Shown piece after piece: positions 1 to 64,000 of a stretch of DNA of 64,000 nt. The first letter of the stretch is position 1, and the number at the start of each line of letters is the position of its first letter. The stretch is taken from contig OZ037843.1 in NCBI GenBank assembly GCA_964035575.1, positions 1,178,001 through 1,242,000 on the forward strand, in the 5' to 3' direction. The notes below the pieces were generated by a model, which searched no databases, was not told where the DNA came from, and saw only the letters and a list, made by a program, of their open reading frames with translations. The stretch is from Rhynchopus sp. YZ270_cl-10. Lineage: Eukaryota. The position numbers and the translations under genes were made by a program.

Positions 1-248
1 TTGACCATCATGCCATTCAGGGGGAAAATCCCAAAGTTAGCAAAAGGCCTGTTATTGTTTCAAGTTTTGGCCGGCGTCTCCTCAGCAGGTGTTGCTCCGC
101 ACGAGTTCAGGCAGGCTGGCCAACTTTTGTATTTATTTATTTTTACAAAACATGTGTGCATTTCTAAATGAAAATATTTCAGTAACCACGAGTCGTGTTT
201 TTTCCTCCCGTGCTCCCCATCTCACACACATTACATGCACATCGTGCC

Positions 249-638
249 GATGCGATGTGGACACTTCGTTGTGTTGCTGACTCACGATGACGCACAAAGT
301 GGCAACACGTAAATATTGCTCATGTGAACAGTATCCCAATGAAGCAGACATAACGCATGTTTGTTTTGTAACGCTTTCATGTCACAGAAGCATTCGCTTT
401 CTTTTGCTTTGTTTTTTTTCTCCCATTGAGAGCGCAGAAATGAATTGAATAAAGTGTCTTTTACACGCAATGTTTCATTATGCCCTCCGCGGCTAGTTTT
501 CCCTCTTTTGTGCTTTACGACACTTTCTGCACTTCAAGAAAACACATACTGTGAATCTTTTGTACATTTACTGGAATCAAGTCAACAATTGAGAGGCCTT
601 TTCGTGTGTGAACTTTGGAAGTGGAGATTGCACAACTG
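249..638 (+). repeat. Left copy of a direct repeat bracketing the 764-2650 gene
   Basis: GATGCGATGTGGACACTTCGTTGTGTT...TTTTGCTTTGTTTTTTT (249-419) recurs at 2649-2820. TCCCATTGAGAG and GTCAACAATTGAGAGG..CACAACTG recur at about 3083-3193. Confidence 0.9.
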
Positions 639-763
639 AGGAAACTAAACCACTGGGCGATCCAGATTGTTGTAATGGTAACTTGGGAGTCCACAAACCC
701 TCTGTGTGCACACTGCCGTACACCCTTCCCCACATTTACTTACACACAGGACACCCAAGAGTA

Positions 764-2650
764 ATGCAGTATCACTCCCTGGTGCTGGTCACATATGTGT
801 TGGCGCTGCTGTGCCCGTTGCTGTGTGCGGGGTATCTGTTTGCTGCAGACCCGGACGTTGTGATATACCGACACGAGGTAGATGTGAACGAGACGGGCAA
901 CAAGACAGTCTTCTGCGACCTTGATACGCAGGTGTGCACCAACGGGGATGCACTCTGCGCACAGGGCGACAAGCTTGTGTTGGGGAGCGACTGTGATCCG
1001 ACCGGGTTCTGGACGGCCTTGCTGCTCCTGAAGTGGGTGTACATCTTTGTGTGGCTGACACGTCTGCCCATTCTCTTCACTTCTGTCATGCACGCGGTTG
1101 GCAAGGAAGGGAAGGTGACACCACCCCATAAGCTTGTGGACGTATGCAGCGTGGTCTCGCAGCTGGCTTCCTTCGCCGCCTTTGTGATATACGTCGGAGT
1201 GTTGTACGGGCGCATGCAATTCTTCGGGAGCGAGCAGCGAGTTGTCTACTTCCCCACAGGCTTCCCGGTCATGCTGTGGTACGTCATGCGACTCGATTTC
1301 GCCATATCGCTGCTACTGCCGCTTTGGTTCTTCTTGTCTGACTATTCCTTTGTATCGTGTCGATTGGCATTTTACGAACTGATAGTTGCGTCGCTTGTCT
1401 CTGCTGTGATCGCTTTCACGATGATACTGCACAACACAGAAATCATGGAAAATTACATGCCGTTTGTATATCTCCCTCTCTTAACATACCCGGTGTACTG
1501 GTACTTTTCCTCCTGGAGCTATTTAGGGGGCCTTGCGGAGTTGCTCACAGTGTGCAGCTTCTTTGTGTACACAGCGTCGTACTACGCGTTGGGCGTGGAG
1601 GACAGGGAGGACACCACCTACTTCATGTGTGCCCTCCACAAATTCCAAATGATGGCTCCGATGTGTCTGTTCTCGATAGCCCTTACCATTACGTCTGTGT
1701 GGGAGATCAGGCCGCAGAAGCAGATCTACAAGCCTATCACCTGGGAAGGGGTCTGTGCGATGCCTGAGCAACAAGCTGCCGCAGTCACTCTTGTCCTGAC
1801 TGCGATACATACTAAAGACTCTCGCACTCTCGAAGCCTTGCCCCAGGACACTCTCCACACTGCGTTCCATGGTGCGACGGTAGCTGAGATGAGTAGAATT
1901 GTGCAGTACTTTTGCGAAACCACAAACAGATTTGCGATCATTGTGGCCAGCAGAGTGCTCATCGACAGGAATGACCTGTTGGTGGACATGGACATCCCTG
2001 CTTCTCTGAAGTACAGACTCTTGAAAGCATGCGACGATGAAGCACTCTCAACACACGTGCTGGACAAGATTCCCATTGCTGAGTTGTGCAAAGCAATCAA
2101 CGACGTTGAGAGGAACCCAGACGAAGCACTGGACTACGTTGAAAAGTTTGGTTTCGTTGAGAAACTGATTCCTGAGTGCAAGGCTGTCCCTTCATGGCGA
2201 TACATGCTGCCGTTCGTGGGGAGTGCGCACACACCGCTGTGCGCTCTTCTTGCACGTGGATACAAGGAACTGCTTCCGAAGAAGAGGCTTTACATAGCAG
2301 CTGCTGTGATGTGGGTGTGTGTGTATCTGGCGGGTTTTTTGTTTTCGATCTACGTCTGTGTGACACTTGGGTTGGAGGAGGACACGGACGGAAGCATGCC
2401 GCTGTTCCTTGCGTTCCTTGTGCCGGCAGGTGTGCTGGTCTCGCACGACGTGGTGTCACCATCCCTTCGCCACGCGCTGTGCACACAACGAACAAGACGT
2501 GCTGCAAACAACCCTCCTTCTGTGAAGGTGAGAGAGTGGAGCCCAGACTTCACTTTGTCGCAGCCCCTGAATTACCCTCGAACAGTTAAGCGTGCGGATG
2601 TGACAATACAACTTGAAGATGTGGGTGTCCAGGGTGCAGATGATGTCTGA
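764..2650 (+). CDS. Polytopic membrane protein (~628 aa) with signal peptide, unknown function
   Basis: Long intronless ORF. The ATG at 764 follows an AC-rich tract. N-terminal hydrophobic signal (MQYHSLVLVTYVLALLCPLLCAG), a Cys-rich ectodomain, many TM segments, a soluble region and two further TMs. Confidence 0.8.
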   Translation: MQYHSLVLVTYVLALLCPLLCAGYLFAADPDVVIYRHEVDVNETGNKTVFCDLDTQVCTNGDALCAQGDKLVLGSDCDPTGFWTALLLLKWVYIFVWLTRLPILFTSVMHAVGKEGKVTPPHKLVDVCSVVSQLASFAAFVIYVGVLYGRMQFFGSEQRVVYFPTGFPVMLWYVMRLDFAISLLLPLWFFLSDYSFVSCRLAFYELIVASLVSAVIAFTMILHNTEIMENYMPFVYLPLLTYPVYWYFSSWSYLGGLAELLTVCSFFVYTASYYALGVEDREDTTYFMCALHKFQMMAPMCLFSIALTITSVWEIRPQKQIYKPITWEGVCAMPEQQAAAVTLVLTAIHTKDSRTLEALPQDTLHTAFHGATVAEMSRIVQYFCETTNRFAIIVASRVLIDRNDLLVDMDIPASLKYRLLKACDDEALSTHVLDKIPIAELCKAINDVERNPDEALDYVEKFGFVEKLIPECKAVPSWRYMLPFVGSAHTPLCALLARGYKELLPKKRLYIAAAVMWVCVYLAGFLFSIYVCVTLGLEEDTDGSMPLFLAFLVPAGVLVSHDVVSPSLRHALCTQRTRRAANNPPSVKVREWSPDFTLSQPLNYPRTVKRADVTIQLEDVGVQGADDV

Positions 2651-3193
2651 TGCGATGTGGACACTTCGTTGTGTTACTGACTCACGATGACGCACAAAGT
2701 GGCAACACGTAAATATTGCTCATGTGAACAGTATCCCAATGAAGCAGACATAACGCATGTTTGTTTTGTAACGCTTTCATGTCACGCAGAAGCATTCGCT
2801 TTCTTTTGCTTTGTTTTTTTTTAAATTATTTTTTGGTACACTGTCACGAGAGGGCTTTGTATTTTGAAGTCAATTTCATTATTGTGAAAATTTGTTTGTA
2901 AATCAAGATACTTGACAATAGGAAATAGAAACGACGGAAGGTGCACCTCCAGGTTGTGTTTTCTCTCCCGCTGTTTTTCTCGCACGCCAGCGAAAAAAAC
3001 ACATCAAGCTAGCGGAGCGATAAACGAAAAAGTTGTTTTTCATTGTTTTCTTTTTCTTCATATCCTGAAGTTGGTTTCTAGTTCCCATTGAGAGTGTCGA
3101 AATTCAAGGACACATGCTGCGAATCTTTTGTGTCAAGTCAACAATTGAGAGGTCTTTTCGTGTGTGAACTTTGGAAGTGGTGATTGCACAACT
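2649..3193 (+). repeat. Right copy of the direct repeat, with a ~260-bp insertion (about 2822-3082) and an internal deletion
   Basis: Visual alignment to 249-638. It begins at the stop codon of the enclosed gene. Confidence 0.85.
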
Positions 3194-3643
3194 GCGGCAA
3201 TTTTAGGGAATCTTACAAAAACTGTACCCCATTTTGTTGTATTTTGAGCAACAAGCAAAGAGTAACGAGTCTCTCGAGCATTCTAGGTCCTGCTGGACCT
3301 TAAATTGCATCCGGGTATCCATTCCTCCTCCCCCAATGGCGACGACCTGTCAGCGACCTGTCAATATCGACCCTCCCTGGAGCACCAAAAGAGAAAAATA
3401 CCCCCTCACAACTGTATTGTTCGTAGTAAGAAGCAAAACTGTGGCACCAGACCACGAGACTGCGAAATTGCCTCACAAGTCATATCTAGTACCCTGCCCC
3501 TCATGTACTTTTTTCTCTGCTTGATACGGCGGATAACGAACGTGTTCGCAGTGTGTACGTCCGAGGCTTTGGTGATTTGGGGAGACACGTCCACCAACCC
3601 GCTCACCAAAGTACCAACGGTGCCATATTCCGATAAAAATATA

Positions 3644-3741
3644 CAGTCATCCAACAAAGGTTGGGGTAAAAACCCACCAAATTTTTTTGAGCCCACCAAA
3701 TCCACCAACGTTTTTACCCACCAACGTTTGTTGGATGACTG
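3644..3741. mobile_element. 98-bp Tc1/mariner-like MITE
   Basis: TA|CAGTCATCCAACAAAGGTTGG ... CCAACGTTTGTTGGATGACTG|TA: TIRs with a TA duplication. Confidence 0.75.
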
Positions 3742-3967
3742 TAAAAACTTATCGCCACCATACCGTGAAAAAGGGCTTTTGTTGCTTTCTTTGCAGGGGG
3801 TGAGAGACTATCACCTACTACCCCCACCACCACCGCCAATACTAGACAATAGCAACACAAATCTGAAACGTTACTATCTCACTCGCTTGCTTCGTTTGGG
3901 TTGGGTTTGCGGATTGTCAGCACATTTGCCCACACACATCCACAGTGTTGCACCTTCATAACTAGGC

Positions 3968-6067
3968 ATGGGGTACCTATGGGAAGCGTTGTCTCTGGAC
4001 GGGACTGTGGGAAGAGCGGAGCGGAAGAAGCGTACCATCCTGCTGCTGTGCTGTGCATCGTGTGCGCTGTTCACACTCTCACGCTTCGCATCTACGTTGC
4101 AGAAGCGGCTGGACCGTGACCTTGAGATCGACCTGTTCTCGTACATCCTCGTGTTCTGTGCGAACCTGTACCCGGTGGTAGGGATTCTCTGCAAAAGACG
4201 GCTGACCACCACTGCCGTTGTCGCAGCGTTGTATACCATGGCCTTCGGGGTGGTCATGTGGGATCTGGACGCAAGGACCTACAAGGAAACGTCGTGGCCA
4301 TTGCTCGTGCTCGTGGTTGACCTGTTGCTTGTGATGCAGGTGCCTGCACGCTACAGTGTGGGGTTGGTGTGTGTGGCCATCGTGTGGTTAATGTTATTGT
4401 CATTGGATGAAAGCTTCAGGTTTGGTCTGCTCGACCTGCCTGGCCTGCAGCTGCAGGAAGAGCGGAGAAGGCGTCTGACCCGGCTCACATCCTGCGACAG
4501 GCTGCCGTGTGCAGTCGACTTCCCCGCGCACACGTTGTTCATTGGCCTCGGTGTCTTTGTGGTGGACTTCCTCGCAACACGTAGCTTTGCACGTGACGTT
4601 CTGAAGGAGCAGGCGGCCATGCAGCGTACGATCAACACAGTGCAGGACATCGCGTCCCTCCTGGCTGGGTACGACGTGGAAGGCGTGGCACGCATGCTGG
4701 AGGCGCAAGAGACGTTGCTCCCAGAGGAGATGCGCGCAACGCTGCAGACGTTGGAGGAGAACCTGCGGAAGTACCGTCCCTACCTCCCTGCTGCGCTGTT
4801 TGAGGAGGATGAGGTGGACGGTGTGCAGCACACATCTGTGGCACCACCTGGGCTTGAGAGTGAGACAGCAACGATTGTGTTCACAGACATCCGTGCCTCG
4901 ACGTCGATCTGGGAGTGTGCAGCTGATGGGATGCGTGCTGGTCTGAAGATACACAACCGCGTGATGCGTGAGGTGATGCAGATGTTTGGTGGGTACGAAG
5001 TGAAGACGATAGGTGACGCCTTTATGATTGCCTTCGAGACAACAGCAGACGGAGTTAACTTTGCTCTGCAGGTGCAGGAGAAGCTGCTCGCAGCAGACTG
5101 GCCTGCGTCGCTGCTTGAGGATGCACCCATCTGCACACCACAACACTCTCTGTGGGGTGGCCTCACTGTGCGCATTGGTGTCAACACCGGCCCTGTGACT
5201 GTCGAACAGAACACACTCACTGGACGAACAGACTACTTCGGACACACTGTCAACGTTGCGTCACGCCTTGAGAGCACATGCAAGCCTGGTGCTGTTGCTG
5301 TTCCCTCTGACCTGTGGACATCTGACTGTGGTGCGTGCAGTGGTGTTGTGGGTCATTCGGAAGCACTTGACCTGAAGGGTGTGAGCGGTGCGACGTTTGT
5401 GTGTCCTGTGTGGCCTGTGTCGCTTGTGGGCCGCAGGCAACAGCCCCTTTGCGAAGCTCCGGACAACAGAGACGGCCGCTGTGGTGGCGAGTCTGACTCT
5501 GTGTCGATGCAGCCCTTCTTTGGCACACTCGATTCCGTGGCACTGGCCCAGCAGAACCCTGCTCGTTTTCTTGGCACAGTCGGTGTTGCAGATCTTGCAG
5601 TGGGCGACGAGGAACACGTGTCCGCACTGCAGTCCATGAGCAGCGGGCTGTCGACACTGACTGTTGCACTGGACCAGAGTGGCGGCGGCCTGGTGACGCT
5701 GCTTGGCAGCCGTGTCTGCGTGTCGTGGAACGTGACCCGCTCTGCCCCTGCACACATGGAGAACGCGATCCGCTTTGCACAGCGCATGAGTGGTGCGACC
5801 TTGGCAGGTGCAGGGCTTGCAAGCGGGCCTGTGCAGCATGGTGATGTGGGGGCACGCAAGCAGCGCTTTGTGACGGTGATGGGGACAACTGTGCGCCGGA
5901 GCTGGACGCTGTGCGAAGAGGCTGTGCGCGACGGTGTGGTGTGTCTGTTTGAGCCTCCCGAGGGCACAACACTGCCGACTGCACTGGAGCACGTCCTATT
6001 GGCACACAACGCACGGACAGGTGTTTACAAGGTTGTATATCGTACGATCAGAGATAGTGTGATCTGA
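3968..6067 (+). CDS. Membrane class III adenylate cyclase (multi-TM N-terminus, intact catalytic domain, degenerate second cyclase-like domain), 699 aa
   Basis: TIVFTDIRAST (metal Asp1), YEVKTIGDAFM (ATP-specifying Lys, metal Asp2), VRIGVNTGPV, TDYFGHTVNVASRLES (specificity Asp, catalytic Asn and Arg). The C-terminal GLASGPVQHGDVG..VMGTTVRRS domain lacks these residues. Confidence 0.93.
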   Translation: MGYLWEALSLDGTVGRAERKKRTILLLCCASCALFTLSRFASTLQKRLDRDLEIDLFSYILVFCANLYPVVGILCKRRLTTTAVVAALYTMAFGVVMWDLDARTYKETSWPLLVLVVDLLLVMQVPARYSVGLVCVAIVWLMLLSLDESFRFGLLDLPGLQLQEERRRRLTRLTSCDRLPCAVDFPAHTLFIGLGVFVVDFLATRSFARDVLKEQAAMQRTINTVQDIASLLAGYDVEGVARMLEAQETLLPEEMRATLQTLEENLRKYRPYLPAALFEEDEVDGVQHTSVAPPGLESETATIVFTDIRASTSIWECAADGMRAGLKIHNRVMREVMQMFGGYEVKTIGDAFMIAFETTADGVNFALQVQEKLLAADWPASLLEDAPICTPQHSLWGGLTVRIGVNTGPVTVEQNTLTGRTDYFGHTVNVASRLESTCKPGAVAVPSDLWTSDCGACSGVVGHSEALDLKGVSGATFVCPVWPVSLVGRRQQPLCEAPDNRDGRCGGESDSVSMQPFFGTLDSVALAQQNPARFLGTVGVADLAVGDEEHVSALQSMSSGLSTLTVALDQSGGGLVTLLGSRVCVSWNVTRSAPAHMENAIRFAQRMSGATLAGAGLASGPVQHGDVGARKQRFVTVMGTTVRRSWTLCEEAVRDGVVCLFEPPEGTTLPTALEHVLLAHNARTGVYKVVYRTIRDSVI

Positions 6068-6347
6068 GTGCTTCCGCACCACAGTACACACGATTCTGAC
6101 TCAACTCCAAGCAGAAAGTGCTGTGATCGGGTTATGTCCGTTGACGTTGCATTTCGTTTCTTTGCTTTCTTTGGACCAAAGGACGTCCTCATGAGCCCAC
6201 GCATTGTATTGTATGTCTTTCTCTGGTGACTAAGCACGAGAGGCTTAAGTTCATCATAAGATTTTCTTCTCGTGTGTCTGCCTCGGGCAGCCCTCCCCCA
6301 ATATCTTTCACACCAGTGTCCGCGAAAGTATGTTTTGCTGGTTTGTC

Positions 6348-6656
6348 GACGTATGCTGGGGTGCGACGTTGTCTGCAACCGTCTTTGCTTCAGCGACGCT
6401 GAGTGCGAACACGACCTGCGTCTGCTTCCGTGCAAGGTGGAGGTTGCTCGAGACTGCGGCACAGGTTGTGGCTGAGCTGGTTTCGAAGGAAGAAGAAACT
6501 TCAACTGCAGCAGACGAATGGATATACCAGATAGGCGGGAAGAAGCACTGGAGGGGTGACATGCTTGACGTCGCTCTGGCTTGGGCAGCGGGGTTGGCAC
6601 ACCAGTACACGCAGTCCCTTCCGGGACGTGCAGTGTTGTGTGTTGCTACATTCGGC
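6348..6656 (+). pseudogene. 3' fragment of the pseudo-cyclase family
   Basis: GACGTATGCTGGGGTGCGACGTTGTCTGC... nearly identical to 10794 onward, with a frameshift at about 6458 and deletions. No 5' part. Confidence 0.9.
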
Positions 6657-6949
6657 AATAGGGGGTTCGGGCAGAGACTCTGGGTCTCATTGGCATCTGT
6701 TTCTCAAGACTTTCCGGTGTAATTCTACTCTTTTTGTGGGTTGCCGTTTCAACGTGCCTCCCCATTTTCACACAACACAAAAAATAAAACCGACTTTATT
6801 TTTAGTTTGCCACCAAAAACAACACTTCAATCATCTCAATCCCCCACCCACTGCGCATATCACCCACATGCCACAACACACGACACACATCCTATAGTCT
6901 CTTCGATCTCTCTCTCTCTCTCTCTCTCCCTCCCCCCTTTTCCCACAAA

Positions 6950-7453
6950 ATGACACCACTAGAACATTTACGCGATGCGCTTGGCAAGACACGAGAGTCT
7001 AGCGAGGTGAGTAGCCTGCCTGGTGCGTTGGGTGTGGGTAGTGCTGTGCCGACTGTGCGGAAGTGTGGCAGCGATGTCCATGTTGAGTTTGTCACTGCAG
7101 GTATTGCGCTTGTGTTCCGCGTGACGCAGGCGAGCTCTGAGCTCCATGCAGTGTGGTGTCATGGGGCTGGGGTTGAAGGCTTTTCGCGTTGCTCACAAGA
7201 GGTGCTCTTCCCGGCCTGCTCAGGGCGTGACCTCGTGGCAGAACACAAAGAGCCGACACGAAAGGGCGGCGGCAAGCCCGCAGGGCACATCTGGTTTGAG
7301 TACACACCTTTCAAGCAAGCAGGCCTGAGCGCGACGTTCGAGATGCAGACAACCTCGTGGGAAGAGCCTGAAGCACCTCTACGCAGTGTAGTGTACTTTG
7401 CCTCAGAGAAGCAGAAGAAGGAGGAGAAGGAGGAGAAGGAGGGGAGTACATAA
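6950..7453 (+). CDS. Hypothetical protein, 167 aa
   Basis: ATG follows a pyrimidine tract and CCCACAAA. Composition is like neighbouring genes. Globular-looking sequence with EPTRKGGG..IWFEY motif and a charged tail. Confidence 0.65.
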   Translation: MTPLEHLRDALGKTRESSEVSSLPGALGVGSAVPTVRKCGSDVHVEFVTAGIALVFRVTQASSELHAVWCHGAGVEGFSRCSQEVLFPACSGRDLVAEHKEPTRKGGGKPAGHIWFEYTPFKQAGLSATFEMQTTSWEEPEAPLRSVVYFASEKQKKEEKEEKEGST

Positions 7454-7889
7454 TTGAGGGGGGTTTTGGGCTCCAGCACCGCCACTGCAATGGAAGAGAA
7501 GACGCATGAAATCCACGTGGTCATCCATGTGGTTTGCCTGCACTACCGACAAGGTGAGGGAGCACGCTACCTCGTTCGCAGTGGAATAATGACTCACCGT
7601 TGTTCACGGATTCAGCCGCTGCACATAATGTAGCACAACGCTGGAGTTTTGACTGAGCTCGACTTATCTTCGCTCAGCAATCTTTGCGCACATTGAGGGA
7701 CCTACTTCTCAAGCAAGCTTTACCTCTGATGTTTCTTGATCACTGTGTATGGATGAACAGAATTTGACACACGTAGCTTTCCCCCTTCCACCTGTGCACA
7801 TTGTACCTTTCTTGTATCTTCCCTCCCTCACCACCCTCCCCCAAAGCCCGCACAGCACAGCAGGTACAAATTCAATTCAAACACAAAAC

Positions 7890-8927
7890 ATGGATCTGCA
7901 TGTGGTGTTTTCCGACGAGACACACGTGATTGAGGTGGCTCTGGCTGACACAACTGCGGACATGCGGCGGAAGGTGGCGTCTGCAGTGGGGCTGCCTGAA
8001 GGCAGCTTTGACATGAGCTTCGGAGGCGAAGTGATGGGAAAAGGAGCAGACGTGACGCAGCTGAGTGCTGGTAACACGATTGAGGTGTCGTTGACGATGA
8101 AGTTCGAAGCTGTGGCAGCGCTTCGTGCATTGGGTGAGGCAGACCTGACGTCCGAGAGGTTGAAGGAGGTGAGGGATCCTGAGGTGGCGCGTTTGCTTCT
8201 GCAGGCGGAGGTTGCGACTGTCATTCCTGATGAGTTCCTAGAAGGTTCATCGTTAACGCGACTTGATCTGAGTGCTGTGTCGACTGTCACGCGGATTGGC
8301 GGCAACTTTCTCTCCGGATGCAGCAGTGTAACAGCTCTCGACTTATCTTCACTCACCACTGTCACGCACATTGGGTACAACTTTCTCTCCAGATGCAAGA
8401 GTTTGACAGCTGTTGACTTATCTTCACTCGACAGCATCACACACACCGGCGACGGCTTCCTCTCCAGATGCTGGAGTCTCACAGCCCTCGACTTATCTTC
8501 ACTCAACAGGCTTGAGTGGATCGGAGACGATTTCCTAAAAGAATGCAGCAGTCTAACAGAACTAAATTTAACTTCTCTCAACAGCATCACACATACCGGG
8601 GACGGCTTTCTCTCCGGATGCTGGAGTCTCACAGCTCTCGACTTATCTTCACTCAACAGACTTGAGTGGATCGGTGATGATTTCCTGAAAGAATGCAGCA
8701 GTCTAACAGAACTAGATCTGTCTTCACTCGACAGTGTTATGCACATTGGCAAGGCGAACTTCTGCGAGGGTACAAACTTACAAACCATCCGCCTCTCTGG
8801 GTGCAGTGCTGTTGCGTTACGCGCTGTGAAGGAGGCCAACCTTAAGGTTGTGCCGGAGTCCCGTCCGAAACGGAAGCGAGACGAATCGCCTGACGAAGAC
8901 TGCAGGCGACTGAGACTGTCGCAGTGA
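7890..8927 (+). CDS. N-terminal ubiquitin-like domain + BspA-type (25-aa) leucine-rich repeats + basic NLS-like tail, ~345 aa
   Basis: MDLHVVFSDETHVIEVALADTTADMRRKVASAVGLP (beta-grasp pattern). Repeats LTxLDLSSLxxxxxIGxxFLxxCxS. RPKRKR near the C-terminus. ATG at 7890 after ACACAAAAC. Confidence 0.88.
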   Translation: MDLHVVFSDETHVIEVALADTTADMRRKVASAVGLPEGSFDMSFGGEVMGKGADVTQLSAGNTIEVSLTMKFEAVAALRALGEADLTSERLKEVRDPEVARLLLQAEVATVIPDEFLEGSSLTRLDLSAVSTVTRIGGNFLSGCSSVTALDLSSLTTVTHIGYNFLSRCKSLTAVDLSSLDSITHTGDGFLSRCWSLTALDLSSLNRLEWIGDDFLKECSSLTELNLTSLNSITHTGDGFLSGCWSLTALDLSSLNRLEWIGDDFLKECSSLTELDLSSLDSVMHIGKANFCEGTNLQTIRLSGCSAVALRAVKEANLKVVPESRPKRKRDESPDEDCRRLRLSQ

Positions 8928-9433
8928 CGTACCACGATACGGTGTGTGCCGGGTTGCACGACCGGCTGTGAAGGGTACAGCCTAGGCTAGGTCCGTCCGA
9001 AACAGAAGCGAGACGAATCACATCACAAAGACCGCCAACCGCACCGCGACACTTGCAGTAAAGGATCAGCCTTTGGGATTAGCACAGAGCAACAGCATCA
9101 GTGCAAGAGGGCCTCCTTGATCCAGCTGCAGACACACGGCTCACACCAAACTATTCCCTACTGTCAGTCGCTTTTTAAGCCAGTCACGATCACAAATCGT
9201 CGTTAGTTTGCAAAGGGCGAGAAGAAAGGATCCTCATATAAAAATAGGGCGGGGCTGCAGGGTTTCATAAATTTCACCCAACACCCGGCAGGTTTTCAAA
9301 AAAAGACTCCCTTTTTCAAGTGATATTTTCCGACTGCGACCTTTTGCACCAACCTCTCGAAACCCACGATCCCTTCCCAGCCTCCACACCACTTACGAAG
9401 GCAGGAATACACCTTTACACACCACAGTGCACA

Positions 9434-11149
9434 ATGGGCTGTCTCGAGCGTGCACTCTCGCTTGACGGGACACTGGACACGCATAGCAGACGTATACGAA
9501 AGCTTTACTTCATCTATAGCTGTGCGTCCTTTGTGGCCTCGTGTGTCTTCGTCCTGCTAGAAGTGTCCTCCTTCCGTGGGAGCTACGTCCTTCTGGCAGG
9601 TATTGCCTGCACTGTGTTCTCCAGCTTCTGTTCTCTGCTAGTCATTCTGTTAAAGTACGAACTGACCACGTTCGTCATGGTATCAGTCGGCGGACTGTAC
9701 GCTGTTGCGCTGCTGGCCTGTGACCTGAGTGCGCGCACAGAATATTTAGTTGTCTGGCCAATGATGGTGCTTTTGGTGGACTATCTCCTGGTATTGCAGC
9801 TGCCTGCACGGTACAGCACAGCTGCCGTGGTGTGCACACTGGTGTACATGTTTGTTATTGCTGCAGAAGAATCGTGGAGGTTTGGTCTGTTCGACATACC
9901 CGGGCTCATGCCTCAAGACCGTCGACGTTCCTACGCAGATAGCCTGGGTGACTGTGATGTGCTGCCTTGCAAGCAGAAGGGAGCTGTGTCAGAGCTTTTG
10001 GGTGCAGCATCCGTCTTCGTCCTTGACTTCATCGCAACGCGAAGCTTTGCACGTGATCTCCTGAAGGAGCAGACATCAATGCAACGCACAATCGCAACAG
10101 TGCAGGATATCGCCTCGCTCCTTGCTGGCTACGACGTGGAGAAGGTGGCGGAGCTGCTGGAGGAGCACGGTGGTGAGCTGCCTGACGGGATGACGACAGC
10201 ACTGCGGAAGTTGGAGCAGAACCTGCGTGTGTACAAGGCGTACCTCCCGAAGACGTGTCTGCCGTTTGAGGACGAGAAGGACGAATGTGTGGAACCTGGT
10301 GGTGGGCAGGATGGTGCTGACAGTGACGACTCAAGCACAGTGTCAGCAGCAACATCGAACACGTCTGCTGCAGTGCAACCCACTTTGTTCCGTGCACAGC
10401 CTCTCCTGCTCTCATCCACAAAGGCAACACTGCTGACACTGAACATCAAAGACACCCTGCACCGCCTGGAGGAGGACAGTGCACGCTTCTCCGACCTCTT
10501 CACAACTGTTCTTCTGAAGACCCTGCAGGCAACAGACAGCAGACGTGGGATGGTGGACGTCTTTGTTGGGGACAGGATCCACTGCTCGTTCAACGCGTCG
10601 AAGCAGTGTGCGTCGCACGCAACCTCAGCACTGCACGCAGCAAGCATGCTCATGAGAGCTGGCCTGGCAGCCTCTGTGAACGTGGGTGTTGCAATGGGGA
10701 CAGTGCTGCGTGGTGACATGGGTTGTGATGTGATGCGCCGCTTCAGCATGGTGGGGACACTTGTGCGTGACGTGCACGGGATGGAACGTGCAGGACGTAT
10801 GCTGGGGTGCGACGTTGTCTGCAACCGGATGTGCTTCAGCGACGCTGAGTGCGAACACGACCTGCGTCTGCTTCCGTGCAAGGTGGAGGTTGCTCGAGAC
10901 TGCGAGGCACAGGTTGTGGCTGAGCTGGTTTCGAAACAACAGAACACTCCCGGTACAGACGAGTGGATGTACCAGATAGGCGGGAAGAAGCACTGGGATT
11001 TGTACAACACAGCAGTGCGTGGGTACCTGCGTGGTGAGAGTTGTGACACGGACGTTGCGAAGGCGTGGGTGGAGGCGGGTGGGAGTGGCACACCAGCACA
11101 CGCAGTTCCTTGTGGGACGTGCAGTGTTGTGTGTTCCTATCTTCGGTGA
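9434..11149 (+). CDS. Membrane pseudo-adenylate cyclase, copy 1 (~571 aa)
   Basis: TM region homologous to 3968-6067 (WPMMVLLVDYLLV, ESWRFGLFDIPGL, CDVLPC, FVLDFIATRSFA, NLRVYKAYLP). Single degenerate cyclase domain (LTLNIKDT, VDVFVGD, VGTLVRDVHGME). Confidence 0.9.
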   Translation: MGCLERALSLDGTLDTHSRRIRKLYFIYSCASFVASCVFVLLEVSSFRGSYVLLAGIACTVFSSFCSLLVILLKYELTTFVMVSVGGLYAVALLACDLSARTEYLVVWPMMVLLVDYLLVLQLPARYSTAAVVCTLVYMFVIAAEESWRFGLFDIPGLMPQDRRRSYADSLGDCDVLPCKQKGAVSELLGAASVFVLDFIATRSFARDLLKEQTSMQRTIATVQDIASLLAGYDVEKVAELLEEHGGELPDGMTTALRKLEQNLRVYKAYLPKTCLPFEDEKDECVEPGGGQDGADSDDSSTVSAATSNTSAAVQPTLFRAQPLLLSSTKATLLTLNIKDTLHRLEEDSARFSDLFTTVLLKTLQATDSRRGMVDVFVGDRIHCSFNASKQCASHATSALHAASMLMRAGLAASVNVGVAMGTVLRGDMGCDVMRRFSMVGTLVRDVHGMERAGRMLGCDVVCNRMCFSDAECEHDLRLLPCKVEVARDCEAQVVAELVSKQQNTPGTDEWMYQIGGKKHWDLYNTAVRGYLRGESCDTDVAKAWVEAGGSGTPAHAVPCGTCSVVCSYLR

Positions 11150-11403
11150 TTTTGTTCCACCCCCTTCATTCAACCCCTGCAGGGTCACAGACCAAGCATA
11201 GTTTTGAACTCGATGTAGAAAGCAAAAGTGTTTATTTTACAACTGATTGTTGCCTAATATTTTCCAATATTTCTGTGGTCAAGAAATTGTCCAATTTTCA
11301 CCATTGACCCCCACCACACCTGGCAGCTCCCACAAAAATACAAATAAGGATCCCCCCTTTTTTCCCCCCCCGCAACCTTCTTTTACCCTTTCTGGGTTAC
11401 CTA

Positions 11404-13600
11404 GGCATAGATGTCATGCGAAGAGATTCTTCGGATTCTTCGTATTTTCTTCGTATTCCTCTTCGCATATTCTTCGCATTCGGAAAATGCGAAGAATATG
11501 CGAAGAAAATGCGAAGAATTTTTTTCCACCAATACTTTGCCCACAAAGGGATCGAAAGTGCTAAGGTGCAGATGATCGCACTGGGAAATAAGTTGCATTT
11601 TTCTTTTATTCACGCCGTTTCCTTTAAATTTTCAACGAGTATGCAATACGTTTGGAAAATAATTTACTATATTCGTTTGTCTGTTTTGCTCTTTTTTGTG
11701 CTCCTCCATAACAGCTCTTCCTCTTTTTTCTATGATATTTTGCCCCACCTTACTGTATAAAAAAGAAAACAACAGACATGGCTTCATAAATATATTGAAT
11801 ATCGTCAATATATTGATTTGGTGATGAATATTATTGATTGAATATTGAAAGTATCAATAATATTGACTGAAAACTGTCAATATTTCAATAGTATTGAAAT
11901 ATTGATCATATTATTGAATATTGACGTTGCAGTGCCTGATTTTTCCTTGACGGGAGGCCATGGCTGAGAATAAGACTTGGGGACCCGGGACCCGGTTATT
12001 CTCAGTGGGACTGGGCACAATATGTCGAAAACGCTGTGAAAACGCCTGAAAGCGGGTCAGGGACCCGGGCGCGGGAGGCTGGGGCATGGATGGAGGGGTA
12101 TTCCCAGTCCCTAGGACTGGGACTGTACCCAGTGACCAGTACCCGTCCTAGTTCTAGTCCTGGGACAGTACCCGGGACCCTGCTTATTCTCAGCTCCCTT
12201 CCAGCCACAGAGTGGAGAGGCAAAGGGTCAAACTTTTCTGTTGAAGCCATGTGCGCAACATTTCAAAGATTGTGCCATAAATCGCACATTATCACAGCCA
12301 AACTATATCATGGATAGGGTAGAGCTGTGGGCTACCGCTCGTAATTCCTAAACACTTGTGTTTAGGTTTTTAAGCTTGCTGCCCTCCCAGTACCCTCCTG
12401 GTGCACCCACCCGAAAATGCACCAAAGTGTAAGATTTTTTCGGCGTTGGAAAGATTGGGCCTCAAAAATGCGAATCACCAAATCAGATCTGTGAGAGATT
12501 TGTTTTTAATTCCTATTTTCGTGTCGCGAGTTTACGTGGGAAATGCTTTAGAAACGTGCGTTCCTTAAGTACCCTGTGGGCAAAACAGGCGTTTTTCACC
12601 AAAAACCGGGATTTTCGCCTTTTTGGGTGGCTTTTTGGGCCCATACCCGGCTATATGGACTGGGAAACGCGATTCTGGGGTGCTAGAACCAGGTCTAGGC
12701 CGCACAGGGGTACTTCTGTGGGCAAAAACAACCCACAAAACCATGCACTGCGTTGTGTTCTGTGACCATTCAAGTGTTTTAGCTAGTGCACGAGGCGTTG
12801 CTATCGATTTGGTTTCGTTCTCGCTCATCAACCACACGAGCTAGCAAAAAATATTTAGGATTCGCAAAACCAAATTTTGTCCGCGCCGCAGGCGCACGGT
12901 GCGCTACTTTTTTATGGGAGTTGCGAACATACATTTGAAAAATCCATCCATCCACATATGAGAGGATCAGTGAGTAAATAGTTCCGCTTATGGGCCCAGG
13001 AGGCTTCCCCTGGTCAGGGGTGGGGTTTGCTGCTTGGAGAGGAGGTTGTTCTGGGTACAGAACGAGAAAAAAGAGTAGTTGAAACGTGCTAAAACGCAGT
13101 CGAGCTCATGCAAAGGGTAGGAGGTGGGTGTTCCGTACCGTAAGAGAACGGAGGCGGTTCACAACCGCTCGACGAATCACGCGACCTCTTTATACCCCAG
13201 CCTTTTTAACAGCCAAAAAAACTCTATGATTTTGCACGTGTTACCGTGGGACTCTAAGGGCAATCATGGCTCAGTTCGTAAACGTGCACGTGCCATTCAA
13301 TGCCAAAATATTTATATCTCGTGTGTATTGTGTTTTTCTCGTCAGCGTTTTAAAAACAAAAATAGTAAGGTGGGACATAAATCACAGAAAAAAAGAGGAA
13401 GAGGTGTGCACGGAATATGCACTTCGCATTCTTCGCATATTCTTCGCATATTCTTCGCATGTTGGAAAATGCGAAGAATATGCGAAGAATGCGAAGTAGG
13501 CGAAGAATATGCGAAGAAAATACGAAGAAAATACGAAGAATTTTTGGGATTTTTGAAAATGCGAAGAATCCGAAGAATCTCTTCGCATGACATGTATGCC
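11404..13600. mobile_element. 2.2-kb non-autonomous TIR element with TTCGCATATTC/GCGAAGAATAT subterminal arrays
   Basis: TA|GGCATAGATGTCATGCGAAGAGATTCTTCGGATTCTTCG ... CGAAGAATCCGAAGAATCTCTTCGCATGACATGTATGCC|TA. No transposase ORF. Confidence 0.85.
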
Positions 13601-14483
13601 TAGGGTGGGCTAAGATACAGTATTGTAATAGGACCTTTGCAGTCCGTTTGCACATGCAGCATCAGTAACATGCCCGGAGACGTCCCTTAAGTGATGATGA
13701 TGATATACTGCACCTCCATTGCACTCCATTGCACTGCCCCCGAGAACGCCTCGTTGCCCTTGTGGAAGCTCTCCGCTGCAGGTACCTACCTACCTTCGTC
13801 ACGAATCAAGGTTGCCGAAGCATGCCAGGAACTCGATTGCTGAAGTACTCTCAATTCTCGGCGTTTTCTTGCTGCACAACAGCAACAGCCAGTGGAACCA
13901 AACGACCAAGGGCGTCTTTACCTGTTGCGATGAGGAGAAGACCCGCATATTCCCCATACAGGTGACACCCGTCCAAAAACAGCTGGGCGACACAGCTTGA
14001 ACGCAGCAACCCTAGTGTTACTGTGTTGATCTTCTACATGCGGGTGATGTACCTGATTGATGTACCTGAGGCGACTCTAGTTTTTGATACTCTCGTGCAC
14101 AACTATCAGAGAGGCTGATATCGCGCGATTCCCGATTGTGCTCAGGGACATCATTCGTGGATGTACCCACATTCGTGGTGTGTCTGTACCACATACTTCG
14201 GGGAGGGGTAGGACCTCCCCACGCGACCCCGATCCGGATTTCCGCAGTGCACACTCTCGAGGGACGTCGAAGTTGCCACTAACGTCCTCTGGGTTTCCCC
14301 CACTCTGTTGACAAACAAGGTGCTCTCATAGCGCTTGGGGAGCTCTGGCAGCCACAGGCCTGCTGTGGGGCGATAATGTTTCACGGACTGCGCCTCTTTT
14401 GAAAGACCTCTAAAAACCCACCTTTTTCCTTCCCAACCTCCACACAAACGAAGGCAGAAATACACCTTCACACACAGTGCACA

Positions 14484-15960
14484 ATGGGCTGTCTCGAGTG
14501 TGCACTGTCGCTTGACGGGACACTGGACAAACAAAGCAGACAAAAACGAAGGCTTTACTTTATATGTTGTTTTGCGACCTTTGCAGCCTCGTCTGCCTTC
14601 TTCCTGATAGAGCTGGCATCCTTCCGTGGGAGCTACGTCCTCATGGCAGGTCTTGCCTGCACTATGCTGTACAGCTTCTATTCTGTGCTAGTCATTCTGT
14701 TAAAGTACGAACTGACCACGTTCAGCATGGTGTCAGCCACTGTTGCGCTGCTGGTCTGTGACCTGAATGCTCGCACTGAGTACGGATACGTCCAATGATG
14801 GTGCTTTTGGTGGACTATCTCCTGGTATTGCAGCTGCCTGCACGGTACAGCACAGCTGCCGTGGTGTGCACACTGGTGTACATGTTTGTTATTGCTGCAG
14901 AAGAATCGTGGAGGTTTGGTCTGTTCGACATGCCCGGGCTCATGCCTCAAGACCATCGACGTTCGTACGTAGATGGCCTGGGTGACTGTGATGTGCTGCC
15001 TTGCAAGCAGGAGAAAGCTGTGTCAGAGCTTTTGGGTGCAGCTACCGTCTTCGTCCTTGACTTCATCGCAACGCGTGGCTTTGCACGTGGTCTCCTGAAG
15101 GAGCAGGCATCAATGCAGCGCACAATCGCAACAGTGCAGGACATCGCCTCGCTCCTTGCTGGCTACGACGTGGAGAAGGTGGCGGAGCTGCTGGAGGAGC
15201 ACGGTGGTGAGCTGCCTGAGGGGATGACGACAGCACTGCGGAAGTTGGAGCAGAACCTGCGTGTGTACAAGGCGTACCTCCCGAAGACGTGTCTGCCGTT
15301 TGAGGACGAGAAGGACGAATGTGTGGAACCTGGTGGTGGGCAGGATGGTGCTGACAGTGACGACTCAAGCACAGTGTCAGCAGCAACATCGAACACGTCT
15401 GCTGCAGTGCAACCCACTTTGTTCCGTGCACAGCCTCTCCTGCTCTCATCCACAAAGGCAACACTGCTGACACTGAACATCAAAGACACCCTGCACCGCC
15501 TGGAGGAGGACAGTGCACGCTTCTCCGACCTCTTCACAACTGTTCTTCTGAAGACCCTGCAGGCAACAGACAGCAGACGTGGGATGGTGGACGTCTTTGT
15601 TGGGGACAGGATCCACTGCTCGTTCAACGCGTCGAAGCAGTGTGCGTCGCACGCAACCTCAGCACTGCATGCAGCAAGCATGCTCATGAGAGCTGGCCTG
15701 TGAACGTGGGTGTTGCAATGGGAACAGTGTTGCGTGGTGACATGGGTTGTGATGTGATGCGCCGCTTCAGCATGGTGGAGTGGATGTACCAGATAGGCGG
15801 GAAGAAGCACTGGGAGGACTACAACATAGTGGTGCGTGGGTACCTGCGTGGTGAGAATTGTGACACGGACGTTGCGAAGGCGTGGGTGGAGGCGGGTGGG
15901 AGTGGCACACCAGCACACGCAGTCCCTTCCGTGACGTGCAGCGTTGTGTGTTACTCCTTT
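14484..15960 (+). pseudogene. Pseudo-cyclase copy 2, disrupted
   Basis: Relative to intact copies: 12-bp deletion at about 14738, 4-bp frameshift deletion at about 14791, 10-bp frameshift deletion at about 15699, and ~207-bp deletion at about 15777. Confidence 0.92.
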
Positions 15961-16622
15961 CAAACCAAGCACACATAACCAGCACCGTTTCGTCTGCTGA
16001 CCCCCATCCACAAAGACCTCTCCCTCCACCACCCTTTTGAACCCGTTGACCCTACCCTCGGAGCAGAGCCATGGGTTTGGATCATTCCTTTCCGTTGCTG
16101 ATCCGGCGACTCTCGCTGACAGTGATGCCCTCCCCACGTGGATGAGCCTCATGCCGAGGGTCTTTCGTTGTGTATGTCCCCTTGGCTGGGATATGTGCGA
16201 GGGTGCGAGAGACGTTATGTGTTCCGTATCAGATTGTTTGGTGGAGGCTGTAACGGCGGCAGTGAGAGAAATGGAGGGGGGTGTATTTTTTCTGGTTTGT
16301 TTCTCTTCTTGCGCTGGCTTTAGTTTCAAGTTATACCACACCCTCTCATCTGAGTCATCAGCCTGCTGATCAGAGTAACTGTTAACGTATCAGCCTTTCT
16401 AGGTATTCTTGAGTCAACCTACGCAAAGCCTTCTCTCGAAAGCTTTTCTGTTGCGATTCTCTTCTATTTGTTCCGGTTTTAGCCTTTTCACAAGTTGTGT
16501 AATATTTGCAGGTACTCTCAGTTTTGTCAGTGTCTCTTCCTTTCCCTTCCCTCTTCAACCAACAAAGATACCACCACCCAGGCCTCAGCCTAACTGGGGG
16601 GTAGGCAGGCCAACACGGATTA

Positions 16623-17299
16623 GGGGTGGTGGGTCCCCCCCCCCCCCCCCCCCTCTGTACACGGTTGTACAGGGGCTGCACGACGGTGAAGTATAGTACA
16701 TTACAAGTGAAGTTACATGTAACGTTACAAGTGAAAAACCGTTACAAGTGAGTTACAAGTGAGTTACAAGTGGGATACATGAATTACAGGCAAAATCAGG
16801 TTGTAACTGGTGGGTTACAAGTGAGTTACATGTAACAAAAGTTACATGTAACTCACTTGTAACTCCACTTGTAACACCCGTTACTTCACCGTCGTGTGGG
16901 CCGAAGAAAAATTTTTCCAACCAATTTTTGCCCACAAAAAATCGAAAAAAAAAATTTTTTTTTTCGATTCTCCTGTGTCTGTGCGTGCTGTGATGGGGTC
17001 ATTTCGCGCTCAGAAATGAGTATTTTTGACCCAAAATACATGTGTCAGTTTTGGACTGAAAATTTCAAAAATCGTGTAAAAACTGACACATGTATTTTGG
17101 GTCAAAAATACTCATTTCTGAGCGCGAAATGACCCCATCACAGCACGCACAGACACAGGAGAATCGAAAAAAAAAATTTTTTTTTTCGATTTTTTGTGGG
17201 CAAAAATTGGTCGGAAAAATTTTTCTTCGGCCCACCCCCTGTGTAACTGTGTACAGAGGTGGGGGGGGGGGGGGGGGGGGGGGGGTACCACCCACCCCC
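16623..17299. mobile_element. Foldback (whole-length palindromic) MITE with poly-C/poly-G arms
   Basis: 16897-17052 is the near-perfect reverse complement of 17079-17234. The outer arms GGGGTGGTGGGT-C(n)-TCTGTACAC and GTGTACAGA-G(n)-TACCACCCACCCC also pair. Confidence 0.88.
16679..16896. mobile_element. 218-bp CACTA/CMC-like MITE nested in the foldback element
   Basis: TG|CACGACGGTGAAGTA ... TACTTCACCGTCGTG|TG. Internal GTTACAAGTGA repeats in both orientations. The opposite palindrome arm shows the empty site with a single TG. Confidence 0.88.
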
Positions 17300-17603
17300 C
17301 AAGGCCAACATCGGCCGAAAAATTACCCAGAGGCCTGCCACCACCCCACCCCTTTCAATTTTCCATTTCCTCTATTCTTCCCATCCAAGCCCTCCCCTAC
17401 CCCACACGAAACACACCAGGTCGCTCAGACTCGCTGCAGGGATGGTTTGTGAGGCCCAATGGTTTCGATCATGCATGATTTGCAGTGACGTGTTACCTTC
17501 TCAAGCTTTCTCTGCAACGAACCGGGGTCACTCCGACAGACCCTCCCATAGAAATTTGGTCTGCTAGGACCCCCCTACCCTTTTCTTTGCCACACCCTGC
17601 CCA

Positions 17604-20600
17604 CACGGCGGGGTCCACACACCCGAGGGTCCGTAAATTTTACGGACCCTCTTTACGGACCCTCAAGTGCGGACCCGGGTCCGTAATTACGTGGTCTAAG
17701 GTGGGAAATCACTGTTTGGATGTGTGACTGCTGGTCGAAAAGCCCTGGGAGCAAACCGAGTGGTACACAGGTACCACATGATAGACCATGATCATGTGGG
17801 CCTATCCCAAGTTACATACCGAAAAAAGTCGTGAGCTCGGTTAGTTGTCAAAGACGTCTTCCACCATGCACTGAGGAGATAATGATCCAACAATTTACAA
17901 GAAAGATTACTTAACCTACTGCTGGAAATTGCCAGGTCGTAGTAACACACAAAGTGCGCCTCCGTTCGGGAAGACCGGATATTCTAGAGACCAAAAAGGC
18001 CTCAAGAATATCTTCCGGTAGTCAAGGTATAACCGAGTGAACGGCCCAAGACCCCCGTGGAGAAGTTAAATGTTGTAATGCTATCAAGTAGAAACTGCGA
18101 ACACTGTCTTACCCTCCTCAATACATGGTGGAATATGTCTTTGACAACAAACCGAGCTCAAGAGTTTTTAAACTTCCCTGAGGGAATGCGAGACGCAAAA
18201 TTTACCACCAGACCCTGTCTTCGTGCACCTTCGGTGCAACGCTGCAGACAGGCCAAACTGCGTTGGACTCAGAGGAATGCCTGCTGTGCAGTGTATCAAT
18301 GAGAACCAAGTCCCAGCAACAAGGGGCGCCTTTTGGCGGGCGTTGTTGAGGGTGTTTGGGGTGCAAAGTTTTCCACAATTTTGATGCGCGGGTACAGAAG
18401 TGTTGTCTTGTTCTTTCATCTTTAGGAATGTAAATGTCAATCGCGTTTAACTACCACTAGGGCTTGTTCAGTGAACCCACAAGGGGTCAAAGGGGGTTGG
18501 TTATCCCATAGCTATCAAAGGTTGTGTCGACCAGGCTAATCCACTATGTTACGCTGTACGTTGTTAAATCCGAAGAAATAACGCTTTAGCAGCCGCAGGA
18601 AGTTTGTTAAAAAGAGTGCCTCACGCTACACAAACCACCACCCGCGATTGACTTAGATGTTATAACAAAGAGAATTCAGAACAAAACAACACCCTGCCCC
18701 ATACACACTAAATTGTCATGCTTCAAGAGCATGCCTGGGCCAAAATTACTGTGACAAAAAGGCAACAAGACCACCCACAAGGAGTGTGAATTGTGCACTG
18801 GTTTTCTGGGGGAACGCAATATTTTCTTGTGTCTAGTCCTCCGCAAGCAGAGGACAGACTTTCCGGAAGGTTTCCAAAGTCGAATTTCTTGCACTAGCTA
18901 TGCTCCCTTGGTTAATGGCTATAGCAGTGACTGACAAAGTGTACCCACCCCCCTCCACCCAGATCTTCGTCCGCAAACTCAGAATAGATTGATGCGGGTA
19001 GATTTTGAGTTGTTGAATGTCGGACCGCGGTGAAGCTTCTCATCGCAATCGCGGGTGCAGTTCAGACTTCACGATCCTGTGATGAGTGTAAATGTGGGGT
19101 GTGATTAAGTTATGGTATACAAACGTAGTAGTCGGGAAAGGTGAGGTTAATAAAAAAGGCTATTTATTGCCGTGAAATAAGATAGATTTTTTCCACGCTA
19201 CAGGTCGAGAGAGTGACCTGCTGCACAAATGGTTCGAGTGAAGCGAGGTGAATTATGTGAAGCAGGTAACGAGCGCCTGTGGAACCAAATAGAAACGTAA
19301 CACTCATCACACGATAAAACCCATGGGAGAGGTTGTGGTGAAACGCACACACCTCCTCGACCTGAGGAGTGGCTCTGCAGCGCGGTTCGTCCCCAGAACC
19401 GCAAGTGTGTTCAAAATGCTTTGTTTCTATTTCCTCCTTCATGTCATGAGGTGACACAAAATGATTGGTGCGTAAAAAAATAGCTATTTAATAGTGTGAA
19501 CATTACGCGTTTATTTCGAGTTGAAAACACGAACAAGTTGAAATATGCGGCATTTTTTTGTCCAATCTTCACTAGTAACTGAAAGTTAAACATAATTACA
19601 TACCTTGTCTTCCCCGTAACCTGCGCCTTCGCTGCTTTTAAGGTGCTTTCTCTGGGTGCCCAGTACCCAGTACCCAGTACCCAGTACCAGTGTCTTCGAG
19701 AACCTAAAAATGCATTTTGTTGAAATTTTCTGGCTGTTTCTGAACTTTTCCCAGCTACTTTTCTGGTCGAGTAGCCGACTTTTCTGATCGAGTAGCTATT
19801 TTCACTTTTCTGGTGTATGAGTAGGTTTTCTGGGTGGGAGACTGGATTCTGGGTACAGTGGTGTGTCTGGGCACCCAGGCACCTGGGTACTGGTGTATTT
19901 TCGGCCCAGGTACCCCGGTACACGGTACACTGGTGTACAAGGAAAAAAGTCGTGAAAAAGCAACCACAGCTCCACATGACAAACACAAAAGTGTCCAGTC
20001 ACGTGGGGCATTCATGCACTGAGGAGATAATGATCCAACAATTTACAAGAAAGATTACTTAACCTACTGCTGGAAATTGCCAGGTCGTAGTAACACACAA
20101 AGTGTGCCTCCGTTCGGGAATACCGGATATTCTAGAGACCAAAAAGGCCTCTTCCGCTGGTCAAGGTATAACCGAGTGAACGGCCCAAGACCCCCGTGGA
20201 GAAGTTAAATGTTGTAATGCTATCAAGTACAAACTGCGACCACTGTCTTACCCTCCTCAATACATGGTGGAAGATGTCTTTCACAACAAATATCCTGTAC
20301 ACAGGTACACAGATACACAGGTACACAGGTAAAACCCGTTAAAATTGTGTGTGAAAGTTAAAAATAGCTATATTTGCATTTTTCGCCCAGCATTGAGGAC
20401 ACATAGGCCCACCAAGGGCAATTTTGTGATGTCAAAAAAATTTTTTTTCGGCCCAAAAATTGACTTGTTTTCGGTAAAACCCACTAAAAATTGTGGTACT
20501 CTAAACTGCGTTTTAGACCCCCACAGATGCTCAAAAGTGCCAAATTTTGCTTTTAATGGCCTCAAATCGTCGAAATTAGCCCTAAACGGGGGCAAAAAAA

Positions 20601-20730
20601 ATTTTCGAGAGTCCCTTTCCCTGGGAGGCTCCGTAATTACGGACCCTAGGGTACGTAATGATACTCCGTAAAGAGGGAGTGTCCTAACATGCCGTTTTAC
20701 GGACCCTCGGGGTGTGCGGACCCCGCCGTG
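17604..20730. mobile_element. 3.1-kb non-autonomous CACTA/CMC-like element
   Basis: CA|CACGGCGGGGTCCACACACCCGAGGGTCCGTAAA ... TTTACGGACCCTCGGGGTGTGCGGACCCCGCCGTG|CA. Subterminal TTACGGACCC repeats. Internal duplication of about 17866-18150 at about 20015-20290. Confidence 0.85.
19299..19458 (-). repeat. ~160-bp dispersed repeat (other copies at about 58110-58279 and 60039-60142)
   Basis: TGTCACCTCATGA..GGAAATAGA..GGTTCTGGGG(G)ACGAACCGCGCTGCAGAG..CAGGTCGAGG..TTTCACCAC is shared by three loci. Confidence 0.85.
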
Positions 20731-21404
20731 CACCAACACCCCACCCCTCCACAGAACAGCCTCTGCCTCATCCTCCCTGCCTCCCTCCCCTTGCGATGTC
20801 TGGGGAGGGGATCGACTGACCACCAAAAGGACAACATACGCAAAGTGCGACACATCAGCAGACACGCCTTCAACAAGGAGAAGGCAGTTTCGACCACGTA
20901 AAGCGGGGGAGAAGCTCAGTTGCAGAAGACGGTGTACACCTCGAGTCGACACTGACCACACAGGAAACCCTGGGGTACACGCAAATCTCACTGGATGTAT
21001 CGTGTGCTGGGAGCAGTGGTCCATCACTTCTGGTTCACCAGTATGTTGAAGCCGCATCCCACCTTCTTGAAAGGGTTCCCTTTTGCTCGCATCCTTTGCA
21101 ACTGAGGAGAGAACATCATACCACCCCCGTCAGGATGATTTGGTGGAAGTAGTTGCGTCAGGCAGTGAAGAACCCTGGGACGAGCTTCGTAGCTTGCCCA
21201 CGGAGGCAACTCCGATACTCCCGTTTGTTGATTGGGTGAGTAGCACAAACGTGTGGACACGACGTCGAAGCTGATTTCTGTAAGTACCCCTTACCCTCCA
21301 GACCTCCGTGGATGGGAAGCCAGTGCAGACCACTCCAAATGAAGCACACACCAACCTCCACACTTACGAAGGCAGGAATACACCTTTACACATCACAGTG
21401 CACA

Positions 21405-23123
21405 ATGGGCTGCCTCGAGCGTGCACTGTCGCTTGACGGGACACTGGACACGCATAGCAGACGCAGACGACTGATTTATTTTATCTTCAACTGTGTGCTT
21501 TGTGCAGCATCGTGTCTGTTTACTGTGATTCAGGCGTTAACCTTTCATGACAGGTATCTGTACTTGGGAGGGATTCTTGCGTCTGTGTTGAACGGTGTCT
21601 GTTCTATTTTAGTCGTGACGTTCAGGTGCAAGCTGACCACGTTCATCATTGTTGCAGGGTGTGTGGTGTACGCACTTGCGCTGCTGTGTATAGACATGAC
21701 TGGACGCACTGAGTACGTATCCATGTGGCCGTTGATGGTTCTTGTGGTGGACTTTCTCTTGGTAATGCAGGTGCCCACACAGTACAGCACAATTGTCGTG
21801 GTGTGCACACTGGTGTATTTGGTCATCATCACTGCAGAAGAAACGTGGAGGTTTGGTCTGCTCGACATACCCGGGCTCGAGTCTCAAGAGCATCGACGTT
21901 CCTACTTAGAGAGCATGGGTGACTGTGATGTGCTGCCTTGCAAGCAGAGTAAAGCTGTTAACCAATTTGGAATTGCAGCATTGGTCTTTGTTCTTGACTT
22001 CATCGCAACTCGAGGCTTTGCACGTGGTCTCCTGAAGGAGCAGGCATCAATGCAACGCACAATCGCGACAGTGCAGGACATCGCCTCGCTCCTTGCTGGC
22101 TACGACGTGGAGAAGGTGGCGGAGCTGCTGGAGGAGCACGGTGGTGAGCTGCCTGAGGGGATGACGACAGCACTGCGGAAGTTGGAGCAGAACCTGCGTG
22201 TGTACAAGGCGTACCTCCCGAAGACGTGTCTGCCGTTTGAGGACGAGAAGGACGAATGTGTGGAACCTGGTGGTGGGCAGGATGGTACTGACAGTGACTA
22301 TCAGAGCACAGTGTCAGCGGCAACATCGAACGCGTCTGCTGCAGTGCGACGCACTTCCTTTTGGTTGCAGCCTCTCCTGCTCTCATCCACAAAGGCAACA
22401 CTGCTGACACTGAACATCAAAGACACCCTGCACCGCCTGGAGGAGGACAGTGCACGCTTCTCCGACCTCTTCACAACTGTTCTTCTGAAGACCCTGCAGG
22501 CAACAGACAGCAGACGTGGGATGGTGGACGTCTTTGTTGGGGATAGGATACACTGCTCGTTCAACGCGTCGAAGCAGTGTGCGTCGCACGCAACCTCAGC
22601 ACTGCATGCAGCAAGCATGCTCATGAGAGCTGGCCTGGCAGCCTCTGTGAACGTGGGTGTTGCAATGGGGACAGTGCTGCGTGGTGACATGGGTTGTGAT
22701 GTGATGCGCCGCTTCAGCATGGTGGGGACACTTGTGCGTGACGTGCACGGGATGGAACGTGCAGGACGTATGCTGGGGTGCGACGTTGTCTGCAACAGGA
22801 TGTGCTTCAGCGACGCTGAGTGCGAACACGACCTGCGTCTGCTTCCGTGCAAGGTGGAGGTTGCTCGAGACTGCGAGGCACAGGTTGTGGCTGAGCTGGT
22901 TTCGAAGGAAGAAGAAGCCCCAACTGCAGCTGACGAGTGGATGTACCAGATAGGCGGGAAGAAGCACTGGGAGGACTACAACATAGTGGTGCGTGGGTAC
23001 CTGCGTGGTGAGAGTTGTGACACAGACGTTGCGAAGGCGTGGGTGGAGGCGGGTGGGAGAGGCACACCAGCACACGCAGTTCCTTCCGGGACGTGCAGTG
23101 TTGTGTGTTCCTATCTTCGGTGA
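21405..23123 (+). CDS. Membrane pseudo-adenylate cyclase, copy 3 (~572 aa; most divergent TM region)
   Basis: Intact ORF from the conserved MGCLERALSLDG start. C-terminal two-thirds nearly identical to copy 1. Confidence 0.9.
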   Translation: MGCLERALSLDGTLDTHSRRRRLIYFIFNCVLCAASCLFTVIQALTFHDRYLYLGGILASVLNGVCSILVVTFRCKLTTFIIVAGCVVYALALLCIDMTGRTEYVSMWPLMVLVVDFLLVMQVPTQYSTIVVVCTLVYLVIITAEETWRFGLLDIPGLESQEHRRSYLESMGDCDVLPCKQSKAVNQFGIAALVFVLDFIATRGFARGLLKEQASMQRTIATVQDIASLLAGYDVEKVAELLEEHGGELPEGMTTALRKLEQNLRVYKAYLPKTCLPFEDEKDECVEPGGGQDGTDSDYQSTVSAATSNASAAVRRTSFWLQPLLLSSTKATLLTLNIKDTLHRLEEDSARFSDLFTTVLLKTLQATDSRRGMVDVFVGDRIHCSFNASKQCASHATSALHAASMLMRAGLAASVNVGVAMGTVLRGDMGCDVMRRFSMVGTLVRDVHGMERAGRMLGCDVVCNRMCFSDAECEHDLRLLPCKVEVARDCEAQVVAELVSKEEEAPTAADEWMYQIGGKKHWEDYNIVVRGYLRGESCDTDVAKAWVEAGGRGTPAHAVPSGTCSVVCSYLR

Positions 23124-23523
23124 TTGTGTTTTATTGCATCAACCTTTTATGTGCACTTTTTATTTGGAAATTGGATGCAGAACATTCAAAAGCTGTTTCG
23201 GGATTCGCCCCGAATTGGAATTGTCAATGTGGCAATCAGGTGCAGGGTGGTTCCGTGCATATCATAAAACCTGGCACCTTCTGTATGTGTCCCAAAACCA
23301 AGAGCGTTATGTGTGAACAAAATGTTTTGAAGGCAGGGAAAATGAACCTTTTTTTCTCTCTTTTTTGACATCTCAGACACCTTTTCTTGCACCCCCTTCT
23401 TTTGTCCAAGTATTATTTTACAGCTGTGCCCTTTTGCAGCACTCTATCAGGCTACTTTTGCCTTCACTACTTCCTCGTCACACACGAAACGCAGGAATAC
23501 ACCCTTACACACCACAGTGCACA

Positions 23524-25236
23524 ATGGGCTGTCTCGAGCGTGCACTGTCGCTTGACGGGACACTGGACACGCACAGCAGACGTATACGAAAGATTTACTT
23601 TATTTTCAACTGCTTGACCTTTGCAACCTCGTCTGCCTTCATCCTGTTAGAGGTGACATCCTTCCGCGGAAGCTACGTCTTTCTGGCAGGTTTTGCTTGC
23701 GCTATGCTGTGCAGCATCTGTTCTCTGCTAGTCATTGTGTTAAAGTACGAACTGACCACGCTCGTCATGGTGTCAGGCGCCGGACTGTACGCTGTTGCGC
23801 TACTAGTCTGTGACTTGTGTGCGCGCACTGAGTATGGATACGCTTGGCCAATGATGGTGCTTTTGGTGGACTATCTCCTGGTATTGCAGCTGCCTGCACG
23901 GTACAGCACAGCTGCCGTGGTGTGCACACTGGTGTACATGTTTGTTATTGCTGCAGAAGAATTGTGGAGGTTTGGTCTGCTCGACATACCCGGGCTCATG
24001 CCTCAAGACCGTCGACGTTCCCACGTAGATGGCCTGGGTGACTGTGATGTGCTGCCTTGCAAGCAGAAGAAAGCTGTGGCAGATCTTATGATGGCAGCGT
24101 CCGTCTTCGTCCTTGACTTCATCACAACGCGTGGCTTTGCACGTGGTCTCCTGAAGGAGCAGGCATCAATGCAGCGCACAATCGCAACAGTGCAGGACAT
24201 CGCCTCGCTCCTTGCTGGCTACGACGTGGAGAAGGTGACGGAGCTGCTGGAGGAGCACGGTGGTGAGCTGCCTGACGGGATGACGACAGCACTGCGGAAG
24301 TTGGAGCAGAACCTGCGTGTGTACAAGGCGTACCTCCCGAAGACGTGTCTGCCGTTTGAGGACGAGAAGGACCAATGTGTGGAACCTGGTGGTGAGCAGG
24401 ATGGTGCTGACAGTGACTATCAGAGCACAGTGTCAGCAGCAACATCGAACGCGTCTGCTGCAGTGCGACCCACTTCCTTTTGGTTGCAGCCTCTCCTGCT
24501 CTCATCCACAAAGGCAACACTGCTGACACTGAACATCAAAGACACCCTGCACCGCCTGGAGGAGGACAGTGCACGCTTCTCCGACCTCTTCACAACTGTT
24601 CTTCTGAAGACCCTGCAGGCAACAGACAGCAGACGTGGGATGGTGGACGTCTTTGTTGGGGACAGGATCCACTGCTCGTTCAACGTGTCGAAGCAGTGTG
24701 CGTCGCACGCAACCTCAGCACTGCATGCAGCAAGCATGCTCATGAGAGCTGGCCTGGCAGCCTCTGTGAACGTGGGTGTTGCAATGGGGAAGGTGCTGCG
24801 TGGTGACATGGGTTGTGATGTGATGCGCCGCTTCAGCATGGTGGGGACACTTGTGCGTGACGTGCACGGGATGGAACGTGCAGGACGTATGCTGGGGTGC
24901 GACGTTGTCTGCAACCGTCTTTGCTTCAGCGACGCTGAGTGCGAACATGACCTTCGTCTGCTTCCGTGCAAGGTGGAGGTTGCTCGAGACTGCGAGGCAC
25001 AGGTTGTGGCTGAGCTGGTTTCGAAGGAAGAAGAAGCCCCAACTGCAGCTGACGAGTGGATGTACCAGATAGGCGGGAAGAAGCACTGGGATTTGTACAA
25101 CACAGCAGTGCGTGGGTACCTGCGTGGTGAGAGTACGGACGTTGCGAAGGCGTGGGTGGAGGCGGGTGGGAGTGGTACACCAGCACACGCAGTTCCTTCC
25201 GGGACGTGCAGTGTTGTGTGTTCCTATCTTCGGTAG
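23524..25236 (+). CDS. Membrane pseudo-adenylate cyclase, copy 4 (~570 aa)
   Basis: Intact paralogue with the same upstream ACACCACAGTGCACA-ATG context. Confidence 0.9.
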   Translation: MGCLERALSLDGTLDTHSRRIRKIYFIFNCLTFATSSAFILLEVTSFRGSYVFLAGFACAMLCSICSLLVIVLKYELTTLVMVSGAGLYAVALLVCDLCARTEYGYAWPMMVLLVDYLLVLQLPARYSTAAVVCTLVYMFVIAAEELWRFGLLDIPGLMPQDRRRSHVDGLGDCDVLPCKQKKAVADLMMAASVFVLDFITTRGFARGLLKEQASMQRTIATVQDIASLLAGYDVEKVTELLEEHGGELPDGMTTALRKLEQNLRVYKAYLPKTCLPFEDEKDQCVEPGGEQDGADSDYQSTVSAATSNASAAVRPTSFWLQPLLLSSTKATLLTLNIKDTLHRLEEDSARFSDLFTTVLLKTLQATDSRRGMVDVFVGDRIHCSFNVSKQCASHATSALHAASMLMRAGLAASVNVGVAMGKVLRGDMGCDVMRRFSMVGTLVRDVHGMERAGRMLGCDVVCNRLCFSDAECEHDLRLLPCKVEVARDCEAQVVAELVSKEEEAPTAADEWMYQIGGKKHWDLYNTAVRGYLRGESTDVAKAWVEAGGSGTPAHAVPSGTCSVVCSYLR

Positions 25237-25705
25237 TTTTGCTGATTCATCGTGGCTAAGGACGCTCAGGCGTGGCTCAGGCGCCCTCGGGAATACTTAC
25301 CCAAGTACGCCTTAGCCACCTCTGAAGTAATAATCCTTTACACACATCACTGTGTTACCAGATAGAATCACGTCGTTCACTCACCCAACCGTGCTGAGAA
25401 ACACCAGACCTTGATCCCATTTTTTATAATTTACTAGAAAGTCATTAAAATTTTGTTCATTTTTCCAGATTGACCCCACCACTGACTGGGATCGGCTCCA
25501 AAACGCAAATAACGGCGTTTTCGCCCGTATTGTTTACACGAAACCCCGTGCAGACTAGCCATTTAATTAATTATTTACCCGACTCCCATTCCTAGTATCC
25601 CGTCTGGAGCTGTGCCCTTTTGCAACACCCCATCGGGCTACTCTTCCCTTCCCAACCTCCACACCACAAACGAAGGCAATACACCTTTACACACCACAGT
25701 TCACA

Positions 25706-27430
25706 ATGGGCTGTCTCGAGCGTGCACTGTCGCTTGACGGGACACTGGACAAGCAAAGCAGACAAAAGCGAAAGCTATTCTCTATCTTTAACTGCTTAAC
25801 ATTTGCAGCCTCGTGTGCCTTCTTCCTGTTAGAGCTGGCATCCTTCCGTGGGAGCTACATCCTCATGACAGGTATTGTCTGCTCTATACTTTTCAGCTTC
25901 TGTTCTCTGCTACTCATTCTGTTAAAGTACGAACTGACCACGCTCGTCATGGTGTCAGTCGGCGGACTGTACGCTGTGGTGATACTGGTTTGCGACCTGT
26001 GTGCGCGCACTGAGTATGGATACGTCTGGCCAATGATGGTGCTTTTGGTGGACTACCTCCTGGTATTGCAGCTGCCTGCACGGTACAGCACAGCTGCCGT
26101 GGTGTGCACACTGGTGTACATGCTTGTTCTTGCCGTAGAAGAATCGTGGAGGTTTGGTCTGTTCGACATACCCGGGCTCATGCCTCAAGACCATCGACGT
26201 TCGTACGTAGATGGTCTAGATGACTGTGATGTGCTGCCTTGCAAGAAGAAGAAAGCTGAGGCTGAGTTTATGACTGCAGCTTTTGTCTTCGTCCTTGACT
26301 TCATCGCAACTCGAGGCTTTGCACGTGGTCTCCTGAAGGAGCAGGCATCAATGCAACGCACAATTGCAACAGTGCAGGACATCGCCTCGCTCCTTGCTGG
26401 CTACGACGTGGAGAAGGTGACGGAGCTGCTGGAGGAGCACGGTGGTGAGCTGCCTGACGGGATGACGACAGCACTGCGGAAGTTGGAGCAGAACCTGCGT
26501 GTGTACAAGGCGTACCTCCCGCAGACGTGTCTGCCGTTTGAGGACGAGAAGGACGAATGTGTGGAACCTGGTGGTGAGCAGGATGGCACTGACAGTGACG
26601 ACTCAAGCACAGTGTCAGCAGCATCATCGAGCATGCTGTCTCCATTTCCGGTGACACGCACTTCCTTTTGGTTGCAGCCTCTCCTGCTCTCATCCACAAA
26701 GGCAACACTGCTGACACTGAACATCAAAGACACCCTGCACCGCCTGGAGGAGGACAGTGCACGCTTCTCCGACCTCTTCACAACTGTTCTTCTGAAGACC
26801 CTGCAGGCAACAGACAGCAGACGTGGGATGGTGGACGTCTTTGTTGGGGACAGGATCCACTGCTCGTTCAACGTGTCGAAGCAGTGTGCGTCGCACGCAT
26901 CCTCAGCACTGCACGCAGCAAGCATGCTCATGAGAGCTGGCCTGGCAGCCTCTGTGAACGTGGGTGTTGCAACAGGCACAGTGTTGCGTGGTGACATGGG
27001 TTGTGATGTGATGCGTCGCTTCAGCATGGTGGGGACACTTGTGCGTGACGTGCACGGGATGGAACGTGCAGGACGTATGCTGGGGTGCGACGTTGTCTGC
27101 AACCGTCTTTGCTTCAGCGACGCTGAGTGCGAACATGACCTTCGTCTGCTTCCGTGCAAGGTGGAGGTTGCCCGAGACTGTGAGGCACAGGTTGTGGCTG
27201 AGCTGGTTTCGAAGGAAGAAGAAGCCTCAACTGCAACGGACGAGTGGATGTACCAGATCGGTGGGAAGAAGCACTGGGAATTGTACAACACAGCAGTGCG
27301 TGGGTACCTGCGTGGTGAGAGCAGTGACACAGACGTTGCGAAGGCGTGGGTGGAGGCGGGTGGGAGTGGCACACCAGTACACGCAGTTCCTTCCGGGACG
27401 TGCAGTGTTGTGTGTTCCTATCTTCGGTGA
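25706..27430 (+). CDS. Membrane pseudo-adenylate cyclase, copy 5 (574 aa)
   Basis: Intact paralogue. Its 3' flank matches that of copy 3. Confidence 0.9.
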   Translation: MGCLERALSLDGTLDKQSRQKRKLFSIFNCLTFAASCAFFLLELASFRGSYILMTGIVCSILFSFCSLLLILLKYELTTLVMVSVGGLYAVVILVCDLCARTEYGYVWPMMVLLVDYLLVLQLPARYSTAAVVCTLVYMLVLAVEESWRFGLFDIPGLMPQDHRRSYVDGLDDCDVLPCKKKKAEAEFMTAAFVFVLDFIATRGFARGLLKEQASMQRTIATVQDIASLLAGYDVEKVTELLEEHGGELPDGMTTALRKLEQNLRVYKAYLPQTCLPFEDEKDECVEPGGEQDGTDSDDSSTVSAASSSMLSPFPVTRTSFWLQPLLLSSTKATLLTLNIKDTLHRLEEDSARFSDLFTTVLLKTLQATDSRRGMVDVFVGDRIHCSFNVSKQCASHASSALHAASMLMRAGLAASVNVGVATGTVLRGDMGCDVMRRFSMVGTLVRDVHGMERAGRMLGCDVVCNRLCFSDAECEHDLRLLPCKVEVARDCEAQVVAELVSKEEEASTATDEWMYQIGGKKHWELYNTAVRGYLRGESSDTDVAKAWVEAGGSGTPVHAVPSGTCSVVCSYLR

Positions 27431-27978
27431 TTGTGTTTTATTGCATTCAACCTTTTATGTACACTTTTTATTTGGAACTTGGATGCAGAACATTCAAAAG
27501 CTGTTTCGGGATTCACCCCCAAGCGCTTTTATTGAAGTGACTTATGTTGTCTATTCATCATCGTCCCCTGATGGAAGGCCAAGAGCGCGAATGCTATTGT
27601 GTGATCGTTGTGTGGCTGATAAAGTGCGAGCACGCCACAAATCACGTCTTGGGGTGTGAAATTTCACTGAAAAGTACTGACGAACGGCAAAACGCAGACA
27701 TAAGAGTAGCGCAGTGCGAACAGCACAGCCCCGTTTGAAAATGCGGCCTCCAAAAAAAGTGGCAATGGACACGAAACGAAACCCTCACCCCCACCGACAC
27801 CCCCCTTTTCCATTCCCTCCCCCTCCCCTCCCCTTCTTCCTATTTTCCTTTTTTCCAAAATGTTCACAACATTTGTTCAGCGTACTCTAGGATGCAGTTC
27901 GAATTATTCAAATAAAGGACGCCAAAAACCACCTTCTTCAAAACCATCACAGAATACCTCATTCAATCGTAACTCCAT

Positions 27979-29367
27979 ATGGCATCCCTTAGATCAGCCT
28001 GGTTGGCCTGCTTGGTCGCTTTCTGTTCTGCTACGTCGAACGTTGAGGTGCAGGTCACCAAATACCGTGCTGCAGTGTCCGGCAGAAGTCCTGAGGCCGG
28101 TGGCGACGACTTCTCCGCAAGCGTGACCATCAGCACTGGAGCTGCCCCCGCTTCCACTATGTGCGCACAGTGCAACTGCATCAAGAGCAACCCCTTTGCG
28201 TATGCACGCAGCTGCGAGGCGACGTACAGCTACGAGACAGGGGTGGTGGCGACGGAGGCCTCTGCGATTGACGTTTCCGTCCATGGCTGGGAGGACGACA
28301 TTGGCGACCGCTGTACATTCGACCTTGCTCCCATTCCCGGGGACAACTTCGACGACGACGAAGGCACGACCGCCTGCAACTATCCCCTCGCCGACGTCAC
28401 CGAGGGCGAATGGCACGAAGTTACCTGCGGCGATGCGGCCACAATGGTCACCCTTCGTTTCCGTTGGACTGCGGCAGCGCCCCTCATCGAGACCGAGCAC
28501 GACGCCATCTTCGCCATCAAATCCGCTCTCGGAGGCCTCGACGCCTGGACCGGCACCTCCCTCTGCTCTTTCCCTGGCATCGGCTGCACCCCGCAGGGTG
28601 CCGTCGAGAGAATCGATCTGTCAGACCTGACAACCAATGCAGCACCTCTACCGGACCTCGCAGTGCTGACAACGCTCCGCATTCTGTCTGTGAAGGGAAC
28701 CTCTGTGACCGGGTTTGGCTCGCTTCCTACATCTTTGGTTGACTTGGACTTTTCATGGACCGATTTCAGCTCCGAAATGCCGCCCGTCATCGCAACCCTT
28801 TCCAACCTAGTTACCCTCCGCGCAAAGGCAGCAAACCTTGAGGGCACCCTCCCAGCATTCCCTGAGGCGTTGATCACAATCGACGTCAGCCAGAACGAAC
28901 TGAGCGGCGCCGTTCCCACTCTTCCGGTGAACGTCAGAAACTTCATTGGTAGATACAACGGCTTCTCTAGGGCTCTTCCGGGCAGCGAATCTGTCCTGCG
29001 GATGGTGGTTAACAACAACAACTTTGAGGGTACCATTCCGGCGTACCCTAAATTGACTCATGGACACTTCCATCACAATGCGCTCACCGGAACGTACGTG
29101 CCTGCCGATATGCCAGAGGCACACTACATTGATGTGTCGCACAACAGTATGAACGGTGTGCTCCCGAACCTCGCGGCAACAAAGGTGGAGGTGTTCAAAG
29201 GGTACCGCAACAACTTCGTCGGGGGGTTCCACTTTGCAGCCCCAGGGCAGCGTGTGATGGCGATGCTGTACGTGAATTACAACAACCTCTCGGGCAAGCA
29301 GCCTACCCCAGCAGAGGCCCTGCTCGTTGCAGCGCGTGTTAAGGTGTCGAACAATGGATGGGATTAG
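27979..29367 (+). CDS. Secreted leucine-rich-repeat protein (plant-RLP/PGIP-like LxGxLP repeats) with an N-terminal Cys-containing beta domain, 462 aa
   Basis: Signal peptide MASLRSAWLACLVAFCSA. LRR N-cap AIFAIKSALGGLDAWTGTSLCSFPGIGC. Repeats IDVSQNELSGAVP, NNNNFEGTIP, HNALTG, IDVSHNSMNGVLP. No TM segment. Confidence 0.88.
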   Translation: MASLRSAWLACLVAFCSATSNVEVQVTKYRAAVSGRSPEAGGDDFSASVTISTGAAPASTMCAQCNCIKSNPFAYARSCEATYSYETGVVATEASAIDVSVHGWEDDIGDRCTFDLAPIPGDNFDDDEGTTACNYPLADVTEGEWHEVTCGDAATMVTLRFRWTAAAPLIETEHDAIFAIKSALGGLDAWTGTSLCSFPGIGCTPQGAVERIDLSDLTTNAAPLPDLAVLTTLRILSVKGTSVTGFGSLPTSLVDLDFSWTDFSSEMPPVIATLSNLVTLRAKAANLEGTLPAFPEALITIDVSQNELSGAVPTLPVNVRNFIGRYNGFSRALPGSESVLRMVVNNNNFEGTIPAYPKLTHGHFHHNALTGTYVPADMPEAHYIDVSHNSMNGVLPNLAATKVEVFKGYRNNFVGGFHFAAPGQRVMAMLYVNYNNLSGKQPTPAEALLVAARVKVSNNGWD

Positions 29368-29664
29368 AGTTCGAAAAAGAAAAGAAGTGAAATAAAGAGT
29401 GATTCTTTAAATGAGCTCAGCTTTTTATCAAAAAAAATATCAAAAAAAAAAAAAAAAAAAAAAAAAAAAACACACACAAAAAAAAAAAAAAAATGAAGAC
29501 AACAAAAGCAAAGAAAAGGGGAGGGGGCTCGGGGAGGGGGGGGGGTTTAAAAAAAGTATTGATTACAGATGCTAGGATTGTCGATGCGACAAAAAAACAA
29601 AACAAGTCGTCGACTACAATTTTGTGTTTTTAGAAATCATTTTTTTTTCTCTTTTTTTAGATAA

Positions 29665-29763
29665 GCCACCTGATTTTTTACCCCGCGTATAGGCGTACAG
29701 GCGCGAAGAGAGAACTGAATAGGACCGTATACGCGCCTATACGCGAGGTAAAAATCAGGTGGC
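29665..29763. mobile_element. 99-bp PIF/Harbinger (Tourist)-like MITE
   Basis: TAA|GCCACCTGATTTTTTACCCCGCGTATAGGCG ... CGCCTATACGCGAGGTAAAAATCAGGTGGC|TAA. Confidence 0.75.
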
Positions 29764-30151
29764 TAAGGTCCTTGGGCTGTTGTTTTGCGAACTCTATTAA
29801 AAAAACTATTGACCCACACCCCGTTCAGTACCCCCTCACCCCCTTTTCTCTTCAATAGTGCAATTTTATTTTCCAACTTTCCTTCCAACTCTCCCCTCCA
29901 CGCCTTTTTTTTCCCGGGTTTTGCATTCGCAAAAAAACCCAATTTCAAAAAAAATTAACGTTTTTTTAAAAACCCTAAGGCATGGTGTACAGAAGACCTC
30001 TTAACTATACAATCTTGGTTTTTTTTTTGGGGTGATTTTTTTAGCTAAGATTTTAGATAAAACATTTTCTAAGATGAGATGAGTGGGGTCTTAGTCAAAG
30101 ATCTTCTATATACCTATGTGAAGGGTTTTGTGTTTTTTTTTTTTATGAAAA

Positions 30152-30182
<31 letters not shown>

Positions 30183-30761
30183 GTTTTACTTTAGCAGTGT
30201 TTCCCAGCATCTCACCTAACTCTGAAAATAGGTGAGATTTTGCGGTTTTGCGGGTTTTTGTATAGGTGTGGCGAGCCCGGGCGCGCTTCGCGCGCCCAGG
30301 TCCCCACCTTAGCTCAAGTTGGGGGCCTCCGGCGGAATGTGAGAATTTCTCGGAGTTCGGCACTTCATTGATATTTGCACCAGGCACACGTGGTATACGA
30401 ATTATCAGTAAACTCAGTACATTTACAAAATAAACAGCAGTCATGGCAGGCATGGCACCCAAGCGAAGCCACGGTACGCAACATTTCTAAAAATTGTTGA
30501 CATAAATGTCACTGTCGTTAGGGATTTTTGCGGAGCAAAAAAAAAAATCAAACAAATGGCGCCGCAGGAGAAAAAAAATTAGGGTATAGTGTAAAAACCT
30601 ATCTTTTTACAGCACATAGTCACACACCTAACCCTTTTTTGCGGAGCAAAAAAGGGAAAATGGCGCCGCAGGCAAAAAAAAATTGAGGTACAGCCTGGAT
30701 GGTGCGGTCAGCAACCCAGTTCCCCATGGTACTCCCGCGGTTCAACCATGATTTTTTTTTT

Positions 30762-32025
30762 TTTATTCCCCTGGGAAATAAAGTATACGAAGGATTTGGC
30801 ACTTTTAGCGGGATTTTATTTAATGATAATTTCACGCTAAATTTTGGTACATGTAGGTAGTAGGGCTGGAGGGACCGTCCAGCCTTTTTTAGCCTCCCTC
30901 CAGCCTCCTCAATCCCGCCAGCCCCTCAGCGGGCCTATCTAGGGGTCCGCGGGACCCGGTAGCGCTGGCGGGAGGGTAATGAGCAGGGTTGTTCCTTGTT
31001 CTCGGAAAAAACAGCAAAATTCTGGATTTATGTTCCCGTTTTTTTCCTTTTTTTGGGTGGGGTTTTTTGCCCTTTTTCGGGCTTTCCGAGCTCTACCCTC
31101 GCTGTAGTGGGGTCATTTCGAGAAAATGGACAAGTTCTTGATTGATACAAATTTTGGCTACGACAACTAGTGCGTTGCTCACAATGCTAAATGAGTGTCA
31201 GAACTGTGATTCTGGGCCCACTTTAACCGCCCCTCGAAATTCAAAAAGGGGTCCCAAACCCGGGCGCGCTACACGCGCGCGGAACTTTTTGCAGCTTTGG
31301 TCTAGTTGCATTTTGGCTGCAAAATGCAAGGGGATCCCCAAAGACGTTGGGAATATTATTTGGATGGGGCAGTGATTTTGTACCTGCACATACGCTCCCT
31401 CGTGGTAACCGTGTGCATGCCAATGAAGTGCTCTCTGGGGTTCGATAACCCGTGGAACCAGTGCTTCCGCCGATGAACGGTGAGGCGTTGCACTTCTCTT
31501 TTTGCGGAGCAAAAAATAATATAAATGGCGCCGCAGGCAAAAAATTTTGAGTACAGTGTAAAAATTTAGCTTCCAACGAACCCTTTTTTGCAGAGCAAAA
31601 AATGAAAAATGGCGCCGCAGGCAAAAAAAAAATTGGGGGTACAGCCCTGACGGTGCAGGATTTTGTTGTCAATTTTTTTTTCTTGCCCCCTGAAAACTCT
31701 TGCTTTTGAGAGTTTCGACCATTTCACCACACTGGTGGTGTGTCACCTACAGTGAAACCCACTAGAAACCACAAGAAAGCCCCCTAAGGAAAAAAAGGAA
31801 AAAAAAAAAGGAAAAAAAAACTAAAATCCAGAATTTCATGTTCTCGGTCCCACTTAGGAACTTCCCTGGTAATGAGAGCTTTTTTTTTTTTTTTTTCACG
31901 CTCTTTTTTTTTTTTTTCCCTGAGAGCTTCCTGTGAGGACACATACTCGTTAGTTATTGCACAATAAATAAGTCACGCTAAAAGTGCCAAATCCTTTCGT
32001 ATACTTTATTTCCCGTGAAATAAAA
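30762..32025. mobile_element. Internal element bounded by ~60-bp imperfect inverted repeats
   Basis: GGGAAATAAAGTATACGAAGGATTTGGCACTTTTAGCG (about 30773) is inverted at CGCTAAAAGTGCCAAATCCTTTCGTATACTTTATTTCCC (about 31976). TSD not evident. Confidence 0.65.
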
Positions 32026-32030
32026 TTACG

Positions 32031-32196
32031 TATTCACCTCCTTTTAGCGGATTATTTTGCGATACTTCACTTATTTTTTTCCCAGGCTCGTGCACTCAAT
32101 TTGCCTCGCTTCGCTCGGCAAATTAAGTAGCCCTCGCCTGGGAAAAAAATGCGTGAAGTTATCGCAAAATAAAACCCCGCTAAAAGGAGGTGAATA
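32031..32196. mobile_element. 166-bp palindromic MITE
   Basis: TATTCACCTCCTTTTAGCGG ... CCGCTAAAAGGAGGTGAATA, pairing through to the central TTGCCTCGCTTCGCTCGGCAA. Confidence 0.8.
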
Positions 32197-33228
32197 AATA
32201 GTTATTTTTTTTCCTGCAGGTGAGATTTCTCACCTCACTTTTTTTTTTTTTCTTTTTTTGTGAGATTTCTCACCCCAAAATCTCACCGTGGGAAACACTG
32301 TACTTTAGCTTTATATACTCGCATGCCAAAAAAGTGTTCACAGCGAGCGTATTTCGTGGGGTAGTGTACCACCAAAACGAAAGTGATCAGCGCTCTTTTT
32401 AAGATTATTTTTTCATTTTTTTTTTTGAGATGAATGCTTGATGGAACTCCATCAACTAAACCTTGAGGCTAATCAGGCTGAGTCCCGCAGAAAGTTTCAG
32501 ATTTCCAAGGTCTGCCATGTCTGCCAGACTCTACCAGACTTTCCTCTCTGGAAAATCCATTTTTTTTTCTGTGTCCTGTTGCAACACAACCATTCGTTAT
32601 CGGTTACGCTTTTTTCTCTTCTTTTGTGAGCTTTCTAGAGGTACGGTTGTGGAGCAGGGGGGGCTGTAATGTGGGGGCTGTACAAAGCCTGCAAAGCACT
32701 GGTCAATGACCAGCACAAAAAACCGACAGTACCTACTGGTCACCCGTACTTACTAAGCTTTTGTGTTCTCCGGCACACAGAGCTTAGCGAGTAGTGGTCA
32801 TGCCCAGTACTTTTTCTCGGGTTGACCTGTCAAAAAAACTGACCGGTCAAAGTACTAGTCATGGCTACGACCAGTCCACGTGCCCCTCTCCTTGCTTCAC
32901 GTGTCCGAATGAAGCTCTCTCCCATTCTCGCTTCCCCCTTTCGCCACCATAAATATTCTAAGAAAATTCAGCCAGAAAAAAAAAATCTTCTGGGTTCGGA
33001 TGTGGGTCTGTCCAAGTGCGTTCCCAAGAAGGGGTAAACTTTTAATGGCTGCAATTTTTTACATTGTTTCGGGTTTATGTTTTTTTTTATGTTTTTTTTG
33101 TGTTGCCAGAAGAAAAAAAAAATACGTGGAGATCACAGGAAAAATACACGTTTATCAAAATTTTCAAAAAAAAGAAAATACATCAGTCGCTTTTTGAAGT
33201 GGCTAAGCAAGGTATAGGTTTTGTTTTA

Positions 33229-35120
33229 GGGTGAAAGTCAAATGTATACACATATACACAGGGTTATAGTCAGATCTATACACTCATTGTATATACAATT
33301 GTCAATTGTACATACAATTGTATAGAAATTGTATAGATCTGACTATTTGATGTACAATCCCAACTTTTTTTATAGTCAGATCTATACAATTTATGTACAA
33401 TCCCAGTACACAGGATTTGGCCAGGTTTCTGGCTATTGCCTCCCACCTACCCACCTACCCACACACACCCACCCCTACAGGACTATACACAAAAAAATGG
33501 AAATTGGGTTTCGCACACCCGATTTTTCTCAGAAGTCAGTCACTGCTATTGCCATTTAACCCAGGGAGCATAGCTAGTGCAAGAAATTTGACTTTGGAAA
33601 CCTTCCGGAAAGTCTGTCCTCTGCTTGCGGAGGACTAGACACAAGAAAATATTGCGTTCCCCCAGAAAACCAGCGCACATCTCACACTCCTTGTGGGTGG
33701 TCTTGTTGCCTTTTCGTCACAGTAATTTTGGCCCAGGCATGCTCTCGAAGCATGACAATTTAGTGTGTATGGGGCAGGGTGTTGTTTTGTTCTGAATTCT
33801 CTTTGTTATAACATCTAAGTCAATTGCGGGTGGTGGTTTGTGTAGCGTGAGGCACTCTTTTTAACAAACTTCCTGCGGCTGCTAAAGCGTTATTTCTTCG
33901 GATTTAACAACGTACAGCGTAACATAGTGGATTCGCCTGGTCGACACAACCTTTGACAGATACGGGATAACCAACCCCCTTCGACCCCTTGTGGGTTCAC
34001 TGAACAAGCCCTCGTGGTAGTTAAACGCGATTGACATTTACATTCCTAGAGATGAAAGAACAAGACAACACTTCTGTACCCGCGCATCAAAATTGTGGAA
34101 AACTTTGCACCCCAAACACCCTCAACAACGCCCGCCAAAAGGCGCCCCTTGTTGCTGGGAGTTGTTCTCATGTTTGATACCTGCACAGCGGGCATTCCTC
34201 TGAGTCCAACGCATGTTTGGCCTGTCTGCGGCGTTGTACTTCAGGTGCACGAAGACAGGGTCTGGTGGTAAATTTTGCGTAGTGTCGCATTCCCTCATGT
34301 GTGGGTCACTCACACTTGCGGTCATGTGCACTGCGTGGGTTTGGGAATTTGGGTACCTGGGTACAGGATATTTGTTGTGAAAGACATCTTCCACCATGCA
34401 TTGAGGAGGGTAAGACAGTGCTCGCATTTTACTTGAAATCATTACAACATTTAACTTCTCCACGGGGGTCTTGGGCCGTTCATTCGGTTATACCTTGACT
34501 AGCGGCAGAGGCCTTTTAGGACTCTATAACTCCGATATTCCCGAACGGAGGCACACTTTGTGTGTTACTACGACCTGGCAATTTCCAGCAGTAGGTTAAG
34601 TAATGTTTTCTTGTAAATTGTTGGATCATTATCTCCTCAGTGCATGCATGCCCCACGCGACGGACACTTTTGTGTTTGTCAAGTGGACTGTCTGGTCACT
34701 TCTCAGTGACTGGCGGGTTGGCTGTGGTTGCTCTTTCACGACTTTTATCCTTGTATCCAGTGTACCGTGTACCTGGGTACCTGGGTACCTGGGTACCTGG
34801 GTACCTGGGTACCTGGGTACCTGGGTACCTGGGTACCTGGGTATGGCGTGTACAATCTCCCTCGAGTGTACAATCCAAAAATTGTATAGATCTGACTTTT
34901 GTATAGTCAAATCTATACAATTTGTGTACGACCTAGTGTATACTAGGATTGTACATAAATTGTATAGATCTGACTATAAAAAAAGTTGGGATTGTACATC
35001 AAATAGTCAGATCTATACAATTTCTATACAATTGTATGTACAATTGACAATTGTATATACAATGAGTGTATAGATCTGACTATAACCCTGTGTATATGTG
35101 TATACATTTGACTTTCACCC
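33229..35120. mobile_element. 1.9-kb non-autonomous Mutator-like element (MULE)
   Basis: ~175-bp near-perfect TIRs beginning GGGTGAAAGTCAAATGTATACAC, perfect 9-bp TSD TTTGTTTTA. Contains a (GTACCTGG)n array at about 34769-34842. Confidence 0.93.
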
Positions 35121-35619
35121 TTTGTTTTATTACTTTGTTGTGCGAATTTGTTTCATTTTTTTTTTATACTGGTGTGGCGGATTTTGCGGTTTAGGCTGTC
35201 CTAAGAAGGGCCTAACAAAAGGGTCTAAATTTGGGGAGAGTTTTGTCCGAAAATGGGCCCACCTATTAGTAACCGAACCAAAATTTAAGTCAAAAAAATT
35301 GTCCATTTTTCGAGATAGACCCCACCACTGCATGGGACAAAAGTGCAAATCAAACTAAAAAGTTGGGGGAAAAAAACACTTAAAAACACATGGCCTAAGA
35401 ATGGCCCAAAAGAGTCCAAACCGTTGGGTCCGCCACACCAAATTTGTATGTATTTTTTTCTGTCTGTGCCCCTTGAGAAGCATCGCCCAGTAGTTGCTAC
35501 TGTGTGTTCTCATGTATACCACCATCGGCGCACATTAATCCAACTGGATTTCTGATGTTATTCTCGAAAAAAACGAAATGTTTTTTAACGTGTCCCCCCA
35601 AACCCCCCCCTTAGACATA

Positions 35620-35805
35620 CAGTGCGGACGAGTCGTGCCGAGTGAGACGAGTGGCGATACTCGTCGTGACGAGTTGAGATGAGTACGTTTTGTAGGCACT
35701 TGCCGAAGAGACGGCTACAGACGAGTGAAAAAAAAAAAAAAAGACGAGTTTTCGGGCTGAGACCCAAAAAAACGAGTTAGGCGAGTAGACGACTCGTCCA
35801 CACTG
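35620..35805. mobile_element. 186-bp Tc1/mariner-like MITE
   Basis: TA|CAGTGCGGACGAGTCGT ... ACGACTCGTCCACACTG|TA, with internal GACGAGT repeats. Confidence 0.75.
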
Positions 35806-35813
35806 TATGCTCA

Positions 35814-36809
35814 GAGTGTGGCCGTATTGTGATAAATTGCCCATAATATGTGATGTGGATTACAGGACAATAAACTTGGAGACCAAATAATAGCGGATTG
35901 TGAGGGGTTTCTTGTAATTTGGCGACTTTTCAACTTACCTTCCTTCACCCCCCTGTAAGGGTAACCGTAGGTGAAGTAAGGTATAGTATTGAAATCGATG
36001 TGGGGGGGGGGGGGGGAAGGGTCAATTTTACAAAACCAGATTTTGAGGAAAATTTTAGCTGAAAATGGGCCCCACGTATAAGCAACCGGGCTCATATTTC
36101 TCAAAATTTAAGTGGTCAAAAAATTGTCCAATTTTCGAGATTGACCCCACCACTGCACGGGCGGAGCCCAAAAATGCAAATAAGGACCCTTTTTAATTTG
36201 TTCTCTTGAAATGTATAATTTCATGTTTTCGCGAAAAAAATTACAACTGATCCCTACAAGGGTTGAAGGAAGGTGGTTGAAAACAACAGTAACAACAAGG
36301 ACAACTAATTGCTAAGAAAAAACGGGGTGTGCTGTGGAAAACTCCGCGCGATTTTCGAAAGCACCATAGCATCCTGGCGATTTGCTGGAGGTGCTGATGT
36401 GCCTGGTGTGATCGATGTGTTGTAGTCTGTGCATTCTGTGTTCCTTCCGCACTGCTCCAACGACGACGACAATGTGGGGAGCCTGTGGACAAAAACGAGC
36501 TGGACCACGCCGAGCCTGCCGAGCCGACGTCCAACAACGCTATCGAGCAGATGGTGCTGGACGAAGAGGACAGCCCCCCTTCTTGAACGTTTCAGATGCT
36601 GGCGTCCCAGTGGGTCTGGCAGCTTACGAAGAGCGTTGGCATACCTGCAGAAGAGCAGAATGCTGGGCGTGTTGTAGATTATTTCTACAGGATGGAGTTC
36701 CACATCACCCCGTTTTTTTTCCGATAGCAATTACTTGTTTTTTTTTGGTCGCCAATATGATCCTACTGTATGTTACTATGGGCGATTTATCACAATACAG
36801 CTATCACTA
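35814..36809. mobile_element. ~1-kb element bounded by imperfect inverted repeats
   Basis: CCGTATTGTGATAAATTGCCCATA (about 35822) is inverted at TATGGGCGATTTATCACAATACAG (about 36777). No TSD found. The interior is shared with 42586-43408. Confidence 0.6.
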
Positions 36810-38554
36810 CCTCACCTGCCCTTTACCATATCTTATACAACACGCTATACCCAAACCCACCCAAATACATCCACCACCACCCCCGTCTCTCCGTGGTGTA
36901 CCCTCTTCCGTAAAAGTATAGTGTAAATCACATCCGCAGGGGGTGTCTACACTCATACAAAAAAACTTTTGGACAAGTGGAGATTGCACAAAACTGTGGC
37001 AACGCAAACCGAGGCAACTACACTACTCCAAAAACAATTTTATCACAAAAAAAGAACAAATTGCAAATTCTCGGTGAGATGATTGTCGATACAACCACAA
37101 CAAAAAAAAAACTTCCTCCCCCCCCTTTTTTTTTTGAGTTTCAAGAGGAAGCGCCACAAGGTCCTTTCGGTGCAGTTAAATTGCATCCGGGCCCTGGTTG
37201 TCCTCCTGAAACTCTATGAAGGTCTGCCTGGGGTGAAAGGTGCTGGGAATGCTACCCTGGGACGGCTTTCCCCACATCATGGAAGGGCACCTTTGCCAGG
37301 AGTGTGAAAAAAATCGCAGTGGGAGTGGTTAGGTGTCGCCGTAATGGAAAAAATCCCACCTCCAGAGAGAGATACGGTACCAGAGGATCTCAGTGCATTG
37401 ACTTAAATGGTTGTCTACACTTTGAATAGAAGGCCAGCCCTCAGGGTTGTCACATTAGTCACCACCTATGATATACCGTCTGACAAAAGTAAAATAATAA
37501 AGAAAAAAGCTTTTTGTGCCCCTGTTTCCCAATGTCTTAGTGTTATTTTGTCTTATTTTTTTTTATTTTTTTTTTTGAAAAAAAAAAAAAATCTTTTCGC
37601 GTGCTTTTCTTTAAGTGCCGTGTGCTCTGTGTCTTGATACACAGAAAGTGCTGTGCGAAGAGGAACATAAAGTAGTGCAAGTACTGCAGGCCGCTTGGGG
37701 GAAGAAGAAAAACGTGTCCAGCAAAAGGTGCTTGGGTGTCGCACAAAAAAAGCACAAGAAACAAGAAAGAGGGGGAGAAAAAAAATAATAATATCCAAGT
37801 TGTGCACGCACAAGGTGCGCAAACTATGCTTTTTTCCGCCCCCTCTCCCTCTCCCTCATTTTATCAAAAGTAATCCCCCAACCCCCAACCCCCCCAAACC
37901 TCAACAAAAAAAAAGGCAAAAAAAAAAAAAATCCATCCGAGAGTAAACAGACCCCAAAAAAAAAAAGTACACAATTTTTTGTGCCAAAAAAAAAAAATAG
38001 TGAACACTCCCCCCCTTTTTCTTCTTTCCCTTTTGTCCCCATCACCATCCTATGTCCGCCACCCCCCCTTCCGTCTTTTCTTTTTTGTTTTCGTTTCTTT
38101 CAACGAAGACAAGCAAATAAACAAACAAATAACAAAGGACATTTGACAGTGGCTGAGAAAGAGGATAAGTCGTAATCTCATACAAAGTAACGCGCCCTTC
38201 CTCTCCAACTCCACGTCTACAAAACTATCAAGCAAAAATTAAACAGAGCACAAAGCACGTTCAAAACATACAAAAAACATTTTCAAACACCCCCCCTTCC
38301 GTCACCCCTTCCTTCTCTCCTCTGACTTCCACGTCTACAACGCTCATCAAAAGCAAAACACAACCCACTTTCAAAAACAAAAACGTTTTTAAACCCCTCC
38401 CTCCAATCACCACACTTTCCTTTACCCACCCACACACCCTCTCACAGAAAAAACCGAGGGTGTTTGTTTTCATTTTACCAAGAGACCCACTCTGGGGTGC
38501 CTTAGTTTATTATTTTATTTTTACTTTTTTTAGAACTCCGAGGCACTCTCAAGG

Positions 38555-39640
38555 ATGACGTACCCCGCCACTTCCCTGCTGCTTCTCGCACTCTGCACAC
38601 AACTCCCCCTGGTAGGCTGCGACGACACCGACCCCACCACCACCACAACCACATGCCCTTCCAGCTGCTCCGATGAAGACAAGATTGCGATTTGCCGGAC
38701 CCTTTCGTTTGTACACGACTGCATCGAACTTGAAGACGAAGTTACAATCACATGCATCACACCTTGCCGCGAATACTCCAACCACATGCTCTCCAACACA
38801 ACCCTTTGCACCGTCACATCCACCTGCGGGGTCATGGGGGAGGCATGGAACGGGGTGTACCTCTTTGTGGCGAACCTCACGCTCTGGTACCCTTCTCTCG
38901 GCGAAAGCACGCGCATCGCGGTGGCAGCTGTGTTCGCTATGTACGCCTTCTACTTTGCAACGTTAGCTCCGGTATACCTTTTCATGACCTTCGCCTTGGG
39001 TGGGCCGCTGTTAGGCGCGCCAATAGGGTTTGCACTGTCGCTTTCCTCTGGGCTGTATGAATATGAAGACACCCCAGGGCGCTCAACCATGGCAGTGGTA
39101 TTGAGTACGTCGGTCGCAACGACGGCATTGCTTTTGGTGTCACGGAGGGCGTCAGCTGCAGTGCTGTCTGGCTGTGTCGTTGCCGCATTTACAGCAGCGG
39201 TTGTTGCCACGATGTTCCAGACTTCGCATGTACACAGTACACATGGGGTGCGTGAGGTGCTGCTCGCGGTTTTGCCTAGTTGTGGGTTTTGTGTGGGGTG
39301 CTGGCTGTCGTCGGTTCGTCCGTTGTATATGTGTGTGTTAAGCTGTTCTGCTGTGGCCGGGTTGTTGACGACACAATGTGTTGCGAATCTTTGGGATGAA
39401 TCTACCTTCATTCCCTGCAATCCGGAGCACCCCGGGCGTTGTGTTGCGGCATGGGTGGTGCTTCTCGGGGTCTGGGGGACCAGCGTCGCGTTCACGCTGC
39501 TGGTCACTGCGCGGTGCTTCCAGTGGGACTCCTTCCTGACAAAGGCGGAAAGGAGGTTGCAAAGGCTGTCGATGGACAGGGGGAGTGGAGAAATAACACG
39601 GCTTGTCATTCAAGAGGGGGAGGAGGAGGAGGAGGAGTGA
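38555..39640 (+). CDS. Signal peptide + Cys-rich ectodomain + ~7 TM membrane protein (possibly TM7S3/TMEM198-like), 361 aa
   Basis: Intact ORF with signal peptide, poly-Thr, Cys-rich domain, multiple Gly/Ala-rich TM helices and an acidic tail. The family call is tentative. Confidence 0.8.
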   Translation: MTYPATSLLLLALCTQLPLVGCDDTDPTTTTTTCPSSCSDEDKIAICRTLSFVHDCIELEDEVTITCITPCREYSNHMLSNTTLCTVTSTCGVMGEAWNGVYLFVANLTLWYPSLGESTRIAVAAVFAMYAFYFATLAPVYLFMTFALGGPLLGAPIGFALSLSSGLYEYEDTPGRSTMAVVLSTSVATTALLLVSRRASAAVLSGCVVAAFTAAVVATMFQTSHVHSTHGVREVLLAVLPSCGFCVGCWLSSVRPLYMCVLSCSAVAGLLTTQCVANLWDESTFIPCNPEHPGRCVAAWVVLLGVWGTSVAFTLLVTARCFQWDSFLTKAERRLQRLSMDRGSGEITRLVIQEGEEEEEE

Positions 39641-40908
39641 GGTGTCAGTTGGATGTCAAAAGCGTGGGGGTAGGAAGACTTTTGATGGGGCGCAAATGGT
39701 GGTGGTCAACAAAGCAGACGTAATATGATGAATACACCGTGATGCCTCGTCTGCAACGTCTGCAGTGAGGGGGAACCCCACTGCAGTCCTCCCCCAAGCT
39801 CCTGCACTTTGACTCTTGACCCTGGATGCCTTGGTATTTCTTGCGCAGAAATATGGCCCTTTTGTGAAGTGTGTGCTGTACAATAATAGTTTATGCGTGT
39901 ATTTTTTAAAAACCTCGAACTGGATGTGGGACTGCATGGTTGGGGGGGACGTTCTGTGATATGGAAAGTGATCGTGTTATTTGTGTGTTTTAACTGTGCA
40001 AAATGCACTGCCTTTCGAATCGTTCTCTCGCACGGTGCTCAAGTCTTATTAAGGCTTTGCATGCGCCCCTTCCCCTCTCCCGCCCTGCCCCTCCCGCCCC
40101 AGCAACTTTTCATTGAACCCTTACATTGAATGTATACTTATTGTTTCATTTGGCCACAGAGGCTTTTGGACGAACTTTTGGCAATAGTTGGTTCGGTCAT
40201 CTATGAACGGGGAGAGAGATTTTTTTTTTCAACTAGCTCTCAGGAAAGCTCTCACAGTGTTGCGTGTCTCACAGGGGGGTGGCGGCATACCTCGGAACGG
40301 GGTGCTCCATCCTATTTTTAACGTTTTTCAGCCTGTTGCGCGTCTCATGGACGATCATAGATGACCCGATAGTAGGAGGATGTGGGAGAGGCTCGTTGTT
40401 GTTGATATATTTTCGCCCCATACACCGGTCATTGTACCAAGGTACTGTTTACGAGTGGGCTGTTGTATAAGTCAAAAATTTTTTTCTCAATGTCTCGTTT
40501 TCAGCATTGCTATGAGTGTACATGGCAAGCAGTTCATTTTTTTTTTAAAGCTTTTCTTTTGTACGAGCTGCGCAATACGTCTGGAAATGAAGCGGGAGTA
40601 GCACATATTAGAAGTAAACCACGAAAATGGATGTAGGACTGCACGGTTGGGTGTCCACCCCCGCGGTACAGCCGGTCATTGTACCAAGGTACACTGTTCA
40701 CGAGAGGGCTTTGCATTTCAACTCTACTTTCTTTTGTACGAGTATTCAATACGTATGGAAATGAAAGACGCGTACTTATGGTATTGGGTTCTTTTGTGTT
40801 ATTGTGTTTTTCGTGGTTATGTTTTTACACTTACAGTCAAGATAGTGATGCCAGGTAACTGGGACACTGTCATAAGACCAAAAAAAAAAAAAATCAGGAG
40901 ATTCTTGG

Positions 40909-41750
40909 CAGGGTATTTCCTAAATCCACTACCCGTCTCCCGATATTTTTTCAGAAAAAGTTCCGCGCTTTTTTTGCAAGGGGGGTTTTCAGGTGTTCCG
41001 CGGTTTTTTTGCAAGGGGAGAGTAGTCGTGGGAAGGAGCACAGGGTGAGGTAAAAATGTCCGAGGAAAAAATATTCCGAACCTCGGAGCCCCGATCTTGC
41101 AAAATAACGCAAAAAAGTCCGGAAAAAAAGTTCACAGGCCAAAAAAAAAATTCCGCCTGCGGCGGGCACATTTCCCCCTTTTTTTTATGTTAGGGTAGCT
41201 GTATTTAAAGTGCCTATTTTTTGGTATTTTCCCGAAAAAAGTATGTTCGCTGTTCTGGATCGCTCCAATCATTCAAATAAAGCAGTTTTCGGGAATTTTT
41301 ATTTTCACCGATGTTGGGTACCGTGCGCCTGCGGCGCTGCCTGTTCCTACCAGTTCCTACAGGCAAACACTTGGCCCCTTTACCTTACACTGACGGGTTT
41401 TGACCAAAACCAAGGACTTGTCCATTTCGGCAAATTGACCCCACCACAGAACGGGCGGATTCCGAAAATGCAAATGCCGGTGTTTTCGGGCATTTTCATG
41501 TTTTCAGGATCAGGGAGAGAAAATCTGGGTTGTGGGATTTACCTGGTCCCCTTTACCTTACACTCATTTTGACCAACACCAAGAACTTGGCCATTTCGGC
41601 AAAGTGACCCCACCACAAGCCGGGGATTGGCTCGGAAATGCACCATAACTCAGTTTTCTGCACAAAAAACCCTAACGTTGCTCAGCGCGCTTTTTTTGCA
41701 CCCGATTCCGGATTTTGAGATTTTGGGACCCCGATTTAGGAAATACCCTG
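40909..41750. mobile_element. 842-bp non-autonomous hAT element
   Basis: TIR CAGGGTATTTCCTAAATC/GATTTAGGAAATACCCTG, perfect 8-bp TSD ATTCTTGG. Confidence 0.92.
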
Positions 41751-41864
41751 ATTCTTGGTGTGTCTGAATGGGGAGGGGTGCAAAAAGTGTGCAACAACGT
41801 GTGAATAACCCCCTCTTCAGCCACACCAAGGTGCTTTAAAAGAAAAGGTTTATTCACACAAAAC

Positions 41865-43451
41865 CAGGCATATTGCTAAGTGCCGTTTCGCCGTTTTGCC
41901 TTTTTGGCCAAAATTACAATTTTTTTTTTTTTGAAAACGCCGTTTCGCCGTTCTGCCTTTCAAAAAAACGCCGTTTTCAAAATTGGCGAAGCGCCGTTTC
42001 CCCCGAGAAAACGGCGTTTTCAACGCGACAAAACGCCGTTTCCTGCCGTCATTTATTGAGAAAAAGGATATGGCAAAATCATAAAAGTAGCGTACCGTGC
42101 GCCTGCGGCGCAAGCTTGCACACCCTTCCCATGACATAGTTTGGCTGTAAAATAGTGCAATTTTAAGCGCGATTTTTGAAATGTTGCGTACCGTGGCTTC
42201 GCCAGGAACCTTTGGCTACCTGACTAACCTTTGGTTAATCTTTCCATAGCCACCATTTCTTTTATAAATTTACTAAGGTTACTGATAAGAAGGCGGACAC
42301 CCACTACGGATTGCGGATCACCAGTGGCTGAAAGCTACCAAGGCACAGAGGAGGGGAGGCTTTCCCGCAGAGAAGGGTTGGGGTGGTGTAGGTTGGCCGT
42401 GCATCACATAATGCCGAGAATATTTTTCGCTGAGTTTTCCGCACAGAAAAAATGACTGCCTCACACAAAACCACCTTTTTGGTGGAGGCTAGGGGGGCTA
42501 TATAATACCCTCTGTGGTTGGCAGGGAGGCGCGCGCGAAGCGCGCGACGACCGCTTTCAACGGGGGGAAAATTTTTTTTCGGCCTGGAAAAAAAACAAGT
42601 AATTGCTATCGGAAAAAAAACGGGGTGTGATGTGGAACTCCATCCTGTAGAAATAATCTACAACACGCCCAGCATTCTGCTCTTCTGCAGGTATGCTAAC
42701 GCTCTTCGTACGCTGCCAGACCCACTGGGACGCCAGCATCTGAAACGTTAAAGAAGGGGGGCTGTCCTCTTCGTCCAGCACCATCTGCTCGATAGCGTTG
42801 TTTGACGTCAGCTCGGCAGGCTCGGCGTGTTCCAGCTCGTTTTGTCCACAGGCTCCCCACATTGTCATCGTCGTTGGAGCAGTGCGGAGGGAACACAGAA
42901 TGCACAGACTACAACACATCGATCAGGCACATCAGCACCTCCAGCAAATCGCCAGGATGCTACGGTGGTTTCGAAAATCGCGCGGAGTTTTCCACATCAC
43001 ACCCGTTTTTCCTTAGCAATTAGTTGTCCTTGTTGTTACTGTTGTTTTCAACCACCTTCCTTCAACCCTTGTAGGGATCAGTTGTAATTTTTTTCGCGAA
43101 AACATGAAATTATACATTTCAAGAGAACAAATTAAAAAGGGTCCTTATTTGCATTTTTGGGCTCCGCCCGTGCAGTGGTGGGGTCAATCTCGAAAATTGG
43201 ACAATTTTTTGACCACTTAATTTTTGAGAAATATGAGCCCGGTTGCTTATACGTGGGGCCCATTTTCGGCTAAAATTTTCCTCAAAATCTGGTTTTGTAA
43301 AATTGACCCTTTACTCCCCCCCCACATCGATTTCAATACTATACCTTACTTCACCTACGGTTACCCTTACAGGGGGGGTGAAGGAAGGTAGGTTGAAAAA
43401 GTGTCGCCGTTTTGCTTTTTTCCACTTCCGGAAAAGTTAGCAATATGCCTG
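41865..43451. mobile_element. 1.6-kb non-autonomous hAT element
   Basis: TIR CAGGCATATTGCTAA/TTAGCAATATGCCTG, perfect 8-bp TSD CACAAAAC, subterminal CGCCGTTT repeats. Confidence 0.92.
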
Positions 43452-43931
43452 CACAAAACGTTTTTATTCTTCCAGATGTGTGTGAGTGAGTGGCCTACAT
43501 TCTTTCCCCCCCTAGTTTCGAGTGCGAAACGTTTCTCCATGTATTGCACAGGAAACAATATGACAAACAGGTGCAGGGTGGTTCCCGTGCATATCATAGA
43601 ACCTGGCACCTTGTGTGTCTCCCAAAAAACCAAAAGCGTTGTGTGTGAAGTTTTGAAGGAAAAATAAAAGTTGTACCGACATTCACCAGCTAAAGCAAGA
43701 TCTGTACTCAATGTTGCCAGAAGGCTATGTACCTAAAAGATATAGACGTCTCTGGAAAGCAGCTTTTTTTTCTTTCTTCGAGTTCTTCTTTTTTCTCTTG
43801 ACTCTGCTAAGACAGAGGCAGAACAAACAATGCATCTCACACAAGAAGGGGCAACGACCATCGTAACACCTCCTCCCGATCCTATTCGCCTATCTGTTCC
43901 TCCGTTCATCTTCCCCCCCCCGCCCCTGCCC

Positions 43932-43992
43932 CAGGCACCTCGCTAACTCAGATGTAACGTACACGTACCCCCCAATATTAGCGAGGTGCCTG
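43932..43992. mobile_element. 61-bp minimal hAT-like element
   Basis: TIR CAGGCACCTCGCTAA/TTAGCGAGGTGCCTG. Flanks CCCTGCCC / CCCCGCCC (one mismatch, low complexity). Confidence 0.55.
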
Positions 43993-45018
43993 CCCCGCCC
44001 CCCACACACTTTATTTCAATATCATGCTTCGTCGTTGGGTGCCCACGTCCACTGAAGACGTTATATTTTGATTTTATTTTCTGCACTTTCAACTTTCACC
44101 TTTTTGTTTCGCTCAATACAAAAAAATAGTGGAGTTCATCCTCGGGTGTCTACACTAATACAACCAAGTTTTCAAGAAAAGAAAGAACATGAAAAAGAAA
44201 GCCAGGAAAGTGGACGAATCTCCATTTCAAAATACTGGGTCAAAAATAATAATGAACATCAATTCCTTAAAAGCGTGTATTTTGGTATAGTGGAGCGCCC
44301 TTCGGGGTGTCTACACTAAATACAACCAAATTTTTTACAACTGAGTTCCTCGCTCAGTGCTGCTGGAAGGATGTGTAGCGCATTGTAGGTCAGAGTTGGG
44401 ACGTCCTCGCCCCCGGGGATACGGAGGGTCTTTGTGTTTTAAATAAAAAGGAAATTTACTTCTTTTACTTATTCTAAAAAGCCCCCGACAGTGGGCGGGG
44501 TCGAACAACAAAACCAAGAAGCGCCGGGTGTAGCACCACACTCTTTCTTTGGAAATGTCACACAGCAACGCTTTCTCTAGTGAAAGACTCTCTCGGATGT
44601 GGTGGAAGCGTACAACTAACAAACTCTCCCCCTATTTCGTTTGCCGTTTTTCCTGTGTGGGTGAAGATAGCTATTGACACCGTAGTATTTCTTTGAGGGG
44701 TGCCTGCATTGGCAGCTACAGGTTGTTACCCACCAACATCCACACGTATGTTGTCTTATCTAAAGCATCCAACATGGAAGATAGTAATTGGAGTGTTCAT
44801 GGAGGGTGTGCATCCTTCCGAAGGTAGTTATCGACACCGTAGTATTTTACAGCAACGCTTTACTCTAGTAAAAGACTATCTCGAAACCGGTAAACCGGTA
44901 TTTTAAACCCCCCCTGATAAATGACAACACATCTCGTTTCCTTCACAAACACCACCCCACCCCTCTTCAATCTACCCTCCACACACCATTCCCCACAGAA
45001 CAGAGTTACCCCCTGAAC

Positions 45019-46104
45019 ATGGACATCACAGGATACTTCGAGTCAGCCAGCTGTGTGATAGAAGTGGACGGGAGGGACACCCTTGCACAGGTGAAGGGGA
45101 AGCTTCTTGCGGAGCTTGGCGTGCCACGTGCTCGGCATGTTGGTGTGCGGATGAAAGGCGGTGGCGACATCGGCAACGACGACTTGCGCATCTGCGACAC
45201 GGAGATGGATGAGGGATGTGCCGTTGAGCTGTACTACACTGGTGTGAACATCAGTCCTGGGGTGATACCACATATGGGTCAGACTTTCTCTGTCACACTG
45301 TCCCCGTGCCATAAGTACCTTGCAGAGATGTCGTGGACTGAGAAGCATGTGTACATCTTCGACACAGAAACACACGAGCGTCTCTGCCACTTTCCTTGCA
45401 AGTATATTTATACCCCAGCATTCTCACCGTGCAGTGAGTGGATCTCATCAATCAACAAGGACACGCAGTGTGCTGAAGTTCATAACGTGAAGACAGGTGC
45501 ACTGGAGCACTGTTTTGGACTTAAACGTGATGGGCCTTACACTACAGCATGGTCACCCTGTGGAACACAGCTGTTGTCGTGTTGCCAGGGCAAGGGTTTG
45601 CAGGTGTGGGACATTGCAACAGGTGTTGTTGTGCACGAATGGGACCACATTGTGGACAGCAACTACTTCATGCTTGTGACAGGCAACAGGGTGGCGGTGT
45701 TTTGCAATAGCAGCAAAGACATCACCATTTGGGATTACACGACAGGGGTGGAGGTGCTGGTTCTGACATGCCCTTCTGATGTTCATTATGTAGCACTGAC
45801 ACCAAACGAGCATTTCATTGCAGCGTGTTGCACTGACTGTGTGCGTGTCTGGAACATTGAAACAGGCGAATGTGTCTTTGAAGACGTCTCAGACAACGAG
45901 TGGACTGACGTTGCAGTGTCGAACGACATTGTTGCTGCCTACTCTTCATGTTTGAGCTTGTGGTCCATTTCAACAGGAGAGCGACTGCTGCACCGTGAAT
46001 GTGAGACCGATTCTTGTGGTCTTGCAATCAGCAGCTGTGGTGGTGTGGTGATGTACGCAGGGAGGGAAGGTGTTGAGATTGTTGACGTCTCACACCTGTC
46101 TTGA
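45019..46104 (+). CDS. Ubiquitin-like domain + WD40 beta-propeller protein, copy 1 (361 aa)
   Basis: ~75-aa beta-grasp-like N-terminus, then WD-type repeats (YIFDTET, QVWDIATG, TIWDYTTG, RVWNIETG, SLWSISTG). Confidence 0.9.
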   Translation: MDITGYFESASCVIEVDGRDTLAQVKGKLLAELGVPRARHVGVRMKGGGDIGNDDLRICDTEMDEGCAVELYYTGVNISPGVIPHMGQTFSVTLSPCHKYLAEMSWTEKHVYIFDTETHERLCHFPCKYIYTPAFSPCSEWISSINKDTQCAEVHNVKTGALEHCFGLKRDGPYTTAWSPCGTQLLSCCQGKGLQVWDIATGVVVHEWDHIVDSNYFMLVTGNRVAVFCNSSKDITIWDYTTGVEVLVLTCPSDVHYVALTPNEHFIAACCTDCVRVWNIETGECVFEDVSDNEWTDVAVSNDIVAAYSSCLSLWSISTGERLLHRECETDSCGLAISSCGGVVMYAGREGVEIVDVSHLS

Positions 46105-46441
46105 ATCCCTTCCACAACGGAAAGGTGCCATTTAATTTTGTATCACCATCCTGCACCTTGCCTGGGTAACTAACTCCACACGGGAAGATACGTGAAGATA
46201 GATGCACATGTCTCTCGTTGTGGGAGTGGGTTGGCAATGGAGATGGCACCGTTCCGCTGTGGCTTTTGCACATGCGAAGCGCAAACCCGTCATGGTGTGG
46301 GAGGGTGGGAGGGACCTCTAACTGGGCTGTTTTTTTTCAAATGACAACACATCTCGTTTCCTTCACAAACACCACCCCACCCTTCTTCAATCTACCCTCC
46401 ACACACACCATTCCCCACAGAACAGAGTTACTCCCCTGAAC

Positions 46442-47527
46442 ATGGACATCACAGGACACTTCGAGTCAGCCAGCTGTGTGATAGAAGTGGACGGGAGGGA
46501 CACCCTTGCACAGGTGAAGGGGAAGCTTCTTGCGGAGCTTGGCGTGCCACGTGCTCGGCATGTTGGTGTGCGGATGAAAGGCGGAAGCGACATCGGCAAC
46601 GACGACTTGCGCATCTGCGACACGGAGATGGATGAGGGATGTGCCGTTGAGCTGTACTACACTGGTGCGAACATCACTCCTGGGGTGATACCACTTGCAG
46701 GTGAGATTTTCTCCGTCACACTCTCCCCGTGCCATAAGTACCTTGCAGTGATGTCAACTGAGGAGCACAATATTATGTCTATCTTCGACACAGTAACACA
46801 TGAGCGTCTGTGCCACTTCCCTGGATGTCTGGGCACCCCAGAATTCTCACCGTGCAGTGAGTGGATCTCATCAGTCAACGAGGACACGAAGTGTGCTGAA
46901 GTTCATGACGTGAAGACAGGTGCACTGGAGCACTCCTTTGGAGATGAAGGTGATGGACCGTTTTTTGCAGCATGGTCACCCTGTGGAACACAGCTGTTGT
47001 CGTGCTGCAAGAGCAAGGGTTTGCAGGTGTGGGACATTGCAACAGGTGTTGTTGTGCATGAATGGCATATTGTAGCCTTCAGCAACTACTTCATGCTTGT
47101 GACAGGCAACAGGGTGGCGATGTTTGGTGATAACAGTGAAGACATCACCATTTGGGACTACACGACAGGGGTGGAGGTGCTTGTTCTGACATGCCCTTCT
47201 GGTGCTCAGTATGCGGCACTGACACCAAACGAGCGTTTCATTGCAGCGTGTTGGATCGACTGTGTGCGTGTCTGGAACATTGAAACAGGCGAATGTGTCT
47301 TTGAAGACGTCTCAGACAACGAGTGGACTGACGTTGCAGTGTCGAACGACATTGTTGCTGCCTACTCTTCATGTTTGAGCTTGTGGTCCATTTCAACAGG
47401 AGAGCGACTGCTGCACCGTGAATGTGAGACCGATTCTTGTGGTCTTGCAATCAGCAGCTGTGGTGGTGTGGTGATGTACGCAGGGAGGGAAGGTGTTGAG
47501 ATTGTTGACGTCTCACACCTGTCTTGA
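46442..47527 (+). CDS. Ubl-WD40 protein, copy 2 (361 aa)
   Basis: Tandem paralogue, 1423-bp unit spacing from copy 1. Confidence 0.9.
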   Translation: MDITGHFESASCVIEVDGRDTLAQVKGKLLAELGVPRARHVGVRMKGGSDIGNDDLRICDTEMDEGCAVELYYTGANITPGVIPLAGEIFSVTLSPCHKYLAVMSTEEHNIMSIFDTVTHERLCHFPGCLGTPEFSPCSEWISSVNEDTKCAEVHDVKTGALEHSFGDEGDGPFFAAWSPCGTQLLSCCKSKGLQVWDIATGVVVHEWHIVAFSNYFMLVTGNRVAMFGDNSEDITIWDYTTGVEVLVLTCPSGAQYAALTPNERFIAACWIDCVRVWNIETGECVFEDVSDNEWTDVAVSNDIVAAYSSCLSLWSISTGERLLHRECETDSCGLAISSCGGVVMYAGREGVEIVDVSHLS

Positions 47528-47621
47528 ACCCACTTCCACAATGGAAAGGTGCCATCTGGACTTAGAACTGGGCGAGGAGTTATTATTCCTTTTTTCTTTT
47601 GTTTTTTTTTTAAAGCAGATA

Positions 47622-48263
47622 CCGGCCGCGTACATATTACGTCGCGTATTTATTACGGGGGGTACTTATTACGTCGCGTACTAATTAAGTCGCTTTTTTG
47701 AAGGCCCGCGGGTGCCCAAAAAGCGACGTAATTAGTACACACCGTAAGGTGAAAAAAAAAGTGGGGGTAATCATGTTTTGAACACAGCTGGTGTGGGCAC
47801 ATCACTGGGGGGATACCCACCAAACCCACAAAATCCCGAAGTCATCGCAGATCGTGTGAGCGAGGAGGAGAACAAACCGAACACGCGGCGCGTGTAGACG
47901 GCACAGGGTAAGGTGGAAGAAATCGGTGAGACCTCTGCCACAGTGCGTCTAGTACCTCCACATGCACAAGAGGAGTGGGAAGTGCCAATGAGTTCCTCAA
48001 ATCCGCAATTTGAGCCATTCGTTCATATTTCAACGAATATTTTAAAAAAACTTTTGTTTGCGTTGCAATCTCTGCCCAATGTAACCTTGTAAAGGGCCGA
48101 GGGTCAACACGCCAACACCAAGAGAAATGCCAGACATCCTTCCCACTCACCTTGTCAGTAGATTTTGTTTTTCTTCAAAAAATTAATTACGTCGCACACT
48201 TATTACGTCGCGTACTAATTAAGTCGGTATTTGCCCTAACCGACTTAATTAGTACGCGGCCGG
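47622..48263. mobile_element. 642-bp TA-flanked (Tc1/mariner-like) non-autonomous element inside the WD40 array
   Basis: TA|CCGGCCGCGTAC ... GTACGCGGCCGG|TA, with subterminal ATTACGTCGCGTACTAATTAAGTCG repeats. Confidence 0.8.
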
Positions 48264-48564
48264 TATGCTTTTCCAGGAATCCGGATTTAAAGTTTGGGGG
48301 GGGGGGGGGTCAGTTTGTTTTCCCAAAATATTTTTTCAGCACAAGAGGGTGGGAGATGGCATCGTTCCGCTGTGGCTTTTGCACATGCGAAGCGCAAACC
48401 CGTCATGGTGTGGGAGGGTGGGAGGGACCTCTAACTGGGCGAGGAGTTATCTCTCTTGTTTTTTTTTCAAATGACAACACATCTCGTTTCCTTCACAAAC
48501 ACCACCCCCTCTTCAATCTACCCTCCACACACCATTCCCCACAGAACAGAGTTACCCCCTGAAC

Positions 48565-49644
48565 ATGGACATCACAGGACACTTCGAGTCAGCAAGCTGT
48601 GTGATAGAAGTGGACGGGAGGGACACCCTTGCACAGGTGAAGGGGAAGCTTCTTGCGGAGCTTGGTGTGCCACGTGCTCGGCATGTTGGTGTGCGGATGA
48701 AAGGCGGAGGCGACATCGGCAACGACGACTTGCGCATCTGCGACACGGAGATGGATGAGGGATGTGCCGTTGAGCTGTACTACACTGGTGCGAACATCAC
48801 TCCTGGGGTGATACCACTTGCGGGTGAGACTTTCTCCCTCACACTCTCCCCGTGCGATAAGTACCTTGCAGTGATGTCGACTGAGCAGCATGTGTACATC
48901 TTCGACACAGAAACACGTGAGCGTCTGTGCCACTTCCCTGGATTTCTGTGCGTCCCAGCATTCTCACCGTGCAGTGAGTGGATCTCATCAGTCAACGAGG
49001 ACACGAAGTGTGCTGAAGTTCATAACGTGAAGACAGGTGCACTGGAGCACTCCTTTGGAGATGAAGGTGATGGACCGTATATTACGGCGTGGTCACCCTG
49101 TGGAACACAGCTGTTGTCGTGCTGCAAGAGCAAGGGTTTGCAGGTGTGGGACATTGCAACAGGTGTTGTTGTGCATGAATGGCACATTGTGGACTGGAGC
49201 GACTACTTCATGCTTGTGACAGGCGACAGGGTGGCGGTGTTTGGCGATAGCAGCAAAGACATCACCATTTGGGACTACACGACAGGGGTGGAGGTGCTTG
49301 TTCTGACATGCCCTTCTGCTGTTTGTTATGCGGCACTGACACCAAACGAGCGTTTCATTGCAGCGTGTTGCACCGACTGTGTGCGTGTCTGGAACATTGA
49401 AACAGGCGAATGTGTATTTGAAGACGTCTCAGAAAACTGGTGGACTGACGTTGCAGTGTCGAACGACATTGTTGCTGCCTACTCTTCATGTTTGAGCTTG
49501 TGGTCCATTTCAACAGGAGAGCGACTGCTGCACCGTGAATGTGAGACTAACAATTCTTGCGGTCTTGCAATCAGCAGCTGTGGTGGTGTGGTGATGTACG
49601 TAAGGGAAGGTGTTGAGATTGTTGACGTCTCACACCTGTCTTGA
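48565..49644 (+). CDS. Ubl-WD40 protein, copy 3 (359 aa)
   Basis: Tandem paralogue with an intact ORF. Confidence 0.9.
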   Translation: MDITGHFESASCVIEVDGRDTLAQVKGKLLAELGVPRARHVGVRMKGGGDIGNDDLRICDTEMDEGCAVELYYTGANITPGVIPLAGETFSLTLSPCDKYLAVMSTEQHVYIFDTETRERLCHFPGFLCVPAFSPCSEWISSVNEDTKCAEVHNVKTGALEHSFGDEGDGPYITAWSPCGTQLLSCCKSKGLQVWDIATGVVVHEWHIVDWSDYFMLVTGDRVAVFGDSSKDITIWDYTTGVEVLVLTCPSAVCYAALTPNERFIAACCTDCVRVWNIETGECVFEDVSENWWTDVAVSNDIVAAYSSCLSLWSISTGERLLHRECETNNSCGLAISSCGGVVMYVREGVEIVDVSHLS

Positions 49645-49811
49645 ACCCACTTCCACAATGGAAAGGTGCCATCTGGTTCGTGCAAGAAGTTCTATCTCTT
49701 ATTTTTTCAAATGACAACACATCTCGTTTCCTTCACAAACACCACCCCACCCCTCTTCAATCTACCCTCCACACACACCTGTCCCCACAGAACAGAGTTA
49801 CTCCCCTGAAC

Positions 49812-50900
49812 ATGGACATCACAGGACACTTCGAGTCAGCAAGCTGTGTGATAGAAGTGGACGGGAGGGACACCCTTGCTCAGGTGAAGGGGAAGCTTCT
49901 TGCGGAGCTTGGCGTGCCACGTGCTCGGCATGTTGGTGTGCGGATGAAAGGCGGAGGCGACATCGGCAACGACGACTTGCGCATCTGCGACACGGAGATG
50001 GATGAGGGATGTGCCGTTGAGCTGTACTACACTGGTGCGAACATCACTCCTGGGGTAATCCCACACGTGGACAGCCCGTTCTCCCTCACACTCTCCCCGT
50101 GCGATAAGTACCTTGCAGTGGCGTGGGATGCGGGTGTGTCTGTCTTCGACACGGAGACCCATGAGAGGTGCTGCACCTTTCGATTGGAGGGCACCTGGGT
50201 CACAGCGTTCTCACCGTGCAGTGAGTGGATCTCCTGCAGCAACGAGAGCGCGGAGTGCATCGAAGTGCGCCGTGTGAGGACCGGTGCATTGGAGCACTCC
50301 TTGCCCTCCAGTCATCCTGGGTGCATGCGCGTTACCGCATGGTCTCACTGTGGAACGATGCTGTTGTCGGGCCCGCAGGTGTGGGACATTGCAACAGGTC
50401 GTGTTGTGCATGAGTGGCCTGACATAGGGAACAGCTTTAAGGACTGCTACGGTGCCTTTGGAGTGGCTGGCAACAAAATGGTGACGATTGGTGGGACGAA
50501 GCGTGTGACCGTATGGGACTACACAACAGGAACGGAGGTGCACGCTCTTGTGTGTCCCAGTTGTCCGAATAATGTGGCATTGGCGCCGAACCAGCGTTAC
50601 GTTGCAGCGTGCTTCGACGAAAGTGTGCGTGTCTGGGATATCGAAACAGGTGAATGTGTCTTTGAACACCTCTCAGGTCTTTATGTTCCATGGGCGGACA
50701 TCGCAGTGTCCAACGACGTTGTTGCAGCTTACACATCTAAGAACGTGACGTTGTGGTCCATCTCAACAGCAAAGCAGTTATGTTCATATACCCTGCAGAG
50801 CTTTGGTGTCTTCGGGCTGGCACTGAGTAGCTGTGGAGGTGGGCTGATGTACGCAGATGAGGGCGGAGTTAAGATCGTGGACATCTCACACCTGACGTGA
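49812..50900 (+). CDS. Ubl-WD40 protein, copy 4 (~362 aa; identical Ubl, divergent propeller)
   Basis: Start placed at the conserved MDITGHF ATG (49812). Sequence diverges after PGVIP. Confidence 0.9.
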   Translation: MDITGHFESASCVIEVDGRDTLAQVKGKLLAELGVPRARHVGVRMKGGGDIGNDDLRICDTEMDEGCAVELYYTGANITPGVIPHVDSPFSLTLSPCDKYLAVAWDAGVSVFDTETHERCCTFRLEGTWVTAFSPCSEWISCSNESAECIEVRRVRTGALEHSLPSSHPGCMRVTAWSHCGTMLLSGPQVWDIATGRVVHEWPDIGNSFKDCYGAFGVAGNKMVTIGGTKRVTVWDYTTGTEVHALVCPSCPNNVALAPNQRYVAACFDESVRVWDIETGECVFEHLSGLYVPWADIAVSNDVVAAYTSKNVTLWSISTAKQLCSYTLQSFGVFGLALSSCGGGLMYADEGGVKIVDISHLT

Positions 50901-51095
50901 TGTGGGCATACTTCTAGCTTGTGCTCATTGTTGAGTGTGTTCGTTCTGTTCAGGCTGCTGTTGACATACACTACTGTGAGAGACCCCCCCTTCCCTTCCC
51001 ATCATTGTATAGCCCCGTTTTCTTCCCTGTCCCCCACCACGCCATACGCACACAGGAATTGCGAAATAACACAAACAGCAGAGTGCTAGGTTGAC

Positions 51096-52181
51096 ATGGA
51101 CATCACAGGACACTTCGAGTCAGCAAGCTGTGTGATAGAAGTGGACGGGAGGGACACCCTTGCTCAGGTGAAGGGGAAGCTTCTTGCGGAGCTTGGCGTG
51201 CCACGTGCTCGGCATGTTGGTGTGCGGATGAAAGGCGGAGGCGACATCGGCAACGACGACTTGCGCATCTGCGACACGGAGATGGATGAGGGATGTGCCG
51301 TTGAGCTGTACTACACTGGTGCGAACATCACTCCTGGGGTGATACCACTTGCAGGTGAGATTTTCTCCGTCACACTCTCCCCGTGCCATAAGTACCTTGC
51401 AGTGATGTCGACTGAGAAGCATGTGTATATCTTCGACACAGAAACACATGAGCGGCTGTGCCACTTCCCTGGCCTTCGTTTTTGCACCCCAGCATTTTCA
51501 CCGTGCAGTGAGTGGATCTCATCAGTCAACGAGGACACGCAGTGTGCTGAAGTTCATGACGTGAAGACAGGTACACTGGAGCACTCCTTTGGAGAAGAAG
51601 GTACGAGGCCTTACACTACAGCATGGTCACCCTGTGGAACACAGCTGTTGTCGTGTTGCGAGAGCAAGGGTTTGCAGGTGTGGGACATTGCAACAGGTGT
51701 TGTTGTGCATGAATGGGACCACATTGTGGACAGCAACGACGTCATGCTTGTGACAGGCAACAGGGTGGAGGTGTTTATTTTTAGCAGCGAAGACATCACC
51801 ATCTGGGACTACACGACAGGGGTGGAGGTGCTTGTTCTGACATGCCCTTCTGATGTTCAGTATGCGGCACTGACACCAAACGAGCGTTTCATTGCAGCGG
51901 GTTGCACCGACTGTGTGCGTGTCTGGAACATTGAAACAGGCGAATGTGTATTTGAAGATGTCTCAGAAAACGGGTGGACTGACGTTGCCATGTCGAACGA
52001 CATTGTTGCTGCCTACTCTTCATGTTTGAGCTTGTGGTCCATTTCAACAGGAGAGCGACTGCTGCACCGTGAATGTGAGGCCAACGCTTCTTGCGGTCTT
52101 GCAATCAGCAGCTGTGGTGGTGTGGTGATGTACGCAGGGAGGGAAGGTGTTGAGATTGTTGACATCTCACACCTGTCTTGA
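51096..52181 (+). CDS. Ubl-WD40 protein, copy 5 (361 aa)
   Basis: Tandem paralogue. Its 5' flank differs from the other copies and its 3' flank matches copy 1. Confidence 0.9.
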   Translation: MDITGHFESASCVIEVDGRDTLAQVKGKLLAELGVPRARHVGVRMKGGGDIGNDDLRICDTEMDEGCAVELYYTGANITPGVIPLAGEIFSVTLSPCHKYLAVMSTEKHVYIFDTETHERLCHFPGLRFCTPAFSPCSEWISSVNEDTQCAEVHDVKTGTLEHSFGEEGTRPYTTAWSPCGTQLLSCCESKGLQVWDIATGVVVHEWDHIVDSNDVMLVTGNRVEVFIFSSEDITIWDYTTGVEVLVLTCPSDVQYAALTPNERFIAAGCTDCVRVWNIETGECVFEDVSENGWTDVAMSNDIVAAYSSCLSLWSISTGERLLHRECEANASCGLAISSCGGVVMYAGREGVEIVDISHLS

Positions 52182-52649
52182 ACTCACTTCCACAACGGAA
52201 AGGTGCCATTTAATTTTGTATCACCATCCTGCACCTTGCCTGGGTAACTAACTCCACACGGGAAGATACGTGAAGATAGATGCAGACGTCTCTCGTTGTG
52301 GGAGTGGGTTGGCAATGGAGATGGCACCGTTCCGCTGTGGCTTTTGCACATGCGAAGCGCAAACCCGTCATGGTGTGGGAAGGTGGGAGGGACCTGTAAC
52401 TGGGCGAGGAGTTATCTCTCTTATTTTTTCAAATGACAACACATCTCGTTTCCTTCACAAACACCACCCCACCCCTCTTCAATCTACCCTCCACACACAC
52501 CCCGTTCCATTCAGAGAGCCCTCCGTCTCACAACAGAGCTCAAAGAGCTCAGAAGCTGTTCCCCTTTCCTCTATCCCCCTCCCTCCCCACCTCCACACAG
52601 GGACAAATCCACACAAAAACCCCGACTACTACTACACACTCTCGTCACC

Positions 52650-53825
52650 ATGCTGTCGCACACCCTAGCGATGTTGCTGCTCAGCACACCCCTCGTTGCA
52701 GGGCAAGGATTTGGGGACCGGTTTGTGGCCGGTACCTTCGCCCAGGAAGAGCTCCCGCTGACAGAGGACGAAGCGACGGCGGGAAACTGGACGCTTCTTG
52801 ACACGACCTGCACACCGGGGGTGGGCCGCCGCTGGCGTCTCGGGGATCGCCTGACACCAACGCTTCTGTTCTCGGCTGCAGGCAAGCTTGCGGGCATGCA
52901 GACCAGCGTGGACGCCGCTATGTACCCTCTGCACCCTTCGTCAAACCTCCGCCCGGAGATCTTCCAGGAACCTGAATCGCCGAGCCCCGACACGGAGCGT
53001 GCGATGTCTCTTTTGTTCACAGACCCAGCACAGATCTGCGGGTCCCCTGCGGACCTTGGTGCCTCTGTCGCGGACCGCTTCTGGATCAAGACCGGCCTCT
53101 CCTCGGCTGCGGTGGACTACGAGCACATCCCGCTCTCCGAGCAGGAGCTTGTCAACGGGATGCCCTACAACGGCTACTCCGCAGGGGGCTGTGCGCCGTC
53201 TGGGTTTGCCTTCCCAGGCTCCCCCGGGATGGGCCAGCACTACTGGAAGTACCTCGGCAGCGACCTGCCCTGCAACGACCTGGGGGCGCTCTTCCTGCTT
53301 TACACTGACGGCAAGCTCAATGGTTATGGCATCCCTCTCGTCAACGTCGATATGAAGGTGCCCACTGTCAACGGTGACTTCCCATCCGTGCATGACGGTC
53401 ACTACGGAGTTCCCGGGTCGCTGTGGGAGTTCCCGCACCAGCCGCTGTACCCGTTGTTCATCAAAGAGGGCAACAACCCTACCTGTATGCCGAACATCAA
53501 TGCGTTCGACGCTGCTGTGGAAGGGGGTGCGGTGACAGTGGCCACGATGCATTTCTACTTCACAAACGCGTTGAATCTGTCGTGCTCAGCAGTGCCGTTG
53601 CAGTCGTCTGCGCAGGTCGTTGAGAAGGTCGTTGAGAAGGTCGTGGACGCCCCAAGCTCGTCGTGCAGCAGCTGCACCCTCTGGGTGGTGGTCACTGTCG
53701 TCCTCGCAGTTCTGCTTGCCGCAGCGCTTGTCGGCATCTACCTCACCCGCCGTACGAAGTGCGACAAAGAAGTCAAATCTGTTGCGCACGAAGACTATGA
53801 GTTGGGTGCAGACCTGTGTGACTAA
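52650..53825 (+). CDS. Type I membrane protein of unknown function (391 aa)
   Basis: Signal peptide. The ectodomain has an internal two-fold repeat (C..GVGRRW..LLFSAAGKLAG / C..GMGQHYW..LLYTDGKLNG). C-terminal TM segment and short tail. Confidence 0.85.
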   Translation: MLSHTLAMLLLSTPLVAGQGFGDRFVAGTFAQEELPLTEDEATAGNWTLLDTTCTPGVGRRWRLGDRLTPTLLFSAAGKLAGMQTSVDAAMYPLHPSSNLRPEIFQEPESPSPDTERAMSLLFTDPAQICGSPADLGASVADRFWIKTGLSSAAVDYEHIPLSEQELVNGMPYNGYSAGGCAPSGFAFPGSPGMGQHYWKYLGSDLPCNDLGALFLLYTDGKLNGYGIPLVNVDMKVPTVNGDFPSVHDGHYGVPGSLWEFPHQPLYPLFIKEGNNPTCMPNINAFDAAVEGGAVTVATMHFYFTNALNLSCSAVPLQSSAQVVEKVVEKVVDAPSSSCSSCTLWVVVTVVLAVLLAAALVGIYLTRRTKCDKEVKSVAHEDYELGADLCD

Positions 53826-54293
53826 GGTTGTTTGTGCGTTTTAAATTTTCAATCATAAATTATCAGTGAAAAAAAAAGTGTTTTTTGGTGTGGTTGAATA
53901 GGGGAGTGTCCACGCACGAAGTGCGCAAGAAGTGCGAATCACCCCCCCGCCAGCCACACCGAAAAGTTTTGTTTATTTGTAGTTTGTCACCCTGTGCAAG
54001 CTGTACTGCCTCTTCAACTCTATTCGTGTTCCACAATAACCTGCCAGCGACCGAGCGACCTGTCAGTTTTGTGCTTTATGTGGAAACGCTATTGTTATCA
54101 GCTCTCAGGGGGCGTTACATAAAATTTCAAATTATCTTTTCAATTTTTTTGTTTCGTTTTTTTTTTGGGAGAGGCTGAAATCAATGCACTCTTCTTAGTT
54201 ATTTTTATTTGCTTTTTTTCTTTCAAATGTGCTTTTTTTTCTTGCTCAAAAAAAAAATATTGTTTTGGAACTGTAGTGCATCGCCATTGAGTG

Positions 54294-55843
54294 CAGGGTA
54301 TTAGGGTGGTTAAAAAAACTGGTTTTGAAAACCAGTTTTTCCAAAAACTGGTTTTCAAAAAAAAAAAAAAAAACAGAGAAATCTGGAGGGGGAAAAAAAA
54401 CCGACACTTTTCACCAGGCCTTTCTGTAAATGTCGTCCCCAGATTAGGGCGGACTCGATTTTTTTCCCCGCATTTTTCCCCCGACTGGTAGAACCGTGGT
54501 TGAACCACGGGAGTGCCTTTGGGAAATGGCTGTTCCTTGATTTTTTTTTTTGCCTGCGGCGCCATTTTTCATTTTTTGCTCCGCAAAAAAGGGTTCGTTT
54601 GAGTGGCTCTGTGGTGTAAAAATCTAGATTTTTACACCGTACCCTCAAAATTTTTCGCCTGCGGCGCCATTTTATATTTTTTTTTCGCCCCGCCAGGGTT
54701 TCCGCCAGGATTTGGGGTTTCAGAAATTGGGGTGTACCATGAAAACGACCCCCAAAAATATTTTTTTTCTCCCCGAAAAAGCGGTCGTCGCGCGCTTCGC
54801 GCGCGCCTCCCTGGCAGACACAGGTAGAGAGGCGAAGCGTGAGGGAGGGTGCTACAAAAAATTTTTTTTGGGAAGGGTTGAAAGGGCAGAAGGGGAGGCG
54901 CGAGATACGCTCACTACCGGTTGAGGTGTCACTTCCACTGGCCGTATCGCCTCGTCAACCGTGGGAGGGGTCTCCTTCTTGACCAAGACAAGTCGGCTCT
55001 GCCGCAGCTTTGGCACAACTTTTTTGGGTTTTAGCACCAGGATTTTTAGCACCAGCTTTGATAGCAACCATGTTAAGCTTCACAGCTGTGTTGTCTGGTA
55101 GAGGTGGTTCGTTTGGAGGTCGGGGGTGGAAGCTTAACAAGGTAAGGAGTCTTGTGAGAGGGTGATGGTATTTGTTTTTTCATTGCATGGCGCTACACAG
55201 TGATTACAGTGCTGCCGTTGGAACATGTAATATAAAGTGAATGCACTCGTCGCTTGCACCGAAGCCTCCTTTAAAAAAGGGGCAATACACAGAAGTGTCA
55301 ATGATAATATAGCAACATCAAATAGCCAGCAACACAGGGCCGCAGGCGCACGGTACGCTACTTTTTTTCTTATTCTTCTAGATTTTACCCCCCTTTTCTT
55401 CCACTTCTTTTGACATAGCGAGCCAAACGCTCTGCACGGTGGGGTCACATGACCACAGGGGGTCATCTACAACCTCTAAAACCCCATTTTTCTCGGGGTG
55501 TACTTTGGTACACCCCGAATCCCTGTAAAAATCCAAATTTTTCCGGGGAAAATATTGGGGTGTACCAAAGTACACCCCGGTACACCTTGGCGGAAACTCT
55601 GCCCGCAAAAAAAAATACAGTCCCTCTGTTCCCAATGTCTACCCTGGGTCAGCAGCGCCAAAAAATATTTTGAAATCTGGATTCCTGGATAAGGCACTGA
55701 CCCCACCCCCGAAAAAACCCGAAAGTGACTGCGTCCGTCAACGGTGGAGGTTTTTGCCGGAAACACTAGTTTTCGCCACCCAGGAGAGAAAACCAGAAAA
55801 ACCAGTTTTTTCCGGAATTTTGGATTTTCACCCTAATACCCTG
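54294..55843. mobile_element. hAT element A (~640-bp core plus nested insertion)
   Basis: TIR CAGGGTATTAGGGTG/CACCCTAATACCCTG, perfect 8-bp TSD ATTGAGTG. Confidence 0.92.
54694..55601. mobile_element. 908-bp CAG...CTG element with a 5-bp TSD (hAT5-like), nested in element A
   Basis: CCCGC|CAGGGTTTCCGCCA ... TGGCGGAAACTCTG|CCCGC. GGGGTGTAC subterminal repeats. The empty site is visible in sister element B at about 57132. Confidence 0.85.
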
Positions 55844-55855
55844 ATTGAGTGGAAT

Positions 55856-57385
55856 CAGGGTATTAGGGTGGTTAAAAAAACTGGTTTTGAAAACCAGTTT
55901 TTCCAAAAACTGGTTTTCAAAAAAAAAAAAAAAAAACAGAGAAATCTGGAGCAGAGCTCGCGCTAAAGTCCATCCCTCATCCCGGGATTTTTGGGGGTTT
56001 TGGTAGGAACGTTTTTTTTTTGCAGTACGGGGATTTCATTAAGAAACCAGAAGTTCTAATATTGTTGAGTAAGACCACCACATAGTGGACTTGCATATAC
56101 ATGTGACCCCGCCGTGGAACGCAATTGGCTCGGAAAGTCAAAAGAAAGAGGAGAAAAAAGAAAAGGAAAAAAAAAAAAAAAGTTGGTTACCGTGCGCCTG
56201 CGGCGCTGCCTGTTCCCTTCCAGTTTCTACAGGCAAACACTTGCCCCCTTTACCTTACACTGACGGGTTTTGACCAAAACCAAGAACTTGTCCATTTCGG
56301 CAAATTGACCCCACCACAGAACGGACGAATTCCGGAAATGCAAATGCCGGTGTTTTCGCGCATTTTCATGTTGCAAGACGTCAGGATCAGGGAGAGAAAA
56401 TCTGGTTGTGGGATTTACATTGGCCCTCTTTACCCACATGGATTTTGACCAAAACCAAAAAATTGGCCATTTCGGCAAAGTGACCCCACCACAGCGCGGA
56501 CGGATTCCGGAAATTCCAATCGCGGTGTGTTTTGGGGCTGAAAACCCACTGATTTTCAGGAGAAAAATTGCTTCCAAATCTCGGAATTTTCCGAATTTTC
56601 CTGAAAATGACCCTTGTTTACGAGTATGGGTTCATATTTTGCGAAATTTAAGTCACTAAAATTTTGTCCATTTTTCCGTATATACCCCACCACAAGCCGG
56701 GATTGGCCCGGAAATGCCACAAAACGGGGTTTCCGGGCCTCCCCAGCTAACCTTTTCAAGGAACGTTTTTCCGTACCCGAAATCCATTTTTTCCCCATTT
56801 TTTCCCATAATTAGCGCGACCACTGATCTGGAGGGGGAAAAAAAACCGACACTTTTCACCAGGCCTTTCTGTAAATGTCGTCCCCAGATTAGGGCGGACT
56901 CGATTTTTTTCCCCGCATTTTTTCCCCGCCTGGTAGAACCGTGGTTGAACCACGGGAGTGCCTTCGGGAAATGGCTGTTCCTTGATTTTTTTTTTGCCTG
57001 CGGCGCCATTTTTCATTTTTTGCTCCGCCAAAAAGGGTTCGTTTGAGTGGCTCTGTGGTGTAAAAAGCTAGATTTTTACACCGTACCCTCAAAAAATTTT
57101 CGCCTGCGGCGCCATTTTATATTATTTTTTTGCTCCGCAAAAAAAAATGCAGTCCCTATGTTCTCAATGTCTACCCTGGGTCAGCAGCGCCGAAAAATAT
57201 TTTGAAATCGGATTCCTGGATAAGACACTGACCCCACCCCCGAAAAACTCGAAAGGGGTGACTGTGTCCGTCGTGTCCGTCAACGGTGGAGGTTTTCGCC
57301 AGAAACACTAGTTTTTGCCGCCCAGGAGAGAAAACCAGAAAAACCAGTTTTTTACGGGATTTTGGATTTTCACCCTAATACCCTG
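55856..57385. mobile_element. hAT element B, same family as A, inserted 12 bp downstream of it
   Basis: Same TIRs and colinear core as A. Flanking duplication GTGGAAT (7 bp). Confidence 0.9.
55952..56825. mobile_element. 874-bp hAT element nested in element B
   Basis: ATCTGGAG|CAGAGCTCGCGCTAA ... TTAGCGCGACCACTG|ATCTGGAG (8-bp TSD). The empty site is seen in element A at about 54381. Confidence 0.9.
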
Positions 57386-58399
57386 GTGGAATACAAAAAA
57401 AAAAAAAAAAGGAAAATTGCTCTCTATTGATTTAACCCTAGATGCGTATGTGTTTCATATGTCGAATGTGGACACATCCATCCGTGCAATTTATACGTTT
57501 ATTTTTTAAACACCTTGATAGGAAAATTGTTCAAAAAAAAAGTGTAGCTAAAGCTAGTTAATGAGATATCAGCGATTTTCCTTTTTGTATCAGAACAGTT
57601 TGGCAAAAAGGATGTGTTCACTACTACGAGCAGTTTTTTTTTTTTATTACCTCCCTTTTTCTCTTTATTTATTTTTTTTTTTTTTGTGATTCGATTATCG
57701 TCGTGTTTCTTTTGTTTCTTTAAAAAGACAATTTTGAGGAGGGCGAGGACCTTCTCGCTTTCCTCACACGATACCTTACCCCCCCCCTACCCTTTCCCTA
57801 TTTTGTTGCATTTTATTTTGCAACTGACGCGCTGGAGAGGCCCTGGCCAAACATGGCGTGTTAGGGGAAATATATTCGTCGCACAGATTAGATCAGAGAC
57901 CCCACCCGATATGTTTCTCATTTTACCTCTTTTGTGCTCCGCCACCGACACTCCCATTTTCTGTACTTCAGGCAATACTCATATACCATCACACACTGAC
58001 ACAGTCCGCGTGTGCTGGAAACAATCAATTTTTTCAAAAAAAAAAAAAAGGGTGGAAGCGTGCAATGCAACAAACGGTCGAGATCTGATCAAGCGAAACG
58101 GATATATTTTTGTCACCTCATGAAGGAGGAAATAGAAACAAAAGCATTTTGAACACACTTTGCGGTTCTGGGGGGACGAACCGCGCTGCAGAGAGCCACT
58201 CCTCACCAAAACAGGTCGAGGTGTTGTGCATTTCACCACAACCTGTCTCCCCATGGGTTTTATCGTGTGATGAGTGTTAAGTTTCTATTTTGAAAAAAGT
58301 TGAATGCGAGCTGCGCCTTAGCATTGTTAGCGATGTTCACGATCAATAATGAGGGTGAGATTGAGTGGCAAAGATGAAGGTGCATTCAGTCTTATTGGA

Positions 58400-58504
58400 T
58401 GTTCCGGGGTATGTGATTTTAGAAATCTTCACAACTTTTCACATTTTTTTGTGAAGAGTTGTGAATTGAACTGAAAATTTCTAAAATCCCATACCCCGGG
58501 AACA
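58400..58504. repeat. ~105-bp foldback between two copies of a ~45-bp direct repeat
   Basis: TGTTCCGGGGTATGTGATTTTAGAAAT / ATTTCTAAAATCCCATACCCCGGGAACA. GGTGAGATTGAGTGGCAAAGATGAAGGTGCAT occurs at about 58354 and 58562. Confidence 0.7.
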
Positions 58505-59777
58505 CCCCGCTACATTTTTTTCTTTCTTTGAATCAATAAGCATTGGCCATTAAGTCTTAATGGTGAGATTGAGTGGCAAAGATGAAGGTGCATGCAGTCT
58601 TATACATTTTTTCTTTTGAATCAATAAGAGCATTAGCCCTATTCACATTTGCACAACTATAGCCGTTTCCCGCCCCCTTTTTGAAGTCTACTGTCGTCTC
58701 TGCATTTCAAGGCACGTTTTGTTTTGTGAATGGTTAATAAAACCTGGAGTGCTCTTTTGTGCATTTTTTTCTTTTTCTTTTTTGCATTGCCCCGCTACTG
58801 TTAGCGGGTCTCTTAGGGAAAGGTGTACTGACTGTGCCCTACTTTTTATTTGCAAAAAAAAAAAAAAGCAAAAGATTTATTCAAAAAAAAAAAAAGAGGA
58901 GACGACGCTGGACAAAACTCCATAACTTTCGATTGAAAATATTATCTTTTTCATCATTTTTTTTGGGGGATGCGTTCAATGAAATCATTTGTAGAAAAGT
59001 TTCGAGGATGTAGGTTTTATTATTTTTTGCATACTTCCCGTGCGTAACTCCGCAGCGTTGGCTCTGAGGGTGAATGACTTAGTACGTGAGGCTTAGAATT
59101 TTACAAAACATTTTATTTTATTTTTCTTCGCCCTTTCAGTGACTTCCCCTTGGTAGCGAAAAGAACCCCGGCAAACAAAAAAAAAAAGAAATATTTTTTT
59201 TAGCACCGCGAACAATTCAAGACACATTAGGTGTACCTTGGTGTTTACTATCGACGCAACCAAAACAAAAACAAAAAAAACGTTTGCTTTCTCCCCCTGC
59301 CTTTTCATTTATCAGAAGCCAACCACGAACTGGACGTAGACTAGGAGCGTCCATCCCCCGGTGTACACTGTTCACGAGAGGGATTTTTATTTTTTTTGAA
59401 TTTCAAGTCAAATATTTCACGGGTTGCCTACGATCGTAGTACAAATTTTACGATCGTTACTTTGTCGTTTTTTTGGTACGATCGTAAAATTTCGTACGAT
59501 CGTATCATCACGAGTGTGACTGAAATCAAGCTATTTTGTTTAAGATAAGGTGACTAAGCACGAGAGGCTTAGGATCATCTTATAAACTTTTCTTTGTTTT
59601 TGCCTCCACTAGAAAGTCCCCATGTCCCCATATGGTCGTATCGTCAGAGGTGAAATTCTTAGATCGCGGGAAGACAGTAACCTCCGCCGTGTATCTCTTC
59701 GTTCTACCACCACCACCCACCTACCACCACCACCACCAGAGCCCCCCCCCACTCCACACCTCCCAGGTGTACCAAAG

Positions 59778-62700
59778 ATGTCGTACAACGACGACACCGC
59801 AGGGCTGAGCGCGTCTGCCAAGGGGCGTACCTCACGTCCCTCGGGTGCTCCCCCGCGCAAGGCCAAGCGCAGGAACAGCGGATCCGAGGGCAACCTGCCT
59901 GCACCCACACCCGGCGGTGGCAGCACGCACCTCGGTTTCGACAACGACGACGACTCTCCGAACCTTGCAGCAGGGGGAAGGCGTGCGAGCGTCAACCTGC
60001 ACTCCCGCTCGCAGTCTCCGTATGTCGTCCTTTCTTATTGTGTCACCTCATGAAATGAAGGAAATAGATGGTTCTGGGGGACGAACCGCGCTGCAGAGCC
60101 ACGCCTCCCACCAAACAGGTCGAGGAATGTGCCTTTCACCACTCTTTGGAATGCGATAACCTCTGAGAAAATCAGATGGGGGGGAAAAAAATCATATTTT
60201 TGCTTTGTTTTACCCAAGACCAGAAGAGTCAGTTTAGTACCCCAAAGCCTTCGTTTTGCGGAAGGGGTTTAACACTTTGATTTTTTTTTTTCCTCAAAAT
60301 ATGCTTATTTTTTTTACACCAAAACAGCAACCACACCACCAACAACACCAACCCTTCACCCCGCCCTGCCGCTCCTCAAGCTCCACCTACCCGCAGTGGT
60401 GGTCGCAGAAGCAGCCTGGTCAACAACACCGGCACTGTCGAGACTCTGTCTGGCAAGACTGAGTCGCAGAACACCAATGTCAGAGTCATGGTCCGTGTCC
60501 GGCCGTTCAGCACACGCGAGGTGGAGGAGGTTGAACAGAGCGAGAGCGGGTACATGCAGTCCGTCATCGACATGCCACGACGTGACCAGGTCCTCCTCCT
60601 TGACCACAAGAGCGACTACCAGGTGGCGAACGGATTCAACTTTGACGAAGTGTTCTGGTCCTGCACCCAGCAGAAGAGCAACGTCAACTTCTCCGACCAA
60701 AAGAAGGTCTACGATATGACCGGGCTCCCGGCGCTTGCTGCCGCATGGGACGGCATTAACTCCTGCATCTTCGCGTATGGTCAGACCGGCTCCGGCAAAA
60801 CCCACACCATGATGGGAGACCCAGAGCAGATCGCTAAGGAAGAGGGATGTGAGGAGTCACTCCTCGGAGTCATTCCGAGATTATGCAAAGATCTGTTTGA
60901 TGAGCTCGAGAATAAGGAGAAGACCGCGGTGCAGGCAGGACTTCGTCGCAAATCCGACGTCCGCGTTCGGTTCTACGAAATCTACAACGAAAAGGTTAAG
61001 GACCTCCTCTGCCGTGCCGATGGTGAGCTGGAACGTTTTAAGTACGCCGGAACGACACAACAGAAATTCGACACTGACGATCTCCGCATTCGCGAGCACC
61101 CCACCGAAGGACCCTATGTCGAGGGCATCACCATCCACAACCCCAGATCCTACAAGGACATCATCCGTCTCATCAACGCAGGGAACCAGGAACGTAGCGT
61201 TGGGTCCACGAATTTGAACGACAGATCCTCGAGGTCGCACGCTCTGTTCCGTATTACCGTGACGCAGACGACGTTCTACGACCAACAGCGTGTCGGAATT
61301 GGAGGTCCGAAGACGACAACGCATCAGCGTCGTGCGAACATCAATTTGGTCGATCTGGCAGGATCTGAGAATGTGAAGCGCAGTGGCGCGCGAGGCTCGC
61401 TTCTTCTCGAGGCGCAAAAGATTAATTTGTCTTTGACGACCCTCCGACGTGTCATCGACGCTCTTATCGAAAAGAAATCGAAGGCGCAGGTTCCGTACAG
61501 AGATTCTACCTTGACGTGGCTGCTTCGTGAGGATCTTGGTGGAAATGCAAAGACCTTTATGCTTGCCACCGTCTCCCCGCATCACGTTAACTCGCATGAA
61601 TCGCTGCGTACTTTGGAGTACGCTATGCGGGCCAGAGCGATTGTCAACTCGGTGCGTGTCAATGAGGATGAGACTGCAAAGATGCTTGCAGACCTCGAAA
61701 AGAAGATGCTCGACGCCCGCAAGGAGCTGAACGACGCCCGCACTGACGCAGAGGTGGAGGAGCTGGAGCAGAAGATGGAGGAGGCGAAGAAGGCGCGCAA
61801 CGATATTGAGGAGCAACTTGCCGAGGCCTCGGCGGAGGTGATGGAGTACAAGGAGAAGCTGGAGCAGGAGAAGGAGAAGAACATGGCGTTTGCCTTCCGT
61901 CACGCTGTCATGCTGCGTGCGGCGAAGCTGCGTCTCAACACTGCCGAATCGCGCAACCAAGGCCAAAGCGACGAGCTTCTCGCCCTCAAGAAGAAGGTCC
62001 AAGAAACCGGCCACGACAACATCGACGATATGGCGCACAGTCTCCACAGAGAGCGCGGCAAGGTCTCGCACCTCTCGCAACAAAACATGGAGATGCAACG
62101 TGAAAAGGACGACCTCCTCAAGCGTCACGAAGACCTCATGTATGATATTTTTCACTTTTTTTTAACCCCTCAGACTAAATCACGAGAGGCTTATGATCAA
62201 ATAAACTTTTCTTTATTTTACCCTACCTTTTTTTAACCCCCACAGCAAGGCCATGCAGACTGAAGCAGAGACGACAGAACAGGGCCGCAAGGACGCGCTT
62301 GAGCACAGTAGAGGTCTCCTCGAGAAGGAAGCGGAGTACAAGCGTGAGATCAGCAGTGTGCACAGCACCCACTCCAAGAAGGTGGAAGAGTATGTTGCGT
62401 GGTGGGGGGACAAACCATTTTTCTGTGGTGTGGCTCATCCCAAAAATAAAGTGTACTTTTTTGTTGGTGTGAAGGGGGGGGGTGCTATTTTGTGCTATTT
62501 TGGGGTCGTCAGCCACACCATTTGTACTTCTTTTTGATTATGTTGTGGTGTACTTAGGGGGGGTTTGAGCCACACCATTGAAACATTTTTTAAAACCTCT
62601 TCGCCACCTCCGCAGCCTTTCGGAGGACCACGAACGCCAGCTTGCCAAGATCAAGGCGACGCACGACCAAGAGCTCAGTGAGATTATCTATGAGAACGAG

Positions 62701-64000
62701 CGCATGTACGAGGAGTTCCAGACAAAGATCCAGTCGCTTGAGGACAAGGTGTGTACTTCGCTGGTTTTTGTTTTTGTTTAGTTTTGTTTTTGTATTGTCA
62801 AACCCCCCTGCAAAAATAGCAAACCCTCATTGAAAACTGGCAACACCTTTTGTTGCCGCCCTCGTTCTCTTACGGTACGGGCCCAGTCATTAGGTTTCCT
62901 TTGTACATCTTCTGTTGTTGGCCGCAGGGTACTTTTGCTTTCATCCGGATGGCTGGCATCGTACGTGGGTCAGTCGGAGGTGCCTGCATTAATAACTTCA
63001 CTTTGTTGTCTGTAACCATTAAAAAGTTTTGTGTTGTGAAATCAGTTACTCTTCAATAACCACCATTTTGCCTTTCACGATGCCAGCCACATCACGACAT
63101 CAGATGGGTCAATCAGAGGTGCCTGCATCACCAACTACCATTTTCCTCCCCCCATCCACATTTTTTCCAAGCTCCTCATGAATCATTCTCTTCCACAGCT
63201 CCGTTCTGAGAAGGACGAAAACGCGAAAGCCATGCGCCTCCTGGAGAAAGACCGTGAAGAGCAGCAGAGGTATACATCTTCAAAGAGTCCATTGTTTCTT
63301 TTCCCCCCCTCGATCTTTGCTTTTTTCCTCTCTGACTTTCGCGTCTACAACACTACTCAGCAAAAAACAAACAGATTATAGTGGAGCACACTCTAGGGTG
63401 GCTACACTAATACAAACCAAGTTTTCAAAAAACAAACAGAACACTGGGCACAAAGCACTTTCAAAACAAAATCATTTTCAAACTCTCCCCTTCCCCTCCA
63501 CCTCCCCTCCACAACAGATACCTGCACGCCGATATCCAACGTCGCGAAGAGATGATCGACAAACTCGACTTCGAGCTCTCCGAGAACACCCAGCTCAAGG
63601 AGAAGTACCTCATCGAGCTGCGCACACTCCGCGAATCCTCCGAACGCGAGAAGGCCGAGGCGAAGTACACCAACGACGCACGCATGGCAGACATGGTCAC
63701 AGAAGCCAACAAGAAAAACGAAGCCAAAGCGGCCAAGATGCGCGAATACGTCCTGCGCGCTGAGGAAGACGCGGACCGCGCCTCGAAGGAAAAGGTGGAG
63801 GTGCAGAAGCACTTCGAGGAGGTCGCGAAGCGGGAGGACAAATACTCGCAGACGTTCGACCTGGTGTGCCACTTCCTGCAGCAGCTCCCTGCGGACGGCG
63901 ACATCCCGAAGGATTGGACGCTGGAGGACATCAAGCGCATGCTGCGCTCCTTCCAGCAGTTCAAGAAGGACTACGCCAGCTACCGCCCCAACAAGGAGTC
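59778..64000 (+). CDS. Kinesin motor protein (kinesin-3/Unc104-like) with a long coiled coil; spliced, 3'-truncated by the window. Exons 59778-60019, 60397-62139, 62246-62389, 62616-62748, 63199-63269, 63518->64000
   Basis: Motifs VRVRPF, GQTGSGKT (P-loop), NDRSSRSH (switch I), DLAGSE (switch II), REHPTEGPYVEG, YRDSTLTWLL. Five GT(A/G)T..(C/A)(A/G)CAG introns whose removal keeps the reading frame at every junction. Confidence 0.95.

Follow-up and report, generated by a model that had tools for sequence, protein, structure and literature searches.

Pseudo-cyclase receptors beside an adenylyl cyclase receptor in the diplonemid Rhynchopus: possible silencing partners in mixed dimers

The receptor adenylyl cyclases (RACs) of trypanosomes are described as homodimers (PMC4561360), and in Leishmania rac-B1 is described as a negative regulator of rac-A (PMC4413820, citing Sanchez et al. 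1995). Expansions of nucleotidylcyclase III proteins with membrane helices and HAMP domains are furthermore described for Euglena gracilis, Bodo and Naegleria (PMC6366073).

In this study, a window of 64,000 nt from Rhynchopus sp. YZ270_cl-10 (contig OZ037843.1) was analysed, with the feature region at positions 3968..27430 (Table 1). One receptor gene, type A, encodes a cyclase domain (D1) and a degenerate second domain (D2), and four intact genes, type B, whose membrane module and helical linker match those of type A (45% identity over 298 aa, E 3e-57), carry a single degenerate domain. The four type-B ORFs, with ATGs at 9434, 21405, 23524 and 25706, are 570–574 aa long and contain no stops. 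Two of the six type-B sequences in the window are broken. The copy at 14484–15961 has 4-bp and 10-bp frameshifting deletions as well as 12-bp and 207-bp in-frame deletions; a 128-base contig (run X2, possibly the source sample) spans the first two at 100% identity, and no bridging piece for the last two was found among the pieces listed. This copy and the remnant at 6348–6658 are absent from the preliminary description of the locus. That description had given the 3968 protein all canonical class III residues and a degenerate second domain, and had noted four paralogues with intact ORFs that share its membrane module and linker; these points are confirmed here.

Table 1. Receptor genes, domains and broken copies, in positions of the window.
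Feature	Position	Strand	Evidence
Type A receptor gene, 699 aa	3968..6067	+	Pfam, residue and model evidence
Type A layout: 5-6 membrane helices, HAMP-like helix bundle, YxxYLP element, D1 cyclase, degenerate D2	3968..6067	+	
HAMP-like helical bundle of type A, ending in YRPYLP; predicted dimer interface	4607..4789	+	modelled helices, interface residues, conservation
D1 of type A, cyclase domain judged catalytically complete	4859..5437	+	1fx2 match, residue set
D2 of type A, degenerate second cyclase domain (residues ~533-690)	5564..6037	+	hhalign to type-B profile
3' remnant of type-B gene: pseudo-domain end and tail, with deletions	6348..6658	+	
Intact type-B receptor, 571 aa; pseudo-domain ~10418-10930, EWMY at 10961	9434..11149	+	
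Broken type-B copy (pseudogene)	14484..15961	+	two frameshifting and two in-frame deletions
Intact type-B receptor, 572 aa; most divergent membrane module	21405..23123	+	
Intact type-B receptor, 570 aa	23524..25236	+	
Intact type-B receptor, 574 aa	25706..27430	+	
Parts of the 25706 gene: HAMP-like 26339-26521, pseudo-domain 26696-27208, EWMY at 27242		+	

The canonical class III set consists of two metal-binding Asp residues, a Lys and an Asp for adenine specificity, an Asn/Arg transition-state pair, and an Arg and a Lys for the phosphates. D1 carries all eight (D307, K346, D350, R402, D422, N429, R433 and K470), as do 117 of the best 120 type-A family matches, and Pfam Guanylate_cyc (PF00211) matches residues 298–448 of the 3968 protein (E 5.9e-26). 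The closest solved sequence is GRESAG 4.1 (1fx2, E 6.2e-23), the next from outside the trypanosomes scoring 1.4e-9, and structure matches to 1ybt, 2w01 and 1fx4 (VIA Z 16.9–17.1) assign the cyclase homology domain fold. Judged by fold and residue set, D1 is an intact class III adenylyl cyclase domain, and by analogy with the trypanosome receptor cyclases type A would make cAMP as a homodimer. The first 200 residues hold 5–6 hydrophobic segments, without a large ectodomain; a type-A relative, P0171, bears a solute-binding-protein ectodomain. A single-chain pseudo-heterodimer of the C1/C2 type, with D2 packed on D1 and providing the metal aspartates, was considered for type A; most of the 120 type-A proteins have residues other than Asp where D2 aligns with Asp1 (Q/H/E) and Asp2 (N/S). 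The D2 model itself is unreliable (pLDDT < 50); ESM Atlas leads for D2 reached 0.94–0.95, in clusters partly named as guanylate cyclase domain. An EWMY tail, typical of type B, occurs in 0/120 type-A proteins, and the lack of longer fused forms of D2 among 1564 candidates of 1225–3495 aa carries little weight.

The type-B pseudo-domain was modelled with high confidence (AlphaFold2, pLDDT 91.5), and the model superposes on CyaB (3r5g) with VIA Z 20.9 and an rmsd of 2.0 over 176 aligned residues. As all top Foldseek matches are class III cyclases, the model places the domain in the class III cyclase fold. A GGDEF-type activity was considered and dropped (Z 8–10.6 versus 20.9 for cyclases, and no GG(D/E)EF motif). 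The motifs TLNIKD, VFVGD and VRDVHG are present in all four intact copies, and profile alignment to CyaB places N in the Asp1 position, V in that of the substrate Lys, D in that of Asp2 and R/G in those of the Asn/Arg pair, in agreement with the substitutions first noted for these paralogues. Among 127 pseudo-domains, the catalytic residues are kept in 1 (Asp1), 1 (Lys), 118 (Asp2), 0 (phosphate Arg), 1 (Asn) and 2 (Arg) cases, with no domain retaining more than two of the six, from which we infer that the type-B domain is catalytically dead. It has a signature of its own, namely Asn for Asp1 (115/127), Asp2 (118/127) and the EWMY tail, and Ser/Thr stands at the specificity position in 93/127. 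In the numbering of alignment A1 the conserved residues are N24, D62, G66-D67, N74, N103, R123, E138-R139 and EWMY, and they probably have an additional function outside catalysis, for instance in docking an effector or a nucleotide. The tail (model residues 195–259) lies outside nearly all structure matches. Pfam mostly misses the domain: none of the four window copies is matched, and PF00211 at E <= 0.01 is found in 2 of the 30 distant relatives scanned.

The conserved polar residues could alternatively belong to an enzyme with another chemistry or substrate, relying on N24, D62, D67, R68, N74, C79, R123, E138 and R139. These are kept at overall identities of 22–94%, and the class III fold is also used by uridylate and cytidylate cyclases, of which 7r65, 8jsf and 8jsz are among the matches. 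However, a domain with a single metal-binding Asp and no transition-state Asn/Arg makes such an enzyme very unlikely, and the pyrimidine cyclases rank lower (Z 13.8–16.5) than the adenylyl cyclases (20.9).

The evidence on the origin of the type-B domain departs from the first proposal, in which the paralogues were inactivated versions of the active domain. BLASTP aligns the type-B domain to D2 of the 3968 protein (residues 567–643, E 2e-8) and not to D1; hhalign with the type-B profile gives 97.4% (E 1.3e-11) for D2 versus 4.6% for D1, and a profile of the 127 pseudo-domains scores D2 above D1 in 120/120 type-A proteins. Moreover, the best PDB sequence-profile matches of the type-B domain are of class IIIb (E 3.9e-15) and not GRESAG4. 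As the domain is kin to D2 and class IIIb-like rather than GRESAG4-like, an origin of the type-B genes by inactivation of D1 is not supported. The membrane and helix modules of A and B interleave on a FastTree tree (27 A and 67 B rows), in which starred branches force at least five changes between the A and B labels.

The picture of one active receptor plus an array likewise applies to the window only, since both types are large families (120/120 best matches each). These sizes are lower bounds (protein searches, at least 120 members each), and the matches are taken to come from a single genome; of the best 120 matches for each type, 14 for type A and 22 for type B apparently lie on the contig of the window's own proteins. 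Relatives of the pseudo-domain form 826 clusters at 50% identity (E <= 0.001), the named ones coming from six diplonemid species and Papus, so that by sequence the pseudo-cyclase family is old and wider than the local array. The domain is also found behind unrelated sensors (DOMON-b561-b5, peroxidase-b561-b5, laminin-G and HAMP), and 0/150 listed representatives contain an active cyclase domain. A single-protein query of JGI metagenome contigs, suited to close relatives only, found no relative.

The preliminary description had further expected a pseudo-domain without the catalytic set that does not evolve neutrally, which agrees with the residue counts above and with the pattern of substitution. 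In the pseudo-domain of the four intact copies there are 14 synonymous and 6 non-synonymous minimum changes, on 134 and 397 sites, respectively (ratio 0.14, binomial p 3.2e-5), and the pooled dN/dS is 0.16; these counts are non-independent because of gene conversion, which is suggested by the low dS of the cytosolic part (0.058 in the pseudo-domain). With dN/dS of about 0.15 (p 3e-5), the pseudo-domain is assigned to purifying selection. That the type-B copies are merely recent duplicates on the way to decay, held alike by gene conversion only, is hardly credible: the low dS and the two broken sequences among six would fit it, but the selection result and the sharing of the same substitutions by distant diplonemid and Papus proteins largely refute it.

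The two receptor types share a helical linker. Pfam HAMP (PF00672) has no match up to E 10 in the linker of A or B; in the relative P0330, PF00672 is matched at the corresponding position, ahead of YxxYLP. The predicted contacts fit a parallel dimeric four-helix bundle directly after the last membrane helix, but the model shows a third helix where a connector would be expected, and the linker is called only HAMP-like. In ESMFold2, the active/pseudo pair scored 0.66, compared with 0.01 for the best of three controls, the mark used being reached by 51/78 solved and 2/108 mismatched microbial pairs and by 71/105 solved and 2/126 mismatched eukaryotic pairs. The complex modelling covered the mixed pair and these three controls. 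The runs agreed in at least 67% of contacts, with partner pLDDT of at least 70. The confident contacts, with helix 1 of one chain against the last helix of the other, involve residues 3–66 of both chains and 228–229 of B. The suggestion that the paralogues heterodimerise with the active protein is thus upheld as far as modelling goes, but not its placement at the catalytic interface, since the confident contacts are confined to the shared bundle; that none links the two cyclase domains does not speak against their touching. The pass may reflect a resemblance to HAMP-type dimers of known structure, and it does not single out the family member that binds; near relatives of true partners pass as well.

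Interface identity is 0.80 for A–B, 0.80 for A–A and 0.89 for B–B, versus 0.61 for A–B outside the interface (119 A and 120 B sequences). The interface residues therefore do not separate A from B, and if both are expressed together, the formation of mixed dimers could hardly be prevented. The reading put forward here, at roughly 45%, is that type B is predicted to pair with type A by way of the HAMP-like helices common to both, and that type A would probably be silenced in such a pair. Once co-assembled through these helices, an A/B pair would have only one complete cyclase domain: B would supply no Lys, Asn or Arg to the metal site of A, and B's own side would offer Asn–Asp without the phosphate Arg. 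Both sites at the A/B interface would then be dead or weak, so that the proportion of B and its liganded state would set the gain of cAMP output. However, conservation of the pseudo-domain across diplonemids and Papus is more than a mere poison subunit would require, the domain also stands behind unrelated sensors with no known type-A partner, type A already has its own degenerate D2, and gene conversion could keep the helix bundles of A and B alike without selection for pairing.

In a second and less likely reading, type B is an independent receptor class that forms homodimers and signals without making cAMP. Its pseudo-domain and EWMY tail would then dock an effector or bind a nucleotide, and the A/B bundle likeness would come from gene conversion and the swapping of modules. 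In favour of this reading, the pseudo-domain predates the local array, extends beyond it and is preceded by several sensor types, EWMY is kept in 99/111 representatives with this membrane module and in 21/23 with other N-termini, and the interface identity of B–B exceeds that of A–B. Against it stand the equality of A–B and A–A interface identity and the modelling of the mixed pair well above controls. Independent signalling and silencing of type A are not mutually exclusive.

The residues kept by type B bear on a further reading, in which it forms one half of a split cyclase, the C1-like half that binds metal, and A/B pairs are enzymes integrating two sensors; the Asn/Asp of B and the Lys, Asp, Asn and Arg of A would form one low-output or ligand-gated site. 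Type B does keep its metal-binding side (N24 115/127, D67 118/127, N103 96/127), with variable or hydrophobic residues at the substrate-side positions, and mammalian C1 domains show the same asymmetry. Nevertheless, this reading is quite unlikely: Asp1 is replaced by Asn and the phosphate Arg by Asn in type B, Asp-to-Asn at this metal site strongly cuts activity in mammalian cyclases, B and D1 of A belong to different subclasses, and type A is complete on its own.

More broadly, and as an unlikely proposal, diplonemids might use receptors in a combinatorial code. Active and pseudo receptors, each numbering in the hundreds, would share a promiscuous HAMP-like dimerisation bundle, and recombination would swap their membrane sensor modules. 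Two stimuli would be integrated by a mixed A/B dimer at its single cAMP site, where the ancient, Pfam-invisible pseudo-cyclase would serve as the subunit that inhibits or, in the manner of C1, gates.

Little is known of the sensory biology of diplonemids, although these flagellates are abundant in the sea. Their kinetoplastid relatives are described as lacking GPCR control of cyclases (PMC4561360), and together these points make the switching-off of receptor cyclases a live question. The conserved pseudo-cyclase family, which has no fewer members than its active counterpart, offers a candidate layer of control that can be tested, namely inhibition by mixed dimers. As the pseudo-cyclase is mostly invisible to Pfam, cyclase counts in diplonemid genomes miss a large receptor class. 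In addition, the pseudo-domain marks the output end of other diplonemid sensors, in fusions with cytochrome b561/b5, peroxidase and laminin-G.

Among known systems, the trypanosomatid RACs (ESAG4/GRESAG4; 1fx2, 1fx4) share with type A the D1-type catalytic domain and the organization as a large tandem family with a variable N-terminal part and a conserved catalytic part. However, RACs are described as having a large extracellular domain and a single membrane helix (PMC4561360), whereas type A has 5–6 predicted helices and no large ectodomain; type A thus has the GRESAG4-type domain without the RAC membrane architecture and, unlike RACs, has a HAMP-like bundle and a degenerate second cyclase domain. 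The class IIIb enzymes CyaB (3r5g), CyaC (1wc1) and Cya2 (2w01) and the photoactivated adenylyl cyclases are the best type-B matches (Z 20.1–20.9), but they keep their catalytic residues, whereas type B has Asn for Asp1, lacks the Lys, Asn and Arg, and adds the EWMY-helix tail. In mammalian C1/C2 and in soluble guanylyl cyclase alpha/beta, a partner with the cyclase fold lacks part of the catalytic set, as B does. Unlike type B, C1 and alpha keep both metal aspartates, and these subunits are themselves required for activity. NPRC, described as a non-catalytic receptor that damps a homodimeric cyclase (PMC10334801), resembles the role proposed for B, but has no cyclase domain, whereas type B retains a cyclase-fold domain. 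The lineage-specific membrane–HAMP–cyclase expansion in euglenozoans resembles the diplonemid families; the account of the Euglena, Bodo and Naegleria expansions in PMC6366073 is not seen to mention degenerate members, whereas type B is degenerate. The pseudo-cyclase receptor family was not found in the literature searched. In Leishmania donovani, RAC-A and RAC-B form a tandem array in which one receptor cyclase restrains the other (PMC4413820), and the likeness lies in this inhibitory logic. RAC-A and RAC-B are described as clades of one RAC family (PMC7719234), unlike types A and B, and the putative silent partner here differs from RAC-B in having a class IIIb-derived domain, an ancient signature of its own and at least 120 members. 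In this sense, Leishmania rac-B is a precedent for the logic proposed for types A and B.

Sequence comparison and modelling indicate that the receptor cyclases of this stretch belong to two large families with a common dimerization bundle, one of which carries an old, conserved pseudo-cyclase domain; pairing through the bundle is a prediction. The preliminary description had proposed one active receptor cyclase and an array of catalytically dead paralogues; the observation is real and larger than claimed, but is built differently, as two families, the degenerate domain of the second not being a dead copy of the active domain of the first. The window is eukaryotic: its genes are intron-poor, lie on one strand and include a kinesin as well as WD40 and LRR genes. 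Pfam matched the cyclase domain of type A, the receptor with an intact first and a degenerate second cyclase domain (E = 5.9e-26), and matched none of the type B genes, which encode receptors with a pseudo-cyclase domain devoid of catalytic residues. As described previously, four B reading frames are intact and B and A share a membrane module and linker (45% identity over 298 amino acids). In the broken fifth copy, positions 14694-14821, which span the first two deletions, match a 128-base contig of run X2 at 100%; this run may be the source sample of the window DNA.

Receptor genes and neighbouring features of the window
Feature	Position	Description
ORF	608-2650	680 aa; about seven hydrophobic segments; no Pfam match
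Direct repeat, 173 bp	249-419, 2649-2821	On both sides of the 608-2650 ORF
Type A receptor	3968-6067	5-6 hydrophobic segments, helical linker ending YRPYLP, cyclase domain, degenerate second domain
B remnant	6348-6658	
ORF	7749-8927	Between the genes at 3968 and 9434; weak ubiquitin-like match, then BspA-type leucine-rich repeats that contain internal repeats of 75 bp
Type B genes, intact	Starts 9434, 21405, 23524, 25706	
Fifth B copy, broken	14484-15961	Deletions of 12, 4, 10 and 207 bases
Repeated element	17865-20830, 33535-34785	Second copy inverted, 90-96% identity; contig depth very high in four runs; probably a mobile element that interrupts the B array
Secreted-looking protein	27979-29367	Directly after the array; 462 aa; Cys/Asp-rich N-terminal part and leucine-rich repeats
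Five tandem ORFs	45019-52181	359-419 aa; N-terminal ~80 aa near-identical, WD40 propeller more variable

The B domain had been taken for a dead copy of the active domain of A, but both BLASTP and hhalign place it with the second domain. BLASTP reached that domain at E = 2e-8, and hhalign, with profiles built from the best 120 matches of each type, gave it 91.6% versus 0.5% for the first domain. When the B profile was deepened to 127 domains, the values were 97.4% (E = 1.3e-11) versus 4.6%, and the second domain scored above the first in all 120 A proteins. The first domain most resembles trypanosome GRESAG 4.1 (E = 6.2e-23); GRESAG is absent from the 44 matches of the B profile, the closest of which are CyaB, Cya2 and CyaC (E = 3.9e-15 to 5e-12). 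IIIb and IIId are the subclass labels used for such cyclases. The model of the B domain (pLDDT 91.5) also resembles the enzymes matched by the B profile in structure, both by Foldseek (E = 1e-12) and by VIA (Z 20.9, rmsd 2.0, 176 residues). EWMY, a tail motif C-terminal of the B pseudo-domain, is missing from all of the 120 best A matches. Type A resembles a B-type gene into which an active domain was inserted after the linker, ahead of a pseudo-domain that subsequently eroded, although this order is inferred.

Class III active sites lie at a dimer interface, with the metal aspartates from one chain and Lys, Asp/Thr, Asn and Arg from the other. An A/B pair would contain a single complete domain, and both interface sites would be dead or weak, so that B would titrate A; we give titration through mixed pairs a probability of about 0.45. 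Homodimers of trypanosome cyclases are described in a passage of PMC4561360. The degeneracy of the B domain is old and kept across the 127 aligned domains, which were taken from 270 matches for diversity, leaving out fragments, and are 22-94% identical to the window copy. Asp1 is replaced by Asn in 115 and Asp2 is kept in 118; the canonical residue is found once for the substrate Lys, never for the phosphate Arg, once for the catalytic Asn and twice for the catalytic Arg, and no domain retains more than two of the six catalytic residues. Since the metal side is kept and the substrate side lost, as in a C1 half, B might be the C1-like part of a gated split enzyme, which we consider improbable. 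Conserved instead are D62, N74, N103, R123, E138-R139, EWMY and N213 (pseudo-domain alignment numbering). This signature and the use of the domain behind other sensors speak against a pure poison role and favour an independent non-catalytic output, which is compatible with titration of A and which we regard as conceivable but rather unlikely. Another chemistry of the B domain is among the less likely readings and is considered quite improbable.

Among the four intact copies, dS is 0.17-0.42 for the membrane module but 0.04-0.06 for the linker and pseudo-domain (crude Fisher p = 2e-15), suggesting that the cytosolic part of the B genes has undergone gene conversion. The pseudo-domain is non-neutral, as had been expected: pooled dN/dS is 0.16, with minimum changes of 14 synonymous versus 6 non-synonymous (p = 3.2e-5, although owing to gene conversion these are not independent events). 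The tail gave 0.35-0.38 (p = 0.006). For the membrane module, values of 0.62-0.84 could not be told apart from neutral evolution (p = 0.14 and 0.45). Decay of the B copies, also among the less likely readings, is considered very improbable.

Both types form large families, and the proposed arrangement of one active gene and an array holds only within the window. A whole-protein B search gave 381 matches among 7995 scored candidates, including A-type proteins caught via the membrane module; the best 120 all have the B architecture. Residues 280-699 of A gave 295 matches among 7988 candidates; the best 120 all contain both domains, and 117 of them all eight canonical residues. By hand count among the best 120 of each, 22 B and 14 A matches apparently come from the contig that holds the window proteins, judging by its length. 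Searched by itself, the pseudo-domain yielded 826 clusters at 50% identity (E of 0.001 or less), and the active-domain profile had no match in the 150 of these that were listed. Among 134 listed proteins of at least 450 amino acids, 111 have the B/A membrane module and 23 do not. Thirty distant relatives of the pseudo-domain were chosen non-randomly, with a preference for long or unusual architectures; of the 15 with source names, 13 come from Diplonema papillatum, D. japonicum, Rhynchopus euleeides, R. humris, Lacrimia lanifica or Artemidia motanka, one from Papus ankaliazontas and one bears only the prefix 'Hpha'. These species are diplonemids and a free-living kinetoplastid, so a diplonemid is the likely source of the window. 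In these 30, Pfam found N-terminal DOMON-b561-b5, peroxidase-b561-b5, laminin-G, PA and HAMP, and PF00211 in two only. P0288 (D. papillatum) and P0366 (A. motanka) carry the pseudo-cyclase and EWMY tail behind DOMON or peroxidase followed by cytochromes b561 and b5, which makes them candidate sensors of redox state or heme whose cyclase output would be non-catalytic.

Residues 212-491 of A and 210-545 of the B copy at 25706 were co-folded without alignments. The pair scored 0.66 versus 0.01 for the best of three controls, with contact agreement between runs of at least 67% and partner pLDDT of at least 70; among microbial pairs, 51 of 78 solved and 2 of 108 mismatched ones reach the score mark, and among eukaryotic pairs 71 of 105 and 2 of 126 do. 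Dimer modelling, proposed earlier as a check, supports pairing; its confident contacts fall within the shared helices (residues 3-66 of each chain, and two B residues), and none was named between the two cyclase domains. The pass may be owed to resemblance to helix-bundle dimers of known structure, and leaves unspecified which family member would bind. At 26 of the interface positions, A and B are as alike as A members are among themselves (identity 0.80 in both comparisons), and identity within B is 0.89; off the interface, identity between A and B is 0.61 (119 A, 120 B). The linker is termed HAMP-like because it occupies the position of the Pfam HAMP domain in relative P0330, although it has no Pfam HAMP match itself. 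In a FastTree tree of membrane module and linker (sampled 27 A and 67 B rows; three drawn A rows had no module), A and B interleave, and the starred branches require at least five changes of type. This interleaving is consistent with an exchange of sensor modules between outputs.

The pseudo-cyclase family and its scale appear undescribed in the mainly open-access literature searched, where no paper on a pseudo-cyclase family of diplonemids or kinetoplastids was listed. The paper on the D. papillatum genome (PMC10161547) does not use the word 'cyclase' in its main text, and an expansion of Euglena nucleotidylcyclases is described in a passage of PMC6366073; the supplementary orthogroup tables of both may list these genes. 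Further background passages are found in PMC7719234 and PMC3200087. The regulatory logic has precedents: a passage in PMC4413820, citing Sanchez 1995, states that rac-B1 negatively regulates rac-A. PDB entry 6yii, titled a class III cyclase-like ATP-binding protein, for which a literature search found no paper, offers a precedent from bacteria for a cyclase fold without catalysis. In the type-A relatives P0171 and P0197, the same pair of active and degenerate cyclase domains follows a solute-binding ectodomain of bacterial type and a single membrane helix, a layout close to that of trypanosome RAC.

What the first reader, a model, noticed from the sequence alone, without database searches (positions are those of the whole stretch)
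7890..8927. The same Ubl module is fused to a different repeat scaffold (LRR) 37 kb away
Seen: MDLHVVFSDETHVIEVALADTTADMRRKVASAVGLP aligns without gaps to the WD40 proteins' MDITGHFESASCVIEVDGRDTLAQVKGKLLAELGVP (13/36 identical; MD-x4-F-x5-VIEV-x3-DT-x-A-x4-K-x5-G-x-P). Neither has a diGly at the domain end. Inference: a lineage-specific adaptor domain shuffled onto interchangeable binding scaffolds, by analogy with F-box-LRR and F-box-WD40 proteins. If genome-wide, this would be a previously undescribed modular receptor family.
Basis: partly seen in the sequence, partly recalled or inferred. Interest (0 to 1): 0.8.

Follow-up and report, generated by a model that had tools for sequence, protein, structure and literature searches.

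The report
Two huge ubiquitin-headed variable receptor families
This protist gene belongs to one of two families of hundreds of genes, each with a constant ubiquitin-like head on a repeat scaffold that varies on one surface; they likely form a large set of intracellular target-binding receptors, but the two heads are only distant relatives, not one swapped module.

Summary
The 13/36 match is real but overstated. Over the whole domain the two Ubls are 27% identical. Most shared residues are ubiquitin's own. LRR-type Ubls score higher against ubiquitin (mean 64) than against WD40-type Ubls (52), and this copy is atypically close, ranking 7 of 157. No L-type head sits on a propeller or W-type head on an LRR (0 of 296); no third scaffold was found. 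Distant sisterhood of the two heads is possible (tree 94/88, four rare shared residues) but fragile. The real finding is larger: 348 Ubl-LRR and 252 Ubl-WD40 protein clusters, unnamed and apparently lineage-restricted. Both have a constant head and a variable binding face: 37 of 66 propeller top-loop positions are hypervariable against 0 of 58 bottom-loop positions. 81 of 120 LRR members end in an NLS-like tail. This resembles F-box receptor expansions, but with no cullin-binding domain, no diGly and no I44 patch. The head's partner, the targets and expression are untested.

The parts
7890..8927 (+). Ubl-LRR gene (L family), 345 aa, intact single-exon ORF; the only L copy in the window
   Evidence: closest paralogues 78-81% identical over residues 1-110
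7890..8099 (+). N-terminal ubiquitin-like domain (aa 1-70); no diGly; Ser at the ubiquitin I44 position
   Evidence: Pfam; PDB alignment; beta-grasp strand and helix order in the model, low pLDDT here
8103..8204 (+). Three-helix linker or N-cap (aa 72-105), as conserved as the Ubl across paralogues; no Pfam match
8253..8777 (+). Seven 25-residue BspA/TpLRR-type repeats; repeats 3-4 and 5-6 are an internal duplication (20 of 150 nt differ)
   Evidence: fold matches 4fs7 Z 18.4, rmsd 3.1, 213 aligned, and TpLRR 6mlx Z 16.5
8862..8924 (+). Basic C-terminal tail with a bipartite-NLS-like pattern (localisation predicted, not shown)
   Evidence: 81 of 120 paralogues against shuffled mean 16.6, max 25
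45019..46104 (+). Ubl-WD40 gene WD1 (W family)
46442..47527 (+). Ubl-WD40 gene WD2: Ubl aa 1-74, then a seven-bladed propeller with hypervariable top loops
48565..49644 (+). Ubl-WD40 gene WD3
49812..50900 (+). Ubl-WD40 gene WD4: Ubl coding DNA identical to WD5's, propeller from a distant subfamily (pS 0.48)
51096..52181 (+). Ubl-WD40 gene WD5; its upstream flank differs from that of WD1-4

Best explanation
The gene is one member of two separately expanded families, Ubl-LRR and Ubl-WD40, each with a conserved ubiquitin-like head and a repeat scaffold that varies on one face; they likely act as intracellular receptors whose variable face binds diverse, probably foreign, proteins while the uncleavable head is predicted to dock on a fixed host machine, most likely of the ubiquitin-proteasome system, so that the target is removed. 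Shown: the architecture, family sizes, constant head, one-face variability, sequence exchange among WD40 copies, and an NLS-like tail in most LRR members. Inferred: target binding, foreign targets, nuclear location of the LRR family, the head's partner and degradation. The two heads are at most distant sisters and are not exchanged between scaffolds.
For: 348 L clusters (E<=0.001, of 2012 candidates) and 252 W clusters (E<=10, of 279); the 120 listed of each are unnamed and, apart from the window's own, ENA-only. Mean column entropy: L head 0.68, LRR 1.51; W head 0.18, propeller 1.07. In 115 non-window W paralogues, 37 of 66 d-a and b-c loop positions have entropy >=2 bits against 0 of 58 a-b and c-d loop positions (strands from the model; that d-a and b-c loops form the ligand-binding top face is recalled knowledge). 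In 448 LRR units, positions 14, 17, 18, 21, 22 and 24 carry 3.1-3.8 bits while core positions are nearly fixed. Conserved propeller codons show pN below pS in all ten window pairs. NLS-like tail in 81 of 120 L and 0 of 120 W. Precedents for a Ubl as handle: midnolin with Rpn11 (PMC12088389, passages); Rsa4/Ytm1 with Rea1 (PMC4737154, passages).
Against: No partner or target was identified. The I44 position is Ser/Arg/Gly in all 16 L representatives and Lys/Arg in all 9 W representatives (W register uncertain), which argues against canonical ubiquitin-receptor binding (role of I44 recalled). Positive selection is not shown: at hypervariable codons pN is about equal to or below pS, and pS itself is raised. 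The W head's near-invariance is partly gene conversion (0 of 53 synonymous sites differ between WD4 and WD5), so it is not proof of a fixed partner. 25 of 296 headed proteins lack their scaffold and look truncated or mis-called. The two heads share few surface residues, so one common partner is doubtful.
Confidence: 0.45

Rival explanations
1. One reading: one lineage-specific Ubl adaptor was placed on several repeat scaffolds, and all members bind the same partner, as F-boxes bind Skp1.
For: L and W form one side of a branch against 35 and 25 generic Ubls (94/74; 94/88). Their consensuses share 4 residues that are rare (<=5%) in the generic set, a count reached by 2 of 3532 generic pairs; three lie in the first hairpin. 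The W profile scores L domains at median 12.5 bits against 7.0 for generic ones.
Against: Support is unstarred and falls to 22% and 53% of bootstrap trees when columns 1-17 or 39-62 are dropped. AU tests do not reject L with ubiquitin (p 0.133) or W with another long group (p 0.145). Both stems are long. The generic set is mostly tandem polyubiquitin-like repeats picked by the joint profile. 0 of 296 crossed fusions; no third scaffold among the 150 best representatives.
Confidence: 0.2
2. Mostly neutral birth-and-death arrays: tandem duplication and gene conversion inflate the families and homogenise the head, and variability reflects tolerance in loops, not a recognition role.
For: Head DNA homogenised across distant propellers; low correlation of distances between protein segments in W (Spearman 0.13-0.29); no pN>pS; many fragments.
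Against: Variability is confined to top loops while equally exposed bottom loops are fixed (37 of 66 against 0 of 58), with matching periodicity in the LRR; all six window genes are intact.
Confidence: 0.2
3. The Ubl is a trafficking header as in Crinkler/CR proteins, and these proteins are delivered into prey, host or symbiont cells to bind targets there.
For: CRN proteins have an N-terminal Ubl header, variable C-termini, a recombination hotspot at the junction and nuclear targeting (PMC5289972, passages); here too exchange breaks near the head-scaffold junction and L carries an NLS-like tail.
Against: No enzymatic toxin domain on either family; no LxLFLAK motif in the aligned heads; no Crinkler Pfam hit at E<=5.
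Confidence: 0.15

Closest known systems
F-box-LRR / F-box-WD40 and BTB/MATH adaptor expansions (e.g. Caenorhabditis; PMC12951971, passages)
   Same: Constant N-terminal module plus variable repeat domain; hundreds of tandem, fast-turnover copies; proposed immune role.
   Different: The head is a Ubl, not an F-box or BTB; no cullin link shown; the two heads are only about 27% identical and are not interchanged.
Rsa4/NLE1 and Ytm1/WDR12 (PMC4737154, passages)
   Same: N-terminal Ubl plus WD40 propeller; there the Ubl is a handle for the AAA ATPase Rea1. Rsa4 (4wjs) was rank 4 in the fold search.
   Different: Conserved ribosome assembly factors with an invariant job; 16% identity, score within the crowd of generic propellers; no NLE Pfam hit; the W family is multi-copy and hypervariable.
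Midnolin (PMC12088389, passages)
   Same: Ubl, then a substrate-catching domain, then a C-terminal helix; Ubl used as a proteasome handle without ubiquitination.
   Different: One gene with a Catch domain; no homology shown; proteasome binding untested here.
Crinkler/CR proteins (PMC5289972, passages)
   Same: Ubl header, expansion by recombination, nuclear targeting.
   Different: CR C-termini are varied enzymes; here each head has one non-enzymatic repeat scaffold.
FNIP/FGxxFN and BspA/TpLRR repeat repertoires (PMC9525666, passages)
   Same: Large LRR repertoires whose most variable residues lie just before a conserved Phe, some fused to F-boxes in giant viruses; BspA-type fold.
   Different: 25-residue repeat with GxxFLxxC; Ubl head and NLS-like tail instead of an F-box, kinase or surface anchor.

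Membership tests
Ubiquitin-like (beta-grasp) domain | Ubiquitin-family sequence profile and fold | tested here: met
   Pfam PF00240 weak in the window copies and above cut-off in P0383, P0378, P0393, P0398; hhalign to generic Ubls 99% (L) and 96.5% (W); strand and helix order in the L model. The W head is poorly modelled.
Conjugatable ubiquitin-like modifier | C-terminal diGly | tested here: not met
   0 of 120 L and 1 of 120 W
Proteasome-shuttle UBL proteins | Hydrophobic residue at the I44 position (feature recalled) | tested here: not met
   Ser/Arg/Gly in 16 of 16 L; Lys/Arg in 9 of 9 W, register uncertain
Proteasome-shuttle UBL proteins / midnolin-like | Physical binding to proteasome subunits | not testable with these tools
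   No genome or cognate subunit sequences held
SCF F-box receptors | F-box domain | tested here: not met
   No F-box Pfam hit at E<=5 in the five queries, nor in the linker at E<=0.05
SCF F-box receptors (works-like) | Constant adaptor end with a variable substrate-binding face | tested here: met
Single shared adaptor family (L+W) | The two heads share one lineage-specific origin | tested here: inconclusive
Single shared adaptor family (L+W) | Same head type on different scaffolds | tested here: not met
   0 of 296 headed proteins crossed
Rsa4/NLE1, Ytm1/WDR12 | NLE-type Ubl with the MIDAS-binding glutamate | tested here: inconclusive
   No NLE Pfam hit; fold similarity generic; the glutamate's equivalence was not mapped on a structure
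Crinkler/CR proteins | LxLFLAK-type header with enzymatic toxin C-terminus | tested here: not met
BspA/TpLRR class | LRR_5 profile and TpLRR fold | tested here: met
   PF13306 in 120 of 120 listed; top five VIA matches are bacterial LRR or surface proteins, TpLRR among them, Z 15.6-18.4

The most novel reading that the evidence does not exclude
A protist has built an innate-immune-like repertoire of several hundred receptors that needs no cullin adaptor: a lineage-specific Ubl handle, fused long ago to LRR (nuclear) and WD40 (cytosolic) scaffolds, carries captured viral, symbiont or transposon proteins straight to a degradation machine, while sequence exchange reshuffles binding faces behind a constant head.
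Probability: 0.22. Interest if true: 0.85.

Novelty: new variant of a known kind. Interest (0 to 1): 0.58.

Why it matters
Intracellular recognition in free-living protists is poorly known. Known mass expansions of variable receptors mostly use F-box, BTB or NLR modules. Two families of hundreds of Ubl-headed receptors with one-face diversification would add a different coupling principle. A single pull-down with the nearly invariant WD40-family head would show which machine they feed.

Tried and rejected
No whole genome is held, so no proteome-wide Ubl census was possible. The joint-profile search gave 1367 hits at E<=0.001 and 389 at E<=1e-10, but only the best 150 were visible: 46 single-domain L or W proteins and 104 tandem ubiquitin-like repeats. 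Further Ubl-headed families could lie below that cut. A search for L-type heads in proteins over 604 aa found none of 46 candidates; it missed the known 1126-aa P0390, so it is insensitive. Viral contigs: 2 loci from 118 stretches, both chance matches to a helix of a phage protein between portal-like and capsid-like genes (my reading); rejected. Metagenome contigs: 0 of 431. ESM Atlas: best scores 0.78 and 0.82, leads only. Sequencing runs: no RNA holder listed; 1951-5754 contig records per run lay on 2.8 kb of the WD40 array in 4 runs of unrecorded kind, which says nothing on expression. A search of the window for a spliced-leader-like motif gave 0 matches and is not used. Earlier findings: nothing on this genome or sequence; one Naegleria F-box note with no bearing. 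No complex prediction was run, as no cognate partner sequence was available. Cluster look-ups gave no names for 18 proteins. The lineage was not established by any search; 'diplonemid-like euglenozoan' is my inference from co-oriented, intron-poor tandem genes and recalled gene types.

Full report
Setting. The window is eukaryotic DNA with intron-poor genes, the long ones all on the + strand and often in tandem arrays. No genome is held for it. I infer a diplonemid-like euglenozoan from this layout and from recalled gene types; no call shows it.

The observation. ORF 7890-8927 encodes 345 aa: Ubl (1-70), three helices (72-105), seven 25-residue repeats (122-296), a capping helix and a basic tail. 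The repeats are BspA/TpLRR type by Pfam (E 2.3e-22) and by fold (4fs7 Z 18.4, rmsd 3.1, 213 aligned; model from a single sequence, mean pLDDT 71). Five Ubl-WD40 genes lie at 45019-52181; the model of one, from an 80-row alignment, has a confident seven-bladed propeller and a poorly resolved head. The 13 of 36 identities are real and beat 5000 shuffles, but identity over the domain is 27%.

Is it the same module? I took generic Ubls from a full-library search with a joint profile and compared dereplicated sets of 16 L, 9 W and 106 generic domains, drawn from 157, 124 and 608. Mean alignment scores were L-W 52.3, L-ubiquitin 64.1, W-ubiquitin 52.7, L-generic 49.9 and W-generic 42.0. The L profile scored W at 17 bits and generic domains at 16; the W profile scored L at 12.5 and generic at 7. 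For the window pair (55), 24 of 106 generic domains score as well against the LRR head and 7 of 106 against the WD40 head. The window's LRR copy ranks 7 of 157. Of 296 stored proteins with either head, 141 were L head with linker and LRR, 130 W head with propeller, 25 lacked a scaffold, and none was crossed. So the heads are not one interchangeable module.

Evidence the other way. Two trees place L and W together against generic Ubls, with support 94/74 (52 rows, 34 of 105 other generic rows drawn at random) and 94/88 (38 rows, register-anchored), neither starred. The consensuses share four residues rare in the generic set (ubiquitin positions 2, 8, 14, 43), reached by 2 of 3532 generic pairs; position 43 depends on an uncertain register, and three or more is reached by 41 of 3532. 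The grouping falls to 22% without columns 1-17 and 53% without columns 39-62, and AU tests do not reject two alternatives (p 0.133, 0.145). An old common origin is possible, not shown.

What is really there. The L head plus linker finds 348 clusters at 90% identity and the W head 252. All 120 listed L hits carry LRR_5; 119 of 120 W hits carry propeller families. None is named. Several longest-contig lengths recur in both lists, and 36 L and about 49 W hits share one length each (my count), which suggests large tandem arrays in one or a few assemblies. These are automatic gene calls and include fragments. The window's L gene is a lone copy.

Pattern of variation. Heads are constant and scaffolds variable (entropy 0.68 against 1.51 in L; 0.18 against 1.07 in W). 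In W the variation sits on the propeller's top loops: 37 of 66 positions against 0 of 58 on the bottom loops. [quoted passage not shown] Repeat number varies among paralogues. 81 of 120 L proteins end in a bipartite-NLS-like pattern against 16.6 in shuffles; no W protein does.

Exchange between copies. WD4 and WD5 have identical head DNA but propellers at pS 0.48, and the divergence begins just after the head. Distances in different W segments correlate weakly (0.13-0.29). Gene conversion therefore homogenises the head and mixes blades. At hypervariable codons, chosen from the 115 non-window paralogues, pN was 0.17-0.20 and pS 0.16-0.26 among the four close copies, against pN 0.02-0.04 and pS 0.03-0.10 at conserved codons. 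Positive selection is thus not shown; raised pS fits patches exchanged from diverged donors.

Mechanism. I commit to variable intracellular receptors whose uncleavable head docks on a fixed machine, most likely of the ubiquitin-proteasome system (0.45). DiGly is absent and the I44 position is polar or Gly, so neither conjugation nor ordinary shuttle binding is expected. Ubl handles with other interfaces exist: midnolin on Rpn11 (PMC12088389, passages) and Rsa4/Ytm1 on Rea1 (PMC4737154, passages). Rivals: a single shared adaptor (0.2), neutral arrays (0.2), a CRN-like export header (0.15; PMC5289972, passages).

Literature. Ten searches (listings seen) returned no description of these families; three were aimed at comparison systems. 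The D. papillatum genome paper has no occurrence of ubiquitin, leucine-rich or WD40 in its main text (PMC10161547, term search and passages); I did not open its supplements, which may list such families. Subscription papers are largely outside the library.

Verdict. Observation partly confirmed, interpretation partly supported. The claimed shuffling of one module is not borne out, but it points to a real and apparently undescribed pair of large Ubl-headed variable-surface families: a new variant of a known kind, interest 0.58.

Noticed in passing
window 9434-11149, 14795-15703, 21312-23123, 23524-25236, 25706-27430; 3968-6067: Tandem paralogues with several predicted membrane segments and a variable N-terminal part. 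The gene at 3968 carries an adenylate/guanylate cyclase domain (E 5.9e-26); the one at 9434 had no Pfam hit at E 0.05. Possibly a receptor-cyclase array with degenerate catalytic domains.
   Followed up: partly
window 7640-7695 and 8993-9035: A degenerate piece of the same LRR lies upstream of the L gene and an 86% identical copy of its basic tail lies downstream: relics of earlier copies.
   Followed up: partly
window 52317-52501: The upstream flank shared by WD1-WD4 recurs (94-100% identical) before the unrelated gene at 52650, while WD5 has a different flank.
   Followed up: partly
protein P0390: An L-type Ubl joined to a reverse transcriptase domain (E 7.2e-20); probably a retroelement insertion joined by gene calling.
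   Followed up: partly
window 27979-29367: A second, unrelated LRR protein with a hydrophobic N-terminus and no Ubl.
   Followed up: no
window 60488-62236: Kinesin-3-like motor; best solved relatives KIF14, KIF13B, KIF1A.
   Followed up: no

What the first reader, a model, noticed from the sequence alone, without database searches (positions are those of the whole stretch)
45019..52181. Tandem Ubl-WD40 array: constant Ubl, hypervariable propeller loops (candidate diversified recognition/degradation system)
Seen: five intact genes whose first ~75 aa differ by at most a residue or two. Propeller differences cluster at the same loop positions and include small in-frame indels, e.g. CKYIYT/GCLGT/GFLCV/GLRFCT; LKRDGPYTT/DEGDGPFFA/DEGDGPYIT/EEGTRPYTT; SDVHY/SGAQY/SAVCY/SDVQY; DNEW/ENWW/ENGW. 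The strand cores stay fixed. Known: the loops before strand A and between strands B and C form the ligand-binding top face of WD40 propellers, and they diversify in fungal HNWD allorecognition proteins. Non-cleavable N-terminal Ubls dock on the proteasome, p97 or E3 complexes. Inference: an intracellular repertoire of variable binders coupled to a constant effector handle, possibly immune-like or substrate-targeting, in a protist.
Basis: partly seen in the sequence, partly recalled or inferred. Interest (0 to 1): 0.85.

Follow-up and report, generated by a model that had tools for sequence, protein, structure and literature searches.

The report
Ubiquitin-handled variable propeller repertoire
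Five intact neighbouring genes belong to a family of over a hundred similar proteins, each with a nearly constant ubiquitin-like domain and a predicted propeller that varies on one face only, so they are likely a repertoire of different binders sharing one handle, though what they bind and where the handle docks are untested.

Summary
Five intact single-exon genes (45019-52181) each encode a predicted ubiquitin-fold domain (Z 11.5; no Gly-Gly tail) and a predicted seven-blade WD40 propeller. At least 116 further relatives of 70-85% identity exist, apparently in one assembly. Across them, variation sits in the DA/BC loops of one face (entropy 2.11 against 0.31 on the opposite loops). The array is a recombination mosaic: g4 joins a Ubl identical in DNA to g5's onto a distant propeller, so conversion contributes to the constant Ubl. 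Positive selection is suggested but not shown. Loop amino-acid change runs 2-3 times the framework's silent rate, but the site-model signal vanishes once fast sites, multi-base changes or recombination are allowed. The ubiquitin Ile44 position is an invariant Arg, which argues against canonical proteasome docking. A parallel Ubl-LRR family (191 hits) has a member in this window. Best reading: an F-box-like adaptor repertoire with a new, non-canonical Ubl handle. Ligands, partner, expression and any immune role are untested.

The parts
45019..46104 (+). g1, Ubl-WD40 gene, 361 aa (P0001); Ubl codons 1-74, propeller from about codon 81
46442..47527 (+). g2, Ubl-WD40 gene, 361 aa (P0002); last 267 coding nt identical to g1
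48565..49644 (+). g3, Ubl-WD40 gene, 359 aa (P0003)
49812..50900 (+). g4, chimeric Ubl-WD40 gene, 362 aa (P0004): local-type Ubl on a divergent propeller
49812..50056 (+). 245 nt of g4 identical to the start of g5; the identity ends at codons 82-85, the Ubl/linker-propeller junction
51096..52181 (+). g5, Ubl-WD40 gene, 361 aa (P0005), the modelled copy; its upstream sequence differs from that of g1-g4
51096..51317 (+). g5 ubiquitin-fold domain (codons 1-74); F7, R44, G66 and E70 invariant in 121 of 121 members
44892..44989 (+). C/T-rich upstream element repeated before g1-g4 (other copies 46312-46409, 48442-48539, 49682-49779) and at 52404-52501; likely a trans-splice acceptor region (inferred)
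   Evidence: family D8
46106..46327 (+). 3' flank of g1, 98% identical to the 3' flank of g5 (52184-52405): marks the tandem duplication unit
   Evidence: family D9
7890..8927 (+). Ubl + BspA-type LRR gene (P0006), member of a parallel Ubl-LRR family; outside the array

Best explanation
These genes are part of a large, recombining family of proteins with a near-constant ubiquitin-like domain and a predicted seven-blade propeller that varies on one face, and they likely work as adaptors in which each propeller binds a different target while the shared domain recruits one common partner. Shown: intact genes, family size, mosaic structure and loop-confined variation. Predicted: both folds. Inferred: (1) the DA/BC face is the ligand face, from the WD40 convention (recalled). 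(2) Tandem duplication and gene conversion homogenise the Ubl and framework and reshuffle propellers and blades, while selection for new specificities probably keeps the loops diverse. (3) The Ubl is not cleaved and binds its partner through a non-canonical surface (invariant F7, R44, E70) rather than the Ile44 patch. (4) The partner most plausibly belongs to the ubiquitin/Ubl machinery (an E2/E3 or an unfoldase), so that bound targets, probably foreign or fast-changing proteins, would be tagged or removed, as with expanded F-box families. Steps 3 and 4 are the weakest.
For: Fold of the propeller: pLDDT 86.6, 7 blades; top Foldseek hits are G-beta, WDR5 and PkwA. Fold of the Ubl: pLDDT 85.9, Z 11.5 to ubiquitin and ISG15 and 11.2 to Rad60 SLD2, all tied. 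Family: 264 hits of 1756 candidates; the 120 listed are all at least 70% identical over 99-100% of the length, and 116 are not from the window. Variation: strict-DSSP top loops H 2.11 (n=67) against bottom loops 0.31 (n=60), p 8e-20; 27 of 34 hypervariable sites lie in top loops, 0 in bottom loops, 0 in the Ubl; 370 of 427 indel starts (not independent) are in top loops. Median pairwise identity is 15% at the 34 hypervariable sites and 90% at 167 framework sites. Loop pN is 2.1-2.8 times framework pS, bootstrap P at most 0.0024. Ubl pN 0.006 against pS 0.04 fits purifying selection. All 5 indels among the four close genes are whole codons. Mosaicism: runs test p 5e-5 on 27 informative sites, 0.048 on 14 after collapsing. 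A parallel Ubl-LRR family has a homologous Ubl (E 4e-8 to P0184, in a 5-sequence test) and shares contig lengths with this family. Precedent: nematode F-box families with a purifying handle and a positively selected substrate domain (PMC8120010, passages).
Against: Omega above 1 is not robust. A fast neutral class fits better than a positive class (-lnL 2047.9 against 2054.5); adding omega to it gives p 0.39; with multi-base changes p 0.13; with recombination segments p 0.077. pN/pS within the loops is 1.16-1.41 with a confidence interval that includes 1. Top loops are also the more variable loops in 769 unrelated WD40 domains (DA 3.22, BC 2.88, AB 1.53, CD 2.46). The g4 and g5 Ubls are identical even at silent sites (0 of 41 four-fold sites differ, against 25 of 72 in the framework), so conversion explains part of the constancy. 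The Ile44 patch is replaced, which weakens the degradation step. The neighbouring cyclase-like array also shows a variable and a constant half, so the pattern is not unique to this family. Plant lineage-specific F-box expansions have been read as drift (PMC3030570, abstract).
Confidence: 0.58

Rival explanations
1. Genomic drift: a Ubl-WD40 gene amplified by unequal crossing-over. Purifying selection holds the fold, conversion homogenises the similar parts, and the tolerant top loops drift and escape conversion. The copies would be largely redundant.
For: The positive-selection signal is not robust. Top loops are generically more variable. Truncated relatives exist (P0125, P0132, P0157). The family tree is star-like (terminal 19.2, internal 5.1). 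Similar reading for plant F-box genes (PMC3030570, abstract).
Against: Loop pN exceeds framework pS 2-3 fold, which plain relaxation does not predict. Conversion tracts do cross loops (267 nt shared by g1 and g2), yet 14 narrow peaks persist. The bottom loops are nearly frozen (H 0.31). 5 of 5 window genes are intact.
Confidence: 0.22
2. The loops are diversified by a local mutational process, such as short-tract conversion from the many distant paralogues or error-prone repair, rather than by selection on point mutations. This can coexist with the best explanation.
For: 21 of 39 variable top-loop codons differ at 2-3 bases, against 8 of 45 in the framework. Allowing multi-base changes improves the fit by 10 log units. 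Silent divergence is raised in the loops (2.4-fold, or 1.5-fold and not significant after dropping ambiguous codons). Some rare loops are shared by otherwise unrelated paralogues, for example 19 of 41 pairs for BC4.
Against: Most loop variants of the window genes were not found among the 116 other listed proteins. Silent polymorphism next to variable codons is not significantly higher (p 0.09).
Confidence: 0.1
3. The Ubl is a Crinkler-like header, and the proteins are effectors delivered into prey, hosts or competitors, where the variable propellers bind foreign targets.
For: Crinkler proteins have an N-terminal Ubl header that ends at a proposed recombination hotspot (PMC5289972, passages), and g4's breakpoint sits just behind the Ubl. 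There is one weak Pfam Crinkler match (E 0.087, 1 of 7 sequences).
Against: Ubiquitin is the better match (7 of 7, best E 1.7e-5). There is no toxin or enzymatic C-terminal domain and no hydrophobic leader in the sequence.
Confidence: 0.07
4. The family derives from the ribosome assembly factors Rsa4/NLE1 or Ytm1/WDR12 (Ubl + WD40) and uses midasin's MIDAS domain as its common partner.
For: Same architecture. Atlas nearest clusters are NLE/WDR12 at 0.86, which is a lead only. Rsa4 is at rank 21 in Foldseek. E65 is nearly invariant (119 of 121).
Against: Pfam NLE is not matched by any gene or Ubl. No Rsa4 or Ytm1 chain is among the 50 best Ubl matches shown (inconclusive). The Rsa4 match has rmsd 11.2.
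Confidence: 0.03

Closest known systems
Expanded F-box (and MATH-BTB) substrate-adaptor families of nematodes and plants
   Same: Hundreds of tandem paralogues with a conserved N-terminal handle and a variable C-terminal binder (LRR, WD40 and others); proposed roles against pathogens (PMC8120010, passages).
   Different: The handle is a ubiquitin-fold domain; no F-box or BTB match. No known ligase takes such a handle, and positive selection is not robustly shown here.
Fungal HNWD/NWD allorecognition NLRs (HET-E, HET-D, HET-R)
   Same: Hypervariable WD40 binding surface, with sequence exchange among family members (PMC4986451, passages).
   Different: No NACHT or HET domain; 360 aa in all. Blades are 22% identical within a gene, against about 85%. 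Exchange runs between paralogues at matching blades, and the family has over 100 members rather than ten.
Rsa4/NLE1 and Ytm1/WDR12
   Same: N-terminal non-cleaved Ubl plus WD40 propeller, with the Ubl as a handle for an AAA ATPase (PMC8122580, passages).
   Different: Those are conserved essential assembly factors; no NLE match here; this family is massively expanded and hypervariable.
Crinkler/CR proteins
   Same: Ubl header followed by a recombination junction and variable C-termini (PMC5289972, passages).
   Different: The C-terminus is always a binder propeller, not a toxin domain; no significant Crinkler match.
UBL shuttle factors (Rad23, Dsk2) and parkin UBL
   Same: Integral N-terminal ubiquitin fold (Z 10.8-10.9 to Dsk2 and parkin).
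   Different: The Ile44 and His68 positions are Arg and Glu (alignment-based); no UBA domain.

Membership tests
WD40 beta-propeller proteins | Seven four-stranded blades with WD repeats | tested here: met
Integral (non-conjugated) ubiquitin-like domains | Beta-grasp fold | tested here: met
   predicted model; Pfam ubiquitin 7 of 7, best E 1.7e-5
Conjugatable or cleavable ubiquitin fusions | Gly-Gly after strand 5 | tested here: not met
   0 of 121 members
Proteasome-binding UBL shuttle factors | Hydrophobic Ile44-centred patch (importance recalled) | tested here: not met
   R44 and E70 in 121 of 121; register inferred through the Ubl-LRR domain and strand positions, not from a residue-level superposition
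Proteasome-binding UBL shuttle factors | Binding to proteasome receptors or p97 | not testable with these tools
   no eukaryotic partner sequence available to the complex tool
F-box / BTB substrate adaptors | F-box or BTB domain | tested here: not met
   no such Pfam match at E 0.1 in 5 of 5 genes
F-box / BTB substrate adaptors | Purifying selection on the handle, positive selection on the binder | tested here: inconclusive
   handle omega about 0.15; binder signal depends on the model
Fungal HNWD NLRs | NACHT domain and N-terminal effector domain | tested here: not met
Fungal HNWD NLRs | High internal repeat conservation (about 85%) | tested here: not met
   mean 22%, maximum 35% among six blades of g5
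Fungal HNWD NLRs | Hypervariable sites on the propeller's binding face | tested here: met
   face assigned from strand order, convention recalled
Rsa4/NLE1, Ytm1/WDR12 | NLE domain (PF08154) | tested here: not met
Rsa4/NLE1, Ytm1/WDR12 | MIDAS-binding glutamate at the equivalent position | not tested
   E65 is conserved here, but no alignment to Rsa4 or Ytm1 was made
Crinkler/CR effectors | CR-type Ubl header | tested here: inconclusive
   E 0.087 in 1 of 7
Crinkler/CR effectors | Enzymatic toxin C-terminal domain | tested here: not met

The most novel reading that the evidence does not exclude
This protist carries an undescribed intracellular recognition system: hundreds of recombining Ubl-WD40 and Ubl-LRR receptors whose variable faces sample foreign proteins and whose ubiquitin-fold handle hands them to one disposal machine, in place of the F-box/cullin route. 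The conserved Ubl DNA doubles as the hinge at which binder domains are swapped between loci.
Probability: 0.27. Interest if true: 0.87.

Novelty: new variant of a known kind. Interest (0 to 1): 0.64.

Why it matters
Little is known about how free-living protists recognise viruses and intracellular bacteria (own knowledge). An antibody-like repertoire on a ubiquitin-fold handle would be a concrete, testable candidate, and one pull-down with the shared domain could reveal the common partner. It would also be a natural library of single-face-diversified propeller binders. If drift is the answer, it is still a clean case of conversion-driven evolution in a large gene family.

Tried and rejected
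Expression: no RNA holder listed. Laid contigs gave no usable spliced-leader sign among the loose ends shown (24 of 685 rows shown). Summed depths were not used as copy numbers, and the thin cover of g4 in run X3 was not interpreted. The first read-laying attempt returned nothing, so g1 and g2 have no read support. Viral origin: no relative in viral contigs (0 of 7 candidates); BFVD gave only generic propellers of 9-18% identity. JGI metagenomes: 2 of 232 candidates, generic WD40 at 25%. A search with the distant member P0184 found only itself and 5 partial WD40 matches. The Atlas search with the Ubl alone gave unnamed clusters of 0.81 or less. The P0184 Ubl had no PDB sequence match at E 0.05. 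A SUMO-like reading was considered (Rad60-SLD E 0.002 in 1 of 7; Z tied) and is not resolved. Family-wide decay of linkage with distance was not significant (p 0.22), and N- and C-half trees had few supported splits, so family-wide blade shuffling is not established. The site classes were partly hand-extended after seeing the entropies; they also supply the class labels, and repeat the tests with strict DSSP limits. The kinesin search gave no taxonomic information. One search failed half-way and the rest was run. No complex prediction was run, as no partner was at hand. Three look-ups of earlier findings were blank. PMC4857004 was not held.
Full report
Observation. The window holds five uninterrupted + strand ORFs of 359-362 aa at 45019, 46442, 48565, 49812 and 51096 (g1-g5) and no further copy. 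Codons 1-74 differ by only two residues across the set. g1, g2, g3 and g5 are 88-90% identical, and g4 is 63% identical to g5.

Context. All 16 ORFs of 340 aa or more in the window are on the + strand, and a C/T-rich element precedes g1-g4. This resembles the unidirectional, trans-spliced gene clusters described for Euglenozoa (PMC10161547, passages). A euglenozoan, diplonemid-like protist is my inference; it was not tested.

Folds. AlphaFold2 with 84 sequences gives a seven-blade propeller closed by strand 81-84 (mean pLDDT 86.6), and Foldseek matches G-beta, WDR5 and PkwA. The N-terminal 78 residues, folded with 35 sequences, give a beta-grasp (pLDDT 85.9). The best matches are ubiquitin, ISG15, OASL and Rad60 SLD2 at Z 11.0-11.5, all tied. 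None of 121 members has Gly-Gly in residues 72-81, so the domain is probably integral. By alignment through the Ubl-LRR domain to ubiquitin and by strand positions, ubiquitin Ile44 corresponds to R44 and His68 to E70. Both are invariant in 121 of 121 members, and R44 is kept in two relatives of 30-34% identity. The canonical hydrophobic patch (role recalled) is therefore replaced by a conserved charged surface.

Family. A search with g5 gave 264 hits among 1756 candidates. I saw the best 120: all are at least 70% identical over the full length, and the 116 non-window ones are unnamed ENA proteins. About 40 of the 120 share one longest-contig length (counted by eye), which points to large arrays in one assembly. 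The other 144 hits were not seen. Among the best 150 of 1.84 billion representatives, only P0184 and P0192 were distant matches covering both domains. No relative was found in viral contigs, and only generic WD40 proteins in JGI metagenomes.

Where variation lies. Entropy was computed on the 116 non-window proteins and classed by the model's strands. DA loops average 2.02 and BC loops 2.30, against 0.29 for AB and 0.33 for CD loops (p 8e-20); the Ubl averages 0.23. Of 34 sites with entropy above 2.5, 27 are in DA/BC loops, 6 are at or next to the strand ends that border them and 1 is in a D strand. 370 of 427 indel starts are in these loops. DA and BC loops form the usual ligand face (recalled; I had no coordinates). 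Control against my reading: in 769 domains from 141 unrelated WD40 proteins the same loops are also the more variable ones, with a much smaller contrast near saturation.

Recombination. g4 and g5 share their first 245 nt exactly, and the identity ends at codons 82-85. At four-fold sites 0 of 41 differ in Ubl plus linker, against 25 of 72 in the framework (p 2e-6). g4 groups with g1-g5 in the Ubl tree (support 0.78) but not in the propeller tree. Among the four close genes, informative sites fall in blocks (7 runs against 16.9 expected, p 5e-5; p 0.048 after collapsing neighbours), and g1 and g2 share their last 267 nt. The constant Ubl is thus partly homogenised by conversion and has served at least once as the point where a propeller was swapped. 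Purifying selection also acts on it (pN 0.006, pS 0.04). Family-wide shuffling was not established, although some rare loops are shared between distant paralogues.

Selection. With my own codon-model code on four genes, M2a and M8 find about 13% of sites at omega 4.4-5 (p 2e-5 on 358 codons; p 1e-3 on 348 after dropping ambiguous codons), mostly in top loops. This is not robust: a fast neutral class fits better with as many parameters, and the test fails with multi-base changes (p 0.13) or recombination segments (p 0.077). With strict classes, loop pN is 2.8 times (2.1 without ambiguous codons) the framework's pS, P at most 0.0024. Loop pN over loop pS is only 1.16-1.41 with intervals including 1. 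Narrow divergence peaks under conversion are described as a signature of selection (PMC3924837, passages), but local multi-base mutation could give them too. Verdict: more than plain relaxation, short of proof.

A second family. The window gene at 7890-8927 encodes Ubl plus BspA-type LRRs. Its Ubl finds 191 proteins among 228 candidates; nearly all of the 120 listed carry LRR domains, and several share contig lengths with the WD40 family. A profile of these Ubls matches the WD40-family Ubls (E 4e-8 to 2e-3 in a five-sequence test). Their LRRs vary at a few repeat positions (87 repeats), and 74 of 120 end in a basic tail. The organism thus appears to pair ubiquitin-fold domains with two kinds of variable binder.

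Mechanism. Shown: intact genes, family size, one-face variation, mosaicism. Predicted: both folds. Inferred: each propeller binds its own ligand; the Ubl binds one partner through the F7/R44/E70 surface; the partner likely lies in the ubiquitin/Ubl system, so targets would be tagged or removed. I put the adaptor-repertoire reading at 0.58, drift at 0.22, a local diversifying process as the main driver at 0.10, a Crinkler-like exported effector at 0.07 and a midasin handle at 0.03.

Comparison and novelty. It works like expanded F-box families (PMC8120010, passages) but has no F-box or BTB domain. It shares the variable face of fungal HNWD proteins (PMC4986451, passages) but lacks NACHT, HET and internal repeat conservation. 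It shares the architecture of Rsa4 and Ytm1 (PMC8122580, passages) but not the NLE domain. Listings of ten searches showed no title or abstract start describing an expanded Ubl-WD40 family. The main text of the one diplonemid genome paper read has no occurrence of WD40 or ubiquitin; its supplements were not read and may list such families. PMC3030570 was seen as abstract and outline only, and PMC5289972 as passages. I rate it a new variant of a known kind, interest 0.64.

Noticed in passing
window 7890-8927 (+): Ubl + BspA-type LRR gene with a basic, NLS-like C-terminal tail; its Ubl finds 191 proteins, nearly all of the 120 listed with LRRs. A second candidate variable-binder repertoire.
   Followed up: partly
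window 9434-27430 (+): Array of four intact genes and one split gene (14484-15703) with a variable hydrophobic N-terminal part and a near-constant C-terminal part. No Pfam match for 9434-11149; by eye it resembles the cyclase gene at 3968-6067, which matches Pfam Guanylate_cyc.
   Followed up: partly
window 52404-52501: The upstream element of g1-g4 also precedes the unrelated 391-aa ORF at 52650, while g5 has a different upstream sequence.
   Followed up: partly
window 47632-47698 and 48182-48232: A 51-nt motif occurs three times in the longer g2-g3 spacer (D13); possibly a remnant of a small mobile element.
   Followed up: no
window 45019-52181: The proteins are cysteine-rich (5.0-6.1% Cys), with several invariant cysteines in the Ubl and the AB loops.
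   Followed up: no
window 1-64000: All 16 ORFs of 340 aa or more lie on the + strand, as in polycistronic gene clusters.
   Followed up: no
window 50526-51117: One run has a contig over g4's 3' end with 15 differences, while two other runs match exactly (records 3, 13, 28): an allele or a close paralogue.
   Followed up: no
window 27979-29367 (+): 462-aa protein with a hydrophobic leader and plant-type LRRs.
   Followed up: no
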